This document shows, piece after piece, positions 1 through 64,000 of a stretch of 64,000 nt of DNA. The stretch is from the IMG/VR virus record IMGVR_UViG_3300025168_000054, positions 15,959 through 79,958 of that record. The stretch is one strand, 5' to 3'. How positions within the stretch are numbered: position 1 is the stretch's first letter; every line of letters starts with the position of its first letter. The notes below the pieces were generated by a model, which had not been told where the DNA came from, made no database searches, and was given only the letters and a program-made list of their open reading frames with translations. The position numbers were made by a program, and so were the translations under genes. Source of the DNA: a virus.

Positions 1-30
1 GAAAGCACTTACCCCACGACGTCTGAGCCG

Positions 31-723
31 TTGCGATTCGGTAAGAGCGGTATCAAGCTGCGACTGTACGTCCGTCGGCTGGCTACTTACGACCAGTTTG
101 GACCAACGGACACGTTTCTTGAGAACCGAACTGCGACATCGAGCTTTGATTATTTCAATGTCATTCAATCCGATAATCGTCTGAATCGCGTAGAAGCTGA
201 TGAAAAGTTCTACCTGTTAGCGGAGTTGGACCCGCTGGAGCGGAACACGCTTCTGAATCGCTTGACCGCCGGCTCAGTGAATCAAGTCAGCACTTTCGTG
301 TGGCAAGGCCGGTACCAGAACGAGCGTAACGGAGTCGATAACGCCGACATCGCCATCGTGCCTGACCCGACGCGCCAGCTGGTCAAGACAACAGGCTACT
401 ACGCCTACCACATTTGGCCGATGCCGGACCAGGACTACGATATCGACGCCCAGGTCTTGATGCAGCCGAAGGAGCTGGTCAACGACCAGGACCAGGTGCC
501 GATTAAGCAGGAGGCGTTCAGCGCCTTCATGGAGCTCGCGCTGGCCTACATGAGTCGGTTGGACGGCGTAGACCAAAACAGCGAGATGAAGCACCGCGCG
601 TTGTATCGCCAACTGGTGCGACGTTTTAGGTCGCAGCACGGCGACAACAACGGAATCGTTGAGAACCGCGCGTGGGGGGACATCGGCCCGCGCTTCCGGT
701 ATGGCACGTTCAGCGAGGGCTGA
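31..723 (+). CDS. Head-tail adaptor / tail tubular protein A-like (probably 5'-truncated by the window)
   Basis: IWPMPDQDYDI motif followed by a helical C-terminus, typical of podovirus adaptors; lies upstream of a nozzle-like gene. Confidence 0.6.
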   Translation: MRFGKSGIKLRLYVRRLATYDQFGPTDTFLENRTATSSFDYFNVIQSDNRLNRVEADEKFYLLAELDPLERNTLLNRLTAGSVNQVSTFVWQGRYQNERNGVDNADIAIVPDPTRQLVKTTGYYAYHIWPMPDQDYDIDAQVLMQPKELVNDQDQVPIKQEAFSAFMELALAYMSRLDGVDQNSEMKHRALYRQLVRRFRSQHGDNNGIVENRAWGDIGPRFRYGTFSEG

Positions 724-726
724 TGC

Positions 727-736
727 GTGATATACT
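727..736 (+). promoter_or_regulatory. Extended -10 promoter-like motif GTGATATACT
   Basis: One of seven GTGnTAnnnT motifs located shortly upstream of start codons. Confidence 0.5.
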
Positions 737-763
737 TCCTCGTCCACTGTAAGGAGCAACAAC

Positions 764-1249
764 ATGGCAACTGCACCACCTCCGGGCCCACCGCCCAAGA
801 TCGGCGACGTCTTCTGTCGTGACGACGAGCACATGGGACGCTACGAGGCTTCCATCGTGTGGCGGAATGTACGAGACGGCGGCCACTGGGAAGCGATGCT
901 CGTAACCAACGAGAACTTCTTCCCGCTGTCCTCGGCTCGTTTTACGCAGGCGGTTCATCACACGAACTGGCGGCCCGCAACGTGGCGCTGGAGCGACGAG
1001 GCATTCTTGTTCGCCCCGGCAAACCTCCGATGGGACGCCGCCTCGAACGCTTGGGTTGAAATCAAGGGACCTGTGCCCGAAGAGGCTGCGTCGGCGATTC
1101 CTCCGAAGACGATGATTCCGGCTCCGAAAGACCGGGAGCATCATGCTACATGGCGGTCACGTTGTCGCCGTAAGTTCCCGGCTCTTGACTCCGACGAAGG
1201 GCTCGCCCTGCTCGGTGAGGTCTGGAACGAGTACAAGACGAAGGGGTAA
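764..1249 (+). CDS. Hypothetical Trp-rich protein
   Basis: 161-aa ORF with strong RBS AAGGAG. Confidence 0.8.
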   Translation: MATAPPPGPPPKIGDVFCRDDEHMGRYEASIVWRNVRDGGHWEAMLVTNENFFPLSSARFTQAVHHTNWRPATWRWSDEAFLFAPANLRWDAASNAWVEIKGPVPEEAASAIPPKTMIPAPKDREHHATWRSRCRRKFPALDSDEGLALLGEVWNEYKTKG

Positions 1250-1252
1250 GGA

Positions 1253-3463
1253 ATGGCTGGACCTGGTCAGCGCGCTGTCTCGCAGGTCCGCATTCAGAGC
1301 GGACAGGCACAGGTCCAGTACGCCCCGACGAACCTTGCGTACAAGATCAAGAACCTCGAGTTGACCCCGGAGGGAACCCTCCGGGCGATTCGGGGCTCTT
1401 GCCCGTACGAGCCTGACCGTGGGGGTGACCAGTACGGGGCCTTTACGGGTAACCTCGCCAATGGTTTCGACCTCTTCTCTCGCGTCTTGTTTCCCGAAGA
1501 TGTGATCACTATCTACGGCGTCTTTCACGCAGGGTTGCTGCGGGGAAAAGCGCCGACCCTCTTGGTGAGAGCGGGAGATCGCCTCTACATTCATGCGGGT
1601 TGGCGGCGATCATGGAAAGAGATCTATCGCGGACTGACGGATGACGGCCGCGCAGGTCATCCCGACATGTTCACCGTGGTCAACGACACGATTGTCTGGA
1701 CCAACGGCATCGACCCGCCCCTGGTCATTTCCCACAACGGCATGGTTGTGCCTCTGGGATTTGATAAAGCTCCGGGTGTCCCTGAAGCCATGGGGCCACT
1801 TCAGCCAGGCGACATCACTAAGGACTACCCGAACCAGGACGGCTACACGTGGCCAGGCCGCATCGGCACTATCGGCGATTACGTTGACAACAACGACGGA
1901 GCCGTGCTTGCTGGTCGTTGGAAGTACGCCACCGCTTACGAGGATGTCCACGGAAACATCTCACCGCTATCAGGCGAGAGCGTCGAGATCGCGGTTGCCC
2001 TGCAGCGGGCGAACGCGTTTATCGAAGAAGAGCTCATTCGTGACGCGGGAGATAACTACACTATTGGCGCGGTCAGAAAGGTTGACCAAAGCACCAAGAT
2101 CGACGACCTGCCTCGGCAGTTTGTGGTCAAGGGGTCGGGAGATGCGCCCCCGCACGCGGTAGCTACGCGGCTGTACCGCACGCCCGACGGCAACCGCTTT
2201 CCTGGCACCTACCGGCTGGTGACCCGCATGGCGGGCACGCGGAACTTTGTTTACGCCGACAACGTGCCTGACAGCCGCTTGGGTGAGCCCGCCAAGGACT
2301 ACCTGCCAGTTCCGCGCTTCGGGGTCATGACGTCTCATGCGGGCGCGCTGGTGATTGCTGAAGGACCGTATGTCATGCGCAGTGACGTCGGATACCCCGG
2401 CACCTTCCCCTCGGAGTTCGCTACGACGCCTGACCCTGACGGAGCCGTCGTTACGGCGCTGGCCAGTCATCAAGGTAGGCTCCTTGCCTTCACAGAGCGG
2501 TCGGTGGTTGACATCACCGAACCGGGGGCGCCCCCGGTTGTGATGGCCCGCGGCATCGGTTGTGTGGCGCCTCGATCGCTTCAAGGTCTTCCTGACGGAA
2601 CGCTCATCTGGCTGAGCCGAGATGCTTTTTACGGCTGGAATCCTGGTAGCGGGATGGTCAAGCTGAGTGACCCGATCCACCGGCTGGTGAAGACGGAGCT
2701 TGCTACGGGGTCACTGCGCAACGCGGTGTCCATTATTGAGCCGGAGAGCCGTGACTACCGTTGCGCTGTGGCTCGGGCGGGTTCGTTCGACAATGAGCTC
2801 ATCCTGGCGTTTGACGGACAGGGTTGGCGCGAGATTGACCTTGGGTACAAGATCAAGGACATGTGCGTCACTGATGACCCCAGATACCTGGTGTTGTTCG
2901 CCGGAGGAAGACGAACCCTCGTCGGCACCACGTCATCCGACACAGTCCTGGGGCAAGAAGCGCCTTCCTTCGGTAGCGGCACCACAGCGCCAACTGTCCT
3001 GGCTTACGATGTTTACGTCATGAGCCATGAGACTACCGCAGGCACGGGTCCAGGGCTGACCTACGAGTTTCAGAGTGCGTGGCTTCGTGGCGACGACAAC
3101 GCGCTGCAGCCGATCCACGTACACAACCTGTACATCGGCATGATCGACGAGGTCAATGAGACCATCGACGTTGAAATCTTCTCCAACGGGTCGTTTGCTC
3201 CTGACGCGGACAGTCCCCGCAAGCTCAAGACTGTGGGGGTTGAGGTCAAAGACCTGCTTGGTGAGCTCGAGCTCGGCAAAGGAAAGACCCACTCGCGGCG
3301 ACTGTTCTGGCGCAGGCTGCCTGTCGGCCTCCAGAGCGTGAACACGTGGGCGTTTAAGCTCAAGTCGAAGACGCCGTTTCACATCGCGTCGTTCGCTTTC
3401 CAGACGTCGTTTGCGACCATGGGCGACCAGCTCGCCCGCATCCCTCTGGGCGAGGACGAGTAA
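1253..3463 (+). CDS. Tail nozzle / tail tubular protein B (P22 gp10-like beta-propeller)
   Basis: VTALASHQGRLLAFTERS...GIGCVAPRS...LIWLSRDAFYGW signature; 736 aa; position. Confidence 0.75.
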   Translation: MAGPGQRAVSQVRIQSGQAQVQYAPTNLAYKIKNLELTPEGTLRAIRGSCPYEPDRGGDQYGAFTGNLANGFDLFSRVLFPEDVITIYGVFHAGLLRGKAPTLLVRAGDRLYIHAGWRRSWKEIYRGLTDDGRAGHPDMFTVVNDTIVWTNGIDPPLVISHNGMVVPLGFDKAPGVPEAMGPLQPGDITKDYPNQDGYTWPGRIGTIGDYVDNNDGAVLAGRWKYATAYEDVHGNISPLSGESVEIAVALQRANAFIEEELIRDAGDNYTIGAVRKVDQSTKIDDLPRQFVVKGSGDAPPHAVATRLYRTPDGNRFPGTYRLVTRMAGTRNFVYADNVPDSRLGEPAKDYLPVPRFGVMTSHAGALVIAEGPYVMRSDVGYPGTFPSEFATTPDPDGAVVTALASHQGRLLAFTERSVVDITEPGAPPVVMARGIGCVAPRSLQGLPDGTLIWLSRDAFYGWNPGSGMVKLSDPIHRLVKTELATGSLRNAVSIIEPESRDYRCAVARAGSFDNELILAFDGQGWREIDLGYKIKDMCVTDDPRYLVLFAGGRRTLVGTTSSDTVLGQEAPSFGSGTTAPTVLAYDVYVMSHETTAGTGPGLTYEFQSAWLRGDDNALQPIHVHNLYIGMIDEVNETIDVEIFSNGSFAPDADSPRKLKTVGVEVKDLLGELELGKGKTHSRRLFWRRLPVGLQSVNTWAFKLKSKTPFHIASFAFQTSFATMGDQLARIPLGEDE

Positions 3464-5673
3464 TGTCTGGTGACTACCTTTTCCCTAAGCGGAAGTTCAA
3501 GGAAGGCGAGCCGCTTGACAAGGCGGAGATCAACGACGCCTTGCAGGTTTCCGCCGAACGCCTCAACGGACACCTCAACCCTCACAACATTCGAGCGCCT
3601 TTGGCGCAGAGTGTGGCGTCTGCCGCAGAGGCGTTCTTTCGAACTGAAGTTGCTGCTGTCGACGTAGATTCTTTGATGCAACACGCACCTTCCTCTACTC
3701 CAGGCAAGAGTCCGCAACCGAGTGCGTCAGACGCGTTTCTTCTCGAGCAAGAAACCGGGTGGGTTCCTGTAACGGGTAGCGAAGACATGATTGTTGAGAT
3801 GACCACAGGGTCTTCTGCACTCATCGTCACCGCGCAAGCCGCTCACTGCTACGCGGGAAAGTACGACGGCGCTACCACGCGGTATGAAACTGACGTACCC
3901 GTATTCAGCAATCCTCCACTCAAAAATGGCCGGGTACGCCGCAGTATTGTCGCTCAACTTAGGGTGACGATTACGCTGGGGTCGAACGTAAAAACTCAAA
4001 CGCTGTCGGTCAGAGACGCCCGTAACTTCAATAACCACGTTAATCAGAGCAAAGAAATCGCCAGAAGCATTGCTTCAAACAGGGTATTCAACAATCAAGG
4101 ATTTTCGATTTCAGCAAATGGGCGAACTCTAAACTTTAAAGCTAAAGCTCCAGGAGCAAAACCTTCTGTCGCAACGATTCAATACACATCAGAAACTGGA
4201 GATTCCTTTACCCAAACTGTTTCTTTGACGGTCCTTAACGACGGTGCTTCAGCATCAACCAGTGAGGCGCTTGACTCTCTGGACTCTTGTAATCCCGCAA
4301 CGAGCCCCACGGTTGTTCTTTATTACCCTGCGCAGATTCAGTACGCGTTGCGGGTAGACGGCGTGGTCATCACAGAAACCATCACTGGTCGCTTCGACAA
4401 CGAGCAGGCGCCACTGTCCCCGGTGCGTATTCGTTCGCCAAGAGACGAGACCGCACTCGCAGCCGGCACGGACGTCGATAATGGTGTCACCGGCCCAATG
4501 ACCGGCAGGTTTCGTGAACGGCCTGACGCAATCAACATTCCGATGTTTAGCGTACGCCTGACCGCATCGGTCAATGTCGAACCAGGAGACCACGTCGTCG
4601 AGCTGGTTGTTCGCCGTGTGCCTACGGGTAGAAAGCGTTCGTTTACTCCTCCACCCCCGGAGGTCGGTCTTCCTGTGTCGGGTACGACGTACCTGCCCAG
4701 AGCGAGCAGGGTGTTCATCTACTCTCGGCAGCTGTCAGTTACCGACGCGTCGATCGAACCCGTGACTTCGGCGGTGTTCGGCGAACCCTCGGTCGTTGCC
4801 TCTTTTTCGGATGAAGACGTCATCAGTAACGAATCGCTTGTTGTCGACAAGCTGCAGCCGGTGGCTGACTCCACTAACGATGTGGGCTCATTTCAGGTCG
4901 CGCGGGGAGCGATCAACGGCGACCATCTCGGGTCGTTCTCGTCGGTCTTGGCTGTGGCGTCGTCTGAAAATATCTCGACACCTACGATTGATTCAGCGCT
5001 GAATCCTTACGACTACCCGCCAGACTTCAGCGCGCACAGCTTCTCCGCTTCTCTCGACCTCTTTAAAGAGAGCGCTGTAAACTACGCCTTGCTGGATGCG
5101 GCAGTTCTGCAAAACCCCGAAGGGGCCGCCGTGTCACTCGAGGGTTCTGCGGCAAATCCTTTGGAGTGTGTTCTGACGATCGAGGCCAACGTGTTTTTGC
5201 GCCGCCTGGTTCACACCAGCAGGTCTCAAAGCGAGATGCACTTGGCCGGCGCGGTCTTTATCATCGGGCTGTTTGACACGACGCTCGGCGAGTATTGCTT
5301 CTACAGGCCCAGCATCGCATGGGTCAACAGCAACAACTACATCGCGTACCAGGCGAGTAAAGCTTCGACAAACTTGTACAATCTCAGCAACAAGGTCGGT
5401 CTGAACTACCAGTCGCGCTATGGTCTCGGCGGCGTAGTAGCCGATAGGGTCACCTCGGGTGATTTGCCAGGTGACTTTGTCGACGTGCCAGTGACTGCCC
5501 ACATCAACTTCAGCGGGGTTGATAGTGCCGGCAACTCTCGAGCACTCATTAAAACCGTTGACAAGGTTGCGATATTTGGCGCAGCTGTGTGGATGGGGAA
5601 CAGCAGTTCTTCTGGCGATACCAAGTTTGTTCCGTCATCCGTGACGATCAACGCTGTCGCAATGAAGTCGTGA
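3463..5673 (+). CDS. Virion tail protein (beta-rich, fibre/appendage-like)
   Basis: TAATG-coupled to nozzle gene; N-terminal F-x-x-G...E-I-N tail-attachment-like motif; Ser/Thr/Val-rich. Confidence 0.6.
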   Translation: MSGDYLFPKRKFKEGEPLDKAEINDALQVSAERLNGHLNPHNIRAPLAQSVASAAEAFFRTEVAAVDVDSLMQHAPSSTPGKSPQPSASDAFLLEQETGWVPVTGSEDMIVEMTTGSSALIVTAQAAHCYAGKYDGATTRYETDVPVFSNPPLKNGRVRRSIVAQLRVTITLGSNVKTQTLSVRDARNFNNHVNQSKEIARSIASNRVFNNQGFSISANGRTLNFKAKAPGAKPSVATIQYTSETGDSFTQTVSLTVLNDGASASTSEALDSLDSCNPATSPTVVLYYPAQIQYALRVDGVVITETITGRFDNEQAPLSPVRIRSPRDETALAAGTDVDNGVTGPMTGRFRERPDAINIPMFSVRLTASVNVEPGDHVVELVVRRVPTGRKRSFTPPPPEVGLPVSGTTYLPRASRVFIYSRQLSVTDASIEPVTSAVFGEPSVVASFSDEDVISNESLVVDKLQPVADSTNDVGSFQVARGAINGDHLGSFSSVLAVASSENISTPTIDSALNPYDYPPDFSAHSFSASLDLFKESAVNYALLDAAVLQNPEGAAVSLEGSAANPLECVLTIEANVFLRRLVHTSRSQSEMHLAGAVFIIGLFDTTLGEYCFYRPSIAWVNSNNYIAYQASKASTNLYNLSNKVGLNYQSRYGLGGVVADRVTSGDLPGDFVDVPVTAHINFSGVDSAGNSRALIKTVDKVAIFGAAVWMGNSSSSGDTKFVPSSVTINAVAMKS

Positions 5674-5680
5674 GGTTGAC

Positions 5681-6508
5681 ATGGCAATCGTAACGCTACC
5701 GACGACGTTTATTGACGGGTCATCCCTCCCAGTCGAAGACCTCAACAAGTCGCTGTATTCAACGACCCCCGGAGAAGGTCTGTACTCTGAGCCGAACGGC
5801 GGGGTAGAGCTGCGACCCACCGAAAACGGCAGCGCTGACTTCGCGCTAAGTCGTGAGCATCTTCAGCCTGAGCAAGTGGTCAAGACGCGATTTGATGGTT
5901 CATGGCACACGCTCGACAACATGAGCGATGTTAGCGGCCAGACCACTGTGGAAGCCAACAACGGGGTAGTCGCTCGTTCGCAGGCGCTGCCTGGCTGTGG
6001 CTTGCGGGTCTACGTCCCCTTCAACGCTGCGGCTTTGCGGTGGAACATTTCTTTCTTCTTCTACGTGGCGAAGTGGTTCGGGTTGTCTGAGGCAAACGAC
6101 GCGTTTTACTCCGAAGGTGGAAAAATCTTGGTGGCGTTGTTCGTGGACGGAGTTGAACAGCGGTCTTGGCGGCGAGAGTTCCCAATGACCTGGTTCAAGA
6201 GAGCGGTCAAGGACTACACGGTCAGCTCTGCCGACAACAACAACAAAACACCGACCTCAACAGAGGCTGAGCAGGCGTCGTTCATGAACTTGAGCTACCT
6301 GCAGGTCAACGTAGGCCAGGGTTTCCACGAGGCTTATCTGGGGTTCTACGTCAAGCCGACCCAGGCACTCTCAGGAGACATCGCGGTTTTTCGTCGTGAC
6401 ACGGTGCTGAAGTACGACAAGAGCGATTTCCTCATCTCGAAAGACCTCGAGCTCTATCAGCGGCTGGGGATCGGTTGTCGCAATGCCCGCGTCGTCGCAT
6501 TCCGATGA
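5681..6508 (+). CDS. Virion tail protein
   Basis: N-terminal TFIDGSSLPVEDLN resembles the start of the preceding gene; RBS GAGG. Confidence 0.55.
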   Translation: MAIVTLPTTFIDGSSLPVEDLNKSLYSTTPGEGLYSEPNGGVELRPTENGSADFALSREHLQPEQVVKTRFDGSWHTLDNMSDVSGQTTVEANNGVVARSQALPGCGLRVYVPFNAAALRWNISFFFYVAKWFGLSEANDAFYSEGGKILVALFVDGVEQRSWRREFPMTWFKRAVKDYTVSSADNNNKTPTSTEAEQASFMNLSYLQVNVGQGFHEAYLGFYVKPTQALSGDIAVFRRDTVLKYDKSDFLISKDLELYQRLGIGCRNARVVAFR

Positions 6509-6510
6509 CC

Positions 6511-6520
6511 GTGCTAATCT
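6511..6520 (+). promoter_or_regulatory. Extended -10 promoter-like motif GTGCTAATCT
   Basis: Intergenic, 18 nt before ATG 6539. Confidence 0.45.
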
Positions 6521-6538
6521 CATCCTCGGAGGTCTGAC

Positions 6539-7258
6539 ATGGCAGCTCTGGTCATCATGGGCGTCGGCGCGGCGGTTGCTGCGGGCGGTCAGCTTGCGTC
6601 AGGTATTTCTGCCGGCAACGCCGCGAAGAAGCAGGCTCAGGCGCAGAAGCGCGCTGCAGGCCGCTACGCCAAGGCGTTGCGGTCGCAGGCTTCGAAGATG
6701 CAGGGCGGTATGTCTGCTGCGCAGAAGCGGACGCTCAAGACCGACGCGGCGCTCGACCGAGCCGCCCTTGGTCAGCAGGCTCGTGACGAAGCGAAGCGCG
6801 GTGGTCAGAGCCCGTCCGTAGCTCTCGAGGCGGAGCTGGACGCATCGCTGCAGGCGTCAATGGCTGAGCAGCAGAAGATGATTGACCAGATGAGCAACCA
6901 GGAAGCTCAGGCGAAGGCTGCGCAGCGCCAGTCTTTGAGGGGTCAGGCCCTTCAGACCGAGATGCAGGCGCAGGCTATCGACCCCAATGCCATAAAGCAG
7001 GCGACGATGGCTCCGATGTACGGCCAGATCGCAGGCACCGTTGGCGGTTCCGCGGTGAGTCTGGCGTCTCCGACGGCTGCAACGCAGGTTTCAGGAATAG
7101 CCGGGCAGCAGCTCGCGAATCGGAACCAGGACTACTTGGCCGCGATTCAGGCGGCCACGGACTTTGACGACCTTGATCCTTCGATGAAGCTTATGCAGAC
7201 CCGAGTGCAAACACTCATAGACGGCCCCTCGGACCGCTACGACACGCGAAGGCGATAA
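6539..7258 (+). CDS. Internal virion / ejection protein (T7 gp14- or P22 gp7-like)
   Basis: Hydrophobic Gly/Ala N-terminus followed by Ala/Gln coiled coil; first of a small-medium-giant trio. Confidence 0.7.
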   Translation: MAALVIMGVGAAVAAGGQLASGISAGNAAKKQAQAQKRAAGRYAKALRSQASKMQGGMSAAQKRTLKTDAALDRAALGQQARDEAKRGGQSPSVALEAELDASLQASMAEQQKMIDQMSNQEAQAKAAQRQSLRGQALQTEMQAQAIDPNAIKQATMAPMYGQIAGTVGGSAVSLASPTAATQVSGIAGQQLANRNQDYLAAIQAATDFDDLDPSMKLMQTRVQTLIDGPSDRYDTRRR

Positions 7259-7260
7259 TC

Positions 7261-10083
7261 ATGACGTACGCTGACCTGGTTGCTTACATCAGATCCGGTG
7301 TCGCTAACGGAAGTTGGTCGGCGAGCGCGGCGGCAGACGCGCGGGAGTTCTTGACGAAGAACCGCGAAGAAATCCGCCAGAAGCTGGGCGAGTACGAAGA
7401 AAAGAAGGCAGAGGCGAGGGCAAACGGTCTCGAAGACCACGCCAATCTTATCGAAAGTTCCATGGACACGTTCATGGGGCATCTCATTAGGCAGGCATCT
7501 ACGGCCGACGCTACTTCAATCGACGTGTTCAAAGACAGTGTCAAAGCAGCCGACAAAGTCATTGACGACCTGACCTTCAAAACAATCGAGAAGGTGCCCA
7601 GCGCGGTTCAGGTTCTTCTGCGTCAGATCGAGGGTAGCGAGAAGGGCGATATTCACAATCTCTTGGCTGAATCTCGTTTTGCGAACGCAGACATGTTTGA
7701 GCCGACCAGCGCCGGCAATCTTTCGGGGGCGTCAGGAGGACAATACTTGGTGGCCAAGGCACTTCTGGGCAAGGCCGAGCAGGGTAAGCTAGTCGATACG
7801 TTCCAGTCTCCGGGCCTACCGGAAGCGGCCTACAAGAACTACCAGACAAAGTTCGATGACGACGACCCGGAGTTTACTTCGTACTCATGGGCTCAAACCT
7901 ACGTCGATGGCAACGAGGCGCTGCAGGACCAGATTGACGCCGCGGTCGAGTCGATGCTGGACCCTCTCGGCATTCCAGTGGAAGACGCTACGCAGCAGTC
8001 ACTCCTAAGAGATGTGTTCGAGGGAACGGCAGTTCGCGGAGTGCAGCTCGAAGTGGCGAAACGCGACAAGGCAGCCTTTCAGGCACTTGTCGATAAGAAG
8101 GCATCAGGAGGCAAAGTCAACCAGTCTGACGTCGACGCGGCGATCAGAGGCGCTCACAGCCTGTCACTGACGAAGCATGGGATTCTCGGCGATACGGCAG
8201 AGTCTCTGGTTCAGCGTGAGCTGTCGAAGGTGAAGGACCCCACTGGCGGAATGACTGCGGATGAGGCCGTGGTTGCCCGTTTCGGTGAGTCCGTCATGGA
8301 CACGCTCGATTACGATCGCATCGCGCTCCTCGACGGCGTGGACTCCTCGGGTCGTCCGCTCGACAAGTACAGGAGCAAGAAGGACGTGCTCGACAGCACC
8401 CTCGGCAGGGCGTACCTGAAGCAGGTTGACCTCCGAAAGAAGCTGGCCGACAACTCCTCGTTCGCGGAGTACGCGCGGTCTCACGGGCTGAACGTCTTGC
8501 CTGGACAGATGCCGACGCCGGGACAGATGCGTCGATTTGGCCGCGACATCCGTAAAGGGACGCGGCGTCCGGTTCAGCCGTCTGGAGTGATGGCTGAACT
8601 CATCGTGGTCGATCCCGACCGCACGGTGACGCTCGGCGAGGGGGCGGAGGCCCGTCGTGTCTCGTTCACGGTGACTGGCGAAGACAATACCACTCGCTAC
8701 CTCACCAAGGAAGAACTCGAGGAGAAAGGCAACGCGGCTCTCAGCGATGAGAAGACGTACCCGATTCGTGAGATTGACCTCGACAACCCGAACGCACGCG
8801 AACTTCTGTCCGCAGCAGTGCCTGGGCTGAAGCGAGATATGCAGATCATTGACAAGGGCTATCTGAGCAGCAACGACGCTATCGCAGACAGGTTCAAGGG
8901 CTCCAGCGTCTTGGTCGACGTCACTACCGGCAAGGTCGTCCTCATCGGACAGGACCGCAAGGTCATGGAGGTTGTCGATGGGGCTGGCGAGATTGGACAG
9001 CTGAAGACATTCGCCAGCAACCCAGAGTACGCGGCTATCGCCGCAGACAACGATCGGTCTCGTCGAGGAGAAGCCGGCAACGCGCTTAAGTCATTCGACG
9101 AGCGCTTTCAGAAAGGCCTTCGGGTCGACGACGTGGGCATCGCCATCCCTGAGGGCGTGACGATGACCGCGGAGGTCGCTCGTAAGAGGATTACGGGTGA
9201 GATGGGCAGGCGCAAGACTGGTCAGTCGCAGGCCGAGTTCAACATTATTGGCCGGGACGAAGACGGGAACCCCACCTACTCGGTCATCAACGTACGCGAC
9301 ATTTTCGGTGAGCCTAAGGCGCTGCCGTCCGCGGACACCGCTCGGTCTTCTCGTAAGGATCGTCGAACACGCCGTAAGGATGGAGCCCCTGGCAAGCGGG
9401 GGCGTGCGGACTACCGCGAGGAGGCGCTTCCGCCTCTCCAGCGGGCGGTTGCAGCACCGGCTCCTGAGGCTGCTCCAGCGCCTGCTCCGGCTCCTGATGA
9501 TGCTCCAGCACCAAAGGAAGATAAGGCTGCCCCCGCGCCTGCTCCGGCACCAGCGCCTGCTCCGGCACCCGCTCCGGCACCGGCGGCAGAGGTTGCCGCG
9601 CCTGCGGTTGAGGCCTTGGAGGCAGCCTCGGAAAGCGCGCCAACGCCGTTCTCTCCGACGGTCGCTTTCGACGCGAGGCCGGCGCAAGACCTCGGAGAGT
9701 TTGCTGGCGTAACGGGTGACCCGAGCTTCCCCGTAGCCGACCGGCCGAGTTTCGAAGACTTGGCGGGTCCACCTTCATACGGCGCGGCGCTCACGGGGGC
9801 GATAATGGGGATGACTCCAGCCGATCGACAAGTAGTGAGATTTTCCCGCACTGGCAGAGGCAAGGCTCTGAGTCGCGCCATGAACCCGTATGACCCTAAC
9901 GAGTTCAAGCAGGCGGTAGATCAGTCCAACTACAAACGAGCTTTTCAGGCTTATGGGGTAGACCCTGAATCGCTGCCCGAGCCCGAAGACGCAAACGTCG
10001 AGATGGCGCGCATTCTTTCGGGACAACTCGCCGAGGAAGAAGAGGAAGACGAGAAGCCCGCAGGGTCCTCTCCGGCTAGCTGA
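7261..10083 (+). CDS. Internal virion / ejection protein (gp15-position)
   Basis: 940 aa, helical and charged, with a Pro/Ala linker; between the small and giant ejection genes. Confidence 0.6.
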   Translation: MTYADLVAYIRSGVANGSWSASAAADAREFLTKNREEIRQKLGEYEEKKAEARANGLEDHANLIESSMDTFMGHLIRQASTADATSIDVFKDSVKAADKVIDDLTFKTIEKVPSAVQVLLRQIEGSEKGDIHNLLAESRFANADMFEPTSAGNLSGASGGQYLVAKALLGKAEQGKLVDTFQSPGLPEAAYKNYQTKFDDDDPEFTSYSWAQTYVDGNEALQDQIDAAVESMLDPLGIPVEDATQQSLLRDVFEGTAVRGVQLEVAKRDKAAFQALVDKKASGGKVNQSDVDAAIRGAHSLSLTKHGILGDTAESLVQRELSKVKDPTGGMTADEAVVARFGESVMDTLDYDRIALLDGVDSSGRPLDKYRSKKDVLDSTLGRAYLKQVDLRKKLADNSSFAEYARSHGLNVLPGQMPTPGQMRRFGRDIRKGTRRPVQPSGVMAELIVVDPDRTVTLGEGAEARRVSFTVTGEDNTTRYLTKEELEEKGNAALSDEKTYPIREIDLDNPNARELLSAAVPGLKRDMQIIDKGYLSSNDAIADRFKGSSVLVDVTTGKVVLIGQDRKVMEVVDGAGEIGQLKTFASNPEYAAIAADNDRSRRGEAGNALKSFDERFQKGLRVDDVGIAIPEGVTMTAEVARKRITGEMGRRKTGQSQAEFNIIGRDEDGNPTYSVINVRDIFGEPKALPSADTARSSRKDRRTRRKDGAPGKRGRADYREEALPPLQRAVAAPAPEAAPAPAPAPDDAPAPKEDKAAPAPAPAPAPAPAPAPAPAAEVAAPAVEALEAASESAPTPFSPTVAFDARPAQDLGEFAGVTGDPSFPVADRPSFEDLAGPPSYGAALTGAIMGMTPADRQVVRFSRTGRGKALSRAMNPYDPNEFKQAVDQSNYKRAFQAYGVDPESLPEPEDANVEMARILSGQLAEEEEEDEKPAGSSPAS
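9445..9605 (+). repeat. Coding Pro-Ala tandem repeat (GCTCCG/GCACCG units)
   Basis: APAPEAAPAPAPAPDDAPAPKEDKAAPAPAPAPAPAPAPAPAPAA. Confidence 0.9.
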
Positions 10084-10089
10084 GGCCTC

Positions 10090-10122
10090 GTGTTACACTC
10101 ACCCGCAACCCAGGTGAGTGTA
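10090..10122 (+). promoter_or_regulatory. RBS-sequestering hairpin with an embedded extended -10 motif
   Basis: TACACTCACC (10094-10103) pairs perfectly with GGTGAGTGTA (10113-10122); GTGTTACACT at 10090-10099. Confidence 0.65.
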
Positions 10123-10123
10123 G

Positions 10124-13100
10124 ATGTCGTACCTGACCTCTCTTGAGAAGCGCGCGTCCTTCCCTCTGCGCCCTGCTGAGCAGAAAGAAGAGGTCAAAGT
10201 CGACGAGGTGGCCGCTCCGGCGGCTCCCGCGTTTACTTCAACGGTCCCAGGTACGGGGATTCGCCCCATCAGCGATCTTCTCCCCTCCGAGGGCAAGACG
10301 CCTGAGTACTCCTTCGGCGATGTCCCAACGCCGAAGGAGAACCCCTTTGACATCGCGTTCGGTTCTCGGGAGAAAGTCGCCGCGCTGTACTCTGAGATAG
10401 TCGATACAACCGCGAGAAAGCGCTACGAAGCGGGTCAGTTGGCGGAGAAGTACAACTTCGACGACCAGGAAGAGGAGGGGTTTTTCGTCGGCCTCGCCAA
10501 GGAAGCGGGGGAGACTCTCATGGGGCGGGAGATTCTGCCGCGGGAGCCTTCGGACGAAAAGGTGGTGCTCAAGCGCACAGACGTTGACTCCTACATGGTT
10601 GAGTCACCAGTCTCAGTCTCAGGACGGCCTTCGCCGGTAACGGGACTATCTCAGCTCGTGCTGGGTGCCTCTGCGATTGATCCCGAGTCTCGCCCAGCGC
10701 GAGAGCTCAAGAAGCAAGGTCGAACGGCGAAGAAGATTCCCAACGCAGAAGATATTCGTGTCAACGTCACGAACGAGCGGCTTCGCGCAGCGTTTATCTC
10801 TCAGGCTAAAGACAAGGAGTCCGGGGCTCAGTCGTATAGCGCCTATGTGCAGCGCATCGCCGATAACCTCGCGAAGGAAGGCAAAGACGCCACTTTCCGA
10901 GACGCGCAGCTCTTTATCGCCGGGAACGTGATTGCACGCTTGCCCAAGCCTGCAGGGCAAGGTGACCCCGGCATCGTCGTCGCACAGCGTGATGCAGTAA
11001 ACCTCGTGTCGCAGTACACCGACCCGAGCTTCACGAGAGGCTTAGCGCAGACGTTGCCGATGGCCCCGCTCCGGTTGGGTGTAGCTGGGTCGGAGAAGCT
11101 GGGCGACCGTATTGACCCCAGTCGAGTTTTCGACCCGTACGTGGAAGAAGACACAGAGATGAAGCGGTCTGACCCGCTGGGTGCTCGCGCACGCGGGCCT
11201 ATGACCGCGAGCGAAGCAGAGCGTGCCCAGTTCCTTGAGCAGCGGATGTTCTTCCCGGTCGACTTTGAGTACGACGAAGACAAGTCGCTGAAGACATCGA
11301 CGACTGCCGCGCAGACGATGAACGACCTCATCGTGGACGGTTCTTTGATTCTTGGTGGGGCCGAGGGCAACTTCGACGACATGTACGGGGAAAGGAGTGT
11401 CACCGAGGTCTACAGCTCGAAGGTGATCTCAGGCGAGAGCGACCAGAACCGGCTTATCGCTCTGGCGGCAAAGGCGGGTATCCCCGTCGACAAGACCTAC
11501 GCTGTCACCAAGGCAGAGAGCACCGGAAATCCCGCGTCGTTTGCGTTCAACCTGCACCTGGGGCAGCACAACCCCAAGGACCCCAGCAACCCGAGGAACC
11601 GAACCGCCGAGCAAGAGCAGCGGCTGCGCCAGCTGATGGCATCTGAGGGACTCAAGGTGAACTTCGAGTCTCGGGCGGCGCAGAACTACTACGGAAAGAA
11701 CGCGCGCCGGGCGCTCGATCTCGCGGCAGCAATCAACCCGGTAGCGGCTGTTCAGGGCGGCGCCTTCGGCGAGTTCCAGGTCACGGGCAAGTACGGTGAC
11801 GCGCTTGGCTACGTCAAGGAGACGTTCCCCGAGGTCGAGACTGACGAGCAGGCCGCGGGCGTCTTTCTCAACATGTTCAAGCAGAGCCCCGGTGTCGTCG
11901 GCGATGACATGTTCGTTCGGTGGTTTCAGCGGAACCCTGACGCGCAGAAAGCAGCAAACGACGGGGACATCTCAGGTCTCGCGAAGGAGTACTACGGCAG
12001 CCTTAGCGACCCCGAAGAGGTGGGCATCTCTGCTGCGGAAAAGGCGCGCCGAGAAAAGCAGGTCGAAACTCGCGACGGTTGGGTGGGCCGAGCGACCAAC
12101 GCCAGCGAGGCGTACCTCGGCGGCATGATTGATTCCGCGCGCAAGGCCACGCGGCCGGAGGCACAGTCTGCGGAAACTTCTACGGATGATCCCCCCACGT
12201 CGCTGTCTCAGCAAGGACTGCTCGAGAACGAGAGCGTGTTTACTTCTGAAGAGTCTCGGGAAGACATCTCTCAGGTCGAGGAGGCGCTACAGCTGCGCGC
12301 AGTCGAAGTCGAGACAGGCGTTTCGACTGTGATGACCATGTTTGGCGACATGGCTCAAGCGCCAACTCCAGGGTCCTCCGCGTTTATCGCTGCGGTTGCC
12401 CCGATTAAAGACGCGAAGGAAAACGACGCACAGCTCTATACGGTCGTAAAGGACAACAGAGACGCTCCGATGGGCACCGGCTATCGGAACGTGGCGAACT
12501 TCCTGTTTGAGCGTAAGGTCAACACGACGCTCGGGGAACGCTCTCTTTCGGACCTGTCTGCAGAGGAAACAAAGAGGCTGAAGGCCGAGGCGCGACAGGA
12601 AGCCTTTGCCGTGGTCACTTCCGCGCAGACAGAGAACTTGTGGCGTACTTCGTTCTACACGTCGTTCGACTATCTCTTGGGCGAAGAGGCCGACAGCGTG
12701 TTTGCTGCGATGGCACCTCGAATCGAGGTCATGGGCCGCACCAAGGACGGCTTCGTGTTTCGCCAAGAAGGTGATGTCCTGGCTGCCGCTGCGGCGCTCG
12801 ACGCGCCGGCCGTACTGGGACAGTCGTTCAACATCGGAGTTATCGGGAACTACCTATTCCCTGCGATTGAAGCTGCGTACACGGAGTACGAGCAGGGTAA
12901 TCGCGGCGCGGCGTCCCTGGCGTTTGCTGTCACGGGGGAGACTGTGGCAGCTGTCGCGGGGTCGTTTGGGGCGTACATCCCATACAGCAATGACATTGGC
13001 GTCGAGTTCCTGAACGAAGTGCATCGCGCGGGCGTTCAGGGTGTGGCTGAGCGGCAGAACTTTGTTGAGGTGGGCCTGAGCTCAGGAGCGGACGTCTTTG

Positions 13101-16100
13101 GTTTTGCCGCGGAGTCACTGCTTGAAACTGAGATGGGGCGCGAGACGCTTGACATGCTCATCGCATCGGGGTCTCTCCCGATTCCTTATGAGCTGACCTC
13201 GCCTGGCCGCAGGCACCTCGCCGTAGTCGACATGGCTCGAGCCACAGGGACTGCCGTGGGCATGCTGGGGGGCCTTGTTGCCGCTGTTGGCGTGCCGGAT
13301 GCGACCGACTTCTTGCTTATCCCTAAAGTCATGAAGACAGGTCGACGTGCCTATCGTTTGATCAAGGACATTGACTTGTCGGTTGATGGGCTCGAGGCGC
13401 TCACAGAGACGAAGACATTCTCTCGGGCTGTGGGGTCGCGCTCAGAGATGTTCCTGCACGGAGAAGCTCGACGCACCACACTGGCCCAACTGGCAGCGAC
13501 GCTTGAGCAGACGTCGGCAAAGGACCTGCAGGGTGCTTCGAGCGACGAAATCGCGACTCTTCTTCAGTTGGTCGATGATATTCTCGACACTTCCCGTAAG
13601 CAGGATGCGACAGACGGGGTCTTCCGTAACGATCTGACAGCCAGCGTGAAGATCGAGGTGGACCTGGAAGCAGAGAGTGCGCTGAGACTTCGAGCAGAAA
13701 CTCAGACGCCCGCAGGGGAAGCCGCTCGGTACGCGTTGGACAAGGACCTCTCGAAGGACGTTCACGCCACTATCGTTGAACTCATCAAAGAGGCGTCGGC
13801 GTCAAAGGACCCTCGGCGAGTCGAGTTGGCCGAGGCACTGGGCGAGCGGCTGAAGGCTTCGCAGCTGCGCGAAGCCGTGAGCCTCTCGCCAGGCCAGACA
13901 GACGCGTTTTTGTCGGCCGCAGAAGAGGTGGTTGGTCCAAAGAAAGTCTTCGGATTCACTGAGCGTATCGAGATTCTCCGTGACGCACTCCTCCTCATCG
14001 ACCCTGCCTCCGATGGTATGGCGATTCGGAAGAAAGTGTTCAGTCGCCGGGTCACTGAAGATCGCCTTAGTCGCGTGGCCAACACGGACACTGCCGACCT
14101 GCCGGGCTTTGTCGATCCGACTCTGAGCAAGGGCTTGGACCGCTACGGGCCTGTGACCGAAGAGGCTCTTAAAAAGTCTCTAAGCACTGTGAGATTGGCT
14201 GACGCCAAGAAGGGTGAGATCCTCCAGGCTCGCACAAAGCTGCAGGGTTGGCACGATCGGTTCAAGGCCGCGGTAGCCGACAACAGCATTCTTGACCCTC
14301 AGGTTCGGAGCGTGTTGCTCGACGAGTTCAAGGCAGAGAAGCTCGGAGATTCAAACTACCGGGTCTTCAGCAACTCCGATCGAAGCCGACAGAGTAGCTA
14401 CTACCGAGGCGTCATAAAGGGCATCGAGGGTGTCGCAGGAGATGCGACCAACGCGGCGTTTGGTCAGAACATCCTGGCTCGGGGTCTTCAAGGCGTACTC
14501 GCTGCCGCTGATTCGCGCGGGGCCGCGTACAAGAGGTTCGCAGTCGCACTGGTCGACAAGAGGAAGCTCGAAGCGCTGGATTCCAGCATGGACGCCGAGA
14601 AGTTCCTTGCAGGCGGAGAGACCGCTCTGCGCATGCGGAGGTTCCGCTACGCGCTCCAGTCAGCCACGAAGGAGGGAGTGATGCAGATCATGCTCTCCAA
14701 TCCTGTGATGAGTCGGCTGATTCCAGAAGGCATTCGCGCGCAGTACGCTGTGTCCGCTTCGGCGAGGATGGCGAAGCGTCAGGAGATGCTGCGGCAGGGC
14801 AAGTCTCCGCTGGACCTCACCAACTTGCTGAAGCGAGAGGCTCTGACGAAGCTTTCACAGCGTCTGGCAGTGGCAACGACCAGCGGCGATCAGGCAATGG
14901 CCGCAAAGCTGACTGCCGACATTGACGAAGTCAAGTCTCCGCAGTTCTTTGCCAGGGTTTCCCAGTGGATGGACGATTCCATCACAGAGGTGAAGACCGC
15001 AGCCGCTGAAGGTCGAGAGCCGAATCTTCCCGGCATCGAGCTTCCTGTTGGGATCGACCCCGCCATCGTCAACCGTATGGACATGGATCCTAAGCCGCTG
15101 AGCGCTACCCGTAAGTTCTTCAGGGAGAGCTACTCGCCGGCGTTTGGTTTCGGTGCGGTGGAAGAAGTCCCCGCGGGTCCCTTGACCGCAGAGTTGCGCA
15201 CACGGCGTGCGCGACTTTCTACCTCGGAAAAGCTCGCCAACGAGGTCGTTCTTGACCACATGCTTCGCTACATGGCAGGCGTCGATCGAACCGACACCCG
15301 CGTCATCGCAGAGCGCAAGGTCACCGACTTCCTCGAGAAGCGTCTGACGGTTCGGTCAATCGGGTCGTATGACTTCGAGTCTCGTCGAGTTGAGCTGCGT
15401 ACGCAGCTTGATGACTTGTCTGAGCAGATTGCCCAGAGACGCTTCGGCCAGTCGGTCAACGACCTGGAACCACGAGCGCGCGTCCAGGTTCGCAGCGATG
15501 CGTTCAACGTCATCATTCCGTTGATGACTGACTGGGAAGCATCTTTGATCTTGGCACGCTCGTCAGAAGAGCTGAAAGAGATCCTCGCGAACGCACGCCT
15601 CATCGGTCCGCGGCTGCCTGGCGAGGAAGCCGGAGACGTCATTCTCTCGACCTTGTTTCAGGACCCGGAGTTTATGGCGCGCCTGCGTAAGACAGGCGGG
15701 GCTACGCGACGTCGCCGCAAGGCAAAGCCTGCCGCAAAGGCGGCACCAGAAACGGCGGAGACTACAGAAGCTCCCGCTCTGCCCGCTGCATCCGCCGTAG
15801 ACACGGCCGCAGCAACCGACCGCCCGGCTCGGCGCACCCGTCGGGCGGCAGTCACTATCGACAAAGAGGCAGCTCCGACTGGTCAGGTGTATGTGGCTAA
15901 GGTCGACGAGCTCGACGAGGGCGTACCTGACTCAGTGCTTGAGGCAGAGTCTGCCTTTGGTAACTCCGCGCTGCTGTGGAGCAGTCTCAGTGATCGTATG
16001 GGCGGCCTCCTCGAACAGAGTGAGGTACTGCGTGGTTCGCCTACCTTGGGGTCGGCTTCGTCTACCGTTGTCGGTCAGCGCGCAGTGGGCAGCATCGGCC

Positions 16101-19100
16101 GGCAAGTCCTCGGAGTCATGGTCGAAGGTCTGCAGGGCCTTAAAGCAGAGGATTCCTCTGACTTCTTCGTCAAGTTCGCGGAGGCGCTTAAGTCGACAAG
16201 TCGCTTCGACGAGCCCATTCGTTTGGCCGTGACTAACAACCCGGAGGTTGTGGTCACGTTGGCAGAGGTGTTCAGCAAGCAGGCTCGAGGCAACCTGACT
16301 CAGGCAGACGTCACTGCCGTCGAAAACCTGCTGCGTAAGGCGGGTGTACTTTCAAGCGAGTTGAGTGCGCAGGACCTGCTGAAGGTCAACGGCGAGGAAA
16401 CCAAGGCGGCACTGGCGGCAGATACGGTTGCTCGGGCCGATGAGTTCGTACCGTCTCCCGCAGCTACGAAGGCTACTCTGCCTGAGGAAGTTGCGCGGAG
16501 CTCTGCGCTCGAGGAGGCCGTCGAAAACATCGCCAAGGCTACGGGCTCCGATGAAATCCGCAGGCTGCTCACGGACTTGAAGGACTCTGACCACGGGCGA
16601 AACATCGAGGCCGTGCTTCGGGCTATCGACATGATCGGCCCCGAACGACTCAAGAACATCTCACTGGTCATTGAGCCGGCAGAGGGCCAGTCCGCGGCGA
16701 AGCGGATGTTCGACTTCACCAACGAGACCATCCGCGTCTACGACGACGCTCTCGAGTCCGGCGAGTTTACGCCTGAGGTGCTGTCGCAGTTGTGGCAGTC
16801 GCTGACTCGGTATGTGCCTGACGCTGAGGTCAAGGCCCTCAAGGACGAGTGGCTTAAGGAGCGCGACGCGTTCATGCGGGCGAACCCTGATCGCTTCGGT
16901 CGGGACATGACTCCGATTGGAGACTTTGTTCCAGACGAAATGACGCTCCTGTCCTTTGACCAATGGATTGCTAACGCTGCCCGCAACGTAGTTCTCGCGG
17001 AAATAAACCCAAAAATCACAAATAACCCGGTCCTTCAGGCTTTCGTCGACACGGTGTCTGCGCTTGTCGAGCAGTTCAAGCTGCGCGGCAAGAAGGTCGG
17101 GGCCATGGCCCTGGAGTTCTTGAACAAGGGCAGCCAGAAGTATCAGGAGATGGTGCGCGATGGCTCCGTGGACACGGCGATTCGCCGAGCGACGCCTGAG
17201 CAGTACTTCGGTGAGCAGCTCAAGTGGCAGGCGTTCCTCGACAACCCTGACGCGCGCAAGCCCTCAGTCAAGGCCGTAGGCGAGATGGAAGCCATCGACG
17301 AGTTGATCGATGGTGCTGCTGAGACCACGGTTAAAACTGTTGAGACATTCCTTGCGGAACGCTTCGGTAAGCGCGCGATTCTTACCGAAGAAGGTTTTTC
17401 CCTTCTCAAGGCAGAGGCTGTCAAGGACGATGTCTCTCGCGTACTGTTTTCGGGGGTCGCCGCGCGGCTGCAAGAGCTGGGTGTGTCGGCCCTCGATGCA
17501 GAGGGCAAGCCGCTGTCTCCCTTCCAGATGACGGAGCTGTTCAAGGAAGTGCGCCGCGGTTTGGTCGAAGAAGCCGCGGACGCGGCTAAGCAGGAAGGTG
17601 GCGAAAACTTCAAGAAGGTACAGCGGCTGGGCGAGTTGGAAAGCGAACTCGCCAAGTTGCGCGCCGCGGGTGAGACCGAAACTCCTCGCGTGATCAAGTT
17701 GAGCGAAGACATCAACGAGCTTGACGCTGACCTTCGGGCGACGGCGGAAAGTGCCGGCGAATCGACGTCTCCGTTCCAGCGTATGCTTGAAACGAAAACT
17801 CAGTCAGAGCGAAAGGTGCTCGCACAGAGCATCCTCGACAGTGTCGTCGCTGTGATCGCAAAGATTGATGAGTCTCCTGGGCCGATGACTCTGGATGAAC
17901 TGCTCGAGGGAGTTGAAGATCAGAGTGTCATCAACGAGGTCCGGCACTTGCTTGGCGTCGCCGGCAAGCGCGGTGACCTCTTGTCGCAAGTTCGAGATGA
18001 CGGGCGCCTGCTCCTGGCAAGAGCCCCTGGCCGCGTAGTGCTTCCCGAAGAAGACCTTTACGTCCAGACGCTTCGGGCGGAGGCTGAAGGTCGCGCGTAC
18101 GAAGCCGACGAACTCGCCGATGAGGTTGACAAGATCCTCGGTCTGAGGCCTGACATTGCTCGGGACGAAGCTCGTAAGCTGGCTTCGGGCTACCTCGAAG
18201 AGCTTCGACAGGCCGCAGCCACTGCTCGCCGTCAACGGCTTGAGCGTGGGGCTATCGACGCAAGTATGCTGGACGAGCTTTTGCTGAACGAGGCATCGTC
18301 TCTGGCAGCTGACGCCGCACGCACGGGTCTGCGGGCCGACCTCGATGTACAGATTGATGAGATCGTCGCCGCCGTCCCCGACGCAGGGACGGTGCCGTTC
18401 AACACGACGAGAAAGGTCTCTGACGACTTCGACATCGTTTCTTTCGAGTCAAACCCTGGGGTCGAGCAGGCCGCGTTTGCCTTGTCCAACGCGAGCAGCC
18501 TCAGAAAGAGCCCGCCGAAGAGCATCAAGAAGGGCGCGAACGAATCGGCCGAAGCGTTTGCTGCGCGGAGTAAGCAGCTCATGGCGACAAACCGCTCTGC
18601 GGCTATCACGCTGGTCATCGACATGTTCGAGGGTCTGCGCCCTTACATCGCGCTTCCGGCCGAGATTGTAGTCAAGCGCAACAAGGTCGATAAGACCATC
18701 TATCTAAAGGACGTCCTGCCTGGACAGGACTTTAGCAAGCTGCGGGTTTTGGATACCAAGGCGTTCTTGAAGAAGTACACCGAGCTGATCGAGGAAGCTC
18801 TCAAGGAGCAGGGGCTACTCGAAGAGGTCAAGTCACTCTCGTCGGCGATGCAGAAGAGCGAGTTCGACGACGCCGTCGCGCGTGCTCGTAAGCAGAAGTC
18901 CGTAGAGGCCGAGCCTGTGGTGGAGCCTGCGGCAGTTGAGCCTGCAGCCGCTCGGACGGCTACTGACGACCGGTTTGTGTTGAAAGCCCGTGAGATGTTT
19001 GACGACGGCAAGACTCCTCGTGCCGCGGAGAGTGTGCGAGAGGCCATCGAAAAGAACGCGGGATCTGGCGCCGCGAAGGCGTTCGGCGATGAGTACAAGT

Positions 19101-22100
19101 CCCTCAGAGACGCCGCTGTTCAAGCCCGTGTTCGTCAGGACGCCGCTGAGGCCACCACCGGTGCCGCTGAGCCTAAGGCGACTCCTTCTCCCACGGTTGC
19201 TTCGCCAACGACTACGCGGTCTTTGCCCAAGGCAGGAGAAAAGCACACGCCGCCGACGCCAGCAGAGGCTCGCGCAGAGACTGCTGCCGCGCCGAGGAAC
19301 GAACGCGGTGTCTCACTGGGCAACCCGGCACCTTCCAGAGATGACCTACCTAAGATCGAGACGGTCGTTAAGCCCTACCGCGAGATGGGCAAGCAGTCTC
19401 CTGAGACGTTGGCTGAGCACGCGAGTGCTCGTGGAATCGACCTCGCCGATCACTCGACGCCTGAAAGTCTCGCGAACGCTGTGGGTCAGGCAGACGTAAA
19501 GTCTGCGCGCGTGGCGCAGGCTGTGTCGGGTGACGCGCCTCCGGCCGCGGCCAAGGCGGCACCGCCTGAGGCCTTTGCCGCAGCGGCAGACATCACTGCC
19601 GCAGAGGCGAAGACCGTCAATGCGATAGACGCCATGGTCGATGCGCTCGCACCGGAGAACGCAGACAAGGTCGCCAAGCGTGTTGCACGTCTCCAGAAGC
19701 TTATCGACAAGTCGGAAGAGATCGAGGCGCTTTCAGCCAAGCAGGTGGTCGACTACGTCTTTGACGACCTGGATGTTGGCGCGCGAGAGACTCTGGCGAA
19801 CTCCGGGGCAATCGACGACATCGTCAAAGACCTGACGAGGATTTTCAACCAAAACGTCGCGGACGTAAAGCGAGAGTCTCGGCGGCTTCGTCGAACCTTT
19901 GAGAGTCTGCAGAAGCTCGCCAAGAAGCTGGAAGGCAAGGATCGTGAGCGGGCTCTCCGTGCTGCTGCCCGAGCGGAACGGCAAGCAACATCCATGGAGG
20001 AAGCTCTTCGCGAGCTCTTGAGGTCTGACCGGCTGGACGAGTTCGCCGATCTTCTCGAGACTGAGCGAGCAGCCGGCAAGGTTCGGCGGAAGGCAGAAAA
20101 GCAGGCCCGAGAAGAGGCCATCATCTCGTTCATCAGCCGTGGGGCACCTCCCCGCCCTCCAGGTACGCCTAAGACCCCGCGCAATCGCGGAGTAGATAAG
20201 GTCCCTAAGAACGTCAAGGGGATGGTGTATTTCCTCGACGACTCACAGGCGATTATCTACGCGTTCAAGTCGGCAGATGCTGAGACAGGTCTCCACGAGA
20301 TGGCGCACGTTTTGCGGCGCAACTTGCGGGACGCAGACCTCCAGGTTTCTTTGGGCTGGGTCAACTCTCAGCTGGAAGCGCGGGGCATGGAGAAGGTGCG
20401 CCTGGCTTACGGTGTTGACAGCCGGACGGGCAACTTCATTGGTCGAGGTGACTCTGTTCACTACGCCGAAGAGCTTTTTGCTGAAGGCTTTGAGCAGTAC
20501 ATGCGCGAGGGCGTGGCCCCGACGAAGATGCTCGAGAACGTCTTCAAGATCATGAAGGAGCTTCTGCACAACATCTTCGTCTCGGCCAAGCGACAGCCGG
20601 AGAAGATTGAAATCAGTCCTGAGATGTACGCGGTGTTTGACCGCGTCTTCGGGGCAAAGCAGACGTTCACGATGGACGACATGCCCGACGCGATGATGTT
20701 CCTCAACGTGCAGGACGACCTCGGTCGATCTGTCGTGGGCCTGGGTGGCCGGCTTGAGACTGACCTCATCCTTGAAGACACTGTGACAGGTCGTTTCCGC
20801 CAGCTTGAGATGAGCCTCGACGACTATCGCCGTCGCATGGGCAAAAGCGGCGAGGCGGGTATCGTCGGCAAGGTCGCGTCGAAGCTGCCTACTCCTAAGG
20901 CGGCTGTGGGTGGTCTCGGCTTGGGTTCACGAACCAGCCAGTACCTTGACCCTGTCAGTAGCCGCGTGCTGTCTGCCGAAGACCGCATGCTTCTCAACAG
21001 GTTCCGCCGCGGTGAGATCGAAAGGTCTGATCTGCCCAACCGACTTCTGCCTGAGATCGAGAAGGGCTTGCGTGTGACTGGTGAGGCGGCGGTGCTCGTT
21101 GGCTCGCTCACACTGAAGGCTGCGCGCCTTATGTACGGCGACGATGCTTCTCGCGTCATCCGCACGTACAACCCGGCTCAAAGAGTCCACATGAAGGCGG
21201 GAGCGAGGGAGGGTGAGGAGTTCTCTAACGGCGCGTCAGTCTTGATCAACGACATCTCTCGACGCATGGGTGCCTCTGCCGAACGCGCGCTGAACGACAT
21301 CATCAGCTACTTCTCAGGTCAGTCGGCGCAGCTGTTGACTGGGTCGGAGAGAGGTAAGAGACTCAATGCTACGAATGTAGACATCTTCGAGCACGTCTCG
21401 AGAATGTTCCACGACATGCTCTGGAGGATGGACCCAGAAGCGCGGGTTGCCTTGATACAAGCGGCAGAAAATCGTTTGAGCAAGCCGCTGCACGCGACAA
21501 CTCAGGATGACATCCTTCCGCTGTCAGGTTTGTGGAACGGCTACGTCGTCCGCAACCGAGCAACCCCAGAGAAGTCGGCGCTGTCATTTTCCGGGGAAGG
21601 AATCTTGCTGAGCAATGACTACATCGACGTAGTTAAGCCTGGACTTGCGAAGGGTGGCTCTATCGAGATCGATAGTTTTTTGCAGGACACTCTCGGAGAC
21701 CTCTATGTCGCAGTGACCGGGCAGCCCCTCAGTAAAGGTACGAAGGTTCCTCCCACAGCCTTGGATATGGCTGCGCTGCTCGTGCTTCACTCCGGCGGCT
21801 CGATGCTGAAGGCTTCCGATGGAAGCGCGGTTCACCTTGACCAGGTCTTGAAGGCCGCCGGCGTGAGCCGCGGAGAGGCTTTGATCAAGGGCGTTACCGC
21901 CGAAGTCAACGGCTCGACCGTCAAGGTCCCCGGACTCATGACGACGTCAGTCGCCGTTGAGCGTCGCTTGCCAGTGCTCATGTCTCTGGGGCATGCCGGG
22001 TTTGCGTCAGGCATGCTCGACGACGCGGCGAAGTGGGGCTTTGGTCTTACCGGACGAGAGTACCGAGCGTTCATGCGCTACGTCACAGGTCAGCAAGGGG

Positions 22101-24709
22101 CCATGTCTTTGAGCGATATCGAAATGGCGAAGAGCGTCATTAGCCGCTTCGGTATTTCGGCAGAGTTTGTCACCAACTCACGTCGTCATGGGCAGTATTA
22201 CCTCCCCAAGCAGGCTCGAGACGCGCTGCGAGACCAGATGTCGCAGGCAGCACGGCAGTTTGATTACGGCGAGAAGGGTGGGAAGAGCTCCGTCGCAAGA
22301 GACGCCTTCGGCATCTACAACTCGTTGCTGTACTCAACGATGGTGTTTGGGGCAGTTGTAGTCAAGCCGTTCTACCGGCTGGCGTCGTTGATCGACTTGG
22401 GTCTCGGTGCTCTGGGTATGGGGGGCGCTCGCGCAGCCACAGCTGCGGTCACACGAGCAGGCGTAAGTACCTTGCTGGCGTTTGCTTACGAAGGGTTCCC
22501 GCTACTGTCTGCGGAACGCGCCGCAGAAGCTGTGGGGCTTGCCGGAGACGCCGGCCGCGCGGTTGTTCGACGTGTTCGAGGTGACGTAGATTCCGCGAAA
22601 ACTGTGTTGGATTTCAAGCAGCAGATTCGCGATGTAGCAGCCGAGTCTGGAGACAACCTTGCTCGTATGATTACCGAGACTTCAGCCAGCGCGAAGTACC
22701 GCCCGGAAGTGCGCCCCATCATGGAAGCGCGAGCAGACATGATCTTCGTCATCAATGGTCGTCCTTACCGGGCTTCTGACCTTCGGCGCATCTTCGTTCG
22801 GTCTGGCCTGTACAACAACATGTTCAAGTCCATCAAGGCCACGTACATGGCGGAGGGCGGTTCGCTCACTGAAGTCATGGACCGGGTGAAGCGCAGCGTG
22901 AAGGAGAAGTACGGAGATGACGCGGCTAACGTGAAGATGCTCGACAGCTTCCTCGAAGAAACGACAGACACGAAAAATCCGTTCAACATCATGGGCGGTA
23001 TCCGCGGAGCCGGTGACATGGCTCTTCGTCACGGCCTTGAGTCTGCCGACGCGTGGGCAGACCTTGAGCGCACAGGTCTGGCGGTCACATTCATGGAGTT
23101 GGGCCACTCACCGCAGACGGCGGCCCGTATGGTCGTTGAGGCGGTTTACGACTACCGAGGCTCTATGACCTCGGCTGATCGCAGCATGTTCAACAAGGTG
23201 ACGCGACCGTTCTTTGCTTTCACCAAGAACGCGATTCACCATCTCACAAACATGATGAGCTCTCCTCTCGGGCGGTTTTACGCTCGTTCGATGGCGAAGC
23301 TGCCGTTCCTTTCAGCTGACGCTGCGACTGCGGTGCTGTACGAGTTCCTGGTCGGACCTTACGGAATCAACACCTCCGCGATGAACTCAAGCGAGGTCAA
23401 CGCGTACTACGACATGAGAAACTTCCTCGAGTACGGTCTGGGCGAGCAGGTTGACCGAAATACTCTGCAGCAGTACCGAGAGATTCTGCCGGATGAGGCA
23501 AAGGACATTAGCGACCAAGAGTTGATGGACCACGACTTCGGCGGATGGACCATCCGCAACGGGTACAACGGCTACGACAACGTGCCGGAAGACGCTCGAG
23601 TGTCTGTGCGTGCTTTGATCGCCAGCAGGTCGAAGCTGTACGCAAAGGGCCGGTACCTGTACGTTGCGAAGGTTCTACAGGACGAAGAACTTCGGGAGGA
23701 GTTCGTCAAGCTTGGTGGAGCTATGGCGGTTCAAGATGAGCCCAGCCGTCGCGGGCAAGCTTCCTATATGTACAACCGCTATCCGACGATTCAGGTTCCT
23801 TTTCCGGTGCTGAACGCCAGCGCGCAAGAGGCGATGCGGCTTGGCCTCAGTGATTCCGTTTACTGGATGCTGCCGGATAACTTCGTCCACTCAGGCATCG
23901 CCGAAGCCAGCGCCATGATGGCTACAGCGTTGGTTGTTCTCGATGAATCTTTGAATGCAATCCCAGGGGGAAAGCCATTCTTCCCCGACGTCGCGGCAAC
24001 GCGTGCCCAGCGTGCGGCAGCGCCTTTGATAGACATACGCGGGTACGGCAGTCCGATTGCTGCCGACATCATCAAGGGCGGCGCCGCGTTGTTCGGTAAA
24101 GGCAACTTGTTCGTCGAAGTCGACCCGCTCATCGCACGCGTGCTGCAGGGGTCAATGATTCCTGTCGCTAACGCCGACGACATCGACGAAGATGACCTGG
24201 GTATCTTGCTTCAGCTCGCCCAGTCTGACCCGGAGCTTTACAACCAGGCGATCAAAGTCTTCAGCCAGATGATGGGCGGCAGCGTGGGCCGAGAAATACA
24301 GTTCCCTGCCTTTGCAGACGAAGTTCGAGCTGCGCGCATGATTGTCAAGGACGGTAGGCGAGAAGTCGTGTTTGCCAATCGCGGCGGTGTCTTTGACCGT
24401 GAGTTCCTCGAAAAGGGCGCTAAAGACTCAAGCGAGAAAGCCGTCCGAAAGAAGCCGTTTCTGGTTGGTAAGTCCGCGGTGCTGTTTAAGATCACGCCGC
24501 TGGGTCAGCTCAATCAGGCGCTCTTGCAGTACCGTAAGACTCCTCAGGAAGGTCAGCTCGAAGCACAGAAGGAGCTTCGGTCGGAGATTATCCGCTTCAT
24601 CACAGCCCAGGGCCGACAGGTCGGTATGCGTACTTCCGGGGCTGACGAAGAGCGCGTGACAGAAACAATCGAGCGGGCTGCGAACAAGGTCTTCGAAGAG
24701 TACAAGTGA
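10124..24709 (+). CDS. Giant internal virion / large polyvalent protein (muramidase-like and zincin metallopeptidase-like domains)
   Basis: 4861 aa; AVTKAES...GAFGEFQVTG...LAKEYYG; ADAETGLHEMAH...EELFAEGFEQY; C-terminal VYDY...PFFAF motif. Confidence 0.8.
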   Translation: MSYLTSLEKRASFPLRPAEQKEEVKVDEVAAPAAPAFTSTVPGTGIRPISDLLPSEGKTPEYSFGDVPTPKENPFDIAFGSREKVAALYSEIVDTTARKRYEAGQLAEKYNFDDQEEEGFFVGLAKEAGETLMGREILPREPSDEKVVLKRTDVDSYMVESPVSVSGRPSPVTGLSQLVLGASAIDPESRPARELKKQGRTAKKIPNAEDIRVNVTNERLRAAFISQAKDKESGAQSYSAYVQRIADNLAKEGKDATFRDAQLFIAGNVIARLPKPAGQGDPGIVVAQRDAVNLVSQYTDPSFTRGLAQTLPMAPLRLGVAGSEKLGDRIDPSRVFDPYVEEDTEMKRSDPLGARARGPMTASEAERAQFLEQRMFFPVDFEYDEDKSLKTSTTAAQTMNDLIVDGSLILGGAEGNFDDMYGERSVTEVYSSKVISGESDQNRLIALAAKAGIPVDKTYAVTKAESTGNPASFAFNLHLGQHNPKDPSNPRNRTAEQEQRLRQLMASEGLKVNFESRAAQNYYGKNARRALDLAAAINPVAAVQGGAFGEFQVTGKYGDALGYVKETFPEVETDEQAAGVFLNMFKQSPGVVGDDMFVRWFQRNPDAQKAANDGDISGLAKEYYGSLSDPEEVGISAAEKARREKQVETRDGWVGRATNASEAYLGGMIDSARKATRPEAQSAETSTDDPPTSLSQQGLLENESVFTSEESREDISQVEEALQLRAVEVETGVSTVMTMFGDMAQAPTPGSSAFIAAVAPIKDAKENDAQLYTVVKDNRDAPMGTGYRNVANFLFERKVNTTLGERSLSDLSAEETKRLKAEARQEAFAVVTSAQTENLWRTSFYTSFDYLLGEEADSVFAAMAPRIEVMGRTKDGFVFRQEGDVLAAAAALDAPAVLGQSFNIGVIGNYLFPAIEAAYTEYEQGNRGAASLAFAVTGETVAAVAGSFGAYIPYSNDIGVEFLNEVHRAGVQGVAERQNFVEVGLSSGADVFGFAAESLLETEMGRETLDMLIASGSLPIPYELTSPGRRHLAVVDMARATGTAVGMLGGLVAAVGVPDATDFLLIPKVMKTGRRAYRLIKDIDLSVDGLEALTETKTFSRAVGSRSEMFLHGEARRTTLAQLAATLEQTSAKDLQGASSDEIATLLQLVDDILDTSRKQDATDGVFRNDLTASVKIEVDLEAESALRLRAETQTPAGEAARYALDKDLSKDVHATIVELIKEASASKDPRRVELAEALGERLKASQLREAVSLSPGQTDAFLSAAEEVVGPKKVFGFTERIEILRDALLLIDPASDGMAIRKKVFSRRVTEDRLSRVANTDTADLPGFVDPTLSKGLDRYGPVTEEALKKSLSTVRLADAKKGEILQARTKLQGWHDRFKAAVADNSILDPQVRSVLLDEFKAEKLGDSNYRVFSNSDRSRQSSYYRGVIKGIEGVAGDATNAAFGQNILARGLQGVLAAADSRGAAYKRFAVALVDKRKLEALDSSMDAEKFLAGGETALRMRRFRYALQSATKEGVMQIMLSNPVMSRLIPEGIRAQYAVSASARMAKRQEMLRQGKSPLDLTNLLKREALTKLSQRLAVATTSGDQAMAAKLTADIDEVKSPQFFARVSQWMDDSITEVKTAAAEGREPNLPGIELPVGIDPAIVNRMDMDPKPLSATRKFFRESYSPAFGFGAVEEVPAGPLTAELRTRRARLSTSEKLANEVVLDHMLRYMAGVDRTDTRVIAERKVTDFLEKRLTVRSIGSYDFESRRVELRTQLDDLSEQIAQRRFGQSVNDLEPRARVQVRSDAFNVIIPLMTDWEASLILARSSEELKEILANARLIGPRLPGEEAGDVILSTLFQDPEFMARLRKTGGATRRRRKAKPAAKAAPETAETTEAPALPAASAVDTAAATDRPARRTRRAAVTIDKEAAPTGQVYVAKVDELDEGVPDSVLEAESAFGNSALLWSSLSDRMGGLLEQSEVLRGSPTLGSASSTVVGQRAVGSIGRQVLGVMVEGLQGLKAEDSSDFFVKFAEALKSTSRFDEPIRLAVTNNPEVVVTLAEVFSKQARGNLTQADVTAVENLLRKAGVLSSELSAQDLLKVNGEETKAALAADTVARADEFVPSPAATKATLPEEVARSSALEEAVENIAKATGSDEIRRLLTDLKDSDHGRNIEAVLRAIDMIGPERLKNISLVIEPAEGQSAAKRMFDFTNETIRVYDDALESGEFTPEVLSQLWQSLTRYVPDAEVKALKDEWLKERDAFMRANPDRFGRDMTPIGDFVPDEMTLLSFDQWIANAARNVVLAEINPKITNNPVLQAFVDTVSALVEQFKLRGKKVGAMALEFLNKGSQKYQEMVRDGSVDTAIRRATPEQYFGEQLKWQAFLDNPDARKPSVKAVGEMEAIDELIDGAAETTVKTVETFLAERFGKRAILTEEGFSLLKAEAVKDDVSRVLFSGVAARLQELGVSALDAEGKPLSPFQMTELFKEVRRGLVEEAADAAKQEGGENFKKVQRLGELESELAKLRAAGETETPRVIKLSEDINELDADLRATAESAGESTSPFQRMLETKTQSERKVLAQSILDSVVAVIAKIDESPGPMTLDELLEGVEDQSVINEVRHLLGVAGKRGDLLSQVRDDGRLLLARAPGRVVLPEEDLYVQTLRAEAEGRAYEADELADEVDKILGLRPDIARDEARKLASGYLEELRQAAATARRQRLERGAIDASMLDELLLNEASSLAADAARTGLRADLDVQIDEIVAAVPDAGTVPFNTTRKVSDDFDIVSFESNPGVEQAAFALSNASSLRKSPPKSIKKGANESAEAFAARSKQLMATNRSAAITLVIDMFEGLRPYIALPAEIVVKRNKVDKTIYLKDVLPGQDFSKLRVLDTKAFLKKYTELIEEALKEQGLLEEVKSLSSAMQKSEFDDAVARARKQKSVEAEPVVEPAAVEPAAARTATDDRFVLKAREMFDDGKTPRAAESVREAIEKNAGSGAAKAFGDEYKSLRDAAVQARVRQDAAEATTGAAEPKATPSPTVASPTTTRSLPKAGEKHTPPTPAEARAETAAAPRNERGVSLGNPAPSRDDLPKIETVVKPYREMGKQSPETLAEHASARGIDLADHSTPESLANAVGQADVKSARVAQAVSGDAPPAAAKAAPPEAFAAAADITAAEAKTVNAIDAMVDALAPENADKVAKRVARLQKLIDKSEEIEALSAKQVVDYVFDDLDVGARETLANSGAIDDIVKDLTRIFNQNVADVKRESRRLRRTFESLQKLAKKLEGKDRERALRAAARAERQATSMEEALRELLRSDRLDEFADLLETERAAGKVRRKAEKQAREEAIISFISRGAPPRPPGTPKTPRNRGVDKVPKNVKGMVYFLDDSQAIIYAFKSADAETGLHEMAHVLRRNLRDADLQVSLGWVNSQLEARGMEKVRLAYGVDSRTGNFIGRGDSVHYAEELFAEGFEQYMREGVAPTKMLENVFKIMKELLHNIFVSAKRQPEKIEISPEMYAVFDRVFGAKQTFTMDDMPDAMMFLNVQDDLGRSVVGLGGRLETDLILEDTVTGRFRQLEMSLDDYRRRMGKSGEAGIVGKVASKLPTPKAAVGGLGLGSRTSQYLDPVSSRVLSAEDRMLLNRFRRGEIERSDLPNRLLPEIEKGLRVTGEAAVLVGSLTLKAARLMYGDDASRVIRTYNPAQRVHMKAGAREGEEFSNGASVLINDISRRMGASAERALNDIISYFSGQSAQLLTGSERGKRLNATNVDIFEHVSRMFHDMLWRMDPEARVALIQAAENRLSKPLHATTQDDILPLSGLWNGYVVRNRATPEKSALSFSGEGILLSNDYIDVVKPGLAKGGSIEIDSFLQDTLGDLYVAVTGQPLSKGTKVPPTALDMAALLVLHSGGSMLKASDGSAVHLDQVLKAAGVSRGEALIKGVTAEVNGSTVKVPGLMTTSVAVERRLPVLMSLGHAGFASGMLDDAAKWGFGLTGREYRAFMRYVTGQQGAMSLSDIEMAKSVISRFGISAEFVTNSRRHGQYYLPKQARDALRDQMSQAARQFDYGEKGGKSSVARDAFGIYNSLLYSTMVFGAVVVKPFYRLASLIDLGLGALGMGGARAATAAVTRAGVSTLLAFAYEGFPLLSAERAAEAVGLAGDAGRAVVRRVRGDVDSAKTVLDFKQQIRDVAAESGDNLARMITETSASAKYRPEVRPIMEARADMIFVINGRPYRASDLRRIFVRSGLYNNMFKSIKATYMAEGGSLTEVMDRVKRSVKEKYGDDAANVKMLDSFLEETTDTKNPFNIMGGIRGAGDMALRHGLESADAWADLERTGLAVTFMELGHSPQTAARMVVEAVYDYRGSMTSADRSMFNKVTRPFFAFTKNAIHHLTNMMSSPLGRFYARSMAKLPFLSADAATAVLYEFLVGPYGINTSAMNSSEVNAYYDMRNFLEYGLGEQVDRNTLQQYREILPDEAKDISDQELMDHDFGGWTIRNGYNGYDNVPEDARVSVRALIASRSKLYAKGRYLYVAKVLQDEELREEFVKLGGAMAVQDEPSRRGQASYMYNRYPTIQVPFPVLNASAQEAMRLGLSDSVYWMLPDNFVHSGIAEASAMMATALVVLDESLNAIPGGKPFFPDVAATRAQRAAAPLIDIRGYGSPIAADIIKGGAALFGKGNLFVEVDPLIARVLQGSMIPVANADDIDEDDLGILLQLAQSDPELYNQAIKVFSQMMGGSVGREIQFPAFADEVRAARMIVKDGRREVVFANRGGVFDREFLEKGAKDSSEKAVRKKPFLVGKSAVLFKITPLGQLNQALLQYRKTPQEGQLEAQKELRSEIIRFITAQGRQVGMRTSGADEERVTETIERAANKVFEEYK

Positions 24710-24715
24710 TACACT
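24706..24715 (+). promoter_or_regulatory. Extended -10 promoter-like motif GTGATACACT
   Basis: 18 nt before ATG 24734, ahead of RBS AAGGAG. Confidence 0.45.
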
Positions 24716-24733
24716 CCCGACAAGGAGACTCCT

Positions 24734-25183
24734 ATGTCTGACTACAACTACGGCGGATGGGGCCACTACGGCTTTGCCGCGAACGACAACGGCACGATCA
24801 CTGCCGCATACACCGCGCTGTCGCTCGGACAGGTCGCAGGCATTTCGCGGTCTCAAGGTGTTCCTGACGACGCGCATCTGTACGACATCGTGTTCGAACT
24901 CACCAGCATGGTGACAGGTGCCGGGGCTCCAGGGAACATCTCGTTCTACCTGGCGCGTGACGCCGCAGGGACAAAGCCGCTTACGCCGCTTCTTACCGCA
25001 CCTATCGTCACGGCGCTCGGGGCAAACGTAGCGACTGGCGGCGCTCACGCGAAGATCTCAGTCGACTTCCACAGCACCAGCGGTGTCGGCCCTACGGCCT
25101 ACAACACGCTGCAGCTCATTGTTCGTCACGACGGCTCAGCTGACAACGTCACCGCCGACATCTTCCTCAGCTGGCGCTCCTGA
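24734..25183 (+). CDS. Small beta-sandwich virion-like protein
   Basis: 149 aa, Ala/Gly/Thr-rich, strong RBS, last gene of the structural block. Confidence 0.55.
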   Translation: MSDYNYGGWGHYGFAANDNGTITAAYTALSLGQVAGISRSQGVPDDAHLYDIVFELTSMVTGAGAPGNISFYLARDAAGTKPLTPLLTAPIVTALGANVATGGAHAKISVDFHSTSGVGPTAYNTLQLIVRHDGSADNVTADIFLSWRS

Positions 25184-25184
25184 G

Positions 25185-27338
25185 TCAGTCCTCGCCCTGG
25201 GCGAGAGCTGACCAGGAAGAGTCGCTGTAGGTGACCTGTTCGTCAATGAGATCCAGCTGGGCATCCGCGACGTCCGCTGTCTCGATGTCCGGGCGTTCAG
25301 CCGTCATGAGCTCCTCGTAAACATCGCGACGAAGGCAGACGCATGGAGACGGAATGCCGTCGATGCGTTTGCTTCGCGTGACCCCTCGGGTCGTGACGTT
25401 CAGCCAGTCGCGCGCGCCCCAGCGAGGAACAACCTCGTCGAACGTATAGCCGTATCTGTCCAGAATCCCTTGAAGAGCGTGCGGTTCGATGCAGATTTCG
25501 TCCCACTCGGGCTTGCCGTCGTCCCACCGCCCAGCCCAACCGTTGCCAGGAGTACCATTCTCCAGAGCAGCGCGACTTCCCCAGAAGCGGTGACGGTTCA
25601 TCGTCGCCCACGAAGCGGCAGCCACGAAGGCGTCGCGAGCACGGTCGGCGTCGTTGGCTCCGTCACGGACAGCCTGAATGAGGAACTCGATGGGGTCACG
25701 CGTCGGGGTCGGAACCCCCAGTGTTTCGCAGACTGCTTGCGCCAGGTCGAGACTGGCGACGTAGGCTGCGAGACGACCACCGACCGCGGTGTTGGTGATG
25801 CCGGCGTAACTGTCCCGCCGGGCCTCAAAGGCGGCACGAAAGTCTGGCCACGAGTCCTTGTGGTAGACGAGGTACTTGACCACGCGGCGGCCCAGGTGAC
25901 CATAGTGGACGTACAGTCGCCCTCTGACCGTGTCTGCCACCACTCGGGCAGTCTGGGCAGGGCCAGAGATTGGCGCTCCTTGCAGGGCCAGTACGCGGGC
26001 ACGGATGCCGCCGTCCTGGGTGAACGAGGTCAAACGCTGCTCTCCGGTCGAGAGCAGCACGGTATTCCACGAGTTGACCTTGTCGATTCCCTGCAGCGTG
26101 CCTCTTCCTCGGCCCTTGCCTGAGCAGAAGTCGTAGAGAACGTCAGCCACATGCTGCTTGTTTTTGACTCGCTTGGTCTCGTCGAGGATGAGCGGGATGC
26201 TGTGGAGGAAGCCTGCCGCACGTTCGACCCACACCTTTGTGCTGTCCCACGAGTAGATGTAGCCTTCGTCGTCATCGTCAGCCGGGTAGCCCCACACTGA
26301 CGCTGCGACGCGCAAGCTCGTGGTCTTTCCGCTGGAGGTCTCGTTTGACCAGTCAACAGCGTAGTTCTGGCAGCGCACGATGCGCTGCAGTACCGACGCG
26401 ACTGACGCGTAGATGGAGAGCATCGCCAGTGGGTGGTCGCGGAGGAGCTCGACCACTTCGAGCCACCCTTCCCACGAGCCGCCGGTTCTAAGCGACTTCA
26501 TGATGGGCTCCATCCCTTCCTTAGGGAACAGCTTGAGTTCCATGTGCTTGTCGAGCTTGATGTGACCGTCGGGCAGAAGAAAGGACCCATCGCGCTGCCA
26601 GCCCAACCGGCTTGCGCCGTTGGTCAGGGGCACCTTGTGCTGGTTGATGTCTTCGTACGCGGTCAACCACCGCACGGTATCGGCTGCGGTGATGGACGTG
26701 ACCGGGGCTCCGTAGTCGATGAGCGACACGATCTTCCGAGTATCGAACAAGACGGACCGTTCGACGGTGTGAGTCCGCCACTTCGGCCGACCCTTCCCTG
26801 GTCCAGGGGGCTCGACCCACGCCACCTCGATCTGCATGTGACCCGTCTCGGCGTCACGCCCACGCTGGGTGATGATGATGGGGGCGGTAGCAATCTTCTC
26901 GCGGGTCACCGTTCCTTCGTCGAAGTTCGCCTGCAAGGTGTAGACGCCGCCCAGGTCGACGTCGAAACCTGTGGGGATGAGAAGGGAGGGGAACCCTTCG
27001 ACCAAGTAGTCGGGCAGATTCTCGTTCAAGGTGTTCGTCACGCCCAGCTGCTGCAGTACGTTCTGCTGCTGCTGCTGCCGGGCTCGACGCTGCGCACGCT
27101 TGATCGTCTGGGTCAGTTCACGCGTTCTCGCTCCCATCCCTCGGACTGAGCCAAGGTGTGTGAGCAGCGTTTCAAACTGAAACTCGTGCTCGCCCCAAGC
27201 GTTGGCGAACTGCTCGACGCGAGCCAGCGAGAAGAAGGCTGTAAAGGCGGGCGCGCGGTCAGCAGACTCCATCGCCTGTACGGACTCGACAAACTCATTC
27301 AGCTCAGCAACAAGATCAACACTTTCACTGTCGGACAT
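25185..27338 (-). CDS. DUF927-family replicative helicase
   Basis: RLGW motif, GGSWEGW, Walker A ETSSGKTT, Walker B LILDE, GKGRGR, LLSTGE. Confidence 0.85.
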   Translation of the reverse strand: MSDSESVDLVAELNEFVESVQAMESADRAPAFTAFFSLARVEQFANAWGEHEFQFETLLTHLGSVRGMGARTRELTQTIKRAQRRARQQQQQNVLQQLGVTNTLNENLPDYLVEGFPSLLIPTGFDVDLGGVYTLQANFDEGTVTREKIATAPIIITQRGRDAETGHMQIEVAWVEPPGPGKGRPKWRTHTVERSVLFDTRKIVSLIDYGAPVTSITAADTVRWLTAYEDINQHKVPLTNGASRLGWQRDGSFLLPDGHIKLDKHMELKLFPKEGMEPIMKSLRTGGSWEGWLEVVELLRDHPLAMLSIYASVASVLQRIVRCQNYAVDWSNETSSGKTTSLRVAASVWGYPADDDDEGYIYSWDSTKVWVERAAGFLHSIPLILDETKRVKNKQHVADVLYDFCSGKGRGRGTLQGIDKVNSWNTVLLSTGEQRLTSFTQDGGIRARVLALQGAPISGPAQTARVVADTVRGRLYVHYGHLGRRVVKYLVYHKDSWPDFRAAFEARRDSYAGITNTAVGGRLAAYVASLDLAQAVCETLGVPTPTRDPIEFLIQAVRDGANDADRARDAFVAAASWATMNRHRFWGSRAALENGTPGNGWAGRWDDGKPEWDEICIEPHALQGILDRYGYTFDEVVPRWGARDWLNVTTRGVTRSKRIDGIPSPCVCLRRDVYEELMTAERPDIETADVADAQLDLIDEQVTYSDSSWSALAQGED

Positions 27339-27365
27339 CCGTGCTCCTTATTGGTTGACCGTTGA

Positions 27366-29435
27366 CTACTGAGGTCCCAGAGGAACCAGGTAGTTTGCGA
27401 CGGTGGTGGCAAGGTCATCCGGCGACGTGCCATCCTCGACTACGAGGACAGGATGCGCAAGACGAAGTACCTGGAGAGTCATCTCAATCCCGTTCTCGGT
27501 GATGAACAACGCCACGTGACGCTTGAGAGAGCGGAACTTTCCGCCGCGAGCACGACCACTGGAAGCGTCGTAGCGCTCGCGCAGAGCTTCCGGCAACTCG
27601 GGCAGCGACGGCGTCACCTGAACGGCTTCCGGTGCCGCCTGTGGGGGGAGTGACGGCGCGACCATACGGGCCTTCGCGGGAGGCGGGGCGCCGCCCAGGT
27701 TGATAACCGTCCAGCCCGCGTGGTCTTCCTTGGCAGGCATGACCGTCGAAGTCAGCATCACCATCTGCGGGACCTCACGAAGAGCTTGCATCATGCTGCC
27801 CAGCGTGGATGGATCCCATCCCCGGTCTTCCGGGGCAAGCACCGACAACGGGGTCGGCAGCATCTCATCCAACACGGCACACATGGCGACGAGCACAGAC
27901 ACGCGCTGCGCTTCCGACAGACCCACCTTCAGGTAGCGGGCATCTTCGTCACCATCGAACAAGCCGTAGTAGAAAACGTCACGTCCGCTGTCCGTCACCA
28001 TGACGCCGAACTCCCACCCATCGGGCAGGTAGCCGCTGACACGCTGACAGAATCCGTCGACCCGGTCTTCAAGCAGCTTCGCGACAGCCTTCTGAGACAA
28101 CCTCTTGAAGTTAGAGAACTTTTCCGCCAAGGCGTAGTTGGTATCGACCAAGTTCTTGGCTGCGGTCAACTGATGCCACTTGGTTGCGGATTCGTTGAGA
28201 GCTTCGAGCTTGGCCTGCGCCTGGGCGAGCGCTGTACGAGTGTCATCGACAGACACCGCACTGCGGCTGTCCATTGTTGCGGGTAGTCCTTCGAGGTCAG
28301 ACTCATGCCGCAGAATCTGGGCGCGAGCACCTGACAGAGCTTCCTTGTCCCGCTGGCGAGACGCCCGGAGCTCTTGCAGCTTCTTGGTCTGAGCGCCCAG
28401 GTCCTTGACCTTGTCGGCGTAGAAGTCGTGGCACGCTCGGAGATGAGCGTTGCCGACCGGCGAGGAGCAGATGGGACAGCCGTCAGCATCCTCATCCAGA
28501 GCCCACGCCAGAGCATGTACAGCCCCTACGCTGCCCTTGTACTCAAGGGTCTCACTCTGTTCAAGGTTGCGGATGTTGGCGTCGGCGACGACAACTTCCG
28601 CCAAGAGACGCTGTTCTTCTGCGCGCAGTTTGCCAAGCAGATCATGCAGCAGCTTCCGCTTGTCAGCCACGCCCGAAGCACCCGCTTCACGAAGGTTCTC
28701 TTCATGCAGTGCTTGGGCCTCTTTCACTGCGTCACGAGCAGCGAGCACGGCCTCGCTTCGAGGCTTCGCGCCTACCTCCGACAAGAGCTTGTCGCGCAGC
28801 GAGGTCTGAGCCTTGGCGTCCGACCGCAGCTTGCGCGCCTGCTTGTCGGCAGCGCTGACTGCTTGCATGAGCTTGTCGACGGGAGCCATGTCATCGCAAC
28901 CGACTGTGAGCTCAGAGAACATGTCGACGTCGGCGCCGAGAGCCGTCAAGACGACACCGTCATCGAGGTCAGAACAGACCCACGTAAGGAATCGTTCCCG
29001 CGCTTTCTTCGCAGACCCGGTCAGGACCTCGCGGACTTCGCGGAGGGGGAAGTGCGGGCTGTGTTCTTTGCTCGTGTGGGGAATGATCCAACGAGGGCGA
29101 ATGTGGATCGGCGTCTTGATCCTTCCTTCGTCCCGCTTAGTCTCCCACTGGCAGTGCTCTCCGTTGCTCAGATTGACCCGAGCGAAGACGACGCTGCCAT
29201 CGTGACCATGTTGGTGTGCCAAGCTCATCAGCAACGCGGGGTCGCTGGTGATCGCACGGCCTGCGACTTCTTCGGCCGCTCCGCTGACAGCGAGGGCGAC
29301 CGCCTGCACGACCGCACTCTTGCCGATACCGTTGGGTCCGACCACGAGGGTCTTCTTGGATAGGTCGTAGCTTCGAGGGTTGCCGTCAGGCGACTTGATA
29401 TTGAACGAAACGCTTGTGATCTCAGGCGTACTCAT
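27366..29435 (-). CDS. Rad50/SbcC-like SMC-family ATPase
   Basis: Walker A GPNGIGKS, long coiled coil with CPIC zinc hook, signature LSEAQR; start at 29435 inferred from ATGA overlap. Confidence 0.75.
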   Translation of the reverse strand: MSTPEITSVSFNIKSPDGNPRSYDLSKKTLVVGPNGIGKSAVVQAVALAVSGAAEEVAGRAITSDPALLMSLAHQHGHDGSVVFARVNLSNGEHCQWETKRDEGRIKTPIHIRPRWIIPHTSKEHSPHFPLREVREVLTGSAKKARERFLTWVCSDLDDGVVLTALGADVDMFSELTVGCDDMAPVDKLMQAVSAADKQARKLRSDAKAQTSLRDKLLSEVGAKPRSEAVLAARDAVKEAQALHEENLREAGASGVADKRKLLHDLLGKLRAEEQRLLAEVVVADANIRNLEQSETLEYKGSVGAVHALAWALDEDADGCPICSSPVGNAHLRACHDFYADKVKDLGAQTKKLQELRASRQRDKEALSGARAQILRHESDLEGLPATMDSRSAVSVDDTRTALAQAQAKLEALNESATKWHQLTAAKNLVDTNYALAEKFSNFKRLSQKAVAKLLEDRVDGFCQRVSGYLPDGWEFGVMVTDSGRDVFYYGLFDGDEDARYLKVGLSEAQRVSVLVAMCAVLDEMLPTPLSVLAPEDRGWDPSTLGSMMQALREVPQMVMLTSTVMPAKEDHAGWTVINLGGAPPPAKARMVAPSLPPQAAPEAVQVTPSLPELPEALRERYDASSGRARGGKFRSLKRHVALFITENGIEMTLQVLRLAHPVLVVEDGTSPDDLATTVANYLVPLGPQ

Positions 29436-29998
29436 ACGGTTGCTCCGGGGTTGGTCATGTTGCAAAGCTGTTCGGATACCACACCAAACGGCCCTTTCTC
29501 GTAGTACCAGTAGAGATGAGGCAAGAGCGCAGCGGGTCGAGACACCATAGTGTAGAAAACGAGGGCGCTGCCCTTGGGCGCGCCTACTGCGCGCTCGCCG
29601 TCGGGCCGGACGAACTTGACCCGAGGCGAGAGGAAGATGACTGCTGCGGTGTTGGGGCAGTTCACTACCCACTTGCTCCAGTATTTTGTGTCGGTATTGG
29701 CATAGACCAGCAGCGCCACGACTTCGCAACCTTCCGTGCAAGCCTTGGCGGCCTTCTCGAACCAGTGAGAGATGCCTCTGCCGTACGGCGGGTTGCACCA
29801 CACGCGCTTGCCGTAGTCGGACCAGCGCACACGGAGTGCGTCGGTCTTGGGGTCGATGAACGGATCGACCCGAGCCGCGTCGAGGTTCGTTGCGCAGGCA
29901 TCGAGGTCGAACATGACGACCTCGTTGACTTGATCGAAGAGCCCGACGGGGGTCATCCAGTCGTCCTTACCCAGCGTGCGGGTAGTCGGAGCGGTCAT
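29432..29998 (-). CDS. Phage DNA N6-adenine methyltransferase (Dam, PF05869-like)
   Basis: DDWMTP, FDLDAC, WCNPPYG and NTDTKYW motifs. Confidence 0.9.
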   Translation of the reverse strand: MTAPTTRTLGKDDWMTPVGLFDQVNEVVMFDLDACATNLDAARVDPFIDPKTDALRVRWSDYGKRVWCNPPYGRGISHWFEKAAKACTEGCEVVALLVYANTDTKYWSKWVVNCPNTAAVIFLSPRVKFVRPDGERAVGAPKGSALVFYTMVSRPAALLPHLYWYYEKGPFGVVSEQLCNMTNPGATV

Positions 29999-30243
29999 GA
30001 TGGCTCCTTGCAACGGTGTGATCCTTCGTGACCCTCGGGCAGCGTGCATGTGTAGAGCTTTTGGCTCTTCCCGATGAAAACGCCCGCGCCGCACGGCAGC
30101 CACGGAAGAGGTCGACCCTCGCCGCCCTCGGCGTAGAACTCTGCGAGCTCTCGCGCTTGGCGCAGAAGCTCGCGCAGTCGTTTGGCTTCGTCTTCGAGGC
30201 GCTTGTAGCGGTGAGCCCAGTATTTTCCGCGTACGTCGATCAC
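29995..30243 (-). CDS. Hypothetical protein with C-terminal Cys/His motif
   Basis: Translationally coupled on both sides; C...CTLPEGHEGSH. Confidence 0.7.
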   Translation of the reverse strand: MIDVRGKYWAHRYKRLEDEAKRLRELLRQARELAEFYAEGGEGRPLPWLPCGAGVFIGKSQKLYTCTLPEGHEGSHRCKEPS

Positions 30244-30437
30244 TCGTCACCTCCCTTGGCGTAGCCCTCACTCGCCCATCCTCCGCCTTGTAGGGAGAAG
30301 TTGGTCTTGGAGACCTGTCGGACGGTGCGGGGGGCTCCGCACGCTGAACAGGCCTGGTCTTTCCGAACGTCTTTCAGTGAGACCAGGACTTCGAACTGAT
30401 GGCCGCACTTCCGGCACCGCTGCGAGAACAGCGGCAT
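30240..30437 (-). CDS. FmdB-family zinc-ribbon protein
   Basis: MPLF..RCRKCGHQFE...CSACG...FSLQGGGW..EGY. Confidence 0.85.
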   Translation of the reverse strand: MPLFSQRCRKCGHQFEVLVSLKDVRKDQACSACGAPRTVRQVSKTNFSLQGGGWASEGYAKGGDE

Positions 30438-30736
30438 CACTCTTCCCACCCGATGTAGCGGAACGTCGGCGTGTTCTGCCCCATCCAAGCTCCGCTGGTG
30501 TTGAACGAAAACCACTCAGCGGCGTCCGAATAGCTGCATTCTCCGTCCTCCATGATGGCTTCAACGCACATCTCAGCGTCGTAAACGGCCACTACGAACC
30601 CAGGCTCTCTCGGCCAGTGGTCCTCAGGGGTGTCGGTCATGCCCACAATGCAGGGGTCATAGACGCTGCGTGGTTCGAGCAGCAGCGCGTCAGGGTTGTA
30701 GTTGGCCAGGGCTTCGAGGATCTCTTCGTAGGTCAT
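30437..30736 (-). CDS. Conserved phage hypothetical protein
   Basis: VAVYD...AAEWFSFNTSGAWMGQNTP motif, familiar from aquatic phages. Confidence 0.75.
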   Translation of the reverse strand: MTYEEILEALANYNPDALLLEPRSVYDPCIVGMTDTPEDHWPREPGFVVAVYDAEMCVEAIMEDGECSYSDAAEWFSFNTSGAWMGQNTPTFRYIGWEE

Positions 30737-31203
30737 TCCTCACCACCTTCGTCGCGGACGATGATGCGGCCCCACACCTTGTAGTCGTCACCTGGTACAC
30801 GAGCGACGCCCTTGACCTTGTGGTACTCGTCAGCGCGGGTGTCCCAGACCCAGGCGATCTTACCCTCGCGGACGAACCCGTCGATCATCTCAAAGGTCGG
30901 TCGACCGCAGGTTGTGTCCATTACACCGACGTACTGCCCTGGTCGGATGATCCCGTGGAAACGAGGGGTGCCGTCCCACAGGCGGCCAGCCACCACAGAG
31001 TTCGGCCACGCCTTCCAACCGCCGGCATTCGCAGCGCGGCTCCTGTAGTCGTCGCGGCCTGCGACCACCGTGATGGCATGCTCAGGGTACGCCTCACTCA
31101 ATCCTTCGGTCAGACTGTCACGCCACTTGTCGACAGTCTGGTCTCCGTCCAACCGGTCGTGTGCCAGGAAGAACCTGTAGTCTTCGTCTTTCGTCTCTGT
31201 CAT
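30733..31203 (-). CDS. Hypothetical protein
   Basis: RBS AAGGAG before ATG 31203; ATGA overlap downstream. Confidence 0.75.
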   Translation of the reverse strand: MTETKDEDYRFFLAHDRLDGDQTVDKWRDSLTEGLSEAYPEHAITVVAGRDDYRSRAANAGGWKAWPNSVVAGRLWDGTPRFHGIIRPGQYVGVMDTTCGRPTFEMIDGFVREGKIAWVWDTRADEYHKVKGVARVPGDDYKVWGRIIVRDEGGEE

Positions 31204-31263
31204 ACCACTCTCCTTTGTGTAACAGTGTAGTAAGCCGTTCCGTGCCTTTGTCAAACAGTTGTA

Positions 31264-34086
31264 TCACACTTCTACCCAGGTGCGGCCCACGTCCGCCTCA
31301 CAGGTAAACGTCACCGGCCAACCCGGTACGTCGATCGTCATGCACTCCGTCATCTTCTTCTGCGCCCACTCCGCCAAGTGCTCAGGCACCTCGACGATGA
31401 GTGAGTCATGGACTTGCGCGGTCAAGCCTGTGCCTGGTCCCCACTGCTGAAAGGGGAACGCCTCCAGCACGCGCTGCTCGGCGATGGCCATGACGGCGGC
31501 TTCGCACGCGAGGATGGGAAAGTTGACGACCTCGTTTTTCTTGCCGTCCTGCAAGCCTCCGCTTCGTCGACCGAACAGGGGGTCTTCCATGTAGCCCTGC
31601 TTGTCGTAGAGCATGAGCATGTCTTGCCAAGCCATCATCCAGTCGGTCTCGGCGTCGTGCCAGACCCGGTCGAAGAACCGAACCTGGTTGAGGTCGAACT
31701 GAAGGTACGGCAGGTCGGTGTGTAGATACTCGCTGCCGTCCTTGCGCTGCCGAAAGCCCGTGAGCTCGGTCGAACGAATCACGGAGTGCTTGGTCTCAGC
31801 AGAGGCCCAGTAGATCGACGCATAACGGTACGTCTTGGTCAGCTCTCGAAGCTGGCCCGCCTTGCCTTTCTTGCTTGGCTTATGCGTGGCCTTCAAGCTG
31901 AAGCCCTTTGTCCAACCTGAAGCCTGTTCAAAGTCTTTGCCGAACAAGTCGTGCGCCAACCAGCAGTGCGGGTCGAGGTCATCAGCGAAGCAGTCGAGCA
32001 GTCGTTGGATGCCCCAGTAGTTGGCGGTAATGACCAAGTGCGCCGCACTGAGGTCGCAACCCACCAGCACGTGGCCCGGCGCTGCGCAATACAACGACCT
32101 CACGCCACCCAGGTCTTTGCGGCTGGATTGGTTCTGCATGTTGGGTCCGCTCGACGAGAGGCGCCCAACAGCGGTCGTGTGACTGTTCCACGAGGAACGC
32201 ACGCGCCCGTCGGGATGTAGTGACCCGCCGTCCTTCAGGGGGCGTAGGCCATACAGCTGCGTACCCAACACCTTGGTCCTGACCCGTCGATACTGGCGCA
32301 AGGTCAGAAGGAACTGCCGCTGCTTCTTGTTGATGTCAGGGCTGGCCATGTGAGACCGCAGCACCGCATCACCTGTACCCGGCAGACCAGACTCGGTGTA
32401 GAAGTCTTTGGCGTCCATGCCGTAGGGGATGCCCAGGTCCCACCGCTCATACAGCAGGTCACGGACCTGGTCGAACGAGCCCGGATTGAAGTCCTGGTTC
32501 GCCTTGCGCTTCGCCCCCACTGCTTCGGCAAGACCTTGAAGCTGGTCGTAGAGGTCTACGGCGACCTTCTCAAACCGGTCGGTCAGCAGCGACGCCTTCT
32601 TCTGGTCGACGTAGATGCCGTTCTGGTGCATCTGCACACACATGTCCTGTCGCGCATGGTCGAGGTTCCGCAGGTCCCAGGGACGGGCAGAGGGCCAGCT
32701 GACCGGCTTCGCCCACTCGGGCAACGGCTTGTCTGCTCCGTTGGCGTTGGCGGATCTACGCAGCGGCTCTGTGATGCGAGCGTTGACCACGGTGTCGTAC
32801 TCGCAGTACGTCAACCGCTCCTTGTCGAGCACCTTCCCGCCGCTGTTCTTCTCACCGCTCTCGCTGGTCTCCCACTTGTGTACGTCAGTCAGCCGACGAC
32901 CAGTGGGCTTGAGACCTTTGGGCAGGTCAGGGTGGGTGAAGCGAGCATCGAACAGTGTGTCGTGAGTCGGTTGCGGATTGACCCCGAGCCAGTGCTCAGA
33001 GACTTGGCGATCGAAGTACCCCGCGTTGTGCCCCACCTTGGTCTTGCTGGTGTTCGTGAAGAACTCCCGCAGCACTTCCTTGATGGCCTCCTCCCCGCTC
33101 GGCGAGTAGTAGCGCCGACCCGGCGAGTCTGTGCCCATGATGTTGATACCGACGCTACGTGCCAGCTGGAAGGGCTCCTCCCAGGGCATCGTTGGATTCC
33201 CGTGCCTGTCCAGGTCAGGAGTTGCAATGGCCAAGCACCGCACACCGATGTCGCGGACGTTGATACCGTCGGTCTCGTAGTCGTAGACCCAGAAGGGTGA
33301 GGGGACTGCCAGCCATTCTCGGAGCTCGTGCGCGGTCGGCTGCTCTGATAGTTCGGGCTCAAGCCACCGAAGTACGTTGTTGAACCAGCGGAAAGCCTTA
33401 CCCAGCGTGGCGTAGAACTGCGGGCGTAACTTCGGAGAGTGCTTGACATAGCCAGGGTCGTAAGTTGAAACGACTTTAACTTTCCAATCATTGCTCGACT
33501 GAGTCCAGTCGTAGGCTTGCCAGGTCAAACGGCTGACCTTGACTTCTCGCATGTCGCCCTCGAGATGGGACATGCTTGAGGTGGTGTCGAGCACGCGCTG
33601 CGCTGCCGTACTGCCCAGCGGGAGGATGTATCCGTAGGCTGAGAGGTGAGATTGCAGGTAGGGGGCGCAGCAGTCAGCCGGGTGAGGTAGCGCTTCTTCG
33701 ACCTGACGCTTTGCCTCGGCCGCGGACGTGCCTTCCTTACGCAGCTTCTTCGTCAGTGCTTTACGCCGACGGCGTAGTTGCGCCTCCATCTTCTTCCACC
33801 CGTCTCTCGGAGCGCAGGCCGTCACGAAGAACAAGTCGATCATCGACCTGTTCAGCCCCGTGGCTCTCAAAGCACGGTCCCACTCGGCACCGTCCAGCCC
33901 GCTCAAGGGGCGGCTGTGCCTCACGTCTTCGCGCTTGGGCGCTTCAAGCACGGCAGCGACTGTCGTGCTCTCGTGTATCTCGGGGGGCACAGGCTCCCAC
34001 CCGTCTCCGACGAGACAGCCGCCCGGCCCCATGGGGCACTGATTGCACTTGGCGCCCCTCTTTCGGGGGTCGAATCGACTACTCAT
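31264..34086 (-). CDS. polA: Family A DNA polymerase with N-terminal UDG-family-4-like domain and 3'-5' exonuclease
   Basis: Exo motifs DYETDG, HNAGYFD, YCEYD; GRLSSSGPNMQN; motif A CDLS, motif B R...K...Y...Y, motif C VHD; N-terminal CxxC/EAP/RP..G UDG-like motifs. Confidence 0.92.
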   Translation of the reverse strand: MSSRFDPRKRGAKCNQCPMGPGGCLVGDGWEPVPPEIHESTTVAAVLEAPKREDVRHSRPLSGLDGAEWDRALRATGLNRSMIDLFFVTACAPRDGWKKMEAQLRRRRKALTKKLRKEGTSAAEAKRQVEEALPHPADCCAPYLQSHLSAYGYILPLGSTAAQRVLDTTSSMSHLEGDMREVKVSRLTWQAYDWTQSSNDWKVKVVSTYDPGYVKHSPKLRPQFYATLGKAFRWFNNVLRWLEPELSEQPTAHELREWLAVPSPFWVYDYETDGINVRDIGVRCLAIATPDLDRHGNPTMPWEEPFQLARSVGINIMGTDSPGRRYYSPSGEEAIKEVLREFFTNTSKTKVGHNAGYFDRQVSEHWLGVNPQPTHDTLFDARFTHPDLPKGLKPTGRRLTDVHKWETSESGEKNSGGKVLDKERLTYCEYDTVVNARITEPLRRSANANGADKPLPEWAKPVSWPSARPWDLRNLDHARQDMCVQMHQNGIYVDQKKASLLTDRFEKVAVDLYDQLQGLAEAVGAKRKANQDFNPGSFDQVRDLLYERWDLGIPYGMDAKDFYTESGLPGTGDAVLRSHMASPDINKKQRQFLLTLRQYRRVRTKVLGTQLYGLRPLKDGGSLHPDGRVRSSWNSHTTAVGRLSSSGPNMQNQSSRKDLGGVRSLYCAAPGHVLVGCDLSAAHLVITANYWGIQRLLDCFADDLDPHCWLAHDLFGKDFEQASGWTKGFSLKATHKPSKKGKAGQLRELTKTYRYASIYWASAETKHSVIRSTELTGFRQRKDGSEYLHTDLPYLQFDLNQVRFFDRVWHDAETDWMMAWQDMLMLYDKQGYMEDPLFGRRSGGLQDGKKNEVVNFPILACEAAVMAIAEQRVLEAFPFQQWGPGTGLTAQVHDSLIVEVPEHLAEWAQKKMTECMTIDVPGWPVTFTCEADVGRTWVEV

Positions 34087-34462
34087 CGTTGTTCTCCCAA
34101 CGGCATCGCCGTTTGTTTGGGAAGCCTTTGTAGACTTCGATCTCGTGGTGTGATGCGTACCTTCGGATGGCCTGCTCAAGAGCGACAGTCGTGCGCGGCC
34201 AACCAACACGGTCTCGGATGATTGGGTACGACATGCGTTCGGTATTGCGCAGTCGTATGGCCTCGATCAACATCGACTCTCGTAGGAACCTCTTGGGGCT
34301 GTTGCTTCGGTCAATCTTGCCAAGGTGCTGATGAATCTGCTTTCTCAACGTACTGACGTTGACGTCCATGTCTTCGGCGACGTCCTTCCACTTCTCACCA
34401 TGCTCCACCCGAGTTTTTGCTCGGCGGAGCATAGGAAACGTCCACGTACGTTGAGGCGCCAT
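34079..34462 (-). CDS. Putative double-HTH DNA-binding protein
   Basis: WKDVAEDMDVNVSTLRKQ and SYPIIRDRVG HTH-like segments. Confidence 0.55.
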   Translation of the reverse strand: MAPQRTWTFPMLRRAKTRVEHGEKWKDVAEDMDVNVSTLRKQIHQHLGKIDRSNSPKRFLRESMLIEAIRLRNTERMSYPIIRDRVGWPRTTVALEQAIRRYASHHEIEVYKGFPNKRRCRWENNDE

Positions 34463-34662
34463 TAGCCGTCCACGCGGGTCATACCGCCCAAGAACCGCTC
34501 GACACTCTTGCACCAGGTTCGATGCTTCTCGTCGATGTAGACGACCAGCACGGGGTACCGAACCGGATCATCGGCGTGCTCGTTCACGAGCATCCGCACC
34601 CGGTAGTAGTTGCCATTGCGATGCTGCCAGCGGGTTCCTGGCAGAACGTCTGTTTGCGCCAT
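34462..34662 (-). CDS. DUF1653-like protein
   Basis: WQHRNGNYYRV...VLVVY...W....RF. Confidence 0.65.
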   Translation of the reverse strand: MAQTDVLPGTRWQHRNGNYYRVRMLVNEHADDPVRYPVLVVYIDEKHRTWCKSVERFLGGMTRVDG

Positions 34663-34677
34663 GTCTCACTCCTGCAG

Positions 34678-34709
34678 GAAAGCCCCCGCCGTCATCGACG
34701 ACGGGGGCC
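34678..34709 (-). terminator. Putative intrinsic terminator after the SSB-like gene
   Basis: GCCCCCGTCGTC-GAT-GACGGCGGGGGC hairpin followed by a short TTT tract. Confidence 0.55.
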
Positions 34710-34726
34710 AGGTTGATCGCTCTCAA

Positions 34727-35335
34727 TCAGCGAGAAGGTGGGGGCGGGAACTTGCCGTTGCTGGGAGGCGGGGGCGGCATCTTAGCGGCGGCCGGGGCCG
34801 ACACCTTGGACTGCCGGCGCCAAGCGAACTGGCGAGTGTCCTCAGGCTTGTCGCCCTTGGCTTCGTGCTGCTCAAACTGGTCCTTGTTGAGGAAAGACTT
34901 GACCTCTCCGTACACACGCTGTCCCTGAGGGACGTCGTCGGGACGACCGAGCCACGCAATGTGGGCGGTGCGGCCAACGAGGTGCTGAGTGCTCAGGCCG
35001 TTCTCGGCCATGTAGTCCTCGGTGATACCGGAGGAGAGAGCGACTCGCTTGATCGCGGCGACCATGCCGTTGATCTTCTTGTTGCGAGTCGTCTCGTCCA
35101 TCGCCTGAAGAGCCGGAGCCATGTTGCCTTCAGCGTCGAAGGGGCAGCTACCAATCTCGCGGGTGATGGCACCGTTGGGGAACTTGATGTGGATGAAGTA
35201 CGAGAAGTTGCCTTGGCGGTCAAGAACGCCACGGTCCTCGAACTCCACGACCTCGACGGGGTAGTAGCCGGTTCCGGGGGGAAGGTTGCCAGTGCCGACG
35301 GAAGCGGCAGTTTCTGCGGGAATGAAGAAAGACAT
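34727..35335 (-). CDS. Putative ssDNA-binding protein (DUF669-like OB fold)
   Basis: LPPGTGYYPVEVVEFE start, Pro-rich disordered tail, immediately downstream of a Sak4-like gene. Confidence 0.55.
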   Translation of the reverse strand: MSFFIPAETAASVGTGNLPPGTGYYPVEVVEFEDRGVLDRQGNFSYFIHIKFPNGAITREIGSCPFDAEGNMAPALQAMDETTRNKKINGMVAAIKRVALSSGITEDYMAENGLSTQHLVGRTAHIAWLGRPDDVPQGQRVYGEVKSFLNKDQFEQHEAKGDKPEDTRQFAWRRQSKVSAPAAAKMPPPPPSNGKFPPPPSR

Positions 35336-35400
35336 CTTCGATCCTGGTTTAGTTGGTTTTTGTGGTTGTTGTTAGGTCCGGTTTACTGCCGGAACAGCCG

Positions 35401-36390
35401 TCACTCGGACGGAGGAGGTGGAGCCTTCGAGCCCTTTACGGGCTTCGGTGGATCCAATACTTTGAAAAGATTGTCGCTGCGCTGCTTCTGGATGACACCT
35501 CGTGCGATGCCGTCCTGCACTGCCCAGCGAATGTGCAGCTGCGTCTCTCGTCCGCTGCCCTTGGCGAACTTCTGCGCCTTGTTGACGCCAGCGTTTACGG
35601 CCGCACTGACGTCCCCCGTCTGCACGGCCTTCGCCACGAGGTCAGCAACTTCGTCCTGCCACTCAAGCCCCGGACGGCGAGACAGCCCGTAGTCGACAGC
35701 GCTGGCACGAAGAAGCTCACGGACATTCGGCGGGCTCTCGGCATAACCAACACCGTTACGGTCTCCGGTTACCCAAGTGCTGTCCCATGGGTTGACGTAG
35801 AGGCCGCCTTTGATCCAAGGGTCCGGGTAGTCGCTGTTGACGACAGCGCGAGCGTTGAAGTCGCACCAAGCCGGGACACGAACAACCTGGCCCTTGCTGC
35901 CCAGGGAGGGTCCACCGGGGACGAAGGTGCCATCCATACCTGACCCTGGCGCCTGCTCGTGGGCGACCATGAAGACACTGACACCGATGTGCCGAGCCTT
36001 CTCGGCCAGACGCAGCAGCTTGTCCTTGAGCTGTTGGTACGGCCAAAACTTGTCGACCTTGCCGCTGTTGGTGATCTTGGGGTTGTCCTGCCAGAACCTC
36101 AAGCTCGTCTCGCACAACGCCGTCATGCCATCTACGCAGATGGCAGGGTACGAATCGACCAACCCCTGCTCTTCCAGCATGGTCATGAGGTCAAGCAAGT
36201 CAACGAGAGTTCTGACTGGGTGGTCATAGACCGTGGGTTCAAACCCCCACTCATTCTGAGTGACGCTCTTGATCGCGTTCATCCCCTCGCCCGGAATCCA
36301 CAGGGCGTTGGGGAATGCGCTCGCGACCATCGAGGTCTTCATGCGCTTGGGCTGGCCAAAAACCATGCCCATGACCGTGGCATTCGCCAT
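35401..36390 (-). CDS. AAA_24 / Sak4-like ATPase (single-strand annealing)
   Basis: FGQPKRMKTS (variant Walker A), ICVDGMT, MVAHE, PSLGSK...PAWCD. Confidence 0.7.
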   Translation of the reverse strand: MANATVMGMVFGQPKRMKTSMVASAFPNALWIPGEGMNAIKSVTQNEWGFEPTVYDHPVRTLVDLLDLMTMLEEQGLVDSYPAICVDGMTALCETSLRFWQDNPKITNSGKVDKFWPYQQLKDKLLRLAEKARHIGVSVFMVAHEQAPGSGMDGTFVPGGPSLGSKGQVVRVPAWCDFNARAVVNSDYPDPWIKGGLYVNPWDSTWVTGDRNGVGYAESPPNVRELLRASAVDYGLSRRPGLEWQDEVADLVAKAVQTGDVSAAVNAGVNKAQKFAKGSGRETQLHIRWAVQDGIARGVIQKQRSDNLFKVLDPPKPVKGSKAPPPPSE

Positions 36391-36524
36391 GGTCGCCTCC
36401 AGTGATGTAGTTGTTGTTGTAGTGCCCCGAGGGGCTCGCCGACTGTAACACAGACGATCGAGTTCCCTGCGGCTGTTTGTGGTTTACAGTCAGGGCGGGG
36501 CTGTAAACTAACTCGGCTCTTTCC

Positions 36525-36932
36525 TTATTCGTCAATCTCCCAGTGATGCTGGGTACCGGGCTCATGGCATCGGCGGATATTACGAACGCTGCCCCCCGTC
36601 AGACCCAGCTTTTCGCTCAGGAAATCAACAACTTGTTTGACATTGAACTCCTTGCAGGAGAACAAGTCGAAGCTCACATGTCCTCGCAGAGGCCACGTAT
36701 GAATACTTCCGTGCGACGTGGTCAGGATTACAGTGCCCGTGACTCCTCCGTCGTCCTCGCCGTTCTCGACCATAGGGTCAAGCGGCACGGCGACCATTTC
36801 CGCAGGCTTCAGAATCTGCATACCTACCATCTCGACCAGTTCGTTGAGCACCGCACCGATCAACTCAGGGTCGTTGAGGCGCTGCGACTCTTGGGTCCAG
36901 GCGTCAATGATTACGTGTCTACCTGTTTTCAT
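36525..36932 (-). CDS. speD: Pyruvoyl-dependent AdoMet decarboxylase (SpeD) homologue; substrate uncertain
   Basis: GRHVIID, GGVTGTVILTT-SHGSIHTWP self-cleavage motif, DLFSCK. Confidence 0.88.
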   Translation of the reverse strand: MKTGRHVIIDAWTQESQRLNDPELIGAVLNELVEMVGMQILKPAEMVAVPLDPMVENGEDDGGVTGTVILTTSHGSIHTWPLRGHVSFDLFSCKEFNVKQVVDFLSEKLGLTGGSVRNIRRCHEPGTQHHWEIDE

Positions 36933-36937
36933 GATGA

Positions 36938-37918
36938 TTACTCCGGGCCGTACTGGCATAGTTCAAACGCGCCGCACTTACCGTAGCGGTGGTAGCAAAC
37001 GAGCTCGCTCTGAGCCATTTGCCAGTCCCCCTCGGTCACGTACGCTCTCTTGTGGTTGACGAGCTGGTTGCCCAGCGACATCGCCCTCGAGTAAATCTGC
37101 CGAGCCAACTGTTCGTCACGCCAAGGTGTGGCGGGTACGTGCTGACGACTCACGGTCCAGGGGCTGCGCCGCTGCACCAAGTTCAAGATGACCCCTCCGA
37201 AGTCCTCGTACAACTGCTGGCCCATGATGCGGTTGACGGCGAACTGGCCGTCCATGGCGTACTGCTGAGCACGAGTCTTGCTCACACTCCCGCCGGTCAC
37301 CTTGTGATCCCAGATGTACGTTCGCCCGTCGGAGCTATGCTTCATCACGAGGTCGAACCGCTTGGTCAATTCGATGGGCTTGCCGTGCTGCAGCGCCGGA
37401 ACGCCACGAACAGGCTCCTCAAGCCCAGGGCAATCCAGCAACGTAGGCTCTGAGAGATTCTTGTCGAGCCATAGGCCGAAGTCTCCTTCGTGGTTGTGCC
37501 CCAAGGTCAGCTTGACCTGGTTCTCGACAGACACCACACGGTCAGAGACATAGGGCTCCTTCTGAAGATATCGACGGAAGACATCAAGCGTCGTGCCGAT
37601 GTAGGGGTGAGCGTCTACGCCTTCGAGCTCTCGCCGACGCACCCACTCACGAACTGCCGCATCGGGAGGTAGGAAGTGGTCAGGGTCTGTGACGTGCTGG
37701 CCTTCGTACTCGAAGCCTCCCTGCTCGCAGCCCTTCTGAGCGTAGTAGTGAGCGAGCACGGTGTGGCCCATTGACCCCAGTGTCAGCGCCTCGGCGTTGA
37801 TGAACTCACGCTGCTTGACGTTAATGATGAACCATAATCGGTCACACTTAAAGGCTGGTCCCCAGAAGGACCAGCCTGTTGTGCTTCGACCGGTGTCGAT
37901 GAGGATGGGCTCAGGCAT
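36938..37918 (-). CDS. Cas4/RecB-like PD-(D/E)XK exonuclease with Fe-S cysteines
   Basis: KCDR...GSMGH...RFDLV...IWDHK...Q...C.....KC....LC. Confidence 0.8.
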   Translation of the reverse strand: MPEPILIDTGRSTTGWSFWGPAFKCDRLWFIINVKQREFINAEALTLGSMGHTVLAHYYAQKGCEQGGFEYEGQHVTDPDHFLPPDAAVREWVRRRELEGVDAHPYIGTTLDVFRRYLQKEPYVSDRVVSVENQVKLTLGHNHEGDFGLWLDKNLSEPTLLDCPGLEEPVRGVPALQHGKPIELTKRFDLVMKHSSDGRTYIWDHKVTGGSVSKTRAQQYAMDGQFAVNRIMGQQLYEDFGGVILNLVQRRSPWTVSRQHVPATPWRDEQLARQIYSRAMSLGNQLVNHKRAYVTEGDWQMAQSELVCYHRYGKCGAFELCQYGPE

Positions 37919-38264
37919 CGGGGAACTCCCCGGCGTCCTGCCCGAAGCTCAGCAGCTGGTCCTCGGTGATGATCTCCAGGGGGCCCTGGACGATGGTGAT
38001 CTGGCAGCCACTCCTGGCTCCCACGTTGCGCTGGGTCGGCGCCGAGTGGCTCCTCCCGACCTGTCGGAACACCTTCTCCGCCGGGCCCTCGAAGACCACG
38101 GTGCGGACGGTGCGGACCCACTGGCCCTTGAACTCCTCGAGGGACTCGCCGAGGGTGTCGGCACCCATCGCCATGACGCGGGCGATACGGCGTTCGCGGG
38201 ACGTTCGGGCCCTCATCTGCGCCTCGACGAGGGTCAGCTCTGTTGCGGTTTTGTCATCACTCAT
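37911..38264 (-). CDS. Hypothetical protein
   Basis: Coupled ORF with high GC3 and an RBS. Confidence 0.7.
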   Translation of the reverse strand: MSDDKTATELTLVEAQMRARTSRERRIARVMAMGADTLGESLEEFKGQWVRTVRTVVFEGPAEKVFRQVGRSHSAPTQRNVGARSGCQITIVQGPLEIITEDQLLSFGQDAGEFPDA

Positions 38265-38458
38265 GTCGTCTCCGGGGGGTCAGGAAGGGGTTGCCAGAAG
38301 AACTGGCCGATCTCCGTGCAGGGGCACCACACCTCGTAGTTGAACCAGATGCCGTCTTCCTCGGACTTGAAGCAGCCGATGAAGAAGGCGTCGCCATGCC
38401 ACATGAGCACTTCTTCGTCGGACGGAGGCAGGGTGTGCCGACTGTCGATCCAAGTCAC
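38261..38458 (-). CDS. DUF551-like small protein
   Basis: WID....LPP....VL....WQPLPDPP pattern; GTG start overlapping the upstream stop. Confidence 0.6.
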   Translation of the reverse strand: MTWIDSRHTLPPSDEEVLMWHGDAFFIGCFKSEEDGIWFNYEVWCPCTEIGQFFWQPLPDPPETT

Positions 38459-38721
38459 GGCTGCTCCTTGAGCCAGTCTTCGTGCGCCTTCGCGCACGCC
38501 CTGGCGTAGTTGACGATGTCGGCCGGGGTCTGCTCAGCCGACGTCGCGATGACGCAGGCCGCCCCCGGCAGGTAGTTGGCCTTGCCGCTGGAGAGGTTGT
38601 TTCTCACATCGACCTTTGCTTCGATGTCGTCGAAGCGTCCCCCCGCGGCCACACAGAAAAACAGAGTGCAGCACAGCCAGACAAGCATGAGGGCAATCTC
38701 TGTGGTGGTTCGATCTGTCAT
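38455..38721 (-). CDS. Small membrane-anchored protein
   Basis: N-terminal hydrophobic helix. Confidence 0.65.
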   Translation of the reverse strand: MTDRTTTEIALMLVWLCCTLFFCVAAGGRFDDIEAKVDVRNNLSSGKANYLPGAACVIATSAEQTPADIVNYARACAKAHEDWLKEQP

Positions 38722-39242
38722 GCGTCTTCCTGGGGCATCACGGTGAGTGTGGTGTACTCAGGAGTCGGGTCGTCGTAATCGTAGCGTCGCTCCTCGTACT
38801 GGTAGTACTCGTACTGGTAGTACACGGTGCAGGGTGCGGAGATCATGTGAGGTAGCACGTTCGCGCAGAAGTTCTGGATCTCATCCTCATAGTTCTTCAG
38901 CTCCGAGGAGACGTGCCAGACGCAACCATCCTCTGACCTTTCAGGGAGGATGTTCCGGAAGACGTAGTCGCTGGTTGTCGACGGTGTTTCGACGAGAACG
39001 TGCTGATGCCCGACGTCATCGAGGTCGCGACTCCCCGGAGTGTAAGACCCCCAAGGGATGAAGTCGCAGCGTCGCACTTTCGCCCAGTCGCTGAGCCACG
39101 AGAACTCGAAGTGCTCTGCAGCTATCTGCCAGGTCTTCTTCTGAGTGGTCTCGTCCGGTCTCACCTTCTCGAGGAAGTCGACGACCGCTCGCCCTGTGTC
39201 GTTCAGCGTCGCGCTGAACTTGACCGCTGTGTACATTCCCAT
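38718..39242 (-). CDS. Conserved phage hypothetical protein
   Basis: MGMYT...ELKNYEDEI..F motif. Confidence 0.7.
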   Translation of the reverse strand: MGMYTAVKFSATLNDTGRAVVDFLEKVRPDETTQKKTWQIAAEHFEFSWLSDWAKVRRCDFIPWGSYTPGSRDLDDVGHQHVLVETPSTTSDYVFRNILPERSEDGCVWHVSSELKNYEDEIQNFCANVLPHMISAPCTVYYQYEYYQYEERRYDYDDPTPEYTTLTVMPQEDA

Positions 39243-39243
39243 G

Positions 39244-41202
39244 TCAGTCCTCCCCGAAGAGCGCCGTCAGTACGGACGCCTTCATCTTGTTGTGATCGTC
39301 GATGCCGAGCAGCTTGTCGTCCATGCCCTGGTACTGCTCAGCCGCCAGGAACTCCTTGATTGCAGTGATCTTGTCAGCCAGGACGCCCACGACCTTCTCG
39401 TCGTAGGACTTCCGAGCCAAGACCACCTTGAGCAGCGTGGGTCGACCACCGATGCGGTCGAAGCGACCCTTCCACTGCTCGAAGTCGCCCGGCCGCCACG
39501 GAAGCATCGCGAAGATGGCGAGGTCAGAAGACTGAAGACCGTCGACAGATTCTCCGAAGGCTTGGCCAGTGCCGATGAGCAGGCAGGGCCCGCCATGGTC
39601 GCGGTAGGTCGAGATCATGTCCTCACGTTCGCGGTCGTCTGTACCACCATGACCCCACCAGATTACGGGCTTGACGCCCCCGAAGTTCTTCTGCTTGACC
39701 TCCTTTGCCAGAGCCTTCTCGATGTACGAGGTCCAGTCCTCACAGTCCTGGCGACGGGCTGTGAACAATACGACCTTGCCTCCACCGCGCAGCCCGTCGA
39801 GAACTTCCTCGATGACGTACTTGCGCTTGCGGCTCGCCGCTTCCATCAGGTTCGCTTCGAGCGCTCGCTCTCGGTCAAACTCACTGTGTGTCTTGAGCGC
39901 TTCCTTCTCCGCCTTGGCGATGACTCGCTTGAACGCCGCGGGCCGGTTCTGGTCTGACGGATCGAGCCACACGACCTGGACTCGAGTGGCAGGCAGCTGG
40001 CCATGCGACTCGGTGTGCGTCACCTCTTGCATCAGGTAGGAGGCACGGTACTTGAGCTCGTCGAGGTGGCTGCTGCCCTTGTCGTCAAGCCCGCCGTACT
40101 CACCTTCCTTCGCAGCGCAGTACCGCTTGGCAAACGACCCGAAGCCCATGCCGTACGACCCAGGAGCAAGCAGGTCGAGCTGGCTCCACAACCGGCGAGG
40201 GCGGCCGTCATCGAGAGGAGTGGCGGTCAATCCCACGCGCAGCTTGAGAGACGGCAACCTACTCACATCCATCGCAGCTACCGCACGAGTCTCTCTCGTG
40301 TCGGTCTTGGTGCGGCGCTTCTCAAACTCAATCTGACCGGTGCTGTCGAAGATGGCCTTCCACCGCTTGGGCTGGCCAAACGTATGGAGCTCGTCGATGA
40401 CCAGGACTTGGGGCTCCAGCTGTCTGACACCCTCCAAGTTGTCGGGCAGAGATTGCGCACCGAAGATGACGAAAGGTCTCTGTCCGCCGGCGTCCCCTAC
40501 CTGTCCGGCCCAATCGCAAGAAGCGAGGTAACCGTCAAGCGTCTCGTCGCCTCTGCGCATCTGGCCTTTGGGGATGACCCGGTGCGGAACGATGTTCGTG
40601 TACTCCTGCACTTGGTCCCACCAGACCCGGCGAGCCTTGGCGGGAGCAACGACACACACCGGACCTGGGCGAGTCAGGCTGGAGAGGATGGCTGTCAGAG
40701 TCTTGCCCGCGCCGCAGGGGTAAACCAGCTTCGACCAAGGGCGGGTCGTGGCCCAGTAGACTCCTCGCGCCTGGTAGTCGGTGATGAGATCGGTGACAAA
40801 GGGCTTGACCTCGCCGTCGCTGACCAGGCCTTGCACAACCTGCCGTCCGTACTCGGCCATGGTGTCCAGAGCAGCCTGGGCCGTAGGCCACGCGAAGATG
40901 TCGTCCACGTTGATAGCGTGCTCAATCTGGTAGCGAACGCATGCTCCCGCCAGGTCGTGCTCGAAGAGCCACGCTGCGTTGACCGGGACGTACGCCTTGT
41001 AGTAGGCGTAGCTGTTGACTTCAGCTGCAGGGTTGTCGCGCAGCTCCTTGGTCATGCGGTTCCATCGTCGGTCGCGAGCGCGGTGACCGTACGCCAGCAT
41101 GCCAGGCAGGCGTGTTTCAAGGTTGGCCAGGAGTGCCCCAACACGCCCGGTCACTCGGTAGATGTAGTGAGGTTGATCTTTGAGCGGAGAGAACACGGTC
41201 AT
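39244..41202 (-). CDS. Superfamily 2 (SNF2-like) DNA helicase
   Basis: PCGAGKT, VIDELH, LTATP, LWSQL, QWKGRFDRIG. Confidence 0.9.
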   Translation of the reverse strand: MTVFSPLKDQPHYIYRVTGRVGALLANLETRLPGMLAYGHRARDRRWNRMTKELRDNPAAEVNSYAYYKAYVPVNAAWLFEHDLAGACVRYQIEHAINVDDIFAWPTAQAALDTMAEYGRQVVQGLVSDGEVKPFVTDLITDYQARGVYWATTRPWSKLVYPCGAGKTLTAILSSLTRPGPVCVVAPAKARRVWWDQVQEYTNIVPHRVIPKGQMRRGDETLDGYLASCDWAGQVGDAGGQRPFVIFGAQSLPDNLEGVRQLEPQVLVIDELHTFGQPKRWKAIFDSTGQIEFEKRRTKTDTRETRAVAAMDVSRLPSLKLRVGLTATPLDDGRPRRLWSQLDLLAPGSYGMGFGSFAKRYCAAKEGEYGGLDDKGSSHLDELKYRASYLMQEVTHTESHGQLPATRVQVVWLDPSDQNRPAAFKRVIAKAEKEALKTHSEFDRERALEANLMEAASRKRKYVIEEVLDGLRGGGKVVLFTARRQDCEDWTSYIEKALAKEVKQKNFGGVKPVIWWGHGGTDDREREDMISTYRDHGGPCLLIGTGQAFGESVDGLQSSDLAIFAMLPWRPGDFEQWKGRFDRIGGRPTLLKVVLARKSYDEKVVGVLADKITAIKEFLAAEQYQGMDDKLLGIDDHNKMKASVLTALFGED

Positions 41203-42059
41203 TGTTCCATCCCATGGAAGTCCAGAGGTTGATCGAGGAGCGCGGCGACTGGTCCCTTCCAGCCGCAGCTCTGTCGATGATTGCAGTACGCGTTCAGCTG
41301 TCGTGTGGGGTCAAGCCACCACCACACGGCATTGCGCCGGCAGCGGGGGCACTCGACCAAACGGACGGCTTCGTCGTTGACCACGCCGCCAAGAGTATGT
41401 CCAAGGTCAGCGCGAGCATCAGGGTCAAGGTGCAGGTTGCGTGAGCCTGTATACACAGGGACCTCACGCAGCGACAACGCGCTGGCCAACTGCACTACGT
41501 TGCCCAACGGCGCCCACTTGAGGATGTCATCGACACGAAGCAGCGGCGCTTCAACGTGCCTGAACTCGAACGAGCTCTGATGCTTGTAGTCTTCCAGGTC
41601 GCACGCGGGCAAGAGCCACGACCGTGAGATGTCCTTACAGCTTCTGTCGATGGTCTGGCCACAATGCTCTTCGGCCCACCGCCAAGCTATCGAGTATTCG
41701 CTCTTGGTGATGTCTCGGTCCAGCGGCAGCACAACCCGGAAGCGATGAGCCACCGGGCTGTGCGACCAAGACGTGTGCAGAAGTACACACCACTGCCCCC
41801 ACGTGGTCAACGCTTCGTCGATGGTGGTCCCATCGTCGTAGTCGAGGACCAGGCAGGAAGCCTCTTGCGCGTTTGCCTTCTTGCGGCGGGGAGGCTCAAA
41901 CCGTGCGGGGCTCCACTGCGGGAGCTTGCGCTTGTCCCACACCCGGTACGCTTCGCCCGGCTGGGCCAGCAGTTCGACAAGTTGTACCATCGACAGCTGA
42001 CGTAGCGTCGCCTCGGTCAGGAACAGGTTGTCGAACAGGCTGACCCAGAAGCGCCTCAT
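41199..42059 (-). CDS. AEP-superfamily primase (prim-pol) with C-terminal zinc finger
   Basis: LVLDYDDG, HTSWSH...RFRVVLPL, IDRSCKD; CPRC...CNH..SC. Confidence 0.8.
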   Translation of the reverse strand: MRRFWVSLFDNLFLTEATLRQLSMVQLVELLAQPGEAYRVWDKRKLPQWSPARFEPPRRKKANAQEASCLVLDYDDGTTIDEALTTWGQWCVLLHTSWSHSPVAHRFRVVLPLDRDITKSEYSIAWRWAEEHCGQTIDRSCKDISRSWLLPACDLEDYKHQSSFEFRHVEAPLLRVDDILKWAPLGNVVQLASALSLREVPVYTGSRNLHLDPDARADLGHTLGGVVNDEAVRLVECPRCRRNAVWWWLDPTRQLNAYCNHRQSCGWKGPVAALLDQPLDFHGMEQ

Positions 42060-42313
42060 GCGTCGCCGACCACTTCACCGCAGTACATGTGCGCGGCGTG
42101 CTGCACCTTGGCGATGGTGTCGATCACATCCTTCGCAACCTCCAGGGAGATGTCTCCGGCGTCACACACTGTGGCGATGGCGAATGCCAGCTCTTCAGCG
42201 ACCTGTCGATAGGAGTCACCGCTCTTGATCGCCTCGTCGATTACCGCGCTGGTCGGTCGGTAGACCTTGCCGTAGTTGATCATTCTCATGAACTTGCCGT
42301 CGCGCTTAGTCAT
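42056..42313 (-). CDS. Hypothetical protein
   Basis: Coupled ORF. Confidence 0.65.
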   Translation of the reverse strand: MTKRDGKFMRMINYGKVYRPTSAVIDEAIKSGDSYRQVAEELAFAIATVCDAGDISLEVAKDVIDTIAKVQHAAHMYCGEVVGDA

Positions 42314-42610
42314 TCAGTTGTCCTTCGACGGTGGGTACCACCGCGCTGTCACTTTGTTGGTGTAGTTGTTTTCGCCAGAGTAGTAGAGAGCGCGCTGCCG
42401 CTTGCGCGTCCAGCCTGCCTGCTTCAGGTAGGCGCCGAGTTCGAGCCATCGTCGCCGCTCTCCGACGAAGTCTTCGAACAGGTCGGAGAAGTCTTCGTGG
42501 AATGCGATCTCGCTGACGCTCACACTCGGTAGCTTCGATGTGTTGGCGAGGAAGACGGCGATGCGGCCTACCACTTCTTCGCCGGACCTCTTGCAATATG
42601 TGTTGTTCAT
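42314..42610 (-). CDS. Winged-helix-like hypothetical protein
   Basis: LGAYLKQAGWTRKR resembles the C-terminal wHTH of VirE-type primase/helicases. Confidence 0.45.
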   Translation of the reverse strand: MNNTYCKRSGEEVVGRIAVFLANTSKLPSVSVSEIAFHEDFSDLFEDFVGERRRWLELGAYLKQAGWTRKRQRALYYSGENNYTNKVTARWYPPSKDN

Positions 42611-42843
42611 TCGGGTCCCTTCCAGTGTCGGTAAAAGTTCCAAAGAAACCAGCTCCCAAGAATCAACTTGAGTTGCCAGCCGGTTTTGTAGTGTCTGTAC
42701 GGTTTCGCTCGTACTTTAGGTACGACGATGGGTTCTTCTTCTCTGGGTGATATGTACATTAAGTTCCTCACGGCGCATCTCTGCACCGCAGCGCACAGGT
42801 TAGCGGCCACGCACACAACTGTCAAACAGGGTATGATGTCGCC

Positions 42844-43353
42844 ATGTCTGACCTCGAGAACATCCCTGCCCCCGACCAGTTGCTCGCTCGGTTGAACGAG
42901 CAGGACGCGGCGCTCAGCGATCCCGAAAAGGCCGGAGCTCTTCGAGAGTTGCTGCGCGCAGGCATCACGGTCGGTAAAGCAGCCAACCACCTCGACCTTC
43001 CTGTCTCTGTCGCATGGCGCATGGTCACTTCGGACAAGGCCACGCAGAAGGCGATGAACGATGGCGACGACCTGCGGCGCAGGCAGCTTCGAGCAACGCT
43101 CGAGAACCGCGCTGACGACATGTTGCAGGTCATTGTCAGTCTCGCTCACGACCCTGACATTGACGGGTCGGTCAGGCTGAAGGCAGCACAGGACATTCTC
43201 GACCGGACGGGGCTGCTGGACAAGAACACCGGAGGCGGTAAGTCCAACCAGCAGCAAGCCGCTGCGGTCATCGAGCTCTCGTCTGTTGATCGAGACTTCC
43301 ATGACCGGCTGCAGCGCATCACCGTCCGAGCAGGTACTCGGTCGGATGATTAG
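42844..43353 (+). CDS. Terminase small subunit-like HTH protein
   Basis: HTH (KAANHLDLPVSVAWR) plus VRLKAAQDILDRTG motif. Confidence 0.6.
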   Translation: MSDLENIPAPDQLLARLNEQDAALSDPEKAGALRELLRAGITVGKAANHLDLPVSVAWRMVTSDKATQKAMNDGDDLRRRQLRATLENRADDMLQVIVSLAHDPDIDGSVRLKAAQDILDRTGLLDKNTGGGKSNQQQAAAVIELSSVDRDFHDRLQRITVRAGTRSDD

Positions 43354-43814
43354 TCTTTAACGATACGGTCGATGCCGTACTTCTCTTCGAGCTTGTGCTT
43401 TAGCTCTTGGAGATCGTCAAAGCGGGGATGCCCCATCAGTGTGTTGACGATGGCTTCGGCTGACTCTGTGAGAGGCAGCGACCGAAGAACATCATCAAAC
43501 TCTTGAGCGACCTGCTCGGCCACCCTCAGGGCGTTGGCCTTGCGCTTGTAACCGTAGCCTTTGTGTCCGTCGCTAAACGTCAACCCTGTCGGCCAATGCG
43601 TAATCTTCCATCGCTTGTGTTTGGTCGAGTGACCAAACTCGACTTCCCACGTCGTGGGGTCGTCCTTGTCCTTGATCGTGTGGTCTACGATGTTGCGCGG
43701 GTGTACGGCCAGCTGACCGTAGCACCGAGCGTTACGCGCAATGACCTGGTAGGCACCGTCAACCTCGGGTAGCCGAGTGAAGACGGTGATGTCGTGAGTG
43801 CGCCACTTGTTCAT
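43350..43814 (-). CDS. Hypothetical protein
   Basis: WKITHWPTG motif; RBS GGAGG. Confidence 0.7.
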   Translation of the reverse strand: MNKWRTHDITVFTRLPEVDGAYQVIARNARCYGQLAVHPRNIVDHTIKDKDDPTTWEVEFGHSTKHKRWKITHWPTGLTFSDGHKGYGYKRKANALRVAEQVAQEFDDVLRSLPLTESAEAIVNTLMGHPRFDDLQELKHKLEEKYGIDRIVKD

Positions 43815-43815
43815 G

Positions 43816-44322
43816 TCAGTCCTCCCAGATGCGAGAGGCATCAAGCAGCGCCGTCATAAACTTCTTGAGCTTGTCTCGCTTGTCGTCGTCCCCGTCACCC
43901 TCGAGATCCTTGATGGTGATGTAGTCGCGCTGCATCGGAGACAAGAAGTTCACCCGCTGATGCTCGTTGTCGAACCGAACATCAACCCAGCGGGTGCCTA
44001 CCCGGTACTCTGCGGCAGTGCGTCCGTCGTGGTCTGTGATAACCAGCGCCGCCAACTGGATCGGCGGGATGAACGTCTCACGAACAGGCACCGCAAGGGG
44101 CATGTCGCCGGGCTTCATGTCCGAGAAGCCCAGCACCATGTCCTCGAGCAGCACAAGGCGGCGCGACTCGCCCTCGGTCTCCTCGTGGTTGGTGATGATC
44201 TGACACAGGCTCCAGATGTCACCTGTAGCCAGCTCCTGGTACCAGAACTCTTGGGGGTCAGGCCAGGTGCGGGTGCTCTCGTCCAAGACTCTGCCGTTGG
44301 ACTGCAGGGTGTAACGGTTCAT
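43816..44322 (-). CDS. Hypothetical protein
   Basis: RBS AAGGAG at 44322 start. Confidence 0.7.
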   Translation of the reverse strand: MNRYTLQSNGRVLDESTRTWPDPQEFWYQELATGDIWSLCQIITNHEETEGESRRLVLLEDMVLGFSDMKPGDMPLAVPVRETFIPPIQLAALVITDHDGRTAAEYRVGTRWVDVRFDNEHQRVNFLSPMQRDYITIKDLEGDGDDDKRDKLKKFMTALLDASRIWED

Positions 44323-44350
44323 TGCTGCTCCTTCGTGTGGTGTTGTGTGC

Positions 44351-44623
44351 CTAACCTGCGTTGCGCTGGCAGGCAAGTGTGAGTGCTTCTTCCAGTGTGA
44401 GCGGGTCGATGGACCCGTCCACGTCTCCATCATACGAGTGGCACAGGTACCACCCGTTGGGATCGAGCTCGTCTTCGACGTAGCCCTCCGCCCACGTGAC
44501 TCCCCAGACGTTGTCGCTCTCAGGCTCTACCGGGTAGGACGCAACCCACCGCACGTGTGGGTCGAGTACCTGCAGCGGCTCGAAACCGAAGGAGGCCAGC
44601 ATGACGTCCTGTTCCTGGCTCAT
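44351..44623 (-). CDS. Acidic hypothetical protein
   Basis: RBS GGAGG, ATGA overlap. Confidence 0.65.
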   Translation of the reverse strand: MSQEQDVMLASFGFEPLQVLDPHVRWVASYPVEPESDNVWGVTWAEGYVEDELDPNGWYLCHSYDGDVDGSIDPLTLEEALTLACQRNAG

Positions 44624-44742
44624 GCGACCTCCTGCCCTTCGATTTCGGTGAACTCGATACCGGTAATCCAGCCCGGCTTCCAGCCATTGCGGCCCAGGCG
44701 GTTCTGCTGTGCTGCCTTGATTGCAAGTGCATATCCAAACAT
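44620..44742 (-). CDS. Small hypothetical protein (40 aa)
   Basis: RBS GGGAG; coupled on both sides. Confidence 0.55.
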   Translation of the reverse strand: MFGYALAIKAAQQNRLGRNGWKPGWITGIEFTEIEGQEVA

Positions 44743-44743
44743 G

Positions 44744-45181
44744 TCACTCTCCCTTGTTGTTGAGGTCGTGCTTGACGAGCCAGATGCCCGGCTCGCTCCC
44801 GCTGTCGATCGCACGCATCAGACTCTTGACGAACTTGCTGTCCGTCAGGCTGGAGGCGTTGGTACGCAAACCGATGTGGTCGTACACGTCGCTCGCCTTG
44901 ACGATGTTGTCACTGTCGTGGTTGCAGACACGCTGCCAGGCGTAGGCCCGAGTGTAGAACTTCTCCCAGTTCTTCTCGGTGATGCGACCGATACCGACCG
45001 GCATGGTCAGCCAGATGAGCTGCTCGGTCTTCGCCGAGAAGACGCGGAAGTCATCGTCACCGTTGTCGATGACCGTGCGCTCGCGCTTGTGCTTGCGGTA
45101 GTAGGCGATCTCCTCCGGGTCAGTGACCATGGGGAAGGTGACATCGCGGGAAACATCGGCGTAGTTAAAATTAAGGGACAT
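44744..45181 (-). CDS. Conserved phage hypothetical protein
   Basis: TMPVGIGRITEKNWEKFY.R...HIGLRTN motif. Confidence 0.75.
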   Translation of the reverse strand: MSLNFNYADVSRDVTFPMVTDPEEIAYYRKHKRERTVIDNGDDDFRVFSAKTEQLIWLTMPVGIGRITEKNWEKFYTRAYAWQRVCNHDSDNIVKASDVYDHIGLRTNASSLTDSKFVKSLMRAIDSGSEPGIWLVKHDLNNKGE

Positions 45182-45207
45182 GTGTATCTCTCTTTGGTTG
45201 GGTTGGT

Positions 45208-45255
45208 TTAGTTGTTGAGCGCAGACATCAGACGACCGTTCAAGACGTCAGGCAT
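45208..45255 (-). CDS. 15-aa minigene or gene relic (MPDVLNGRLMSALNN)
   Basis: Same RBS and first codons as the upstream gene. Confidence 0.4.
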   Translation of the reverse strand: MPDVLNGRLMSALNN

Positions 45256-45503
45256 GTCTCTCTCCTGTGTGATTGATCTGGTGCCCGTAGGCAAAGTGTC
45301 CGTTGTCCAGGTCCACGACCACTCGGTCCTCTGACACCGTGGTCCAGAGAACCTCGGTCACCTCATGCCCGTACTTTTCGCCGGGTCGCTCGGTCACCTC
45401 CAGGTGGGTGACCGTTGCTTTGAGGGGTGCGTCACGTCCCCAGCCTCCGCGCCAGATGACGACGTCTCCAACCTTCAGTACGTCAGGCATGTCTCTCTCC
45501 TGT
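45245..45503 (-). repeat. 24-bp exact direct repeat ACAGGAGAGAGACATGCCTGACGT (45245-45268 and 45480-45503)
   Basis: Exact match read from the sequence; partial third copy at 45762-45781. Confidence 0.9.
45248..45490 (-). CDS. SH3/KOW-like small hypothetical protein
   Basis: LKVGDVVIWRGGWG...LDNGHFAYG.QI. Confidence 0.7.
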   Translation of the reverse strand: MPDVLKVGDVVIWRGGWGRDAPLKATVTHLEVTERPGEKYGHEVTEVLWTTVSEDRVVVDLDNGHFAYGHQINHTGERHA

Positions 45504-45512
45504 TGAAGTGAC

Positions 45513-45770
45513 TCAGGTGTTGCCGGCGGAGTTGCCGTCTACCCAAACTTGGTAGTCGTCATACGGGTAGTTGAGCAGGTAGTCCGTGCCTTTCGGGGCA
45601 ACCCTCCTCTGCAGGAAGTTGCCCTTGCTGTCACGCAAGTCGCGGATGACCCAGGCATCCTCCGACTTGTCAGACCAGTAGAACGTGGAGCCGTCCTCGA
45701 GAAGATCGAGAGCGTGAGGCGTGAGCGGGCCCATGCCACAGGCGGGGGGAAGTGAGTGAGTGTCGGGCAT
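45513..45770 (-). CDS. Hypothetical protein
   Basis: RBS AGGAG. Confidence 0.7.
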   Translation of the reverse strand: MPDTHSLPPACGMGPLTPHALDLLEDGSTFYWSDKSEDAWVIRDLRDSKGNFLQRRVAPKGTDYLLNYPYDDYQVWVDGNSAGNT

Positions 45771-45779
45771 GTCTCTCTC

Positions 45780-46166
45780 CTACAGGTTGATGCCGCACGC
45801 CAACGTGTGCGGCTTTCCGTTTGTGACGTTGAAGACCGCGAACTGGCTGGTCAGCAGCGGTTGGTTGTTGCCCACCACGAACGTCTCGAGCTCGTAGGGG
45901 TTGTACCGAACTGCCTGCTCCGTTCCGTCGAGCAGGCTGAGGTGAGTGATCCACCCCTTGGCGTAGGCATGGACATGCTCCCTGCCCTCACGCCTCACGC
46001 GAGCACGGCCGGAAGGTTGCACCCTCCAGGTCACGTACTTCAACACGATGCGCTTGGCGTACCCAACCACCAGGGCATGCTGTCGCACACTCCATTCTCG
46101 GCGGCGCTGGTTGAAGTACACCTGCACCGGGCGCTCTCGGTCGAAGAGCTGGTGGGTGCGCTTCAT
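45780..46166 (-). CDS. Conserved phage hypothetical protein
   Basis: VYFN....WSVR...GRARVRREGREHVHAY motif. Confidence 0.75.
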   Translation of the reverse strand: MKRTHQLFDRERPVQVYFNQRRREWSVRQHALVVGYAKRIVLKYVTWRVQPSGRARVRREGREHVHAYAKGWITHLSLLDGTEQAVRYNPYELETFVVGNNQPLLTSQFAVFNVTNGKPHTLACGINL

Positions 46167-46167
46167 G

Positions 46168-46764
46168 TCAGTTCTCCTCGATGACGATGACGTCGTTGCT
46201 GTTGACCCAGAGGGTCTCCTCGGTTTCGTTCTCGACGTTGATGCCGAGACGCTGGCCCGGCTTGTACCGGTCCTGACCTGTCCAGAAGACATGGCCGACC
46301 TTGCCGATGTTGTGCTGACTCTTGGGTCCAGCACGCACCACCCGGATGAAGTCTCCGCGCTGAACCTGCCGGTCCGTCTCCTCGACCAGGTGGGCGAGAC
46401 TCTCAGCCCGCCGAGGCGACGGCGTCGGGGGCGGGGGCTGCGCCGCGCTCTGCGGTGCAGTGCCGAACGGGTAGCCGGCAACGGCTCCGCACTCTCGGCA
46501 GTAGTCGAATCCGACCACGCCGTCGTATCCGAAGTGGGTGGTGTTGCCGCATCCTGCGATGCAGCTCATGGTGGCGGTGGGGGTCGAGGTGGTGGGCATG
46601 GTGCTCTCCTTGGTGAGGTAGTCCTTCGGGATGAACATCCGCGAAGGCTTGATGGTGCGGTGCTGTCCTGCCTGGTAGGCGAGACGCATCACGTCGTCGG
46701 GCTGGCCGGAGTGGACCCGGCCATCGTGGTCAGTCCACTGCAGGCGTGTCTTCACACCTTCCAT
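46168..46764 (-). CDS. Hypothetical protein with zinc finger and SH3-like domain (alternative start 46599)
   Basis: CIAGC...CREC; strong internal RBS AAGGAG at 46599. Confidence 0.6.
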   Translation of the reverse strand: MEGVKTRLQWTDHDGRVHSGQPDDVMRLAYQAGQHRTIKPSRMFIPKDYLTKESTMPTTSTPTATMSCIAGCGNTTHFGYDGVVGFDYCRECGAVAGYPFGTAPQSAAQPPPPTPSPRRAESLAHLVEETDRQVQRGDFIRVVRAGPKSQHNIGKVGHVFWTGQDRYKPGQRLGINVENETEETLWVNSNDVIVIEEN

Positions 46765-47345
46765 TGCTTTGCCTTCGACGTACAGTCGCCTTCGTAGGTG
46801 TATGTGGCTTCGCACATGTAGACGGTGCCGACATCCGGCACGTACTTGGCCGTCTCCGTGAACGTCTCCAGCACGGCGGTGTAGCCACTCTCCCAGACCC
46901 AGTAGTCGTCCTCGTGCCGGAGCGTGAACTTGATCTGTGTAGGGGGAAGCGCACGCGTCCCCTCCGTCTCTGTCCACAGAACCGGAGTGATTCGATCCCA
47001 CGTCTCGTCGTTGAAGTCGATCCAGATCTCGCCCTCTTCGTCCCGGAGGATGCAACTTTCCTCGAAGTTGTACTCCGCCTCGTTCTCCCAGTGCTCAGCG
47101 CACGGGGTGTTGAACAGCTCGGGCAGGCCAGCGGCCTTGACCAAGGCGTCCATGTCGTGGAACTTGCTGGTGCTCGACTTCGCAGCGAGGTCCGTCTTGT
47201 GCTTAGCCACCAGCTTGCGGAGGGCCTCAACGGCATCCTCCTGCATCGGAGCCCACGCCTGGCATGGGTACTCCGTCGACCGGGCGTGCCATCCCGGCGT
47301 CCGGTTGGTGTCTTCCATCTCTCGCAGTTTCATCTTCGGGTCCAT
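46752..47345 (-). CDS. Acidic hypothetical protein
   Basis: RBS CAGGAGAGAGAC-ATG. Confidence 0.7.
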   Translation of the reverse strand: MDPKMKLREMEDTNRTPGWHARSTEYPCQAWAPMQEDAVEALRKLVAKHKTDLAAKSSTSKFHDMDALVKAAGLPELFNTPCAEHWENEAEYNFEESCILRDEEGEIWIDFNDETWDRITPVLWTETEGTRALPPTQIKFTLRHEDDYWVWESGYTAVLETFTETAKYVPDVGTVYMCEATYTYEGDCTSKAKQWKV

Positions 47346-47412
47346 GTCTCTCTCCTGGTTGGGGTGGGTGTGGGGCACCTGTCAGGCCGTGCCCCCCTGC
47401 GCCTTGTGTCTC

Positions 47413-48603
47413 TCAGGCGACGAAGTCGAGCGCGCCGTTGCGCAGGACCTTGACCGTCTCGCGGTCCTGCTGGCGCCAGTCGTTGATCTGACGCATCAGC
47501 AGAGCTGCTCCCTCCTCGGTCAACTGACGCGCCTCGAGACCCACGCCGCTCGCATGGGCGGCGTAGGTCATGGCGTCCACGATGGACGACGCTGAGCCCT
47601 GAGCCGACGTCGTCTCGTGAGTCAGCCCCTCGACGATGAAGGGCACGACCTCCTTGGCTGAAGGCAGCATCGAGCCGACCTTGCGCAACTCTGTCGCCAG
47701 TCCGTGCTTGGACTTGACGAACGCCTCGGCAGGTGTGGCGTACTCCTCCTTGCTCTCGACCTCCGACGTCGACCAGATGACCGGCACCTCCTTGAGGCTC
47801 TCGTGCATGGCGATGCCCATGCCTGACGCCTCGATCATCTGAGGCAGCACCTCCGACAGAGCCGGGCGCTTCTTGCTGCCGTTCTTGATGGTCTCCAGCA
47901 TGTTGCTGGTGTGCCGGTACGCGACCTGTCCGAAGGTCTCGTAGACGATGACCATGCCATTCGAGCAGAACGGATTGAAGTCAGCTGCTCTGAAGAACAG
48001 ACTACTCGCGCGGGCCAGGGAAGTGCTTACGTCAATCGCTGTCATGCGCTTGCCGTACTCGAAGGGCTCGGTCGAGACTCTGGCACGCATGAGCCGATCC
48101 GAGATGCTGAGGTCGACGACCATGGCGTCTTCGGTCACGTTACCGAGCAGCGACGCAAGCGCATCGCTGTACGACTGGTGCTGGTACGACGACGACACCA
48201 CGGAGTCGACGATGCGCTCGCTCTTCCCGCGACGGCGGGTCATCGTGGTGTTGACCACGACGTCGCGGTTTCGCTCCGCTCGGCTGCCGGCTTCGTTGAT
48301 CATGTCGGCCAGCTGATCGAACAGACCGAGTTTGAGGTGGTCAGCGATGGTGGTCGAGTGGATTCCGACGAATCCGGCGAGGTCGCGTGCCGCAGCCAAC
48401 GTCAGGGGTACGGGGTGTTTCGAGATGGGGGTCTTGAGGACGAAGACATCATCGGCTCCGACTTCCACAACATTCGCGGTGTTGATGGTGAGGGGCCGCC
48501 GGTCAGCGTCGCGCTCCAGCTTACGCAGGCGGTCGACGACATCACCCACGGGTGTGGGGTCGGTGTTGCGGTAGAGGGGGAGGGCAGGGACGAACATGGT
48601 CAT
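47413..48603 (-). CDS. DUF932-like protein
   Basis: SVVSSSY...FCSNGM...RHT motifs. Confidence 0.6.
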   Translation of the reverse strand: MTMFVPALPLYRNTDPTPVGDVVDRLRKLERDADRRPLTINTANVVEVGADDVFVLKTPISKHPVPLTLAAARDLAGFVGIHSTTIADHLKLGLFDQLADMINEAGSRAERNRDVVVNTTMTRRRGKSERIVDSVVSSSYQHQSYSDALASLLGNVTEDAMVVDLSISDRLMRARVSTEPFEYGKRMTAIDVSTSLARASSLFFRAADFNPFCSNGMVIVYETFGQVAYRHTSNMLETIKNGSKKRPALSEVLPQMIEASGMGIAMHESLKEVPVIWSTSEVESKEEYATPAEAFVKSKHGLATELRKVGSMLPSAKEVVPFIVEGLTHETTSAQGSASSIVDAMTYAAHASGVGLEARQLTEEGAALLMRQINDWRQQDRETVKVLRNGALDFVA

Positions 48604-48605
48604 GG

Positions 48606-48713
48606 TCAGCTCCGGTTGGTCTTGTTGCTGTGCTTGCGGATGATGACGTCCCGAAGAAACGGGTCGCTCAGGTTGTCGAGCCCGAAGGCTCGGCGGATGG
48701 CGGCGGTGTTCAT
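48606..48713 (-). CDS. 35-aa small ORF not in the ORF track
   Basis: GAGGAG RBS; MNTAAIRRAFGLDNLSDPFLRDVIIRKHSNKTNRS fills the intergenic gap exactly. Confidence 0.55.
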   Translation of the reverse strand: MNTAAIRRAFGLDNLSDPFLRDVIIRKHSNKTNRS

Positions 48714-48721
48714 GTTGCTCC

Positions 48722-49693
48722 TCACTTTGCCGCTGCTGCGGCGGTGTTGTTGTTGTTGAATCGCTGCCGGTCGAACGTCGACAGCAGCGCATGCTCGGGG
48801 TGCCAGTCGGTACCGAGCAGCACGGCGGGGTCGAAGCGCACGACGAACCCGGACTCGTCACGCTTGGCCTTGCCACCCTTGGCGGACAGCACGACCCACC
48901 CGCCGGCTGCGGGATCCATCCACCGCAGGTCGTCGCGGTCGCCATCGAAGGTCGGACGACCAGCGAACTCACCTCGACGGATGAGCTCGGCCGCTACCTT
49001 CTTGGCCACGGTCGTGGTCGAACCGAGCGGACCACCGACTACGATGGCGGTGTTGACGCCGCGCTCCGCCCACCGAAGCGAACGGCGCATCGACTTGGGG
49101 TCCTCGCTCAGCGAGAAGGTGGTGTGCCACCCTTCTCGAATGGCGGCGAGATGCGCCGGCGTCACGGGCCGCTTGGTGTAGTCGTAGAACTTCGGCCGCG
49201 CGTCACGCCACCAGGGCAGCTTCGACCAGAAGCGGTTGTCACTGGTGCCGTCTGCACGCACTGTGGCCTTGAAGTCGTCACGGATGGCACGTCCCTCCAG
49301 CATGAGGACCTCGCCGTAGAAGTCATGGGCGGCGCGCTCCTCGTCGAGGAACCACCGCAGCGTCCGCTTGCGTCGAGCGATGAGCGCACCACCCGACACG
49401 TTCTGACCAGTCTTGTTGATGCAGCCATCGCCGCAGCCCTCACTGGCGAACGGGCAGAGAGTGAATCCCTCGATCCCCGACTCATCTGCGGGAGACAGGT
49501 ACTGGATCCCAGTCAGGACCCCGCGCTTCTCGGACAGCTTCGCCTTGTAGATGTTGGTGCCGAGGAACGTGGCGTAGCCGCCACTCTTGGTCTGCCGAAG
49601 GTCGTCGTAGACCTCTCGGACAGACCGGAAAGGATTGATGCCCAGGCTGACAAGAGCAGCTCGTGCTCGGGCAAGTCGTCGTGCTTCGCTCAT
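48722..49693 (-). CDS. GP88-family protein (radical-SAM-like Cys cluster)
   Basis: LCPFASEGCGDGCINKTG, VRADGTSD, FYDYTK, TFSLSE, DGDRDDLRW.D, KG.KAK.D.SGFV. Confidence 0.8.
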   Translation of the reverse strand: MSEARRLARARAALVSLGINPFRSVREVYDDLRQTKSGGYATFLGTNIYKAKLSEKRGVLTGIQYLSPADESGIEGFTLCPFASEGCGDGCINKTGQNVSGGALIARRKRTLRWFLDEERAAHDFYGEVLMLEGRAIRDDFKATVRADGTSDNRFWSKLPWWRDARPKFYDYTKRPVTPAHLAAIREGWHTTFSLSEDPKSMRRSLRWAERGVNTAIVVGGPLGSTTTVAKKVAAELIRRGEFAGRPTFDGDRDDLRWMDPAAGGWVVLSAKGGKAKRDESGFVVRFDPAVLLGTDWHPEHALLSTFDRQRFNNNNTAAAAAK

Positions 49694-49740
49694 GTATTGC
49701 TCCGTGTTGTGGCACAGCGTATTGTGCTGTGCCTTAAGTG

Positions 49741-50202
49741 TCAAGGGTGGATGATCGTGCAGTTCTCCTCGGGGGCGAGGCTGATACGCTCGTCAAGGTC
49801 CTCCGAGAAGACGCGGAACGCGACGGCGCACGGCTTGGAGCTGTGCTGGATGAACTGGTCGAACAAGAAGCCAGGCTGCGTGTCTCGGTCTCCGAAACAG
49901 GCTCCCGCACCGAGCCACTGCACGAACTCTTCTTTGCTGTCCCACAACCCGACGCCGTGACCGACGAGGGAGCAGTGGGCAAGGAAGCACATGTAGTGCC
50001 AGTCGATGTCGTCGTGGCGGTCGAGGTACCGCTGCTCTCCCCACTCCTCGACCTGGAATGCGCGCCAGCACGACTCGATGAGGTACTCCATCGACTCCTT
50101 GATGACGTTGGTGACGGCCTGCTCGGTCTCGGTTCCGGGGTCCTTACCTTCGAAGAGGAACTCGATCCACTCGTGGGCGGCGTAGTCTCGTCCGACCCTC
50201 AT
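49741..50202 (-). CDS. Acidic hypothetical protein
   Basis: GHGVGLWD motif; ATGA overlap. Confidence 0.65.
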   Translation of the reverse strand: MRVGRDYAAHEWIEFLFEGKDPGTETEQAVTNVIKESMEYLIESCWRAFQVEEWGEQRYLDRHDDIDWHYMCFLAHCSLVGHGVGLWDSKEEFVQWLGAGACFGDRDTQPGFLFDQFIQHSSKPCAVAFRVFSEDLDERISLAPEENCTIIHP

Positions 50203-50576
50203 GCCTCACCTCGCGCGGCCATCGCCTCGCGGCAGACCTGGACCATCTTGTCGAAGGTCATCCGGGTCGACAGCCAGCGGTTGACCCCGCCGGTGTAGTC
50301 CTTCCGACCCTTGCAGGACCGGGCGTACCCGACCAACTCTCCGCCCGGCATCGGCGCGCCGAGGCAGAGGTACAGGCTCTCGCCGTGAAGGATGACTTCA
50401 CCTGGCACGGCGATGCCCCCCTTGCAGGTGCGGACCTTGAAGGTGCCGGGCTTGAGCCCCAGGTCTTTTGCGACCGACTTGCACGCAAGCTGTGCGGCGT
50501 TGAGCCAGCGCCGCTTGGCGGTGGCGTTGTCGGGTGCGGCAGCCATCAGGTCTGCCATGTGCTTGAGTCCTTCCAT
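50199..50576 (-). CDS. Conserved phage/MGE hypothetical protein
   Basis: KGGIAVPGEVILH...RSCKGRKDYTGGVN motif. Confidence 0.75.
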   Translation of the reverse strand: MEGLKHMADLMAAAPDNATAKRRWLNAAQLACKSVAKDLGLKPGTFKVRTCKGGIAVPGEVILHGESLYLCLGAPMPGGELVGYARSCKGRKDYTGGVNRWLSTRMTFDKMVQVCREAMAARGEA

Positions 50577-50693
50577 GTTCTCTCCAGAGTGAGCGCCGAC
50601 GCAGGGAACCTGCGCCCCAAGGACCGTCCTTGGCTCAGACAACGAGAGCCCGGCAGCTGAAGCCGCCAGGCTTTCACCCGTCGCACGAATCAC

Positions 50694-50939
50694 TCAGCCG
50701 CGCATCAGTCGAACCTCCCAGAGAGGTTCGCAGCAGGAGCAGCGATCCACTGGGAAGTACGAGACCCCTTCGACCCGCGCCTTGCGCAGCCTCCAGCGCT
50801 TGCCACGCTTGACCTTGAGGACGACGCGCTGGCCATCCTTCAACGTGCTCGACACCTCGTAGGAAAGGAACAGCGAGAACTCTCCCTTGTCCTTGAGAAT
50901 GTCGAACATCCCGACCCTGCGGTCAGCCTTGATGAACAT
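50694..50939 (-). CDS. Hypothetical protein
   Basis: Tiles in the early operon. Confidence 0.55.
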   Translation of the reverse strand: MFIKADRRVGMFDILKDKGEFSLFLSYEVSSTLKDGQRVVLKVKRGKRWRLRKARVEGVSYFPVDRCSCCEPLWEVRLMRG

Positions 50940-50942
50940 GGC

Positions 50943-51236
50943 TCAGCCGGGGCCGCGCGCCCATGGGGGCAGGCGGCGCTGGTACTGGCTGTAGTTCTGC
51001 ATGAGCGCCTCCGTCTCGCTCATGCGCTTCTCAGGCTTGGCGTAGTAGTTGCCCTCCTTGATCAGTTTGCCATCCTTGACCAAGTTCTCAAGCTCTCGCT
51101 CGGCGCCCAGCGGCGGGATGCTCATCTCCCGTGCCACGCCCCATGCGGTGGCGCTCTGGCCCCACTCGAGCGTGGAGACCCACGCTTTGACCAGTCCTCT
51201 CGTGGTCGATTCCGGGTTGGAATGTCTACTCATCAC
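50943..51236 (-). CDS. Putative winged-HTH protein
   Basis: ATAWGVAREMSI.....ERELENLVKDGKL. Confidence 0.55.
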   Translation of the reverse strand: MMSRHSNPESTTRGLVKAWVSTLEWGQSATAWGVAREMSIPPLGAERELENLVKDGKLIKEGNYYAKPEKRMSETEALMQNYSQYQRRLPPWARGPG

Positions 51237-51244
51237 TCACCTCC

Positions 51245-51670
51245 TCAGATAAAGCCGGGCACGCAGCGGCACCCGGAAGCAGTGAAGACCACGTGGCAGA
51301 CCAAGCACTGCTCGTGCTCGATCGCCGCGAAAGGTCGGTGGCGGAGAGGCTCCGCCTGCGCGGCGAAGAACGCCTTGCGTGCCGCGGCGTGTCGGTCCTT
51401 GCGGGCCAGGAGCTCCACGTTTTCGTGGTAGTACTCCCACTTGCCTTCGACTGGGCAAGGCCCCGAGAGGTCGCGGCAACGGTAGCCGACGACCTCCCAC
51501 TCCGAGAGGTCGGTGACCCCCTGCGCGGCGAGTCGCTTGCACGCGCCCTCGGCGTGAAGGTCGCCGCGAGTGGCGATCTCTGTGTCGAGGGCGTCCACGA
51601 CTCGAAGGTCGAGTCGTTCCAGTTCGCCCCTGGGGAGGATGCTGGTGATCACAAACGTGCGGAGACTCAT
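51245..51670 (-). CDS. Hypothetical protein, Cys-rich C-terminus
   Basis: RBS GGAGG; ATGA overlap. Confidence 0.65.
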   Translation of the reverse strand: MSLRTFVITSILPRGELERLDLRVVDALDTEIATRGDLHAEGACKRLAAQGVTDLSEWEVVGYRCRDLSGPCPVEGKWEYYHENVELLARKDRHAAARKAFFAAQAEPLRHRPFAAIEHEQCLVCHVVFTASGCRCVPGFI

Positions 51671-51930
51671 GTCTCACCTCCGTCGGTGAAGCGGCCATCC
51701 CACATGGGGGCAGCCGCCGCACACCGAGCGATGTCAGCCACCGCGACCACCTCCTTGACCTTGACGAGGAAGGTAGTCAGGGAGATTTCGTCCGTGTCTC
51801 CGCTCCCCATGTACAGCCGCTCCGCGAGGAGGAAGATGTCTCTCTTCACGGTACTCGCGATGTCCTGCTTCACGATGAGCCCGTACGACCCTTTCATCAG
51901 TTCCTTGACGCGCTTTTCTTCCCTACTCAT
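51667..51930 (-). CDS. Hypothetical protein
   Basis: RBS GGAG before MSREEK. Confidence 0.6.
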   Translation of the reverse strand: MSREEKRVKELMKGSYGLIVKQDIASTVKRDIFLLAERLYMGSGDTDEISLTTFLVKVKEVVAVADIARCAAAAPMWDGRFTDGGET

Positions 51931-51975
51931 GTCATGCTCCGTTTGTTGGGTGAATGGCATACACACTTGTCATGC

Positions 51976-52044
51976 CTGAGAACGTCCAGATCGTGGACGT
52001 TCTCAGCCACGCACGGCCCACTACCTTAGCAGTAGCGGGCCGTG
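51976..52044 (-). other. Two tandem 13-bp hairpins in an intergenic region
   Basis: CTGAGAACGTCCA/TGGACGTTCTCAG is perfect; CACGGCCCACTAC/GTAGCGGGCCGTG has one G-U on the minus strand. Confidence 0.7.
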
Positions 52045-52053
52045 GTGTGCCTC

Positions 52054-52206
52054 TCAGGTGAGGGCGAGGACCGTGACGGTCCCCATCATGGCGCCGATGA
52101 GCGCCAGCACCAGGGTGCCGACCAGTCCGGTCGGCTGCTCGTCCCGGCCCGCGCGGACCGGGATGCGAGGCTGCGTGGCCTCGATGGCGTAGTCTTCAGC
52201 GGTCAT
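52054..52206 (-). CDS. 50-aa small membrane protein not in the ORF track
   Basis: ATGA overlap; C-terminal LVGTLVLALIGAMMGTVTVLALT helix. Confidence 0.6.
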   Translation of the reverse strand: MTAEDYAIEATQPRIPVRAGRDEQPTGLVGTLVLALIGAMMGTVTVLALT

Positions 52207-52421
52207 GCCACACCTCCGACCCGTGCCGGGGGCTCGGTCTCGGTCTCGCCTGCGGCCTCCCAGATGAGGTCGAGGGGGCAGAGGACTCGGGGGTCCTCGG
52301 TGGTGACCCCGTCGCCGGGGACTTCGACGATTCGACCGAAGTCGAAGTCGAAGTCGAAGTCGCCGAGCGTGTCGGCGGCGATGGCCAGCGCAAGGCTGGC
52401 GTGGGTGGTCGTGAACGTCAT
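52203..52421 (-). CDS. Acidic small protein
   Basis: RBS AGGAG; DFDFDFDF repeat. Confidence 0.6.
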   Translation of the reverse strand: MTFTTTHASLALAIAADTLGDFDFDFDFGRIVEVPGDGVTTEDPRVLCPLDLIWEAAGETETEPPARVGGVA

Positions 52422-52457
52422 GGTGTTGCTCCTGGTGTGCCCCCGGAGGGGCGGGGG

Positions 52458-52697
52458 TCAGCGGGACAGTGCCCGCTTGAGGGTGGGTGCCTTCGGCTGG
52501 AAGGCGGACAGGAAGACTGCACCTGCAGCCTTCCTCATCTTGCGGAGAGCACGGGCCTTGCGGTCGTACTCCTCGACCAGGGCGACGAATGCGGTCATCG
52601 CATCGTCGTTCCCGTCGCCGGGATACTCGGCGTCCATGCGCCGCCTGAGGCTGCGCAACTCCCGCTGCGCAGCTTCGATCTTTCGTGGCTGTTTCAT
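52458..52697 (-). CDS. Hypothetical helical protein
   Basis: Tiles in the early operon. Confidence 0.6.
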   Translation of the reverse strand: MKQPRKIEAAQRELRSLRRRMDAEYPGDGNDDAMTAFVALVEEYDRKARALRKMRKAAGAVFLSAFQPKAPTLKRALSR

Positions 52698-52701
52698 GGC
52701 A

Positions 52702-53145
52702 TCAGCCGTACTTGCTGAGGGCGTGGTCGCTCCAGAACTGGGCCGCTTCGATGGCCTCGTGGGGCTTCATGCCCGAGTCCCACCACTCTCGGGGAGCGAC
52801 AGTGGACCCGATGCTCCCGTAGGCGGTGAACACCTTGGGGTCATCGCCGGCGACGCCGATGACCACCATGTGGTCTGCCGGTCGGCACGGGCGGTTGATG
52901 AGGCGGCTCGGGCCGGGGCGGTTGCCCCGCTTCACGTACTCCACCTCTTCCTCGGGGACGGACTCGTCACCACAGTACGGACCGTACAGAGCCGACTGGA
53001 GCGTGCCGGCCAGCTCCTCGAGCGGGACGGCATCGACGAAGAATCCCTCCCGCACGCTCATCAGGATGTCGATGAGCTTGTGGTGTCTCTCGTCCAGCCC
53101 GTGGTCAGCGTGGAAGATTGGCGTGCCCTTGGGGGTAGCGGTCAT
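52702..53145 (-). CDS. Conserved phage hypothetical protein
   Basis: LYGP..GD...RGNR.G.SRL...TAYG...APRE.WD...FW..HAL motif. Confidence 0.75.
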   Translation of the reverse strand: MTATPKGTPIFHADHGLDERHHKLIDILMSVREGFFVDAVPLEELAGTLQSALYGPYCGDESVPEEEVEYVKRGNRPGPSRLINRPCRPADHMVVIGVAGDDPKVFTAYGSIGSTVAPREWWDSGMKPHEAIEAAQFWSDHALSKYG

Positions 53146-53295
53146 GGTTCTCTCCGATGCAGGCTGAGTGAACGCACGACGAGCAGACCTGCGGACATGC
53201 AGGAGCCTGCTGCGCTCGCCGTGCGGGATGGTTGCTCAAGCGCATGAGGCTGCTCGACCCTGTCGGGGAGCGGCGTCACACCTTGGCGCGATTGC

Positions 53296-53429
53296 TGGGA
53301 GCGGAGGGCATCGAACCCTCTACCGTCAAGGTCTCGTGTCGAGGTGATCAGCCTCTCCACGGCAGCGTCCTCAGGTGATCAGCCCGTGAACATCTGCGCG
53401 ACCAACGGCCCTTACCAACCGGCGCTCCC
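53296..53429 (-). ncRNA. tRNA-like RNA with a long hairpin replacing the anticodon arm
   Basis: Acceptor stem GGGAGCG/CGCTCCC + A; T-arm GAGGG-TTCGATG-CCCTC; GG-containing D-like loop; 134 nt. Confidence 0.7.
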
Positions 53430-53537
53430 TCAGGATGAACCTGAGGCCCAATCAAGGCTCTCCTCTTGCGAGGTTGTAGGCGTGGAATCAGACGCCTCGT
53501 TACTTGTATACCGCTGCCTTGACTCAGCGGTGAGTGG

Positions 53538-53762
53538 TCACGGGATGAGGTAGGAAACCTCAACCTCGTACAACCCGCTCCACTCTCCGAACGGGTCGAT
53601 CACTGCATCGCAGTGCTCGACCTCCGCCAGGAACACCTGGCCCTCATGGGTCACCGCGACGCGGAGACCCACTTCGATTGCTTTTCCGACGATGAAGATT
53701 GCGTCTTCATCGTCGGAGAAGTTCGCCTTACTCAAGGCGAACTGTCGCAGGGCGGGGGTCAT
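53538..53762 (-). CDS. Hypothetical protein
   Basis: RBS GGAGAGAGAC-ATG. Confidence 0.6.
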   Translation of the reverse strand: MTPALRQFALSKANFSDDEDAIFIVGKAIEVGLRVAVTHEGQVFLAEVEHCDAVIDPFGEWSGLYEVEVSYLIP

Positions 53763-53775
53763 GTCTCTCTCCAAT

Positions 53776-53822
53776 GCCGGAAGGAAGGAACCCACACACA
53801 TCTCCGGCGGGGTGCATGTGGG
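53776..53822 (-). promoter_or_regulatory. 5'-UTR H-type pseudoknot motif, copy 1
   Basis: S1 CCCACAUGCA/UGUGUGUGGG, S2 GCCGGAG/UUCCGGC, 3 nt before GGAG. Confidence 0.6.
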
Positions 53823-53868
53823 CGTAGGTTGTGCAGGTTGGTGATCCGGTCCTGCGCCGGGGTGGGGG

Positions 53869-54183
53869 TCAGCAGGAGCGGCGCAGGCCGCGGCATCCCA
53901 CCGGACGACCGCTCTCGTCGCGGACGAGGTCGCCTGGGGAGAGAACGTCGTCTCGGGGAGCCGCGCTGGCGACCATCCCCGAGACGACGAAAACGGTGCC
54001 CTCGACGGGGGCGGGGAGGCCGGTGACCTCCCCGCAGGCGGTGGTCACGGTCGGGATGCCACCCACAGGGGCGGCCTCCTCGCTGACGGTCGCCACTCGG
54101 GCGACCTCTCCCGAGGGCGGGATGGTGACCACACCGCCGGGGGCGTGGATGTTGAGGGCGTGAGGAGTGAGGTTGATGAACAT
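53869..54183 (-). CDS. Conserved phage protein (NLTPH family)
   Basis: INLTPH...IPPSG.VARV...VVS..V...R.D.LSP...VRD..GR.VGC. Confidence 0.8.
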   Translation of the reverse strand: MFINLTPHALNIHAPGGVVTIPPSGEVARVATVSEEAAPVGGIPTVTTACGEVTGLPAPVEGTVFVVSGMVASAAPRDDVLSPGDLVRDESGRPVGCRGLRRSC

Positions 54184-54197
54184 GGTGAAGCTCCAAG

Positions 54198-54246
54198 GCC
54201 GGAGAGGAAGGAATGAACCGCAGACGCCTCCGGCGTACGTCTGCGG
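54198..54246 (-). promoter_or_regulatory. 5'-UTR H-type pseudoknot motif, copy 2
   Basis: S1 CCGCAGACG/CGUCUGCGG, S2 GCCGGAG/CUCCGGC, 3 nt before GGAG. Confidence 0.6.
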
Positions 54247-54299
54247 ACAGTAAGGCACACCGACATGTCATGCCGGTGTGAGGTATGCCGGAAAGTGTG

Positions 54300-54880
54300 T
54301 GACACTTCCGGCGGGGGGATGAACCTCCGGTGACGTGCTGTGCTCCTTATGTCACAGCCACGTCTTTGCTCCGAAGGCTCGAAATAAAACTGTCACAGAG
54401 GGTCACACGGAATAGGCCAGGAAGAACCTGGACTATCGTTTCGGGCAAACATTGTCCGATTACACGAGACGTAAGGAAGAACCTCACCTCTCGCGGGCGG
54501 TGACACAACTGAGACATTCGAGACAGTACCTGCCCATAGAGAGAGGTACTTAGGGGGGGTATGGAGGCTCCTCCCCCCTTGGAAGGGGGTAAACCTCACA
54601 CGCCACGAGACCCTCTAATAATCAGTATACATTAGATCATATTGTAATCTATCAGGTTGAACCTTGATAAAAACGAATGACCCTCTGTGACGGAAACCGT
54701 TGTCCGTCTGCGCTGACGTCGAGAACCCGCATGGGCAGGGCCTCGGCGTCTGCGGAGACGTGCGGCAGAAGTGCTGATCTGCTGATTGTAGATTCAACAC
54801 TCCTCCCGCTACGATTTGTAGCAATCACCCGCACAGTTCGTCGTCGTCCTCCCACGGCTTGGGAGCGGGAGGAAACTTGA
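54300..54880. other. Non-coding, lower-GC region; candidate replication origin or early promoter region
   Basis: No credible ORF; AT-rich core near 54615-54680; recurrent GTCAC/GTGAC; inverted repeats. Confidence 0.45.
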
Positions 54881-54892
54881 GGTTGTCCCATG

Positions 54893-55300
54893 TCATCGGG
54901 CACCCCCGACGACGAGCCCGGACAGGTCCGCCGCTCGCCGATTACCGGCGGCGTGGTTGGCCGCCGCGCCGGTCAGGACCGACGTGGTCTGGCCACACCA
55001 GCCCGCCGGGCCGCGGCCGTTGACGCCGCCACCGCGGCCCTTCTTGCGGGACCAGAGGCGGGAGCGTCCGCCCTCCCGCTTCTTCTTGCGGTCGCCTCCG
55101 GCCCACTGGTAGCCGTGGCCGGTGCCGATCACGGACGGTCCACCGGCGCGGGTCTCGTCGCTGGTGTCGTTGCGGGTGTCCACGAGCGTGGACCCCCGGC
55201 GGGTGTCGCGGAGGACCTTGCGGTCCTCGCGGGTGGTGTAGCCCTTGCGCGGAATCCGCGCGGAGCGCACCTCGGGCATGATGAAGTCGGGACGGCCCAT
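54893..55300 (-). CDS. Arg/Gly/Lys-rich basic protein
   Basis: RBS GGAGG; very high GC3. Confidence 0.65.
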   Translation of the reverse strand: MGRPDFIMPEVRSARIPRKGYTTREDRKVLRDTRRGSTLVDTRNDTSDETRAGGPSVIGTGHGYQWAGGDRKKKREGGRSRLWSRKKGRGGGVNGRGPAGWCGQTTSVLTGAAANHAAGNRRAADLSGLVVGGAR

Positions 55301-55429
55301 GGCGGTCCTCCGGCGTTGTAGGTGGGTCACACTCAGTCACGCCCGTGCATCGGACGCGTCCACCGCGCACCACGTGGAGGTGGTGACCATTGCGCGGCAT
55401 GGGAGCCCCGTGCGGGGCCCCCGTCGGTC

Positions 55430-56563
55430 TCACTTCCAGTCGCTGGCGGTCGTGTGCTGACCGCGGCGGAAGTTCACGTTGTCGGCCGTTGCGGCCTGCG
55501 ACTCGAGCCCCTGAGCGGTCAGGGCGCCCCGTGCGGATCCTCCCTTCTCGGTTGCTTCGAAGAGTGCCGCCTCCGCGGAGATCTTGCCCCCGACGGCGTC
55601 GGTGATGGACCGCAGCACGCGGCGTGCCATATCACTATCTACCTCAACCTTGCGGACGGCGTAGTCCGCGCCGCTGACAGCGGGGCACACGAGGGTGGGG
55701 CGGCTGCCCTCCCTCATGTCTCCGAGCTTGGTATCCTTCACGATGCCGGCGGCGGCGATGATCTCGGCGCAATCCGCGAGGGAGAGGAACTCCCCCACGG
55801 CCCAACCGCTGGCGGTTGGGGTCGCGGCGTCAACGCCCTTGCGGGAGATCTTGAGCTTCTTGCCCGTGAGGGTCCAGGTTGCGCAAGCCTTGGAGAAGGC
55901 GCCCTTCTCGATCCACGGCCCCGCTTTCGCGGGACCCGGCCGGTAGACCGTGCAGCGCTGATCGTCAATGACGACGCGACGGTCAGTCTTGTCGGCGTTG
56001 TCGTCCGCCATGAGGCGGATGGTCTCATCGTAGGAGTCCGTTTCCAGGTAGACATTCTGGAGCGGGTGAATCACACTTCGGATCTTGCCGATCGGTGCGG
56101 GTGCGGCATCGGGGCTGGCAGGCATGGGGCTGGCGATGCCCTCGGCGTAGCCGAGGATCGCGCCGAGCATCCGCTTGACGTCATTCCCGGAAGGGAAGAC
56201 GGGCACGGAAGGCTTGCCACTATCGGGCTTGGGCTGGGACCACGCGCCGGGGCGCTTCGCAGCGTCGATGTCGCGCCACGCCGCACGGGCGGAGCGGAAC
56301 ATATCGGCCACGGCGTCCGGGCTATCGACCATGGAGGGCAAAGCCCTGCCGGCCGTATGCGCGGTCATATCGTCGGCGACCAGGGCGACGACGCCGGCCT
56401 TGATGAAGGTGGTGTCATCGGTGATCGCCGACCACACGAGGGGCGCCGTCACGGCGTCCGCCGACACAGCCGCGCCGATGGCGGGGCTGGACGGGAGGAC
56501 GAGCGTCTCGGTGGTCTCGGTGGTCTCGGTTGCGGTCTCAGGGTTGATCGTTGCGTTGATCAT
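55430..56563 (-). CDS. Hypothetical protein, first gene of the early region
   Basis: RBS GGAG before MINATINPE; ETT repeat. Confidence 0.7.
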   Translation of the reverse strand: MINATINPETATETTETTETLVLPSSPAIGAAVSADAVTAPLVWSAITDDTTFIKAGVVALVADDMTAHTAGRALPSMVDSPDAVADMFRSARAAWRDIDAAKRPGAWSQPKPDSGKPSVPVFPSGNDVKRMLGAILGYAEGIASPMPASPDAAPAPIGKIRSVIHPLQNVYLETDSYDETIRLMADDNADKTDRRVVIDDQRCTVYRPGPAKAGPWIEKGAFSKACATWTLTGKKLKISRKGVDAATPTASGWAVGEFLSLADCAEIIAAAGIVKDTKLGDMREGSRPTLVCPAVSGADYAVRKVEVDSDMARRVLRSITDAVGGKISAEAALFEATEKGGSARGALTAQGLESQAATADNVNFRRGQHTTASDWK

Positions 56564-57269
56564 GGCGGTATCTCCACTGTTGTTGTAGGTACCCAGAATG
56601 GGCATATGGGGCGTGGTTAGGGTGCGGCCGGAGCCCCCACTATGGAGAGCCCCGGCCGCGCCTCGATACCGCACACGATCGGCGTTGATCCGTTCGTTGC
56701 GATTCTTGATCTACCAGCGTTTCATGCTGGCGGCTTGGTTTCACGTCTTGCGACTGGCAGTGATATCCGCCGACACACTCGATAGCGTCGCGCGTCCCGG
56801 TCCCCGTATGGCGCTTCCGATCCGTTGCGATCCCTTGGGATTATGCGTGGTCGGTTGCGCCGGGTAGGTACCTCCTCGGAGGTACGCGGCCGGTCAGCGT
56901 TCGTGCGTAGTGCGTCGGCTATCCGTCGCTCAGGTTAGAACACCCAATAAGCCAGGGTGTCGCGCCGCTACCATCTCCGGGGGTCGTCTCCGGGTTGATC
57001 TCTACCATCATTGCGCGGTCTATGGTTGGGATGCACGGGGCGGCGTCTCACGACGGTACCCCGTACACCTGGAAGGGCGGCGCATTCTGGGAGAATGGGT
57101 TGCGGTTTGCATGCGTTGTCAAAGACTCAGGAGAAGCACTCGGTCCCACCGTCAATCCCCCACATAGGGGCGATGGGATGGCGGCGCGTTTTCTACATTG
57201 AACTCCGGGGTGGGTGACGTTGACAGTATAGCGTGCGGCGCCGTGCCCCCCCGACCCGACCCTGGTTTT

Positions 57270-57287
57270 ATAACGAACGTTCGTTAT
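57270..57287. promoter_or_regulatory. Perfect 18-bp palindrome ATAACGAACGTTCGTTAT (operator-like)
   Basis: Exact inverted repeat in the divergent non-coding region. Confidence 0.6.
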
Positions 57288-57391
57288 CAGCACGGCGCGG
57301 CACGCGACCCCCCACCAGCCAAAAACAAAATGTTAGGGACCCACTATAGGGGGGGCCCCTTTTCAATCGGAGCCGGTTTTCAAAAACAGGT

Positions 57392-57401
57392 GTGTTACAA
57401 T
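57392..57401 (+). promoter_or_regulatory. Extended -10 promoter-like motif GTGTTACAAT
   Basis: Upstream of ATG 57436. Confidence 0.5.
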
Positions 57402-57435
57402 CGTGTGCGTGTTACGCGTCTTCGGGAGACTATCC

Positions 57436-58071
57436 ATGCCATCGACGATTCGGTTGAGTTTGAAGTTGACGGAGCAGCAGGCTGCTGCACTTGACAGCGT
57501 CAAGACTGACCTTAGAAACGACTCCAAGGTTCAGGCATTGGGCGGCGAGGTCACCGACCATACGGCACTTAGATACATCCTTTACGAGGCCTTAGACGGT
57601 CGGGTGTATTCGAGTCGGACGTATGAGCCTGAGGAGCTTCCGTTGTTCGTGGCTCACGCGGAGGAGTCCTTGGTCGATTCCGCGGTGGAGGCTGTGGATA
57701 TCGGCACACCTGAGCACGATAGCCCTGAAGAGGATGTTATTCCTGTGAAGGTGTACAGTCGGCCCCACGATTGGATCTACTCGGACGATAGTGAGTGGGA
57801 TTTCCCTGAGTCTCAGGCGGAGATGCACACGTACTACGAGAATGCGGGCTGGCTTCGTGTTGCTGCGCCTTTGGAAGATCGCCTTCTTCAGTTCTACTGG
57901 ACGCCGGACGGTGCCGAGCAGGGACTGGCGGTCTTCTCTGGTCGAGACAGCTATCGTCGCGTGGTCGTGTCTCAGCGTTCGCCGGACGTGGGCGTAGCGC
58001 ATATGATTCCCGAAGACTGGGACGAGCCTCGCACGGCTACTGGCGACATCGGCATGTGGTCACCTGGTTGA
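57436..58071 (+). CDS. Hypothetical protein with a possible N-terminal ribbon-helix-helix domain
   Basis: IRLSLKLTEQQAAALD...ALRYIL; RBS GGGAG. Confidence 0.6.
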   Translation: MPSTIRLSLKLTEQQAAALDSVKTDLRNDSKVQALGGEVTDHTALRYILYEALDGRVYSSRTYEPEELPLFVAHAEESLVDSAVEAVDIGTPEHDSPEEDVIPVKVYSRPHDWIYSDDSEWDFPESQAEMHTYYENAGWLRVAAPLEDRLLQFYWTPDGAEQGLAVFSGRDSYRRVVVSQRSPDVGVAHMIPEDWDEPRTATGDIGMWSPG

Positions 58072-58084
58072 CGAGGGAGCTCCG

Positions 58085-58387
58085 ATGGTAGGGTTTGCGA
58101 ACTTGGGAGAGATCATGGCGTCGCGAGAAGACGAGCCGCAGGCCCCTCAAGCACCCCAGGTCGTGGCGGTCCCCGGCAAGAACGCCCCCGCAGGCCACTG
58201 GGGCTGCTACCTGTGGCAGACGAACCCTGGGTCGTGGCAGGATGTCGCAGATGCGCTCGAGCAACCGTTCGACGTGCTGTACGGTCTTGCGATGGACTAC
58301 TGCTGGGCCGTAGATTTCGACTGGCCGCTGCAAAAGCAGGTCGGAGAGCGCCGCGTTGTGCGCGAGTTCATCCGAGGAGCGCCGTGA
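58085..58387 (+). CDS. Hypothetical protein
   Basis: GTGA-coupled to the next gene. Confidence 0.65.
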   Translation: MVGFANLGEIMASREDEPQAPQAPQVVAVPGKNAPAGHWGCYLWQTNPGSWQDVADALEQPFDVLYGLAMDYCWAVDFDWPLQKQVGERRVVREFIRGAP

Positions 58388-58800
58388 GGGTCGTTTTCTA
58401 CGGCGGTCGGCACTTCAACAACGTCTACAAGCTGTACGAAGCCTTCTACATGCTGTACCGGGGACGCGGAATGGCCGAAATGTACGTCACAGACGACTTT
58501 GGGGCCGCTGAGCTGCTGATTTCGTACGGAAATGCGGCGGATTTGGACGTTCACTCCATCCCTGCGCCCTGGTTGATGCACGGTAGGGCGGCAGAGAGCC
58601 GTCGCAGGCGCACATTGCTCGAATCGGCGCCCGATATGGTCGTATTGTTGCCGGGCGGGCGCGATGTGGAGAATATGGAGGCGGCAACGGCGGCTGCGGG
58701 GGTCCCAATCTGGGATTTGCGCGAACTTCCGTACGTCAACCTGGGTGACGGCACCCAGATTGGCGAATACGAGCAACCCTGCGACGAGCTGCTCTTCTAA
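58384..58800 (+). CDS. Degenerate YspA/SLOG (DUF2493-like) protein
   Basis: VVFYGGR...APW..HGRAA...PDMVVLLPGG...M...AAGVP. Confidence 0.65.
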   Translation: MRVVFYGGRHFNNVYKLYEAFYMLYRGRGMAEMYVTDDFGAAELLISYGNAADLDVHSIPAPWLMHGRAAESRRRRTLLESAPDMVVLLPGGRDVENMEAATAAAGVPIWDLRELPYVNLGDGTQIGEYEQPCDELLF

Positions 58801-58827
58801 AAGGGCCGCGCATATGATTGTCGCCCA

Positions 58828-59463
58828 TCAGATGTCTTCCGGCGGCGTCATGTTGTCGGTCACGTCGTACATGTCGAGGGGAGATTCCGCGAACAGTCGG
58901 CGGCGCCCGTCTTCGTAGTCAAACACGTGGACGTTCGCACCGGTCTCATCGTCGGTGTACTGGAAATGCTCTCTGATCCCCAGGTCCTGCGGCTTGAGCA
59001 TGTGCTCGTTGAACGCCTTGGACACTCTGTCCTTGTAGTCGTCGGGCGTTGCCTTGGGAAAGACAAATGGGTTGATCTTCTCGCGGACCATGCTGTCGCT
59101 GATGAGGTCGCGTTCGATCTCATCCCCGGTTCTCATCGAAGGCGGTGGTTCGCCGGAGACCTGCGATTGTATGAGACGGCCGAGGTTTCTCGATCGCACA
59201 ACTTCAGTACGGTCGATGATTTCATCGTCGGTCAACGGCTTGGGTACAAACCCTCGGGGAGGACCCGATGCGCGGGCTTTCGACGCATTGGGCCCGAGCA
59301 TCTCCAGGTTGTAGCCGTACGGAGTTTCCGTGGTTGTCGCGACCGTGCCGCTATCGTACGTGGTCGTACCCTCCTTGAGTCGGGGGTTCAGACCAACCGT
59401 AAACTCGCTCGCCATCTCATCTTTGAGATTGGCGCACGCGTCACCTGGCGAGTAGTTTTTCAT
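58828..59463 (-). CDS. Hypothetical protein
   Basis: TGATG-coupled to the upstream gene. Confidence 0.7.
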   Translation of the reverse strand: MKNYSPGDACANLKDEMASEFTVGLNPRLKEGTTTYDSGTVATTTETPYGYNLEMLGPNASKARASGPPRGFVPKPLTDDEIIDRTEVVRSRNLGRLIQSQVSGEPPPSMRTGDEIERDLISDSMVREKINPFVFPKATPDDYKDRVSKAFNEHMLKPQDLGIREHFQYTDDETGANVHVFDYEDGRRRLFAESPLDMYDVTDNMTPPEDI

Positions 59464-59834
59464 CAGGTGATGAGGATTCGCGTCTGCAGAGTAGTCGACG
59501 GACCAGTGCTGCCGGAGTTGCCCGCGGCGTTGGATCCGATGTACAGAATCCCGAAGTCGATGGTCAGCCCGAGGGGAATCGTGTACATCCTCGTGCTGTT
59601 TCCTGGCGCGTAGAAGATGTAGTGTGCGGCGTTTGTCCCGCTGGCCTTACCTGAGGTCGCGTCCCAGATACGGAGGTATGCGTCGCCCGACCCTGCGCTG
59701 TTGTCCAGGTAGACGGCGAAGATGGTAGTCCCCCCCGACTTCCCCAAAATTGGTGACGTGCCGCCGACGACGTTGGCGTCGGAGATTTCGTTGCCGGCGA
59801 GATTGCCCGGAAGTACGCGATTAACAAGGCTCAT
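59463..59834 (-). CDS. Small beta-rich virion-like protein (paralogue of 59838-60209)
   Basis: Shared LDNS...Y/F...G..T..D/H....GL pattern. Confidence 0.6.
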   Translation of the reverse strand: MSLVNRVLPGNLAGNEISDANVVGGTSPILGKSGGTTIFAVYLDNSAGSGDAYLRIWDATSGKASGTNAAHYIFYAPGNSTRMYTIPLGLTIDFGILYIGSNAAGNSGSTGPSTTLQTRILIT

Positions 59835-59837
59835 AGT

Positions 59838-60209
59838 TCAGCTCCCCACGAGAAGGGTGGCAGCGGGTTGGCCGGGCCCCACGTTGTTATCGTCGGCTTC
59901 GTCTGCCGTCGCTCGGATGGTCACGGCCGTAGTGAACGACAGGCCATCTGCGATAACGACGGTTGTGCGGGTAGACTGCTCAACCCGAATGACGAGGTCC
60001 GGTAGAGTGCTCCCGGCGGTGGCTGACAACGCATTGTAGAACTTGAAGAAGGTGTTGGCCCCTGTGTTCTGGGAGTTGTCCAGAACCAGCGAGTGGAGCG
60101 AGACCGCACCGTCAAAAAGGTCGGCAGTACCTACGTGGTTTGTGACGGTTTCCTTGGCAATAATGTCAGGGAAATCGGAGGTACCGAGGGGCGTAGTGGT
60201 CAGGGCCAT
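59838..60209 (-). CDS. Small beta-rich virion-like protein
   Basis: Thr/Ala-rich; RBS AGGAG. Confidence 0.6.
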   Translation of the reverse strand: MALTTTPLGTSDFPDIIAKETVTNHVGTADLFDGAVSLHSLVLDNSQNTGANTFFKFYNALSATAGSTLPDLVIRVEQSTRTTVVIADGLSFTTAVTIRATADEADDNNVGPGQPAATLLVGS

Positions 60210-60236
60210 TTAGAGTTCTCCTGCGCGGGCAGCTTA

Positions 60237-60536
60237 TCAGCCGCCTGTTGCCTTTGTCACGGTCTTCTTGTTGCTCCAGGTAGCCTGGCAAGACCAGTAA
60301 CGAGCCTTGTGTTTAGGGCCTGGGTTGTCGCAGTTGTGTCGTGCCCGGAAGTTCTTGCGTCGCTTGGGGTCGTCACGCTTGATTTCCATGTTGGCGTCCC
60401 CGAAGGTCACCTTCACGACGTTGCCGTTCGGCTTCTTCACGAACACGACGAACTTCTTCCGTCCGTAGGAAGGTTCGCCCTTTCGGATGCGCCTCGGCTT
60501 GTTGAGCGCCGGAGTCTTTTTCTTCTTCTCGGCCAA
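60237..60536 (-). CDS. Conserved basic phage protein (KKF.V...FGD..M.I....P.RRK.FRARH.C...ARYWSC family)
   Basis: Motif recognition; TTG start after GAGG. Confidence 0.8.
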   Translation of the reverse strand: MAEKKKKTPALNKPRRIRKGEPSYGRKKFVVFVKKPNGNVVKVTFGDANMEIKRDDPKRRKNFRARHNCDNPGPKHKARYWSCQATWSNKKTVTKATGG

Positions 60537-60583
60537 AACGCACCTCTGCTGAGGGACAATAACACACAAGCGCCGATGGTAAG

Positions 60584-61558
60584 TCAGTCTCCCAGCAGGT
60601 AAGCCCAGATTAGCGGCGCAACAATGGTGGCGTCTGACTCGATCATAAACTTCGGGGTGTCGACATCGAGTTTGCCCCAAGTGATTTTCTCGTTGGGTGG
60701 CGCTCCTGAGTATCCGCCGTAGCTGGTCACAGCGTCACTGATCTGGCAAAAGTATCCCCAGAAGGGCGTCGATGTCTCTTTGAGGTCTTGAATCAATGCG
60801 GGCACAGCGCAGATGGCGAAGTCTCCTGCAATCCCGCCACCAATCTGAAAGAAACCAACGCTCGGAGTACCGTTGAGATCTTTGGTCTGCTGCTGGTACC
60901 ACTCTATCAAGCGAACCATCTGCTCTGTGCCTGAGACCACAGACGTATGACTCTGTAGGTTTCCTTTGAGTGCAGCGACAGCGAACATGTTGCCGCAGGT
61001 GCTGTCCTCCCACCCCGGCGTAAACACAGGGACACCGCAGCGTGACGCAGCGAGCAGCCAGCTGTCTTCAGCCTGTTGGAAGTGACGCTGCACTTCGGGT
61101 AGTGCCAGCACACTCTGAAGATGTTCCGCGGGAAGGGCTGAGCGTCCCTCTTGGTCGAATGCTTGCCAGCGTGCCAGAAGTTTTTCTGCCAAGCGGCGCA
61201 TCACTGTCTCGGGAATGCACGTGTCTGTCACGCGGTTCATGCCCTGCTCGTAAAAAGCACGGTCTTGTTCAGCCGACAGTGCTCTCCAGTTTTCGATCTC
61301 AACGTACGTGTCTCCCTCCAAGAGAGCGTAGGCATCTTCCTCTAAGTTCGCTCCCGTGCAGCAGATTCCATGCACTAAACCAGCGTCGAGCGCGCGCGAT
61401 AAGATTCGACCAATCCGAGCAGTGGACATCGCTCCGGCCAATGTCACAAACATCTTTCCGCCCGCTGTGATGTGGGCTTCGTAGGCTCGTGCAGCTGCTC
61501 GAACTTGTCGAGCGTTGTAGTGTAGATAGTGTTGGTCGACAAAGTCGCGTACTCTCAT
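60584..61558 (-). CDS. Deoxyhypusine synthase-like protein (bacterial type, SpeY/homospermidine-synthesis candidate)
   Basis: TLAGAMST, TGANLEED, NRVTD, PGWEDS, IGGG, YSGAPPNEKITWGK with the catalytic Lys, ESDATI. Confidence 0.92.
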   Translation of the reverse strand: MRVRDFVDQHYLHYNARQVRAAARAYEAHITAGGKMFVTLAGAMSTARIGRILSRALDAGLVHGICCTGANLEEDAYALLEGDTYVEIENWRALSAEQDRAFYEQGMNRVTDTCIPETVMRRLAEKLLARWQAFDQEGRSALPAEHLQSVLALPEVQRHFQQAEDSWLLAASRCGVPVFTPGWEDSTCGNMFAVAALKGNLQSHTSVVSGTEQMVRLIEWYQQQTKDLNGTPSVGFFQIGGGIAGDFAICAVPALIQDLKETSTPFWGYFCQISDAVTSYGGYSGAPPNEKITWGKLDVDTPKFMIESDATIVAPLIWAYLLGD

Positions 61559-61671
61559 TCAATCCTCCTGCCAGGCTCTACACGGGGTCCATACTTCTTA
61601 GGGGCAAAGGCACCCTGCTTGGACTAATCTTCGACGCGTAGATCTTTACTTTAAAGCTGCGAAAGAGAGTA

Positions 61672-62667
61672 ATGCAAGATTTCGATCCGAACAACGCTGC
61701 GTCTACAGAAGGTCTGTTTGGACTGTCAGACGAGCAGCCTGCGCTTGTGCGGGTGCTCCCTGTGCCTATTGACGCAACCGCGAGTTTTATGCGTGGAACG
61801 GCTGACAGTTGGAAGTACATCTTGCGCGCAAGTCATCAGGTTGATCTCTTTCATCCTCACGTTGAGTCTCCGTGGCGAGAAGGCATCGTGTTGGAAGATG
61901 TGCCGTCGAACCTTCGACAGCTAAACACAGAGGCGTGTGCGTTGGTCGCTGCGGCGAGATCCGGCGCAGCTTGCACCGACGAGGTCAACAAGATCGGGGA
62001 GACGGTTGCCGACGAAACTGAAAGGTTTGTCTCTGCAGCCTTTCAACGCAATGAAATACCTGCCATCTTGGGCGGTGACCACTCAGTGCCCTTCGGCGCT
62101 CACAAGGCTGCTGTCGCTCAGTTCGCTGAGCTGGGTGTCCTTCATATCGACGCACATGCAGACCTGAGACCGGCCTATGAAGGCTTCACGCACAGCCATG
62201 CGTCCATCTTTCACAACACCCTGAGTTTGGGAATCTCATCTCTCGCACAGGTCGGGATTCGAGACCTGTGTGAACTCGAAGCCCAGCGACAGCGCAACGA
62301 TCCAAGGATTCATACTCTGACTGATTTTGATATTGCCGACACCAAAGCACGTGGCGCAGACCTTAAAGAGCGTTTCGTAGACCTGGTAAAAACACTGCCT
62401 GAGTCTGTGTGGGTCTCGGTCGATATCGACGGACTTGATCCCTCGCTATGTCCCAATACCGGTACGCCAGTACCCGGTGGACTAAGCTGGCGTGAGTTCC
62501 GTGTTTTGATGCAGGCATTGGGGGAGTCAGACAAAAATATCGTAGGGTTCGATCTTTGCGAGGTTGGGCCTCATCCGTGGGACGCTAATGTCGGCGCACG
62601 GGTCTTGTTCGAACTGTGGTGTTGGAGTGTGAGCTCTTATCGAAGACGCTCGCAAAACCACGCATGA
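61672..62667 (+). CDS. speB: Agmatinase (ureohydrolase family)
   Basis: GGDHS, HIDAHAD, SHAS, GIRD, SVDIDGLDP, TGTPVPGG; Mn ligands intact. Confidence 0.92.
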   Translation: MQDFDPNNAASTEGLFGLSDEQPALVRVLPVPIDATASFMRGTADSWKYILRASHQVDLFHPHVESPWREGIVLEDVPSNLRQLNTEACALVAAARSGAACTDEVNKIGETVADETERFVSAAFQRNEIPAILGGDHSVPFGAHKAAVAQFAELGVLHIDAHADLRPAYEGFTHSHASIFHNTLSLGISSLAQVGIRDLCELEAQRQRNDPRIHTLTDFDIADTKARGADLKERFVDLVKTLPESVWVSVDIDGLDPSLCPNTGTPVPGGLSWREFRVLMQALGESDKNIVGFDLCEVGPHPWDANVGARVLFELWCWSVSSYRRRSQNHA

Positions 62668-62691
62668 ATACTTTATTGCGACTCTGAATGG

Positions 62692-63075
62692 TTACTCAGC
62701 AGCGGTTACCTGCAGTGTATCGACGAGAAGGTCCCTCACGGCGGAACACTCAGGGCGCTGTGCCGTTGACTGGCCGTACTGGAGACAGCTGGCCCACTGG
62801 CACTGCACGCTCATGGGGTCGCCGCCCATTTTCGTCCGGCACTGCACGGGAATCTCTGCCAGAGTGGCTTTGATTTCAGCGTCAATGACAACGGGCTTGC
62901 TGGCTTCGACCAGAATCTCGGTCTGTCCGTCGAGGATGGCGTCGATGCTCTGTGCTTGCGCCTCAAGGGCCTTTGCAGCGCCGTCAGGCTTAAGGCCCCA
63001 CCCAGCGCCGAAGCCTGCGCCGACGCTGACGACAACCGCAATGACGGTCAGAGTAACGGGGTCCATCTTAGTCAT
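62692..63075 (-). CDS. Membrane-anchored lysis-cassette protein (spanin-like?)
   Basis: N-terminal TM helix and four Cys; follows the holin-like gene. Confidence 0.45.
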   Translation of the reverse strand: MTKMDPVTLTVIAVVVSVGAGFGAGWGLKPDGAAKALEAQAQSIDAILDGQTEILVEASKPVVIDAEIKATLAEIPVQCRTKMGGDPMSVQCQWASCLQYGQSTAQRPECSAVRDLLVDTLQVTAAE

Positions 63076-63271
63076 CCTTGCTGATGCTCTTGGGCGCAGC
63101 GAGGCCCTTGGCGGCTTCGCCTGCGATGAAGGCGATGGTCACCCACATCCACGCTTCGTCACCGATCTTGCCGTAGAAGCACAATCCTGTGCCTACGGAC
63201 CACGCGAGGAGGCGCCGGTAACTGATCTTCTTCACGGGGTCGAAGAGCATGTCAGTCATTTTGGTGATCAT
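63068..63271 (-). CDS. Putative holin
   Basis: 67 aa with two hydrophobic segments and a charged tail; TGATG-coupled to the amidase. Confidence 0.6.
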   Translation of the reverse strand: MITKMTDMLFDPVKKISYRRLLAWSVGTGLCFYGKIGDEAWMWVTIAFIAGEAAKGLAAPKSISKDD

Positions 63272-63870
63272 CAGGTCCCCCACGCGATGCAAGCATTCGC
63301 AAGGATGTAGCCCAGCAGCGCCAGACCATCGTGGTCCAGGTACTTCTGGTGGTCTTCGTTGTCCATGAACACCGGCTCGAAGCACACCCCGCTTAGATTT
63401 CCAGGGCCGGCGTAGATCCCCTTCACAGTGTAGTATCCATTGGTCCACTCGTCGGGGCTTGCGGCCCGGACCAAGTGACGGCTGATCTCGGGGAGCTGCG
63501 CGCTCATCTCGGTCGCGACTGCCTTCGCCAGGTTCTCTCCGCCGTGGCTGCGATAGTCGTGCAGAGCAAGGGAGTATGACCCGCCACCCGCGTTTAGGTG
63601 ACACGCAACATATGCGCACATGTCGTCGGGGTGCGACATTGCGATGCCGATGGCCTGCTCATGCCGGTCGCTGTACCAGCCCGAGTCGAGCACGTAGACG
63701 GTGTGTCCTTCTGACTCAGCCATTTCCTTAGCGGCGTTGATGTAGAGCGGCGTGAGGTTGGCTTCACGTTCGTCGAGCTCGACTTTTCCGTCACCGTCGA
63801 GGTCAGCTCCGGCCCCCAGGTCGTTCTGCCCAGGCTTGCCGTAGTGCTGCCTATCGAGAATGAGCACCAT
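63271..63870 (-). CDS. Endolysin, N-acetylmuramoyl-L-alanine amidase (Amidase_3)
   Basis: ILDRQHYG, E, ACHLNA, CFEPVFMDN zinc/catalytic motifs. Confidence 0.85.
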   Translation of the reverse strand: MVLILDRQHYGKPGQNDLGAGADLDGDGKVELDEREANLTPLYINAAKEMAESEGHTVYVLDSGWYSDRHEQAIGIAMSHPDDMCAYVACHLNAGGGSYSLALHDYRSHGGENLAKAVATEMSAQLPEISRHLVRAASPDEWTNGYYTVKGIYAGPGNLSGVCFEPVFMDNEDHQKYLDHDGLALLGYILANACIAWGT

Positions 63871-63871
63871 T

Positions 63872-64000
63872 TCAGACTCCCGCGGCGGGCTTCACGACAG
63901 CGTCGACCTTAGCCTGTAGGACTTCGTGTCGACCGTAGAGGCCTCCTACCTTCCGCTCCACTCGTTCGGTGGTCTCGAGGATCTTGGACCCTTGGTCGTG
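63872..64000 (-). CDS. Partial ORF entering from beyond the window
   Basis: Open frame of 43 codons ending in TGA just before the amidase ATG. Confidence 0.6.
   Translation of the reverse strand, partial: HDQGSKILETTERVERKVGGLYGRHEVLQAKVDAVVKPAAGV

Follow-up and report, generated by a model that had tools for sequence, protein, structure and literature searches.

The stretch of DNA analysed here (hereafter the window) has a length of 64,000 nucleotides and corresponds to positions 15,959 to 79,958 of IMG/VR virus record IMGVR_UViG_3300025168_000054, the complete genome (79,958 bp, with terminal repeats) of an uncultured phage. We found that it carries a polymerase gene whose product of 940 amino acids includes a UDG-like domain, a 3′-5′ exonuclease domain, and a family A polymerase domain (Table 1). 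The protein matched the Pfam families DNA_pol_A (3e-30), DNA_pol_A_exo1 (3e-6), and UDG (1e-4), and its PF00476 score of 105.7 bits exceeded the cut-off of 34.3. In addition, it matched PHROG 17 (DNA polymerase) at 2e-76, and its start Met is the same as that of its homologues. Across the complete genome, it was the sole match of the PolA, PolB, or PolC type. The neighbouring genes make up a replication module, including a primase-helicase, an SbcC-like ATPase, AAA_24, a PD-(D/E)XK nuclease, and an SNF2 helicase. Elsewhere in the genome there is an ORF of 4861 amino acids, for which no Pfam family was found.

Table 1. Features of the polymerase gene (positions in the window; residue numbers of the 940-aa protein unless marked Klenow)
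Feature	Position	Strand	Basis or remark
Polymerase gene, UDG-like / 3′-5′ exonuclease / family A polymerase, 940 aa	31264..34086	-	ORF and translation; ATG at 34086, TGA at 31264-31266
N-terminal family-4 UDG-like domain, residues ~1-245	33352..34086	-	Weak Pfam UDG match, Cys columns, motif comparison
3′-5′ exonuclease domain	32737..33303	-	Exo I D269/E271, Exo II N354/D359, Exo III Y427/D431 intact
Polymerase domain (thumb, palm, fingers)	31267..32679	-	PF00476, alignment to Taq and Klenow, fold matches of AF2 model
V640, at the Thr position of TGR (Klenow T666), codon GTT	32167..32169	-	First of the four linked residues
Motif A, D678-L-S-A-A-H683-L	32035..32055	-	H683 (32038-32040) in place of the steric-gate Glu (Klenow E710)
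Motif B (O helix), R747, K751, R754, Y755, A756, Y759, W760	31807..31848	-	R, K, and Y766 (Klenow) canonical
Helix Q, N855-F-P-I-L859-A-C-E862	31501..31524	-	N845 retained, Q849 replaced by Leu, new Glu at Klenow 852
Motif C, H893-D894-S895...E899	31390..31410 (HDS itself 31402-31410)	-	HDS, not HDE; E883S

In the UDG-like domain, all of the Cys ligands of the 4Fe-4S cluster (C14, C17, C91, and C140) are present, and these columns are invariant or at least 90% conserved in the family. The catalytic motifs are degenerate in this protein and its close relatives, where GEAPG is changed to LEAPK and HPA to DPG. However, GEAPG and HP are retained in many members of the wider family, mostly in those of the E-type defined below. 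The exonuclease domain has a complete DEDDy signature (PF01612; DxE, NxxxFD, and YxxxD), and five of its six residues are invariant in the family. Meanwhile, the AlphaFold (AF2) model of the polymerase reached a pLDDT of 92.2 and a pTM of 0.89. In the Foldseek search, the model matched Klenow, Bst, Taq, and G20c with E values of about 1e-26, and it has a thumb, palm, and fingers of the Klenow type together with the exonuclease domain. The best structural matches were the large fragments of Klenow, Bst, and Taq (1kfs, 4b9s, 3po4, and others), with TM scores of 0.75-0.82 of the target; sequence identity to these enzymes is 17-19%. Among the phage records of INPHARED, there was no relative above about 25% identity.

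To establish residue equivalences, the protein was aligned to Taq Pol I using HMMER, and Klenow numbers were assigned (D678 = D705, H683 = E710, N855 = N845, L859 = Q849, E862 = A852, and D894 = D882). The core residues of family A (D678, H893-D894, R747/K751/Y759, and R642) are present, with little or no variation across the family. D705, D882, R668, R754, K758, Y766, N845, and H881 are shared with Klenow, Bst, and Taq, whereas the window enzyme differs from them by T666V, E710H, Q849L, A852E, E883S, and the extra UDG-like domain. The steric-gate Glu, expected five residues after the Asp of motif A, is missing, and His683 stands in its place; His at this position marks a variant and not exclusion from family A. 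The helix Q motif falls in residues 850-876, which are helical in the AF2 model. In enzymes of the Pol I type, the steric-gate Glu and Gln849 count as textbook fixed positions, and both are prime engineering targets for the synthesis of RNA, XNA, and modified nucleotides.

An earlier note, made from the DNA letters, had listed changes in motif A, motif B, and helix Q and had regarded the enzyme as free of general decay, with its exonuclease motifs intact. The three motifs were all found as described, on the minus strand and in one ORF. The view on decay also holds, because the catalytic Asp residues, R754/K758/Y766, N845, H881, and the exonuclease residues (D269, E271, N354, D359, Y427, and D431) are all retained, the AF2 model is confident, and the genome has no other DNA polymerase match. 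We rejected the reading of the gene as a decaying gene or pseudogene, since its ORF is intact, its residues are conserved, and it encodes the sole polymerase of the genome. The note had further described the substitutions as coordinated changes. This is strongly supported for E710H, Q849L, and the new Glu852, together with T666V (V640), a fourth linked change that lies about 110 nt beyond the range considered there and had been missed. The rest of its list is lineage background: most members of the whole family, H- and E-types alike, carry F762Y and G763A, G767W is at a variable position, and N761R is enriched in the H-type (49/72) but not fixed, so it is only partly linked. E883S (HDS), which the list did not include, is family-wide.

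In the family, two states of four positions could be distinguished. The canonical E-type has Thr666, Glu710, Gln849, and a small residue at 852, and the H-type has Val (or Pro, Ile) 666, His710, Leu (or Ile) 849, and Glu852. Of the 143 representatives of the family (50% identity), 72 had the combination H/(L or I)/E, 71 had E(D)/Q(S)/non-E, and none was mixed. The mutual information of the triad 710/849/852 was 1.00, and that of the TGR Thr at 666 was 0.96 (V/P/I in the H-type and T/S in the E-type). Similarly, 112 IMG/VR genes were divided into 58 H-type and 54 E-type genes with no mixed ones, and the combined set of 371 sequences included 246 H-type, 125 E-type, and 0 mixed sequences. Both states are represented by many clusters and contigs. 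The closest pair of H- and E-type sequences is only 53% identical, which indicates that the switches are old and do not reflect rapid toggling. On the question raised by the earlier note, whether such substitutions are common in ordinary phage PolA, we found that they are common only within one large uncultured clade and not in the classical PolA subfamilies. In the latter, conservation has been reported for position A2 (the gate) and for the Thr of TGR, and A2 is reported to be highly conserved in each of the 19 clusters (PMC10201439). In a literature search, we found no published description of the four-residue set or of a His gate in UDG-PolAs.

Phylogenetic trees were built with the four linked columns removed (IQ-TREE; FastTree was used too). 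The IQ-TREE tree requires at least three concerted changes on supported branches. A single split between H- and E-types was rejected by the AU test (delta lnL 74.8, p = 0.004), a p value that is weakened because the H group was designated only once the tree was known. Furthermore, the nested H-types (P0077, P0120, P0139, and P0111) retain E-type residues at the secondary sites 696 (Y), 710 (T), 842 (R), and 923 (L) as well as E-type flanks. These flanks and secondary sites rule out the transfer of a large block; hence, we discarded large-block recombination as an explanation for these H-types. On the alignment and the trees, the four positions are thus shown to change only together, at least three separate times, and to be strictly conserved afterwards. 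The sign test on independent contrasts (n = 4, p = 0.125) has too few contrasts to reach significance. Each concerted switch needs at least six nucleotide changes, and no intermediates survive in the 371 sequences. Such repeated switches point to selection rather than mere tolerance, and the two configurations may therefore differ functionally.

On our best reading of the sequences, the polymerase is a UDG-like/exonuclease/PolA fusion of a large uncultured clade and would be a distant relative of the N4-like UDG-PolAs (cluster #17, Czernecki et al. 2023, PMC10201439; e.g., that of Pseudomonas phage Pa2). Like them, it has a catalytically degenerate N-terminal family-4 UDG-like domain followed by an active exonuclease (predicted from motifs for the window protein) and PolA. 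It also shares a motif C without the second acid (HDA in Pa2 and HDS here), and it is likewise the sole replicative polymerase of a phage with a genome of about 70-80 kb and terminal repeats. The Pa2 polymerase was the best N4-like match, with about 24% identity over about half of the length (55% of the query). However, the N4-like enzymes have Phe at motif B position B3 (762), where the window enzyme has Tyr755, and the Pa2 enzyme retains the canonical Glu at the gate along with a Ser/Thr of the TGR type. The set of Val666, His710, Leu849, and Glu852 (V-H-L-E) of the window enzyme is unreported for cluster #17. The UDG-PolAs of the SPO1-like and SP15-like phages (YerA41 and phiLo; Missoury et al. 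2026, PMC13697223) have the same UDG-exo-PolA architecture, but they differ in having an active UDG with conserved catalytic residues and a canonical E710-type gate. In addition, the SP15-like enzyme carries two large inserts and a C-terminal domain, whereas the window protein of 940 amino acids has neither large inserts nor such a C-terminal domain.

The two discrete configurations of the clade concern a cluster of residues (R668, E710, Q849, and D882) that adjoins the 3′ end of the primer and the incoming nucleotide's sugar. According to a review, the equivalent residues of Bst (Q797, R615, E658, and D830, that is, Klenow Q849, R668, E710, and D882) lie close together and interact electrostatically, and the loss of Gln849, which reads the minor groove, impairs Klenow (PMC10520511). 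We propose that the protein is probably a working replicative polymerase in which this cluster has adopted an alternative, epistatically locked configuration, and that it still copies ordinary DNA from dNTPs. In such a pocket, the buried carboxylate would be relocated from motif A to one turn further along helix Q. Judging from the covariation and from the statement on Bst, Glu852 would pair with the His ring, with R668, or with both. Leu849 would clear space for the relocated Glu, Val666 would replace a Thr left without a partner, and the His ring would assume the packing against the sugar C2′, so that copying of ordinary DNA from dNTPs would be retained. As a counterpoint, a hydrophobic residue at 849 could alter mismatch sensing and not be neutral. 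The replacement of both the gate Glu and Gln849 in a large natural clade (at least 72 clusters at 50% identity) means that a second stable arrangement of the pocket exists. Moreover, the repeated switching only as a locked set of four pinpoints the residues that have to be changed together.

Another explanation is an adaptive switch of specificity. Here, the V-H-L-E set would change the acceptance of ribonucleotides, 2′- or 3′-altered nucleotides, or chain terminators, or it would change mismatch extension or fidelity, and lineages would flip under the pressure of host nucleotide pools or defences. We consider this rather unlikely, although several observations fit it: the changes affect the steric gate as well as one of the two residues that read the minor groove of the terminal base pair, intermediates are absent, and drift is an unlikely cause of concerted switches that occurred on different backgrounds and were each strictly conserved afterwards. 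However, the age of the switches speaks against it, His is as bulky as Glu, so no loss of sugar discrimination is predicted, and the neighbourhoods of the two types differ only by lineage markers. In 95 de-duplicated neighbourhoods from IMG/VR loci, a DUF927 primase-helicase was near the polymerase in 23 H loci and 0 E loci. The other genes associated with the H-type encode an HTH protein, an NrdR-like zinc ribbon, and small unknown ORFs, which are lineage markers too. No gene of nucleotide metabolism or nucleotide modification was tied to the H-type in these neighbourhoods. It is also unlikely that V-H-L-E is a repeatedly selected nucleotide-selectivity switch, in which the sugars, chain terminators, or minor-groove shapes accepted differ from those of the Glu-gate sisters and the four residues flip together with host pools or nucleotide-based defences. 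If this were true, family A polymerases could be re-tuned with the set as a natural, transplantable cassette.

The earlier note had favoured altered sugar or base selectivity or the handling of a modified template. Our gene-content results gave this no support, as six-frame searches of the complete genome found no homologue of ThyA, ThyX, PurZ, or TGT/DpdA, and the 95 neighbourhoods held no modification gene tied to the H-type. It is thus very unlikely that the pocket was rebuilt to suit a modified dNTP or a genome in which a base or sugar is modified. Some circumstances are in favour of such an adaptation. UDG-PolA fusions of the SPO1 and SP15 types accompany thymidine-modified genomes (PMC13697223, PMC10201439), a Dam-family methylase lies two genes from the polymerase, the phage has three polyamine-pathway genes, and an uncharacterised, weakly NDT/TIR-like ORF adjoins the polymerase gene downstream. 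However, the SPO1-like and SP15-like phages are known for thymidine hypermodification (with a 5hm-dUTP pathway in the SP15-like phages), whereas the present genome is without ThyA or ThyX, and GEAPG and HPA are lost in its UDG-like domain. Dam is present with both H- and E-types. N6-methyladenine, in the major groove, is remote from the changed residues, which read the sugar and the minor groove, and most base modifications known from phages are likewise major-groove ones. The downstream ORF is also common to both types (38 H and 15 E loci). It belongs to no Pfam or PHROG family and had no Foldseek match at E <= 0.001; VIA gave only weak matches (Z ~6) to SEFIR/TIR and nucleoside 2′-deoxyribosyltransferase folds. 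By itself, the V-H-L-E set is no sign of unusual DNA.

Finally, the independent switches might be an artefact of tree error, recombination, or chimeric assemblies, with a single ancient event having left a lineage marker without special coupling; recombination does occur in phage polymerase genes, the FastTree and quick IQ-TREE searches were not exhaustive, the outgroup branch is long, and there are only four independent contrasts, but we regard this as highly improbable, because one split was rejected by the AU test, E-type residues directly flank each of the three sequence patches so that three short conversions per event would be required, many clusters and contigs represent each state, and the Glu852 rule recurs in two unrelated PolA families.

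In these two lineages, represented by Leptolyngbya phage Lbo-JY12 and divPolA1, Glu at 852 likewise accompanies the loss of the gate Glu. The polymerase of cyanophage PP and Lbo-JY12 (Wumptrevirus) has Gln at the gate and Glu at 852 (helix Q N..QGFE). In contrast to the window enzyme, it keeps Gln849, has no UDG domain, and is a T7-like podovirus enzyme of 624 amino acids. Meanwhile, divPolA1 (Yutin et al.; Flavobacterium phage immuto_3-5A) has a His gate together with Glu852, as in the window enzyme (helix Q N..MQSLE). However, it is a second, miniature polymerase whose thumb is truncated and whose exonuclease is inactivated; Gln849 and the Thr of its TSR motif are retained, and its sequence is otherwise unrelated. 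The rule that Glu appears at 852 where the gate Glu is lost helps in reading other phage polymerases that look broken.

The polymerase gene is a single ORF of 940 aa, and it carries the whole finding. It matched DNA_pol_A (3e-30), a PolA-type 3'-5' exonuclease (3e-6) and, weakly, UDG (1e-4) in Pfam, and DNA polymerase family 17 in PHROGs (2e-76). The window spans bases 15959-79958 of its source record, a 79,958-bp IMG/VR virus with direct terminal repeats and a completeness rating of "complete", in which the gene lies within a replication module on the minus strand. In six-frame searches of the complete genome, this was the sole family A gene, and polymerases of families B and C were absent. 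Thus, the enzyme is the replicative polymerase of the phage.

Coordinates of the features in the window
Feature	Coordinates	Strand	Remark
Polymerase gene	ATG 34086 to TGA 31264-31266	-	940 aa
UDG-like domain	33352-34086	-	within the polymerase
Motif A	32032-32055	-	within the polymerase
Small ORF	30736-31254	-	directly downstream of the polymerase
DUF927 primase-helicase, SbcC-like ATPase, Dam-family methylase, HTH protein		-	module genes around the polymerase
AAA_24 ATPase, PD-(D/E)XK nuclease, SNF2 helicase, primase-like protein		-	further module genes
SpeD-like pyruvoyl decarboxylase	36528-36959	-	PHROG 3125, 3e-20
Deoxyhypusine/homospermidine-synthase-like gene	60587-61558	-	Pfam DS, 7e-39
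Agmatinase/arginase-family gene	61672-62664	+	1e-47
4861-aa ORF	10124-24709	+	uninterrupted; structural module

The polymerase motifs quoted in an earlier note were all found where that note had placed them. HMMER alignment to Taq Pol I gave the Klenow equivalences D678=D705, H683=E710 (the steric gate), N855=N845, L859=Q849, E862=A852 and, in motif C, H893-D894=H881-D882; the exonuclease motifs (Exo I, II and III) are all preserved. Two features had been missed: motif C ends in Ser (HDS instead of HDE), and Val640, just beyond the region that the note described, stands where the TGR motif has its Thr (T666). Ser/Ala at 883 is found throughout the family of UDG-like/3'-5' exonuclease/family A polymerase (UDG-exo-PolA) relatives, and is common to the N4-like enzyme of phage Pa2.

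To collect relatives, 1.84 billion representatives were scanned in full with phmmer, which gave 8,654 matches (406 below 1e-30); the best 150 of the 8,654 were all metagenomic UDG-exo-PolA proteins, and the contigs of the closer relatives were 65-74 kb. When relatives were aligned to the query, 143 representatives had all sites covered. Residues 683/859/862 were His, Leu or Ile, and Glu in 72 of them (H-types), and Glu (one Asp), Gln (one Ser) and a non-acidic residue in the other 71 (E-types), with no mixed state among the 143. In a scan of all 940 columns, mutual information with the gate state was 1.00 at these three positions and 0.96 at position 640 (V/P/I in H-types, T/S in E-types), and lower in every remaining column. 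The same split was found in 112 IMG/VR genes (58 H-type, 54 E-type), and it holds in the combined set (246 versus 125). These results show that the four positions are locked together by epistasis and held by strict purifying selection. The variant is widespread among uncultured phages.

The coordinated pocket changes proposed in the note are therefore real, but the linked set is smaller than its list and differs from it. Tyr762 and Ala763 are the majority residues in both types, position 767 (G767W) is variable, and Arg761, although enriched in H-types (49/72), is not fixed and was counted as background. In addition, motif A carries a second linked change at the subclade level: the window and its nearest relatives have D-L-S-A-A-H-L-V where the majority of the family has D-x-D-Q-x-H-L-R, so that the Klenow S707-equivalent Asp, Q708 and R712 jointly became Ser, Ala and Val. 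Furthermore, many family members (including P0062, P0090, P0140 and P0169) are 1,200-2,030 aa long, with their similarity to the query split into 3-5 separate stretches, and one of them has a LAGLIDADG-type Pfam domain. This suggests inteins or homing-endonuclease insertions within these polymerase genes.

Trees were rebuilt without the four trait columns. FastTree (144 rows) needed five state changes, four of them forced by supported branches, and IQ-TREE (58 rows) needed three. When all H-types were constrained to lie on one side of a branch, the best such tree was rejected by the AU test (delta lnL 74.8, p=0.004); this group, however, was defined post hoc, after tree inspection. Two H-type groups, P0111 and P0077/P0120/P0139, are nested within E-type clades. 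Block import was rejected as their source, and the core four switched on an E-type background via parallel change, because the nested H-types retain E-type residues both around each of the three sequence patches and at the sites with a secondary H association (696 Y, 710 T, 842 R, 923 L). The closest H/E pair shares 53% identity; therefore, the switches are old events. There are only four independent contrasts, with which a sign test cannot reach significance. In P0077, P0120 and P0139, motif C is N-Y-D-S, with Tyr replacing the conserved His881.

We infer that the buried carboxylate was relocated, because three observations agree. First, Q797, R615, E658 and D830 of Bst polymerase, which are Klenow Q849, R668, E710 and D882, lie near one another and interact electrostatically (review, PMC10520511). 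Second, Glu852 always occurs with a gate His and never with a gate Glu in the family. Third, Glu852 is also found in two unrelated PolA lineages in which the gate Glu was lost. In Leptolyngbya phage Lbo-JY12, the polymerase has Gln at the gate and N..QGFE in helix Q; in Flavobacterium phage immuto_3-5A, the mini-polymerase divPolA1 has His at the gate and N..MQSLE in helix Q. T666 is two residues from R668, and position 852 is on helix Q (850-876 in the AF2 model), one helical turn past Q849. The model is of high confidence (pLDDT 92.2, pTM 0.89) and superposes on Klenow, Bst and Taq. Glu862 would be the negative partner of His683, Arg642 or both, Leu859 would leave space for it, and Val640 would stand in place of a Thr whose hydrogen-bond partner was lost. 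The imidazole ring of His683 may pack on C2' of the incoming sugar.

The UDG-like domain keeps its four Fe-S cysteines, but its catalytic motifs are lost in the window's subclade (GEAPG to LEAPK, HPA to DPG). In this respect it is similar to N4-like enzymes, in contrast to the SPO1-/SP15-like polymerases of T-modified phages, whose UDG is active (PMC13697223, PMC10201439). Across the wider family, enzymes with both GEAPG and HP intact are mostly E-types (39/73) and rarely H-types (7/169). The nearest named group is N4-like cluster #17 (PMC10201439), which, however, has Phe at B3 and a canonical gate. For all 19 PolA clusters, Czernecki et al. (PMC10201439) listed the steric gate (A2) as a highly conserved motif position, and they noted a substituted TGR Thr for one cluster only; divPolA1 was described without discussion of its gate (Yutin et al., PMC11348598). 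Our full-text literature search found no description of the V-H-L-E configuration.

The note had also suggested a modified template. Nothing was found pointing to unusual DNA: the complete genome has no homologue of ThyA or ThyX (the route to 5-hydroxymethyl pyrimidines), PurZ or TGT/DpdA. In the 95 neighbourhoods left after de-duplication, the genes associated with H-types were lineage markers, and Dam methylase, core replication genes and the small ORF downstream of the polymerase occurred with both types. This ORF (53/95 loci) encodes about 140-175 aa, probably starting at an internal Met before FLAH, and has the conserved motifs FLAH, GRDD, GGW..W, FHG and VGKAT. It matches no Pfam or PHROG family; its AF2 model has an alpha/beta fold (pLDDT 87) that only weakly resembles SEFIR/TIR and nucleoside 2'-deoxyribosyltransferase domains (Z about 6).

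Elsewhere in the window, three polyamine-pathway genes occur in one phage. No Pfam family matched the 4861-aa ORF at E <= 0.01. Upstream of it are one 940-aa and two 736-aa ORFs, and one 736-aa protein has a weak match to a PHROG of internal virion proteins.

Follow-up and report, generated by a model that had tools for sequence, protein, structure and literature searches.

Phages depend on polyamines to synthesise and package their DNA and for translation. Among the described systems closest to the phage gene considered here, a trio of SpeDA (a pyruvoyl arginine decarboxylase, ADC), SpeB and SpeY has been established by biochemical work for Ca. Marinimicrobia and others (Li, Liang, Phillips and Michael, JBC 2023, PMC10407285), and a phage SpeD homologue with ADC activity has been described in HTVC201P (PNAS 2023, PMC9992855). 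In the bacterial agmatine-dependent homospermidine pathway, ADC is followed by SpeY and then by a diagmatine ureohydrolase (Li et al., JBC 2026, PMC13625781). SpeY uses agmatine, but the substrate of the ureohydrolases associated with it is bis(guanidino)homospermidine, not agmatine (PMC13625781). Virus-encoded routes to homospermidine are found in chlorovirus PBCV-1 and Ralstonia phage phiRSL1; these depend on a non-homologous homospermidine synthase (HSS) acting on putrescine, unlike the SpeY and guanidino intermediate discussed below, and PBCV-1 has a PLP-dependent ADC together with AIH/NCPAH (PMC9992855). In a 2023 survey of the virosphere no SpeY homologue was found in any phage or virus, and the only phage agmatinase homologue was a single one (PMC9992855).

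The marine-type phage analysed here has one candidate for each step of the bacterial agmatine-dependent pathway and, as in the bacterial clusters, its SpeY-like and ureohydrolase genes adjoin; the phage version differs in being virus-encoded and in the divergence of its SpeY-like and ureohydrolase proteins. The candidate decarboxylase, a speD homologue, resembles SpeDA in its class-1b fold, in its Ser/His/Cys triad, in the lack of a partner spermidine synthase and in being phage-borne, and, as in the trio of Ca. Marinimicrobia, Capsulimonas, Woesearchaeota and others, it shares its genome with a speY and a speB-like ureohydrolase. It appears to differ from SpeDA in belonging to a clade of its own (hereafter the T-SH/WPL clade), with Thr at position -1, Pro-Leu for Pro-Glu and an acidic loop of ~13 residues, whereas Glu is retained at -1 in the context-labelled SpeY-linked lineages and the sequence is ET-SH...HSWDE in the pelagiphage type. 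It also keeps a conserved Pro that is reportedly lost in many SpeDA, and the phage genes are not clustered as in the trio, the decarboxylase lying 24 kb from the other two. With SpeDC, the pyruvoyl ornithine decarboxylase (ODC; PMC10407285, PMC9992855), it shares the Thr-Ser cleavage site, the small phage-borne format and the loss of AdoMetDC-type residues, but it has none of the diagnostic Gln, Phe and Tyr, keeps SH...IHTWP past the cleavage site and falls in another clade. With bona fide class-1b AdoMetDC (T. maritima TM0655, 1TLU/1TMI/1VR7; B. subtilis SpeD; cyanophage SpeD) it has in common the fold, the proenzyme architecture, the triad register and HTWP; it departs from them in E62 to T, E72 to L, the acidic loop, the absence of speE linkage and a score below the family cut-off. 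Neofunctionalised phage SpeD was already published in 2023; what appears to be new is the T-SH/WPL clade and a pathway of three phage genes. The decarboxylase and the two further genes could be the first case of a phage encoding every step from arginine to homospermidine.

The decarboxylase gene and its active site

The speD homologue (36525..36932, minus strand) encodes 135 aa plus stop. Its product is a member of the T-SH/WPL clade and putatively the proenzyme of a class-1b pyruvoyl decarboxylase, here a candidate arginine decarboxylase. A Shine-Dalgarno GGAG read from the sequence (36941..36944, minus strand) is separated by an 8-nt spacer from the ATG at 36932, and in an alignment of homologues the start Met is also that of the relatives. 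Promoter and terminator scans gave nothing exceeding shuffled sequence. The protein matches AdoMet_dc (PF02675; E 3e-23, 82.6 bits with the cut-off at 25) and phrog_3125, a family of phage 'SAM decarboxylase' (73.5 bits), and reaches 70.1 bits with the NCBIfam AdoMetDC equivalog TIGR03330, under the cut-off of 75.65. In a protein atlas its family is labelled AdoMet_dc and is mostly viral. The AF2 model (pLDDT 94.3) retrieves T. maritima AdoMetDC 1TMI_A in Foldseek (TM 0.74/0.85, rmsd 1.6 A), and the predicted fold is the alpha-beta sandwich of that enzyme. Against GenBank phages, megablast of the region gave no match, the best identity by tblastn was 34%, and a central member of the T-SH/WPL clade had no match at E<1e-6.

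The translation holds TGTVILTT-SHGSIHTWPLRGHVSFDLFSC and VPLDPMVENGEDDGG, in agreement with an earlier sequence-only reading that had drawn attention to a TT-SH cleavage motif. In an alignment with T. maritima 1TLU, S73, H78 and C93 correspond to S63, H68 and C83, and T72 and L82 to E62 and E72. The predicted autocatalytic cleavage site is Thr72-Ser73 (codons 36714..36719, minus strand), with Ser73 as the pyruvoyl precursor and Thr72 replacing the canonical Glu. It is followed by His78-Thr-Trp-Pro-Leu82 (36687..36701, minus strand), in which His78 would be the processing and catalytic His and Leu82 replaces the ribose-binding Glu, and by Cys93 (36654..36656, minus strand), which corresponds to the catalytic C83 in T. 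maritima. The processing triad Ser73/His78/Cys93 (His at +5, Cys at +20) is intact and is invariant across alignments of the T-SH/WPL clade, and catalysis is therefore very likely to have been retained.

The Thr before the pyruvoyl Ser is no chance oddity of this phage, as Thr at -1, Pro at +8 and Leu at +9 are present in 43/43 clade members; among speE-adjacent enzymes, 9/9 carry Glu at both -1 and +9. The Pro is Pro81 of the HTWP motif, a residue conserved in bona fide AdoMetDC. In the human enzyme Glu67 and Glu247 are the glutamates that contact SAM, Glu247 binding the ribose hydroxyls (PMC3686867), and from the common H-x-x-P-E register we infer that T. maritima E72 corresponds to human E247. 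On this class-1b/human equivalence, both SAM-contacting Glu positions are replaced throughout the T-SH/WPL clade. The change from Glu to Leu at the ribose-binding position is more telling than the Thr-Ser site. A Thr-Ser site taken alone as a sign of neofunctionalisation was rejected, as it is also present in ODC-type and pelagiphage proteins, while SpeY-linked ADC-like genes keep Glu-Ser. Since Glu at -1, and in many cases Pro-Glu as well, is retained by the context-labelled SpeY-linked SpeDA-like genes, the Thr and Leu changes are not what makes an ADC, a point that is counted against the ADC reading.

An acidic loop insertion, also pointed out in the sequence-only reading, proved to be real. 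It spans residues 50-62 (36747..36785, minus strand; PLDPMVENGEDDG), with the clade pattern ...D.......(E/D)D(D/E)GG, in which D60, G62 and G63 are invariant or nearly so. The median spacing from G.H to the Ser is 71 in the T-SH/WPL clade against 58 in speE-linked enzymes, and by this comparison of sequences the loop is a true insertion of ~13 residues beyond the canonical length. In the AF2 model it links strands 40-49 and 63-70.

The T-SH/WPL clade and its gene neighbours

In our tree the T-SH/WPL clade (53 rows, SH-aLRT 98) stands apart from speE-adjacent AdoMetDC, from the ODC-type clade, from the E-SH SpeY-linked group and from pelagiphage HTVC103P. By its sequences it is a distinct, mostly viral and uncharacterised clade. 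The gene has 288 relatives in IMG/VR and more than 2000 proteins were found by profile search, and none of the NCBI-sourced clade members that were looked up (n=10; for example MBX3189041.1, MCC7534917.1 and MFQ5654384.1) is a characterised accession. No biochemically characterised SpeDA has been placed in the clade so far, which is counted against the reading as an ADC.

A spermidine synthase is missing, as had been claimed, from the window (the whole stretch of 64,000 nucleotides that was analysed). The possibility that a speE lies elsewhere was examined by searching for Spermine_synth (PF01564) at E<=1, which found none anywhere in the complete, DTR-bounded phage genome of 79,958 bp. The missing speE is weak evidence by itself because phages S-PM2 and phiN3, with proven bona fide AdoMetDC, are also without speE (PMC9992855); given this precedent, its use as strong evidence against AdoMetDC was rejected. 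The gene neighbours are more informative at the level of the clade. Among ~120 distinct loci, none has speE beside a T-SH/WPL clade member, whereas canonical speD genes adjoin speE in the comparison loci (7, then 12). Wherever speE shares a genome with a T-SH copy, a separate canonical speD is also there. Genomes with two speD and one speE, of which the odd speD is the T-SH copy, are a planctomycete MAG (G003) and two jumbo-phage records (G061 and G064), the latter having canonical speD, T-SH copy and speE without agmatinase.

Most neighbours of clade members are ORFans and the only recurrent Pfam neighbour is DS/SpeY. In one locus (L112) the clade member lies directly upstream of a full-length speY, and in three others (L113, L121 and L129) a ureohydrolase lies 0.3-3 kb away. 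Two genomes, G003 and G412, each have two agmatinase-family genes; an inventory of both showed no SpeA-sized, AAT-fold or PvlArgDC-type decarboxylase, absences that may reflect incomplete assembly of the MAGs. The other viral records with a clade member are without SpeY and without ureohydrolase in 50/50 cases. In a scan of 301 Planctomycetota genomes there were only 2 T-SH carriers, with no speY adjoining within the short flanks. The neighbours of the planctomycete T-SH copies are fumarase, LMW phosphatase and GNAT, and are uninformative. Genome contigs were scanned with the C-terminal pattern FSCK(E/D)F, which returned mostly canonical and other lineages, and these served as context-labelled controls.

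The SpeY-like gene, the ureohydrolase and a candidate homospermidine route

A deoxyhypusine-synthase-family (SpeY-like) gene of 324 aa (60584..61558, minus strand) is a candidate for an N1,N9-bis(guanidino)homospermidine synthase that couples agmatine. It matches PF01916 with 134 bits, and its catalytic-Lys motif GAPPNEKITWGK (WGK) aligns to 7CMC. Its best NCBIfam match, 'homospermidine biosynthesis protein', is far under the cut-off: NF001980 gives 126.9 bits against 450 and NF002699 79.4 against 500, neither cut-off being reached. With 19 relatives in IMG/VR at 46-52% identity, it is by sequence a divergent, mostly viral lineage. The divergently oriented neighbour, 113 bp away, encodes an arginase-fold ureohydrolase of 331 aa (61672..62667, plus strand; PF00491, 163 bits), a candidate bis-guanidino-homospermidine (diagmatine) ureohydrolase. 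It keeps the Mn-ligand motifs GGDHS, DAHADLR, SVDIDGLDP and GFDLCE, and scores 136.8 bits with the agmatinase model TIGR01230, under the cut-off of 174.3. The same pairing is found in viral records G108 and G109. Judged from their motifs, both proteins look catalytically intact.

The pair occupies a two-gene cassette of 2.1 kb (60567..62708, no strand assigned), whose place in the sister phage IMGVR_UViG_3300006735_000002 is taken by a hairpin spacer of ~60 nt. The flanks are 84-86% identical in the sister phage, where they are ~60 bp apart. By these flanks and a junction alignment, the cassette is a strain-specific 2.1-kb indel. The complete sister genome of 81,570 bp has no DS and no Arginase domain, and the decarboxylase is kept. 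The decarboxylase therefore has a role independent of the cassette, and the co-occurrence of the two could be opportunistic, which weighs against the ADC reading. As they lie ~24 kb from the speD homologue, the SpeY-like and ureohydrolase genes do not form one cassette with it.

We favour, with a probability of roughly 0.55, the reading in which the speD homologue, as a pyruvoyl arginine decarboxylase, provides the phage SpeY with agmatine and thence, through the ureohydrolase, leads to homospermidine. As judged from the conserved triad and the fold, the proenzyme would cleave itself between Thr72 and Ser73, Ser73 becoming the pyruvoyl cofactor and His78 and Cys93 taking part in processing and catalysis. 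The clade with T-SH...WPL and the acidic loop would have exchanged both SAM-contacting glutamates and would no longer work with a spermidine synthase, the likeliest substrate being L-arginine as in SpeDA-type pyruvoyl arginine decarboxylases. By analogy with the published bacterial pathway, the SpeY-like enzyme would condense two agmatine molecules to N1,N9-bis(guanidino)homospermidine, which the adjacent ureohydrolase would turn into homospermidine. Together the three enzymes would form a self-contained route by which arginine is turned into a triamine during infection, and in the cassette-less sister phages the decarboxylase may feed agmatine-using host enzymes. This is supported by the recurrent combination of an anomalous SpeD homologue with agmatine-using genes and without a speE of its own, in this genome, in L112, L113, L121 and L129, and in G003 and G412. 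The sequence-only reading had proposed that the enzyme feeds an agmatinase/DHS-like cassette. Those genes exist and this is the best-supported reading, but they are distant from the decarboxylase and absent from the sister phage. The agmatinase step itself has to be revised, since by the published biochemistry SpeY would come first and the ureohydrolase would hydrolyse its product, bis-guanidino-homospermidine, instead of agmatine (PMC13625781).

More tentatively, at somewhat less than even odds, we speculate that the T-SH/WPL clade stands for one more independent origin of ADC from AdoMetDC, carried largely by viruses, in which both SAM-binding Glu were lost and an acidic loop that could bind guanidinium was gained. 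The phage would then have completed the pathway by capturing the 2.1-kb SpeY-ureohydrolase cassette, as the first virus known to encode a self-sufficient path that leads from arginine, by way of agmatine and bis(guanidino)homospermidine, to homospermidine, and modules of the SpeY type would recur among uncultivated phages. If the ADC reading is right, the entire agmatine-dependent homospermidine pathway can be phage-borne, and Glu to Thr, Glu to Leu and the acidic loop are a new sequence solution by which a pyruvoyl enzyme exchanges SAM for a basic amino acid as its substrate. The label 'S-adenosylmethionine decarboxylase' would then be wrong for hundreds of metagenomic proteins, among the IMG/VR relatives and profile-search proteins counted above. 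The sister phages with and without the cassette would be a natural pair for the role of virus-made homospermidine in infection.

Alternative readings of the decarboxylase

The rival that survives best, although we consider it unlikely, is a SpeDC-like pyruvoyl L-ornithine decarboxylase, or an enzyme with dual Orn/Arg activity, whose direct product is putrescine and whose link with SpeY and ureohydrolase is incidental. The Thr before the pyruvoyl Ser is one of four SpeDC-diagnostic positions and is counted against an ADC, and most characterised neofunctionalised phage homologues are ODCs, with one dual Orn/Arg enzyme (PMC9992855). Also counted against an ADC are the 50/50 other viral carriers without SpeY or ureohydrolase, an orphan state that is easier to explain for an ODC because an ODC needs no partner, and the jumbo phages in which canonical speD, T-SH copy and speE without agmatinase resemble bacterial speD/speDC/speE clusters. 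However, only 1/4 of the diagnostic residues is present. Fig. S5 and ODC-type sequences served to place the diagnostic Gln, Thr, Phe and Tyr about the cleavage site, and the phage protein has Val and not Gln at -5, Thr and not Phe after the His, and Ser and not Tyr at +14. The separation of the T-SH/WPL clade from the ODC-type clade in the tree argues in the same direction, and the speY and ureohydrolase neighbours, in the four loci named above and in this phage, point to guanidino chemistry. Putrescine is not used by SpeY (PMC13625781), and none of the published speDC clusters has speY.

Less probable again is a substrate new to the fold, such as lysine or a modified or nucleotide-linked amino acid, or a non-catalytic or regulatory paralogue. 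The clade is uncharacterised, its conserved acidic insertion is without a described role and its neighbours are mostly ORFans, all of which would suit such a reading. The invariant Ser/His/Cys triad is difficult to reconcile with it, as is DS/SpeY being the sole recurrent Pfam neighbour, and lysine is accepted by none of the AdoMetDC homologues tested to date.

We regard as improbable a bona fide, merely divergent AdoMetDC that boosts host spermidine through the host SpeE, like the SpeD of cyanophages and phiN3. Its family matches, its Pro81 and the proven AdoMetDC phages that likewise lack speE (PMC9992855) would all fit, and phiN3 has a bona fide enzyme with an unusual motif; that this enzyme too is without the exact Pro-Glu is counted against the ADC reading. 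Against an AdoMetDC are the score under the equivalog cut-off, the replacement of both SAM-contacting Glu positions across the clade, the clade's constant separation from speE, beside which canonical genes are found, and the separate canonical speD in genomes with speE. The earlier proposal of a neofunctionalised SpeD thus holds in that a plain AdoMetDC is very unlikely, while two of its grounds, the absence of speE and a Thr-Ser site that is shared with ODC-type and pelagiphage homologues, carry little weight.

Phages do have SAM-degrading enzymes, of which T3 SAM lyase, with an unrelated fold, is one. That general precedent and the family resemblance to a SAM-consuming enzyme are all that favours SAM depletion as an anti-defence that blunts SAM-dependent restriction or BREX-type systems, an alternative also raised in the sequence-only reading and now very hard to credit, since it requires SAM binding, against which the T72 and L82 replacements argue, in a phage with its own SAM-dependent Dam methyltransferase (29432-30031; PF05869, 78.9 bits), and since published pyruvoyl homologues are slow, with kcat of 0.01-0.9 per s (PMC10407285, PMC9992855). 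The position of the gene, in the replication/recombination module and outside the early anti-defence-like small ORFs, likewise speaks against SAM depletion and fits the polyamine demand during DNA synthesis and packaging.

The SpeD homologue and its clade

The speD homologue occupies window positions 36525-36932 on the minus strand and encodes 135 aa. On translation we found the same frame and motifs, TGTVILTT-SHGSIHTWPLRGHVSFDLFSC and VPLDPMVENGEDDGG, as in the sequence-only reading. The ATG at 36932 is preceded, at a distance of 8 nt, by a GGAG, and in an alignment the start methionine is the same as in homologues, so that these coordinates are preferred over a longer 144-aa ORF. In profile searches the protein scores 82.6 bits against Pfam AdoMet_dc, also matches PHROG 3125, and lies slightly below the cut-off of the NCBIfam adenosylmethionine decarboxylase equivalog (70.1 against 75.65 bits). 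An AlphaFold2 model from 38 clade members (pLDDT 94.3) superposes on Thermotoga maritima AdoMetDC 1TMI (TM 0.74/0.85, rmsd 1.6 Å) and also on 1VR7, 1TLU and 2III. In the sequence alignment with 1TLU, S73, H78 and C93 correspond to S63 (the pyruvoyl precursor), H68 and C83, the Ser, His and Cys essential to processing and catalysis (PMC10407285), and the proenzyme is predicted to cleave itself between T72 and S73. Two aligned positions are changed, T72 standing for E62 and L82 for E72.

We compared 41 near relatives and the 1862 matches (E<=1e-3) of an exhaustive representative search. The motif (S/T)T-SH..IHTWPL is frequent among the nearest clusters, and in alignments T72, S73, H74, H78, W80, P81, L82, S92 and C93 are invariant down to 30% identity. 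In a 126-row maximum likelihood tree, a quick search on 125 columns with many deep forks unresolved, the T-SH/WPL proteins form a single clade of 53 rows (SH-aLRT 98). This clade is apart from that of speE-adjoining genes, from the ornithine decarboxylase (ODC)-type clade (VQ.I(E/T)T-S...Y.D), which includes phiN3, and from a mixed E-SH group, some members of which adjoin speY and/or a ureohydrolase. Relative to the pyruvoyl serine, all 43 clade sequences compared have Thr at -1, Pro at +8 and Leu at +9, while all nine speE-adjacent enzymes have Glu, Pro and Glu. The median G.H-to-Ser spacing is 71 in the clade and 58 in the speE-adjacent enzymes, so the acidic loop, already noticed from sequence alone, is a genuine insertion, some 13 residues long, and it may have a functional role.

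The eukaryotic AdoMetDC is built of two class-1b-like halves. This origin, together with shared E-S and H-x-x-P-E registers, suggests that human Glu67 and Glu247 correspond to class-1b positions -1 and +9. Both residues are among the SAM contacts of the human enzyme, Glu67 between backbone and adenine and Glu247 between carboxylate and ribose O2'/O3' (PMC3686867). Both positions are substituted throughout the clade, by Thr and Leu, and SAM binding may have been lost.

Carriers and neighbours of the clade

The T-SH/WPL clade is mostly viral. Relatives number 288 in IMG/VR, many from jumbo-size records, and 487 in a metagenome scan; the viral share of the nearest atlas clusters is 74-81%, and no member was found in GenBank phages. 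Among 50 other viral records with a clade member, most of them fragments, none has a DS or arginase-fold gene and two have speE. These two (497 and 372 kb) also encode a separate canonical copy, AE-SH..HTYPE..FTCG. In these jumbo-phage records (G061:C1 and G064:C1; L310-L313, L248) a canonical speD, a T-SH/WPL homologue and a 440-aa SpeE-like ORF occur together and seem to form an almost complete phage module for spermidine, in which the SpeD-fold decarboxylases are of two kinds.

Cellular carriers are rare, with two planctomycete MAGs in a species-level genome scan and a T-SH copy in 2 of 301 sampled Planctomycetota. The planctomycete MAG G003 has a canonical speD immediately upstream of speE and an unlinked T-SH copy; published searches for neofunctionalised copies use 'two SpeD homologues, one SpeE' as their criterion (PMC10407285). 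G003 and a second MAG, G412, each have two strong agmatinase-family genes and only one LysA-sized AR-fold decarboxylase, and their gene inventories revealed no agmatine deiminase, AAT-fold or PvlArgDC-type decarboxylase. The T-SH protein is therefore the sole visible agmatine source there; since a third genome, G004, has an AAT-fold enzyme, the argument applies to G003 and G412 alone, and all three are MAGs.

About 120 distinct T-SH loci were probed by tblastn with SpeY, ureohydrolase and SpeE. A full-length speY lies directly downstream of the T-SH gene in L112, a SpeY fragment is nearby in L124, and a ureohydrolase is found at 0.3-3 kb in L113, L121 and L129. No speE was found beside the T-SH gene at any of these loci, while canonical control genes adjoin speE at 7 loci and at 12 planctomycete loci. 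When the Pfam families of 101 nearest neighbours were tallied without bias, no family but DS occurred twice; Arginase occurred once and Spermine_synth never. In L124 (4092-4891) the fragment next to the T-SH/WPL homologue is a 120-aa ORF, 63% identical to part of the phage SpeY-like protein despite the difference in base composition (35% GC in L124, 60% in the phage), and could be a truncated SpeY copy or a domain fragment. The planctomycete-type contigs L013, L014, L113 and L121 share synteny of class II fumarase, LMW phosphatase-like gene and T-SH homologue, in some followed downstream by a ureohydrolase.

Genome context and probable activity

The source virus record is complete (79,958 bp, direct terminal repeats), the window being bases 15959-79958, and has one AdoMet_dc, one DS-family and one arginase-fold gene. 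The lack of an aminopropyltransferase, read earlier from the window, extends to the whole genome, in which a domain search found no Spermine_synth at E<=1. The decarboxylase gene sits in a replication/recombination module with genes for a primase-helicase, an SbcC-like protein, a Dam methylase, DNA polymerase A, a Sak4-like annealing protein, a helicase and a primase. The structural half of the genome includes a single 4861-aa ORF (10124-24709, plus strand), of a size seen in giant virion-associated proteins.

The DS-family (SpeY-like) gene (60584-61558, minus) and the arginase-fold ureohydrolase gene (61672-62667, plus), located by domain search, are divergently oriented and 113 bp apart. The ureohydrolase keeps the metal-ligand motifs GGDHS, DAHADLR, SVDIDGLDP and GFDLCE and the DS protein the catalytic-lysine motif GAPPNEKITWGK, so by motif both look catalytically competent. 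Both are divergent from curated equivalogs: the top match of the DS protein, 'homospermidine biosynthesis protein', gives 127 bits (cut-off 450), and the ureohydrolase scores 137 bits against the agmatinase equivalog (cut-off 174). The supply of this cassette by the decarboxylase, as proposed from sequence alone, has two apparently intact genes in its favour, but 24 kb separates them from the decarboxylase gene and they are an indel relative to a sister phage. This sister, IMGVR_UViG_3300006735_000002 (complete, 81,570 bp, DTR), has a 90% identical decarboxylase and neither a DS nor an arginase domain in its complete genome. Its DNA matches 59288-60566 at 86% and 62709-63958 at 84% identity, the two matches being separated in the sister by about 60 nt containing a small hairpin. 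The pair is thus a 2.1-kb gain or loss, and the decarboxylase a stable part of the phage lineage.

That SpeD homologues may be neofunctionalised is already published biology. A phage homologue can be an arginine decarboxylase (ADC) or an ODC, as Li et al. demonstrated (PMC9992855), and bacterial and archaeal homologues without SpeE are either SpeDA (ADC), usually clustered with speY and speB or aguA/B, or SpeDC (ODC) (PMC10407285). From two molecules of agmatine SpeY makes N1,N9-bis(guanidino)homospermidine, which, rather than agmatine, is the substrate of SpeY-associated agmatinase homologues, as the same group reported in 2026 (PMC13625781).

We favour ADC activity, with a probability of roughly 0.55, because all recurrent partners handle agmatine or guanidino compounds, and because of the G003 and G412 inventories and the cassette of the present phage. 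The substrate would then be arginine, and the reactions of the arginine route would follow the order of the bacterial pathway. The real uncertainty is between ADC and ODC. An ODC or an enzyme of dual specificity is possible, if clearly less probable: Thr at -1 is among the residues diagnostic of an ODC, an orphan gene in a phage would need no partner if the product were putrescine, and speD/speDC/speE clusters are similar to the speD, T-SH and speE set of the jumbo phages. Against this, the other three of the four diagnostic residues, read from Fig. S5 and from sequences, are missing, and the T-SH/WPL clade falls outside the ODC-type clade. Action on another substrate is somewhat less likely again. 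A bona fide AdoMetDC is improbable given the residue losses, the separate clade, the absence of speE linkage and the co-existence of T-SH with canonical copies. SAM depletion, the other role suggested by the sequence-only reading, is more doubtful still, since it requires SAM binding and the phage carries its own Dam methylase. This Dam-type N6-adenine DNA methyltransferase (29432-30031, minus; PF05869, 78.9 bits; phrog_111) indicates that the phage itself depends on SAM.

SpeY in other phages and related homologues

A 2023 survey found a SpeY homologue in no virus or phage and only one phage agmatinase homologue (PMC9992855), and the 2026 SpeY paper makes no mention of phages (PMC13625781). 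Beyond these papers, our literature search found none joining phage, DHS/SpeY and agmatinase. In IMG/VR, 19 contigs (L252-L270; also L271-L279) have a DS protein 46-52% identical to the phage SpeY-like protein. Nine of the 19 also encode, often at a distance of 1-2 kb, an AdoMet_dc homologue of a different low-GC lineage (AE-SH..HSFE(E/D)) without the AdoMetDC-conserved Pro. Two contigs, G108 and G109, have the DS gene directly beside a ureohydrolase and no decarboxylase; among these DS contigs all three genes occur only in the present phage. Phage SpeY thus recurrently accompanies a non-canonical SpeD homologue or a ureohydrolase, which fits agmatine-based chemistry, and phage-borne SpeY modules seem to be a recurrent, unreported feature.

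Electrothrix homologues (L080, from Ca. Electrothrix aarhusensis MCF, L067, L070, L076, L082 and L085) read 'VE-SGISIHTLT...' and cluster with E-SH sequences, apart from the 'VQ..T-S..Y.D' ODC-type clade, although ODC activity has been reported for the Electrothrix protein RWX43081, to which L080 may correspond. In a Ca. Woesearchaeota MAG (L021:2176-3504; G009:C56), an E-SH SpeD homologue and a complete DS/SpeY domain (DS 368 bits) appear to be joined in a single open frame of 442-448 aa, which may be a natural SpeDA-SpeY fusion.

Follow-up and report, generated by a model that had tools for sequence, protein, structure and literature searches.

A marine tailed phage with a speY/speB module and a SpeD-family decarboxylase: a candidate route to homospermidine

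Does a phage that holds three polyamine-type enzymes encode a route from arginine to homospermidine and, if so, through which intermediates? We addressed this question in a 64,000-nucleotide window (positions 15,959 to 79,958 of IMG/VR record IMGVR_UViG_3300025168_000054). The 79,958-bp record is a complete phage genome with an exact 127-bp terminal repeat (DTR) and encodes terminase, portal/adaptor, major head protein, endolysin, DNA polymerase, primase-helicase and helicase. The replicon carrying all three genes is a complete marine tailed phage. As the preliminary description had claimed, each of the three ORFs is in place with intact catalytic residues (Table 1).

Table 1. Coordinates, in the window, of the polyamine-type genes and their surroundings.
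Feature	Position	Strand	Evidence
SpeD-family pyruvoyl decarboxylase, 135 aa	36525..36932	-	PF02675 AdoMet_dc, E 3.8e-23; phrog_3125
Conserved small phage gene, left flank of insertion	60237..60545	-	phrog_7595, E 4.5e-11; kept in G001
speY + speB insertion, 2.14 kb	60567..62708		absent from syntenic complete sister phage G001
SpeY, DHS-like, NAD-dependent, 324 aa	60584..61558	-	PF01916 deoxyhypusine synthase, E 7.4e-39
Divergent intergenic spacer speY/speB, 113 bp	61559..61671		sequence read
SpeB homologue, arginase-fold ureohydrolase, 331 aa	61672..62667	+	PF00491 arginase family, E 9.7e-48
127-aa protein gene, right flank of insertion	62692..63075	-	ORF list, synteny, junction alignment
Putative endolysin, Amidase_3-like	63271..63870	-	PF01520, E 0.0035 (below gathering cut-off); phrog_435 endolysin, E 3e-4

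The speY and speB genes sit together in an insertion. By blastn, positions 59288-60566 of the phage studied here (G000) correspond to 68435-69721 of the complete sister phage G001, and positions 62709-63958 to 69781-71030, leaving only about 60 bp between the same flanking genes in G001, where neither SpeY nor SpeB was found. The cassette genes have GC3 values of 0.60 and 0.55, as against about 0.7-0.85 in most other called genes. Additionally, the closest relatives of both are bacterial; 15 of the closest SpeY homologues and the closest SpeB homologues come from contigs of matching size, some of only 3-5 kb. The indel, the lower GC3 and the bacterial relatives bear out the earlier proposal of an imported two-gene cassette.

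The low GC3 would also be expected if the cassette had been misassembled, or were contaminating bacterial DNA fused to a phage contig, and it does lie 1.3 kb from the deposited contig end. That end, however, marks an arbitrary point at which a circular assembly with the 127-bp DTR was opened, and on either side the insertion is bordered by genes in synteny with G001. Three diverged, independent metagenome contigs (84-92% nucleotide identity) contain both junctions, and contigs from four seawater runs, belonging to four studies, bridge both without differences. Because the junctions recur in these diverged contigs and seawater studies, the insertion is not a chimera, continuity at the cassette edges is confirmed, and we rejected the artefact as hardly conceivable. 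Among phage cassette variants dS reaches 0.3, with dN/dS of 0.05-0.14 over both genes (0.05-0.08 for SpeY and 0.14 for speB), indicating purifying selection on each.

Directly downstream of speY lies the conserved small phage gene of the left flank, which has a match in Roseobacter phage CRP-901, annotated there as 'HVA1 family', and for which we infer a TTG start preceded by AGAGG. At the other edge, speB is convergent with the adjoining phage gene, whose product has an N-terminal hydrophobic segment and no Pfam or PHROG match and whose 3' end is unlike that of the G001 copy. Because the putative endolysin gene stands on this side, the cassette is placed beside lysis-type genes. The spacer between speY and speB presumably carries both promoters; a scan of it returned no sigma-70 consensus or promoter-like site. 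The same divergent layout is found in contigs L116, L117 and L180. At the nearest cellular locus (L021) the genes form an operon, speB-speY-speA, which is co-directional whereas the phage pair is divergent; we counted this difference against an auxiliary metabolic role through the G44G chemistry described below.

The speY gene has a Shine-Dalgarno sequence, AGGAGG, 5 nt ahead of its ATG, and its product carries the catalytic Lys296 in the motif ITWGK and a conserved Glu290. The best NCBIfam match is NF001980 ('homospermidine biosynthesis protein') and NF002699 ('G44G synthase') was also matched, both below cut-off, the score being far under the equivalog cut-offs. Phage SpeY shares 76% identity with a bacterial homologue and, in the SpeY tree, is sister to a Myxococcota-labelled MAG protein (support 97), within a 62-row clade (support 99). 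The donor of the speY + speB(duh) module was probably Myxococcota-like bacteria with a speB-speY-speA operon. Asn190 and Tyr283 of the phage enzyme occupy the positions of human DHS Asp243 and Asp316, and T. thermophilus CdmS is likewise described with non-acidic residues at both.

We agree with the earlier view that a hypusination role is unlikely for this DHS-like enzyme. The conserved DHS fold and catalytic lysine would also suit an enzyme that makes no free polyamine and instead aminobutylates a macromolecule of phage or host, either at a protein lysine or on DNA, and polyamine-modified DNA is known in some phages. We regard this as very improbable, given that the two replaced aspartates are spermidine-binding residues of DHS, that the protein is nested in the clade of its 76%-identical bacterial SpeY homologue, and that it is paired with a ureohydrolase as in bacterial homospermidine operons.

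In published work, two agmatines are the substrates from which SpeY homologues form bis(guanidino)homospermidine, or G44G (PMC10981699; PMC13625781). Every tested SpeY makes G44G from agmatine, homospermidine appearing only with a ureohydrolase present, and SpeY-associated SpeB homologues hydrolyse G44G while their activity on agmatine is undetectable (PMC13625781). Because SpeY uses agmatine and the SpeY-linked SpeBs are without agmatine activity, putrescine is probably no intermediate. The order first proposed for the phage, arginine to agmatine to putrescine to homospermidine, is thus at odds with the published reactions of both enzymes (PMC10981699; PMC13625781). We infer the G44G route and the SpeB specificity from this biochemistry of homologues, and phage SpeY is presumed to be an agmatine-coupling (diagmatine/G44G) synthase.

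The SpeB homologue retains the Mn ligands H137, D160, H162, D164, D251 and D253, plus E297, all invariant in the family alignment. Since SpeY-associated homologues hydrolyse G44G and not agmatine, the 'agmatinase' of the preliminary description is probably a diagmatinase, that is, a G44G ureohydrolase. Most SpeB homologues of 35-47% identity are not linked to SpeY, so that this specificity is drawn from the closest relatives only. Alternatively, SpeB could be a true agmatinase yielding putrescine, which SpeY would condense, by itself or with another amine, to homospermidine. The top NCBIfam match of SpeB is the agmatinase model TIGR01230, earlier literature took putrescine as the SpeY substrate (quoted in PMC9992855), and E. 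coli SpeB is active on both agmatine and G44G. The TIGR01230 score, however, is 136.8 bits under a cut-off of 174.3, far below equivalog level, and the nearest relatives are SpeY-linked. A canonical agmatinase would moreover deprive SpeY of its substrate, and in the 2024 and 2026 work every SpeY assayed turned agmatine into G44G, with no detectable agmatinase activity in the associated SpeBs. A route through putrescine is therefore unlikely.

The gene for the third enzyme is 24 kb away from the cassette and part of another module, the replication module, between AAA_24 ATPase and PD-(D/E)XK nuclease genes. Its pyruvoyl-precursor Ser82, His87 and Cys102 align with S63, H68 and C83 of the T. maritima enzyme (1TLU), and its motifs are a TT-SH cleavage site, HTWPL and SCKEF; an upstream ATG at 36959 is an alternative start that would yield 144 aa. 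The sister phage G001 has the decarboxylase at 90% amino-acid identity, in keeping with the earlier suggestion that it is native to the phage lineage. In the tree it falls in a neofunctionalised 'SCK' supergroup, split from bona fide-type SpeDs with support 98. This supergroup includes SpeY-adjacent SpeDAs and the validated arginine decarboxylase (ADC) of pelagiphage HTVC201P; phage phiN3 contributes a validated AdoMetDC to it, and the literature places ornithine decarboxylases there too. Within it the phage enzyme studied here is part of a distinct, uncharacterised clade (TT-SH, HTWPL), apart from the SpeY-adjacent SpeDA clade. Because that clade is uncharacterised, assignment as an ADC, drawn from supergroup membership and pathway logic, is a guess only slightly better than even.

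It is possible, though distinctly less probable, that the speY/speB module works through G44G and that the SpeD-like enzyme is an AdoMetDC or an ornithine decarboxylase. In that case the pathway in the phage would lack a step and rely on host agmatine from SpeA, and donor-type bacteria do provide agmatine through speA. As an AdoMetDC, the enzyme would feed a host spermidine synthase, as in cyanophages. It retains the proline of HTWPL, which is conserved in bona fide AdoMetDCs (2023 JBC paper), scores 69.8 bits against TIGR03330, just short of the 75.65 cut-off, and has a Thr before the cleavage Ser, common to HTVC201P-like and ODC-like sequences. Additionally, the sister phage has it but no speY/speB, and many other viral contigs carry it alone; given also its distance from the cassette, it may have a role independent of SpeY. 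Against such an activity, neither the ESH nor the TCG motif typical of bona fide-type SpeDs is present in the enzyme, which also lacks the Gln, Phe and Tyr of HTVC201P-like sequences. Its falling short of the TIGR03330 AdoMetDC cut-off likewise counts for the ADC reading. Nor is there an acidic residue four positions past the catalytic His; by spacing, the human AdoMetDC equivalent would be Glu247, which binds the AdoMet ribose. No spermidine synthase (SpeE) was found encoded in the phage, and the product of an ODC would be unable to feed SpeY (PMC13625781). Substrate preference among arginine, ornithine and AdoMet is not assignable from sequence, and the pathway cannot be called complete, as it had been.

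We favor, as the probable reading, an auxiliary metabolic set in which a captured speY/speB pair works through G44G and the phage decarboxylase supplies at least part of the agmatine. The lineage would have taken up the bacterial speY + speB(duh) module some time ago, inserting it beside lysis genes. During infection, SpeY would couple two agmatines, by an NAD-dependent, DHS-like lysine-imine mechanism, to N1,N9-bis(guanidino)homospermidine (G44G, also diagmatine or caldomycin), from which the SpeB homologue would strip two ureas to leave homospermidine. This route would have no putrescine intermediate and would not require SAM. At least some of the agmatine would be supplied by the phage SpeD-family enzyme acting as an ADC, which would stand in for the large PLP-dependent SpeA that was not captured. 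Candidate benefits are polycations for use in translation, in replication or in the packaging of DNA. Of the three-gene phage pathway first suggested, the genes, the native decarboxylase and the imported cassette stand, but not the putrescine order or the completeness.

We found no published phage example of this combination, as the preliminary description had surmised. A 2023 survey found no viral or phage SpeY, and SpeY is absent from the 50,697 GenBank phages that we searched. IMG/VR holds 19 other SpeY-bearing records (L002-L020), with DHS-like SpeYs 46-52% identical to that of the phage here. Their contigs are classed as viral, and among them are complete ones with a DTR and ones with a terminase gene. 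The records include jumbo-phage fragments with SpeDA + SpeY and one 130-kb DTR genome with speB-speY and no ADC detected, and others have SpeY alone; no tested record combines the three genes.

Other viruses share parts of this scheme. Chlorovirus PBCV-1 (ADC, AIH, NCPAH, HSS) also encodes an arginine-to-homospermidine route, and Ralstonia phage phiRSL1, with an HSS, shares the idea of polyamine auxiliary metabolism (both cited in PMC9992855); their routes run via putrescine and a non-homologous HSS, whereas here SpeY and a ureohydrolase would act on guanidino intermediates. The ADC of pelagiphage HTVC201P (AXH71538; PMC9992855), a precedent for the ADC reading, is likewise a small pyruvoyl SpeD-family enzyme of the 'SCK/TSH' supergroup, and the host-side polyamine gene clusters drawn for Pelagibacterales include SpeY (PMC9992855). 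However, HTVC201P carries the decarboxylase only, its clade differs, and tblastn between the two enzymes gave no match at E 1e-3. Microcystis phage MaAM05 (MW495066.1) has consecutive speH_2-speH_1-speE-speB genes, which encode, as here, an arginase-fold SpeB together with a SpeD homologue that is SpeDA-like, but its set is spermidine-type (SpeE and a bona fide-type SpeD), fully clustered and without SpeY, and its SpeB shares only 31% identity with ours.

The closest counterparts are the bacterial and archaeal ADC-speY-speB(duh) clusters (PMC10407285, PMC10981699, PMC13625781), which hold the same three enzyme families; examples are speDA-speY-speB of Capsulimonas corticalis, Ca. Marinimicrobia and Solirubrobacter, and T. 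thermophilus CdmS with its ureohydrolase. The chemistry, arginine to agmatine to G44G to homospermidine, is presumably shared. The phage set differs in its viral carriage, its distant decarboxylase from a clade separate from the SpeY-adjacent SpeDAs of the clusters, and its divergent speY/speB. The unit predicted for horizontal transfer is speY+duh (PMC13625781), and the phage has captured exactly this module. What we describe is a phage with a SpeY + SpeB module beside its own decarboxylase, the chemistry being already known from bacteria.

The source of the window is a tailed phage with a complete genome. The 79,958-bp IMG/VR record, whose positions 15959-79958 make up the window, carries an exact 127-bp direct terminal repeat, is classed under 'direct terminal repeats' and has an estimated completeness of 100; the assembly is thus circular, and the contig end near the speY-speB cassette lies at an arbitrary break in it. 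Among the gene products are a large terminase (TerL), portal/adaptor, major head, tail and endolysin-like proteins, and the replication genes code for a DNA polymerase of family A, a primase-helicase and a helicase. One unbroken ORF of 4861 aa (window 10124-24709, + strand) takes up 18% of the genome; Pfam gave no match for it or for the small genes on the left side of the cassette. When window 58-64 kb was searched at the nucleotide level against GenBank phages, the sole match was a short one at 67%, in a small gene from Roseobacter phage CRP-901. Outside the window, at G000:C1:3112-3768 (- strand; locus L115 of the same phage record), is a gene for a 218-aa protein which matches phrog_3704 'ferredoxin' (auxiliary metabolic category, E 8e-30) and has no Pfam match. 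This may be a second auxiliary gene of the phage. All three polyamine-enzyme genes named in a preliminary description of this DNA were found where it had placed them.

Polyamine-enzyme genes of the phage (window coordinates)
Feature	Length	Position	Strand	Pfam match
SpeD-family protein	135 aa	36525-36932	-	PF02675, E 3.8e-23
SpeY, DHS-family	324 aa	60584-61558	-	PF01916, E 7.4e-39
SpeB, arginase-family	331 aa	61672-62667	+	PF00491, E 9.7e-48

The Pfam match of SpeY is nearly full-length (residues 13-320 vs profile positions 10-287 of 288), and the protein scores below the NCBIfam equivalog cut-offs: 126.9 bits vs 450 for NF001980, 'homospermidine biosynthesis protein', and 79.4 bits vs 500 for NF002699, the synthase of bis(guanidino)homospermidine (diagmatine, G44G). 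Phage SpeY falls in a SpeY subclade other than the ones on which these two models were built. Lys296 (ITWGK) aligns to the SWGK motif holding the catalytic lysine of solved DHS proteins, the counterpart of human DHS Lys329 and of Lys299 in CdmS, the SpeY homologue of T. thermophilus (PMC10981699). Six residues before it lies Glu290, and both residues are invariant among 23 homologues. The glutamate at this spacing in CdmS, Glu293, is the proposed binder of the guanidino group (PMC10981699). In human DHS, Asp243 and Asp316 bind spermidine, and CdmS has Phe204 and Leu286 at these positions (PMC10981699). The phage residues there, Asn190 and Tyr283 (both invariant), are non-acidic as in CdmS, with the register taken from the conserved GNM and SGA...WGK motifs rather than from structure. 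By analogy with CdmS, phage SpeY most likely couples two agmatines into G44G.

The binuclear Mn site of phage SpeB is complete (H137, D160, H162, D164, D251 and D253, plus E297; invariant in the SpeB family alignment), and the protein scores 136.8 bits against the agmatinase equivalog TIGR01230, under the cut-off of 174.3. The speB gene lies 113 bp from speY, and the two genes also adjoin each other in a cellular locus (L021) and in three variants of the phage (L116, L117 and L180). JGI metagenome SpeB homologues at 35-47% identity showed no SpeY linkage, so they give no help in assigning specificity. Published work on SpeY-associated SpeBs found that they hydrolyse G44G, with agmatine activity not detectable (PMC13625781), and phage SpeB is presumed to be such a G44G ureohydrolase (DUH).

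The preliminary description had arranged these enzymes as arginine to agmatine to putrescine to homospermidine. The middle of that order is probably wrong given the published SpeY and SpeB biochemistry. CdmS couples two agmatines to yield bis-guanidino homospermidine (Kobayashi et al. 2024, PMC10981699), all SpeY homologues tested from diverse phyla perform the same coupling (Li et al. 2026, PMC13625781), and homospermidine was seen only when the ureohydrolase was present (PMC13625781). The order supported by these studies is probably agmatine to G44G, a step that would be carried out by SpeY, followed by hydrolysis of G44G to homospermidine and two urea, which SpeB would perform.

The cassette is a genuine and acquired part of the genome. 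G001, another complete IMG/VR genome with direct terminal repeats (81,570 bp), shows synteny with the phage at 67-98% nucleotide identity and carries the decarboxylase (90% amino-acid identity), with no SpeY or SpeB found in it. The alignment of the two phages runs to window 60566 and resumes at 62709, such that 2,142 bp here correspond to about 60 bp in G001. GC3 is 0.60 for speY and 0.55 for speB, while the other called genes mostly range from about 0.7 to 0.85. Together with the cellular relatives of SpeY, the lower GC3 and the absence from G001 bear out the earlier proposal of an imported two-gene cassette. The 3' end of the right-flank gene (window 62692-63075, - strand) is unlike G001 69781-69900, and this gene apparently had its C-terminal coding end replaced when the cassette was inserted. 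Within the cassette, a scan for sigma-70 promoters found nothing, and a terminator scan gave a single terminator-like match, which is below the shuffled expectation.

Continuity across the cassette edges was also examined in independent assemblies. L116, L117 and L180 are metagenome contigs from other assemblies that are 84-92% nucleotide-identical to the phage and have the same divergent speY/speB pair joined to the same phage flanks. Additionally, Logan contigs from four seawater runs, belonging to four studies dated 2017-2024, bridge both junctions without one difference. Chimeric assembly at these edges, which the preliminary description had named as a way in which its proposal could fail, is ruled out by this recurrence of the junctions. 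Comparisons between the phage variants gave dN/dS values of 0.05-0.08 (speY) and 0.14 (speB), at dS of up to 0.3, indicating that the cassette genes have been under purifying selection for considerable time within the phage lineage.

The nearest SpeY relatives beyond the phage group share 70-76% identity, and their labels, which are MAG annotations, are where given mostly Myxococcota or Sandaracinaceae. In our tree, phage SpeY is sister to one such MAG protein (support 97) within a 62-sequence clade (support 99). For SpeB, the nearest cellular homologues reach only 48-55% identity. Fifteen of these are on contigs exactly equal in length to that of one of the closest SpeYs, including contigs of 3-5 kb, which together with L021 indicates that speY and speB are linked in that lineage. 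L021 itself is a speB-speY-speA locus with overlapping stop and start codons, in which the third gene encodes a PLP-dependent biosynthetic arginine decarboxylase. The phage appears to have captured the first two genes of a speB-speY-speA arrangement, which are now divergent, but not speA. The speY+duh pair was previously concluded to be the expected unit of horizontal transfer (PMC13625781), and by analogy the phage cassette is a putative example of that unit.

The decarboxylase is the weak link of the proposed pathway. It has the class 1b SpeD fold, and its Ser82, His87 and Cys102 align to S63, H68 and C83 of the T. maritima enzyme, which are the processing and catalytic residues (JBC 2023). 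Against the AdoMetDC equivalog TIGR03330 it scores 69.8 bits, under the cut-off of 75.65, and it lacks the motifs of a bona fide AdoMetDC, with TTSH in place of ESH and SCK in place of TCG. A motif comparison combined with a small tree split the bona fide-type SpeDs (ESH...HTWPE...TCG, represented by Syn1 and speH_2 of the Microcystis phage MaAM05) from a large 'SCK' supergroup (support 98). This supergroup holds SpeY-adjacent SpeD homologues of viral contigs, the pelagiphage HTVC201P ADC and the Sinorhizobium phage phiN3 AdoMetDC, the last two with validated activities (PMC9992855). Phage SpeD falls inside the 'SCK' supergroup in a clade of its own, defined by TT-SH, HTWPL and an acidic loop insertion, and apart from the SpeY-adjacent clade of SpeD-derived ADCs (SpeDA). 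A metagenomic SpeD-like homologue at 38% identity (P0280) has the self-cleavage motif TTSHLSIH three times in tandem; either its processing site is naturally triplicated, or the repeat is a quirk of assembly or sequencing.

Residues and context both bear on the substrate, for which AdoMet and ornithine have to be weighed against arginine. The HTWPL motif keeps a Pro conserved throughout the bona fide AdoMetDCs (JBC 2023, Fig. 8), the identity of this 'gamma' Pro having been assigned by comparing bona fide-type with SpeY-adjacent sequences. The phage clade is joined weakly (support 81) to a group holding both the HTVC201P ADC and the phiN3 AdoMetDC, and of the residues common to HTVC201P-like sequences the phage enzyme has only one (Thr). 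Four residues past its catalytic His, it has no acidic residue; in human AdoMetDC this position is Glu247, which binds the AdoMet ribose, an equivalence drawn from spacing. No spermidine synthase was found in the phage. Members of the TT-SH/HTWPL clade are frequent among viral contigs and widespread in marine and jumbo phages as stand-alone genes. In 16 viral records with such relatives, no SpeY or SpeE was found, and none of 80 cellular SpeY loci had a SpeD homologue within 8 kb. Genomic context thus failed to give a substrate for the SpeD-like decarboxylase. Arginine is favoured by pathway logic, since SpeY needs agmatine, the phage appears not to have taken speA, and there is precedent in the pelagiphage ADC, for which the host side includes SpeY (PMC9992855). 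On balance, we lean slightly toward the protein being an arginine decarboxylase; a role as either an AdoMetDC or an ODC, the two taken together, is a less probable but substantial alternative.

We also asked how this gene set compares with those of other viruses. A systematic virosphere survey of 2023 detected no SpeY homologue in the genomes of viruses and phages, and the only viral route to homospermidine that it described runs via HSS and putrescine (PMC9992855). A tblastn search of 50,697 GenBank phage records likewise found no SpeY, neither cassette protein has a family in PHROGs, and full-text literature searches turned up no account of SpeY in a phage. The supposition that this combination had not been described in a phage therefore held. 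IMG/VR contains 19 further SpeY-bearing records at 46-52% identity, of which G009, G012 and G017 (direct terminal repeats, completeness 100) and G013 (linear, 99) are essentially complete. A phrog_2 terminase match at E 1e-5 or better occurs in 4 of the 15 records searched (G014, G015, G016 and G034). Three of these four, with loci L013, L016 and L020, are jumbo-phage fragments with SpeDA-like and SpeY genes, a pair also carried by L008, L011 and L012. The SpeDA-like gene lies 1-2 kb from the SpeY gene in L013 (8406-10951), L016, L020, L008 and L011/L012. Five of these SpeDA and SpeY records (L013, L016, L020, L008 and L012) were searched for an arginase-family gene, and none turned up; such phages may make G44G and have the host do the last step. 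In the complete-looking 130,392-bp genome G009, an arginase-family gene lies immediately upstream of SpeY (L010:8905-10981), with no SpeD-type or PLP-type decarboxylase, and this speB-speY pair represents a second capture, independent of the first. A decarboxylase, SpeY and an arginase-fold enzyme occur together in none of the other IMG/VR SpeY records tested, a comparison limited to the SpeD, PLP-ADC and arginase families.

Polyamine auxiliary genes of viruses are an active topic, and this phage, which together with its variants occurs in seawater metagenomes from several studies, indicates that phages have also recruited the second bacterial route, agmatine-dependent SpeY/DUH. What the lineage received was the two-gene module whose horizontal transfer the 2026 paper had predicted (PMC13625781), and the complete sister genomes with and without it provide a natural before/after case of stepwise viral pathway assembly. 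As a tentative proposal, which we hold at somewhat less than even confidence, this lineage would be the first viral one with a self-sufficient agmatine/diagmatine route leading to homospermidine, the TT-SH/HTWPL SpeD clade would be a further independent emergence of ADC, and phages would act as vehicles for speY+duh. If true, phage carriage of the speY+duh module would explain the patchy distribution of SpeY among bacteria. The three small genes are directly testable in the E. coli speB/speD deletion strains of published work.

Virus-encoded polyamine synthesis is already known, as are the speDA/speY/duh pathway and its chemistry. What is new is the combination, a predicted agmatine/diagmatine route in a phage, assembled stepwise. 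It differs from the cluster of Microcystis phage MaAM05 (L101, MW495066.1, 246315-249093), which has speH_2, speH_1, speE and speB in a row and is spermidine-type. There, speH_2 has the bona fide-type motifs ESH, HTWPE and TCG and speH_1 the SpeDA-like motifs AESH, HSF and SCK. Together, the MaAM05 genes seem to make up a complete phage-borne set of the aminopropylagmatine type, leading from arginine to spermidine.

Follow-up and report, generated by a model that had tools for sequence, protein, structure and literature searches.

Does the 134-nt sequence that lies between two early genes of a marine phage, and has the acceptor stem and T arm of a tRNA with a long rod in place of an anticodon arm, specify an RNA of its own and, if so, of what kind? 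The window (i.e. the whole stretch of 64,000 nt that was analysed) covers bases 15959–79958 of a complete virus record of 79,958 bp with direct terminal repeats. This genome, of about 60% G+C, comes from marine metagenomes, and neither the phage nor the wider region of the element matched any of the GenBank phages. Its genes, which use GGAG-type ribosome-binding sites, include those for a primase/helicase and for a family A DNA polymerase that has a 3'-5' exonuclease domain; the polymerase type and these sites suggest that the host is a bacterium. Genes for SmpB, a CCA-adding enzyme and an integrase are all missing from the phage, and Ro60/TROVE (PF05731) is absent from the complete 79,958-bp genome, with matches obtained in control genomes. 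A 4861-aa open reading frame on the plus strand (10124–24709) gave no Pfam family at E up to 0.001.

The locus comprises the following features, all on the minus strand, those of the gap and its two genes being taken from the open reading frame list and the remainder from the sequence and its minimum free energy (MFE) fold.

53538–53801, minus strand: the 87-aa gene on one side of the gap.
53146–53537, minus strand: the non-coding gap that contains the element (392 nt).
52702–53145, minus strand: the 147-aa gene on the other side of the gap.
53296–53429, minus strand: the whole tRNA-shaped element, from G+1 to the discriminator A (134 nt).
53423–53429, minus strand: acceptor 5' strand GGGAGCG, paired 7/7 by Watson-Crick pairs with 53297–53303.
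53410–53422, minus strand: D-like region CC-GGUUGGUAA-GG, a stem of at most two pairs and a loop containing GG, with no U8.
53400–53409, minus strand: rod 5' strand GCCGUUGGUC, which replaces the anticodon stem and pairs with 53322–53333, leaving a UU bulge.
53362–53397, minus strand: hairpin A, 13 pairs with two interruptions and the loop CUGAUCA at 53376–53382.
53335–53361, minus strand: hairpin B, 4+4 pairs around tandem G.A/A.G and the loop CUGAUCA at 53345–53351.
53322–53333, minus strand: rod 3' strand GACC-UU-GACGGU.
53304–53320, minus strand: T arm GAGGG-UUCGAUG-CCCUC, with G53, U54, U55, C56, G57, A58 and C61 all canonical.
53296–53303, minus strand: acceptor 3' strand CGCUCCC and the discriminator A (53296), followed by GCA, so that CCA is not encoded.

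The sequence of the element does not behave as a coding region. GC content by codon position is about 0.65/0.45/0.75–0.87 in real genes of the phage and 0.70/0.56/0.66 and 0.60/0.64/0.53 in the two open reading frames that overlap the element, neither of which carries the coding GC3 signature. The first of these, a 72-codon GTG frame (53142–53360, minus strand) that starts inside the element and whose TGA overlaps the ATG of the 147-aa gene (ATGA), is not coding-like and is probably an accident of the high G+C content. Neither a sigma-70-like promoter nor a minus-strand terminator was called in 52600–54400, so the element should be co-transcribed with its neighbours. The leader that separates it from the 87-aa gene (53430–53537, minus strand) holds three further hairpins: ACCGCUG-AGUCAAGG-CAGCGGU directly 3' of the stop codon of the 87-aa gene, AGGCGU-CUGAUUCC-ACGCCU, and CCUCAGG-UUCAU-CCUGAGG, which overlaps G1-G2 of the acceptor and could compete with the acceptor stem.

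The 147-aa protein has 108 homologues, mostly on marine phage and metagenome contigs and including some that are 90% and 76% identical to it, and the invariant residues of this family include H12, A13, D14, H15, G16, P118, R119, E120, W122 and D123. It belongs to no Pfam family and has no sequence match in the PDB, and its AlphaFold model (pLDDT 71) found no Foldseek match in the PDB. None of the neighbouring proteins was assigned to a Pfam family, and two of 10 fell into PHROG families that were weak or without a function. Elsewhere on the minus strand, start regions that read GGAGAGAGACATG plus conserved upstream bases recur at 45239–45268, 45474–45503, 45762–45781 and 53746–53775 and precede several small early genes, whose ribosome-binding site is similar to the 5' strand of hairpin B (GGAGAGG).

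All of the sequence features listed in a preliminary description of this locus were found in place when the minus strand was read from 53429 to 53296, including the missing U8 and the missing G3-U70 pair: position 8 is C and the third acceptor pair is G3-C70. The element is tRNA-shaped and keeps the elbow, as had been proposed, in the form of an acceptor/T-arm minihelix and a GG loop, with no anticodon arm. Measured against canonical tRNA (RF00005) it has the 7-pair acceptor stem with A73, at pair probabilities of 0.67–1.0, and a T arm with the signature bases; it lacks U8 and a D stem of 3–4 pairs, and its anticodon arm is replaced. The D-like stem is the weakest part of the fold (two pairs and a 9-nt loop in the MFE structure, probability 0.41), and a 3-pair alternative (G10-C23, G11-C22 and U12-G21) is about 9.5 kcal/mol worse, with a probability of 0.01. 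A leucine-type (class II) D arm was looked for and not found, the element having C8 C9 and the loop GGUUGGUAA; the best score of the D region among 90 tRNAs was with a tRNA-Ile, not a tRNA-Leu, and the region is of a generic GGUAAGGGC type rather than specifically leucine-like.

The last 25 nt of the element, when any two bases are allowed at the end of the T loop, match 22 stretches of bacterial genome, and the 17 of these that were inspected with ARAGORN are ordinary tRNA-Lys(UUU or CUU), tRNA-Leu, tRNA-Tyr and tRNA-Ile genes. This 3' end is thus that of ordinary bacterial tRNA genes, and the shell is therefore tRNA-derived.

The space of the anticodon arm is taken by 88 nt, comprising the rod and two hairpins. 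In order, the fold consists of the acceptor, the D-like stem, a 10-pair rod that forks into hairpins A and B, one linker base and the T arm. The preliminary description had given the interior as the rod CCGUUGGUC/GACCUUGACGG, and this rod does belong to the MFE fold (–63.3 kcal/mol, z = –2.5), with pair probabilities of 0.82–0.99. Those of hairpin A reach 0.97–1.0, and values of 0.8–1.0 are found in all helices but the D-like stem. Folding the entire 406-nt intergenic stretch leaves the tRNA-like fold in place. A 12-nt direct repeat, GGCUGAUCACCU, occurs at 53384–53373 (copy 1, within hairpin A) and at 53353–53342 (copy 2, within hairpin B and including GAUCACCUC) and nowhere else in the 80-kb genome, and the 7-nt loop CUGAUCA is identical in both hairpins. 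It had been suggested that the two copies pair with each other. Ten of the 12 positions allow such pairing, but a fold constrained to contain it reaches –53.7 kcal/mol at best, about 10 kcal/mol worse than the two separate hairpins. Outside the 12-nt core, the tops of the hairpins differ in ways that keep them paired: C44-G58 in one corresponds to G75-C89 in the other (both sides changed), and G45.U57 corresponds to A76-U88 (one side changed). These compensating changes favour the two-hairpin form.

A T arm abutting a perfect acceptor stem is more than chance readily gives. A descriptor made of a 5-pair Watson-Crick T stem, a TTCRANN loop and then a 7-mer perfectly complementary to a 7-mer 60–260 nt upstream found one match in the real genome, at the site of the element. 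When the whole 80-kb genome was shuffled 1000 times with its dinucleotides preserved and both strands were searched, six of the shuffles contained a match. At its default setting, with introns allowed or not, ARAGORN called neither a tRNA gene (0 in the whole phage genome) nor a tmRNA in window or genome, and its tmRNA search did not call the element at the default or at the relaxed threshold. Rfam 15 gave no match at gathering scores and, for the element, none at E up to 10. The silence of ARAGORN and Rfam and the lack of a SmpB or Ro60 gene bear out the view that this is not a normal tRNA, tmRNA or YrlA.

Among known RNAs, the closest in layout are the small stable RNAs of phages T4 and T5, i.e. 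T4 rnaC (species 1 RNA, 139 nt), T5 RNA1 (144 nt) and T5 RNA2 (125 nt), sizes as annotated, which are described as 'small, stable RNA' or 'tRNA-like stable RNA with unknown functions'. When folded here, these RNAs showed a canonical T arm and a terminal acceptor-like stem around hairpins that are not those of a tRNA. Like the element they are phage-encoded, about 120–145 nt long and carry a GGUUCRA T loop beside the acceptor-like stem. The claim that the element is new in kind is consequently not supported, since T4 rnaC and T5 RNA1 and RNA2 are long-known phage tRNA-like stable RNAs of the same layout. The similarity in sequence is limited to the T arm, however, and there are further differences. 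The T4 and T5 RNAs lie inside tRNA gene clusters, whereas the phage studied here has no tRNA gene; T5 RNA1 has a leucine-type D arm (UG-CCG-GAAUUGGUAGA-CGG), whereas the element has C8 and a D stem of at most 2–3 pairs; and the insert with twin CUGAUCA loops is found in the element only.

Two other families share parts of this design. In the tRNA-like domain of tmRNA (SsrA), too, the D stem is reduced, a long helix stands where the anticodon arm would be and the 3' acceptor strand follows directly on the T arm, but the likeness is one of layout only. In tmRNA, which measures some 260–400 nt against the 134 nt of the element, G3.U70 is universal, whereas the element has G3-C70, no pseudoknots and no credible tag frame. 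YrlA (Rfam RF02553), which occurs in phages too, likewise mimics the tRNA elbow and T arm and has no anticodon. In YrlA, however, it is the Ro60-binding stem that the two ends of the RNA make up, with the tRNA-like module in a distal position; in the element this topology is reversed, the ends forming the acceptor stem, and there is neither an Rfam match nor a Ro60/TROVE gene.

An identical copy of the element is present in one other IMG/VR phage (IMGVR_UViG_3300006735_000002, 81.6 kb). Within IMG/VR the exact 25-nt 3' half was found in this sister phage only, which amounts to saying that no other insert was seen on the same shell. All copies found are 100% identical. They sit in a block of 1125 bp (52699–53823) that is 98.2% identical between the two phages, with flanks that are 67–86% identical or unalignable, and 20 of the 20 mismatches in the block fall outside 53114–53783. 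The block consists of the 147-aa gene, the element and the 87-aa gene, and the mosaic pattern of identity between the two phages suggests that it was exchanged recently as a cassette. Metagenome contigs from independent studies carry a variant with 10 substitutions in 52948–53020 and three at 53165–53167, and a second strain has substitutions from 53625 onward; no substitution is listed inside the element in these variants, and the flanking genes differ. This constancy is weak evidence of selection, as recent exchange explains it just as well and the invariant stretch enters flanking coding sequence. The one RNA run that has sequence in common with this locus, a wetland metatranscriptome (X20), yielded a 204-nt contig that agrees with the window at all of 71 bases (53830–53900), short of the element, wetland being an odd habitat for an otherwise marine phage.

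Searches beyond the sister phage were negative. In a 73%-identical relative (L007), the homologue of the 147-aa gene has a different gene upstream of it and lacks the element there. The same relative carries a motif of about 30 nt (GCGCGCCCTTTCGTGCGTTGGGGCA...) twice (about 2085–2125 and 2425–2460), shortly before the ribosome-binding site of each of two successive genes and after a GC-rich hairpin; it looks like a repeated terminator/promoter or regulatory unit. Synteny of the flanking genes (147-aa and 87-aa proteins) across IMG/VR and the JGI metagenomes, covering 80 metagenome and 26 viral related loci, plus two, plus one, placed the element only in the sister contig. Covariance model R1 gave a best non-self match of E = 0.85 in 400 kb of related loci, none being credible, and no credible match in five related phage records, in which ARAGORN and the T-arm/acceptor descriptor found one ordinary tRNA-Thr only. 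A blastn search of the element against 50,697 GenBank phage records returned T arms only, and IMG/VR scans for the repeat pair, or for the repeat plus the T loop, returned only protein-coding repeats (mostly multiples of 3) and one prophage gene family. In these comparisons of sequence the element is an orphan, and the copies found, being identical, show no covariation between homologues.

We conclude that the element is a genuine tRNA-derived, anticodon-less structured element, and that it most probably represents a tRNA-like small phage RNA comparable in kind to those of T4 and T5, in which the insert is new. Its fuller interpretation, as a phage gene for a small non-decoding tRNA-shaped RNA in which a tRNA 'shell' carries an insert as cargo, is one to which we give an even chance of being correct. 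The parts of a tRNA that processing enzymes read are intact in the sequence (the acceptor, the canonical T arm, the discriminator A and the GG elbow loop). The element would be transcribed within an early polycistronic RNA, host RNase P would cut at G+1, and RNase Z or exonucleases would trim after A73. Completion of the 3' end would fall to the host CCA-adding enzyme, because CCA is not encoded and the phage has no such enzyme. The RNA may then accumulate as a stable species, the tRNA body giving it precise ends and stability as in T4 rnaC and T5 RNA1 and RNA2. The insert would be the working part and the tRNA body the frame that presents it, and the two identical loops might bind a partner that is dimeric or has two sites. 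A further effect of excision would be to part the mRNA upstream from the one downstream. Such an RNA cannot read codons, and charging by enzymes that read the anticodon or G3:U70 is unlikely. Counted against this interpretation are the z-score of the fold, which is only –2.5, the absence of the element from relatives, the lack of tRNA genes in the phage, and the identity of the element within the shared block, which may reflect recent recombination and not selection.

The main rival, which we consider rather unlikely, is that the fold is a pure processing signal, serving only as punctuation at which RNase P and RNase Z cut the early RNA; the excised RNA would have no function, and the cut would uncouple the stability or translation of the 87-aa and 147-aa mRNAs. 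What is perfectly kept is indeed only the acceptor/T-arm minihelix, which is what RNase P and RNase Z need, and the element has a gene of its own strand on either side and neither a terminator nor a promoter called nearby. There is also an established precedent for tRNA-like mRNA end formation in the t-elements of plant mitochondria, tRNA-like structures that form part of mRNA precursors and, by recruiting RNase P and RNase Z, define transcript ends (PMC1920247). These differ from the phage element in belonging to an organelle system and in carrying no elaborate cargo, and for the phage element we infer the processing itself. An 88-nt insert and a duplicated hairpin with compensating changes would moreover be unneeded, a minihelix or a plain tRNA being enough, and related phages do without the element at the same gene junction.

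It is improbable, in our judgement, that the element is the remnant of a decaying phage tRNA gene (a pseudogene) that took up a short duplicated sequence at its anticodon region and is now without function. The last 25 nt, shared with ordinary bacterial tRNA-Lys, tRNA-Leu, tRNA-Tyr and tRNA-Ile genes, the loss of U8 and of the D stem, and the restriction of this orphan to one lineage would all be expected of such a remnant, and selection is not demonstrable from identical copies in a recently shared block. Decay, however, should have hit the acceptor and T arm equally, yet none of the 12 pairs of the acceptor and T stem is lost and every conserved position of the T loop is kept, and the D and anticodon regions have been rebuilt into a structure that is continuous and stable; preservation as uneven as this is not the product of uniform decay. 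The insert is closed by a perfect rod drawn from former D-arm and variable-region nucleotides, the whole folds well alone and in context, and dead sequence is rarely kept in compact phage genomes.

We give very little credit to the idea that the 12-bp direct repeats are a DNA signal that binds a protein, as an operator, an origin or a methylation-sensitive site, and that the tRNA-like pairing is incidental. The repeats are exact, contain the palindrome TGATCA with a GATC site, lie 31 bp apart from start to start (about three helical turns) and are set in a large non-coding gap. Against this, the motif occurs nowhere else in the genome, and the idea would explain neither the canonical T arm abutting a 7/7 acceptor stem nor why compensating changes hold both copies in hairpins.

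Hardly credible, and largely refuted, is a decoding tRNA with an intervening sequence (tRNA-Ala CGC with a 67-nt intron) or a miniature tmRNA. With introns allowed and its threshold lowered, ARAGORN does call a tRNA-Ala(CGC) here, a poor one with a 67-nt intron, G.U pairs in the D stem and a variable loop of 3 nt, and lacking G3:U70; since seven more calls, with 'introns' of 143–909 nt, come up in the genome at this setting, the call carries no weight. The preliminary description would have been refuted by a score as an ordinary intron-containing tRNA, and the element does not score as one, ARAGORN calling it at the relaxed threshold alone. It does share its order of parts (acceptor, stemless D loop, long helix, T arm) with the tRNA-like domain of tmRNA, and a frame GCA GAU GUU CAC GGG CUG AUC ACC UGA can be read in the insert. 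Both forms of this reading face the silence of ARAGORN at default, of its tmRNA search even when relaxed, and of Rfam; alanine identity is ruled out by G3-C70, the fold has no 3-4-3 bulge-helix-bulge and no Rfam intron match, a group I intron would not fit into the 66–67 nt of the insert, and a tmRNA would be expected to come with pseudoknots and a SmpB gene, both of which are missing. We know of no way in which bacteria could splice such an insert. The remnant of an integration site was rejected, there being no integrase and the 5' acceptor strand being present.

If the element is indeed a shell with a cargo, the cargo itself bears one suggestive resemblance. The 12-mer GGCUGAUCACCU equals the universal 3' tail of 16S rRNA, GGCUGGAUCACCUCC, minus one G, this tail being known from the universal reverse primer AAGGAGGTGATCCAGCC. 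In the predicted fold each hairpin presents GAUCA single-stranded in its loop, followed by the CCU(C) of the anti-Shine-Dalgarno sequence, and in hairpin B this CCUC pairs with GAGG, much as in a Shine-Dalgarno duplex. GAUCACCUC in hairpin B corresponds to nine of the 10 bases of the site read by the GTPase Era, whose KH domain recognises GAUCA and CCUCC (PMC10582724). Local alignment of the element to a 40-nt 3' end of 16S rRNA beats 99.3% of its mononucleotide shuffles, in a comparison that was made after the fact and in which the 9-mer alone is not rare. That the cargo is a double mimic of the 16S rRNA 3' tail on a tRNA frame must, from sequence likeness of this sort, be held decidedly doubtful. 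Mimicry of an isoleucine anticodon loop (CU-GAU-CA) was rejected, since real tRNA-Ile has its closing pair the other way round and the loop here has C at position 37; this likeness is therefore weaker than the resemblance to the 16S tail. Antisense targets of the 12-mer within the phage are at chance level, and in the literature we found no description of a phage anti-Shine-Dalgarno mimic or of an anticodon-less tRNA decoy.

Were the mimicry of the 16S tail true, the RNA could occupy Era, the 3'-end maturation nuclease YbeY or a defence nuclease that clips the tail, and ribosome function could thereby be redirected or protected during infection. Stable RNAs that resemble tRNA have been on record in T4 and T5 since the 1970s, and to our knowledge no function has ever been assigned to them; the possible uses of the tRNA frame are narrowed by every further example whose insert is different and interpretable. 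The present one is unusually simple: it combines one shell with one insert, its two identical loops look like a host RNA motif that is well defined, and there are no phage tRNA genes to complicate matters. Should the tRNA body prove to be a natural scaffold that stabilises and presents small RNA modules, it would be a counterpart of the 'tRNA scaffold' that is engineered for RNA expression and would add an RNA-based layer to the takeover of the host by phages.
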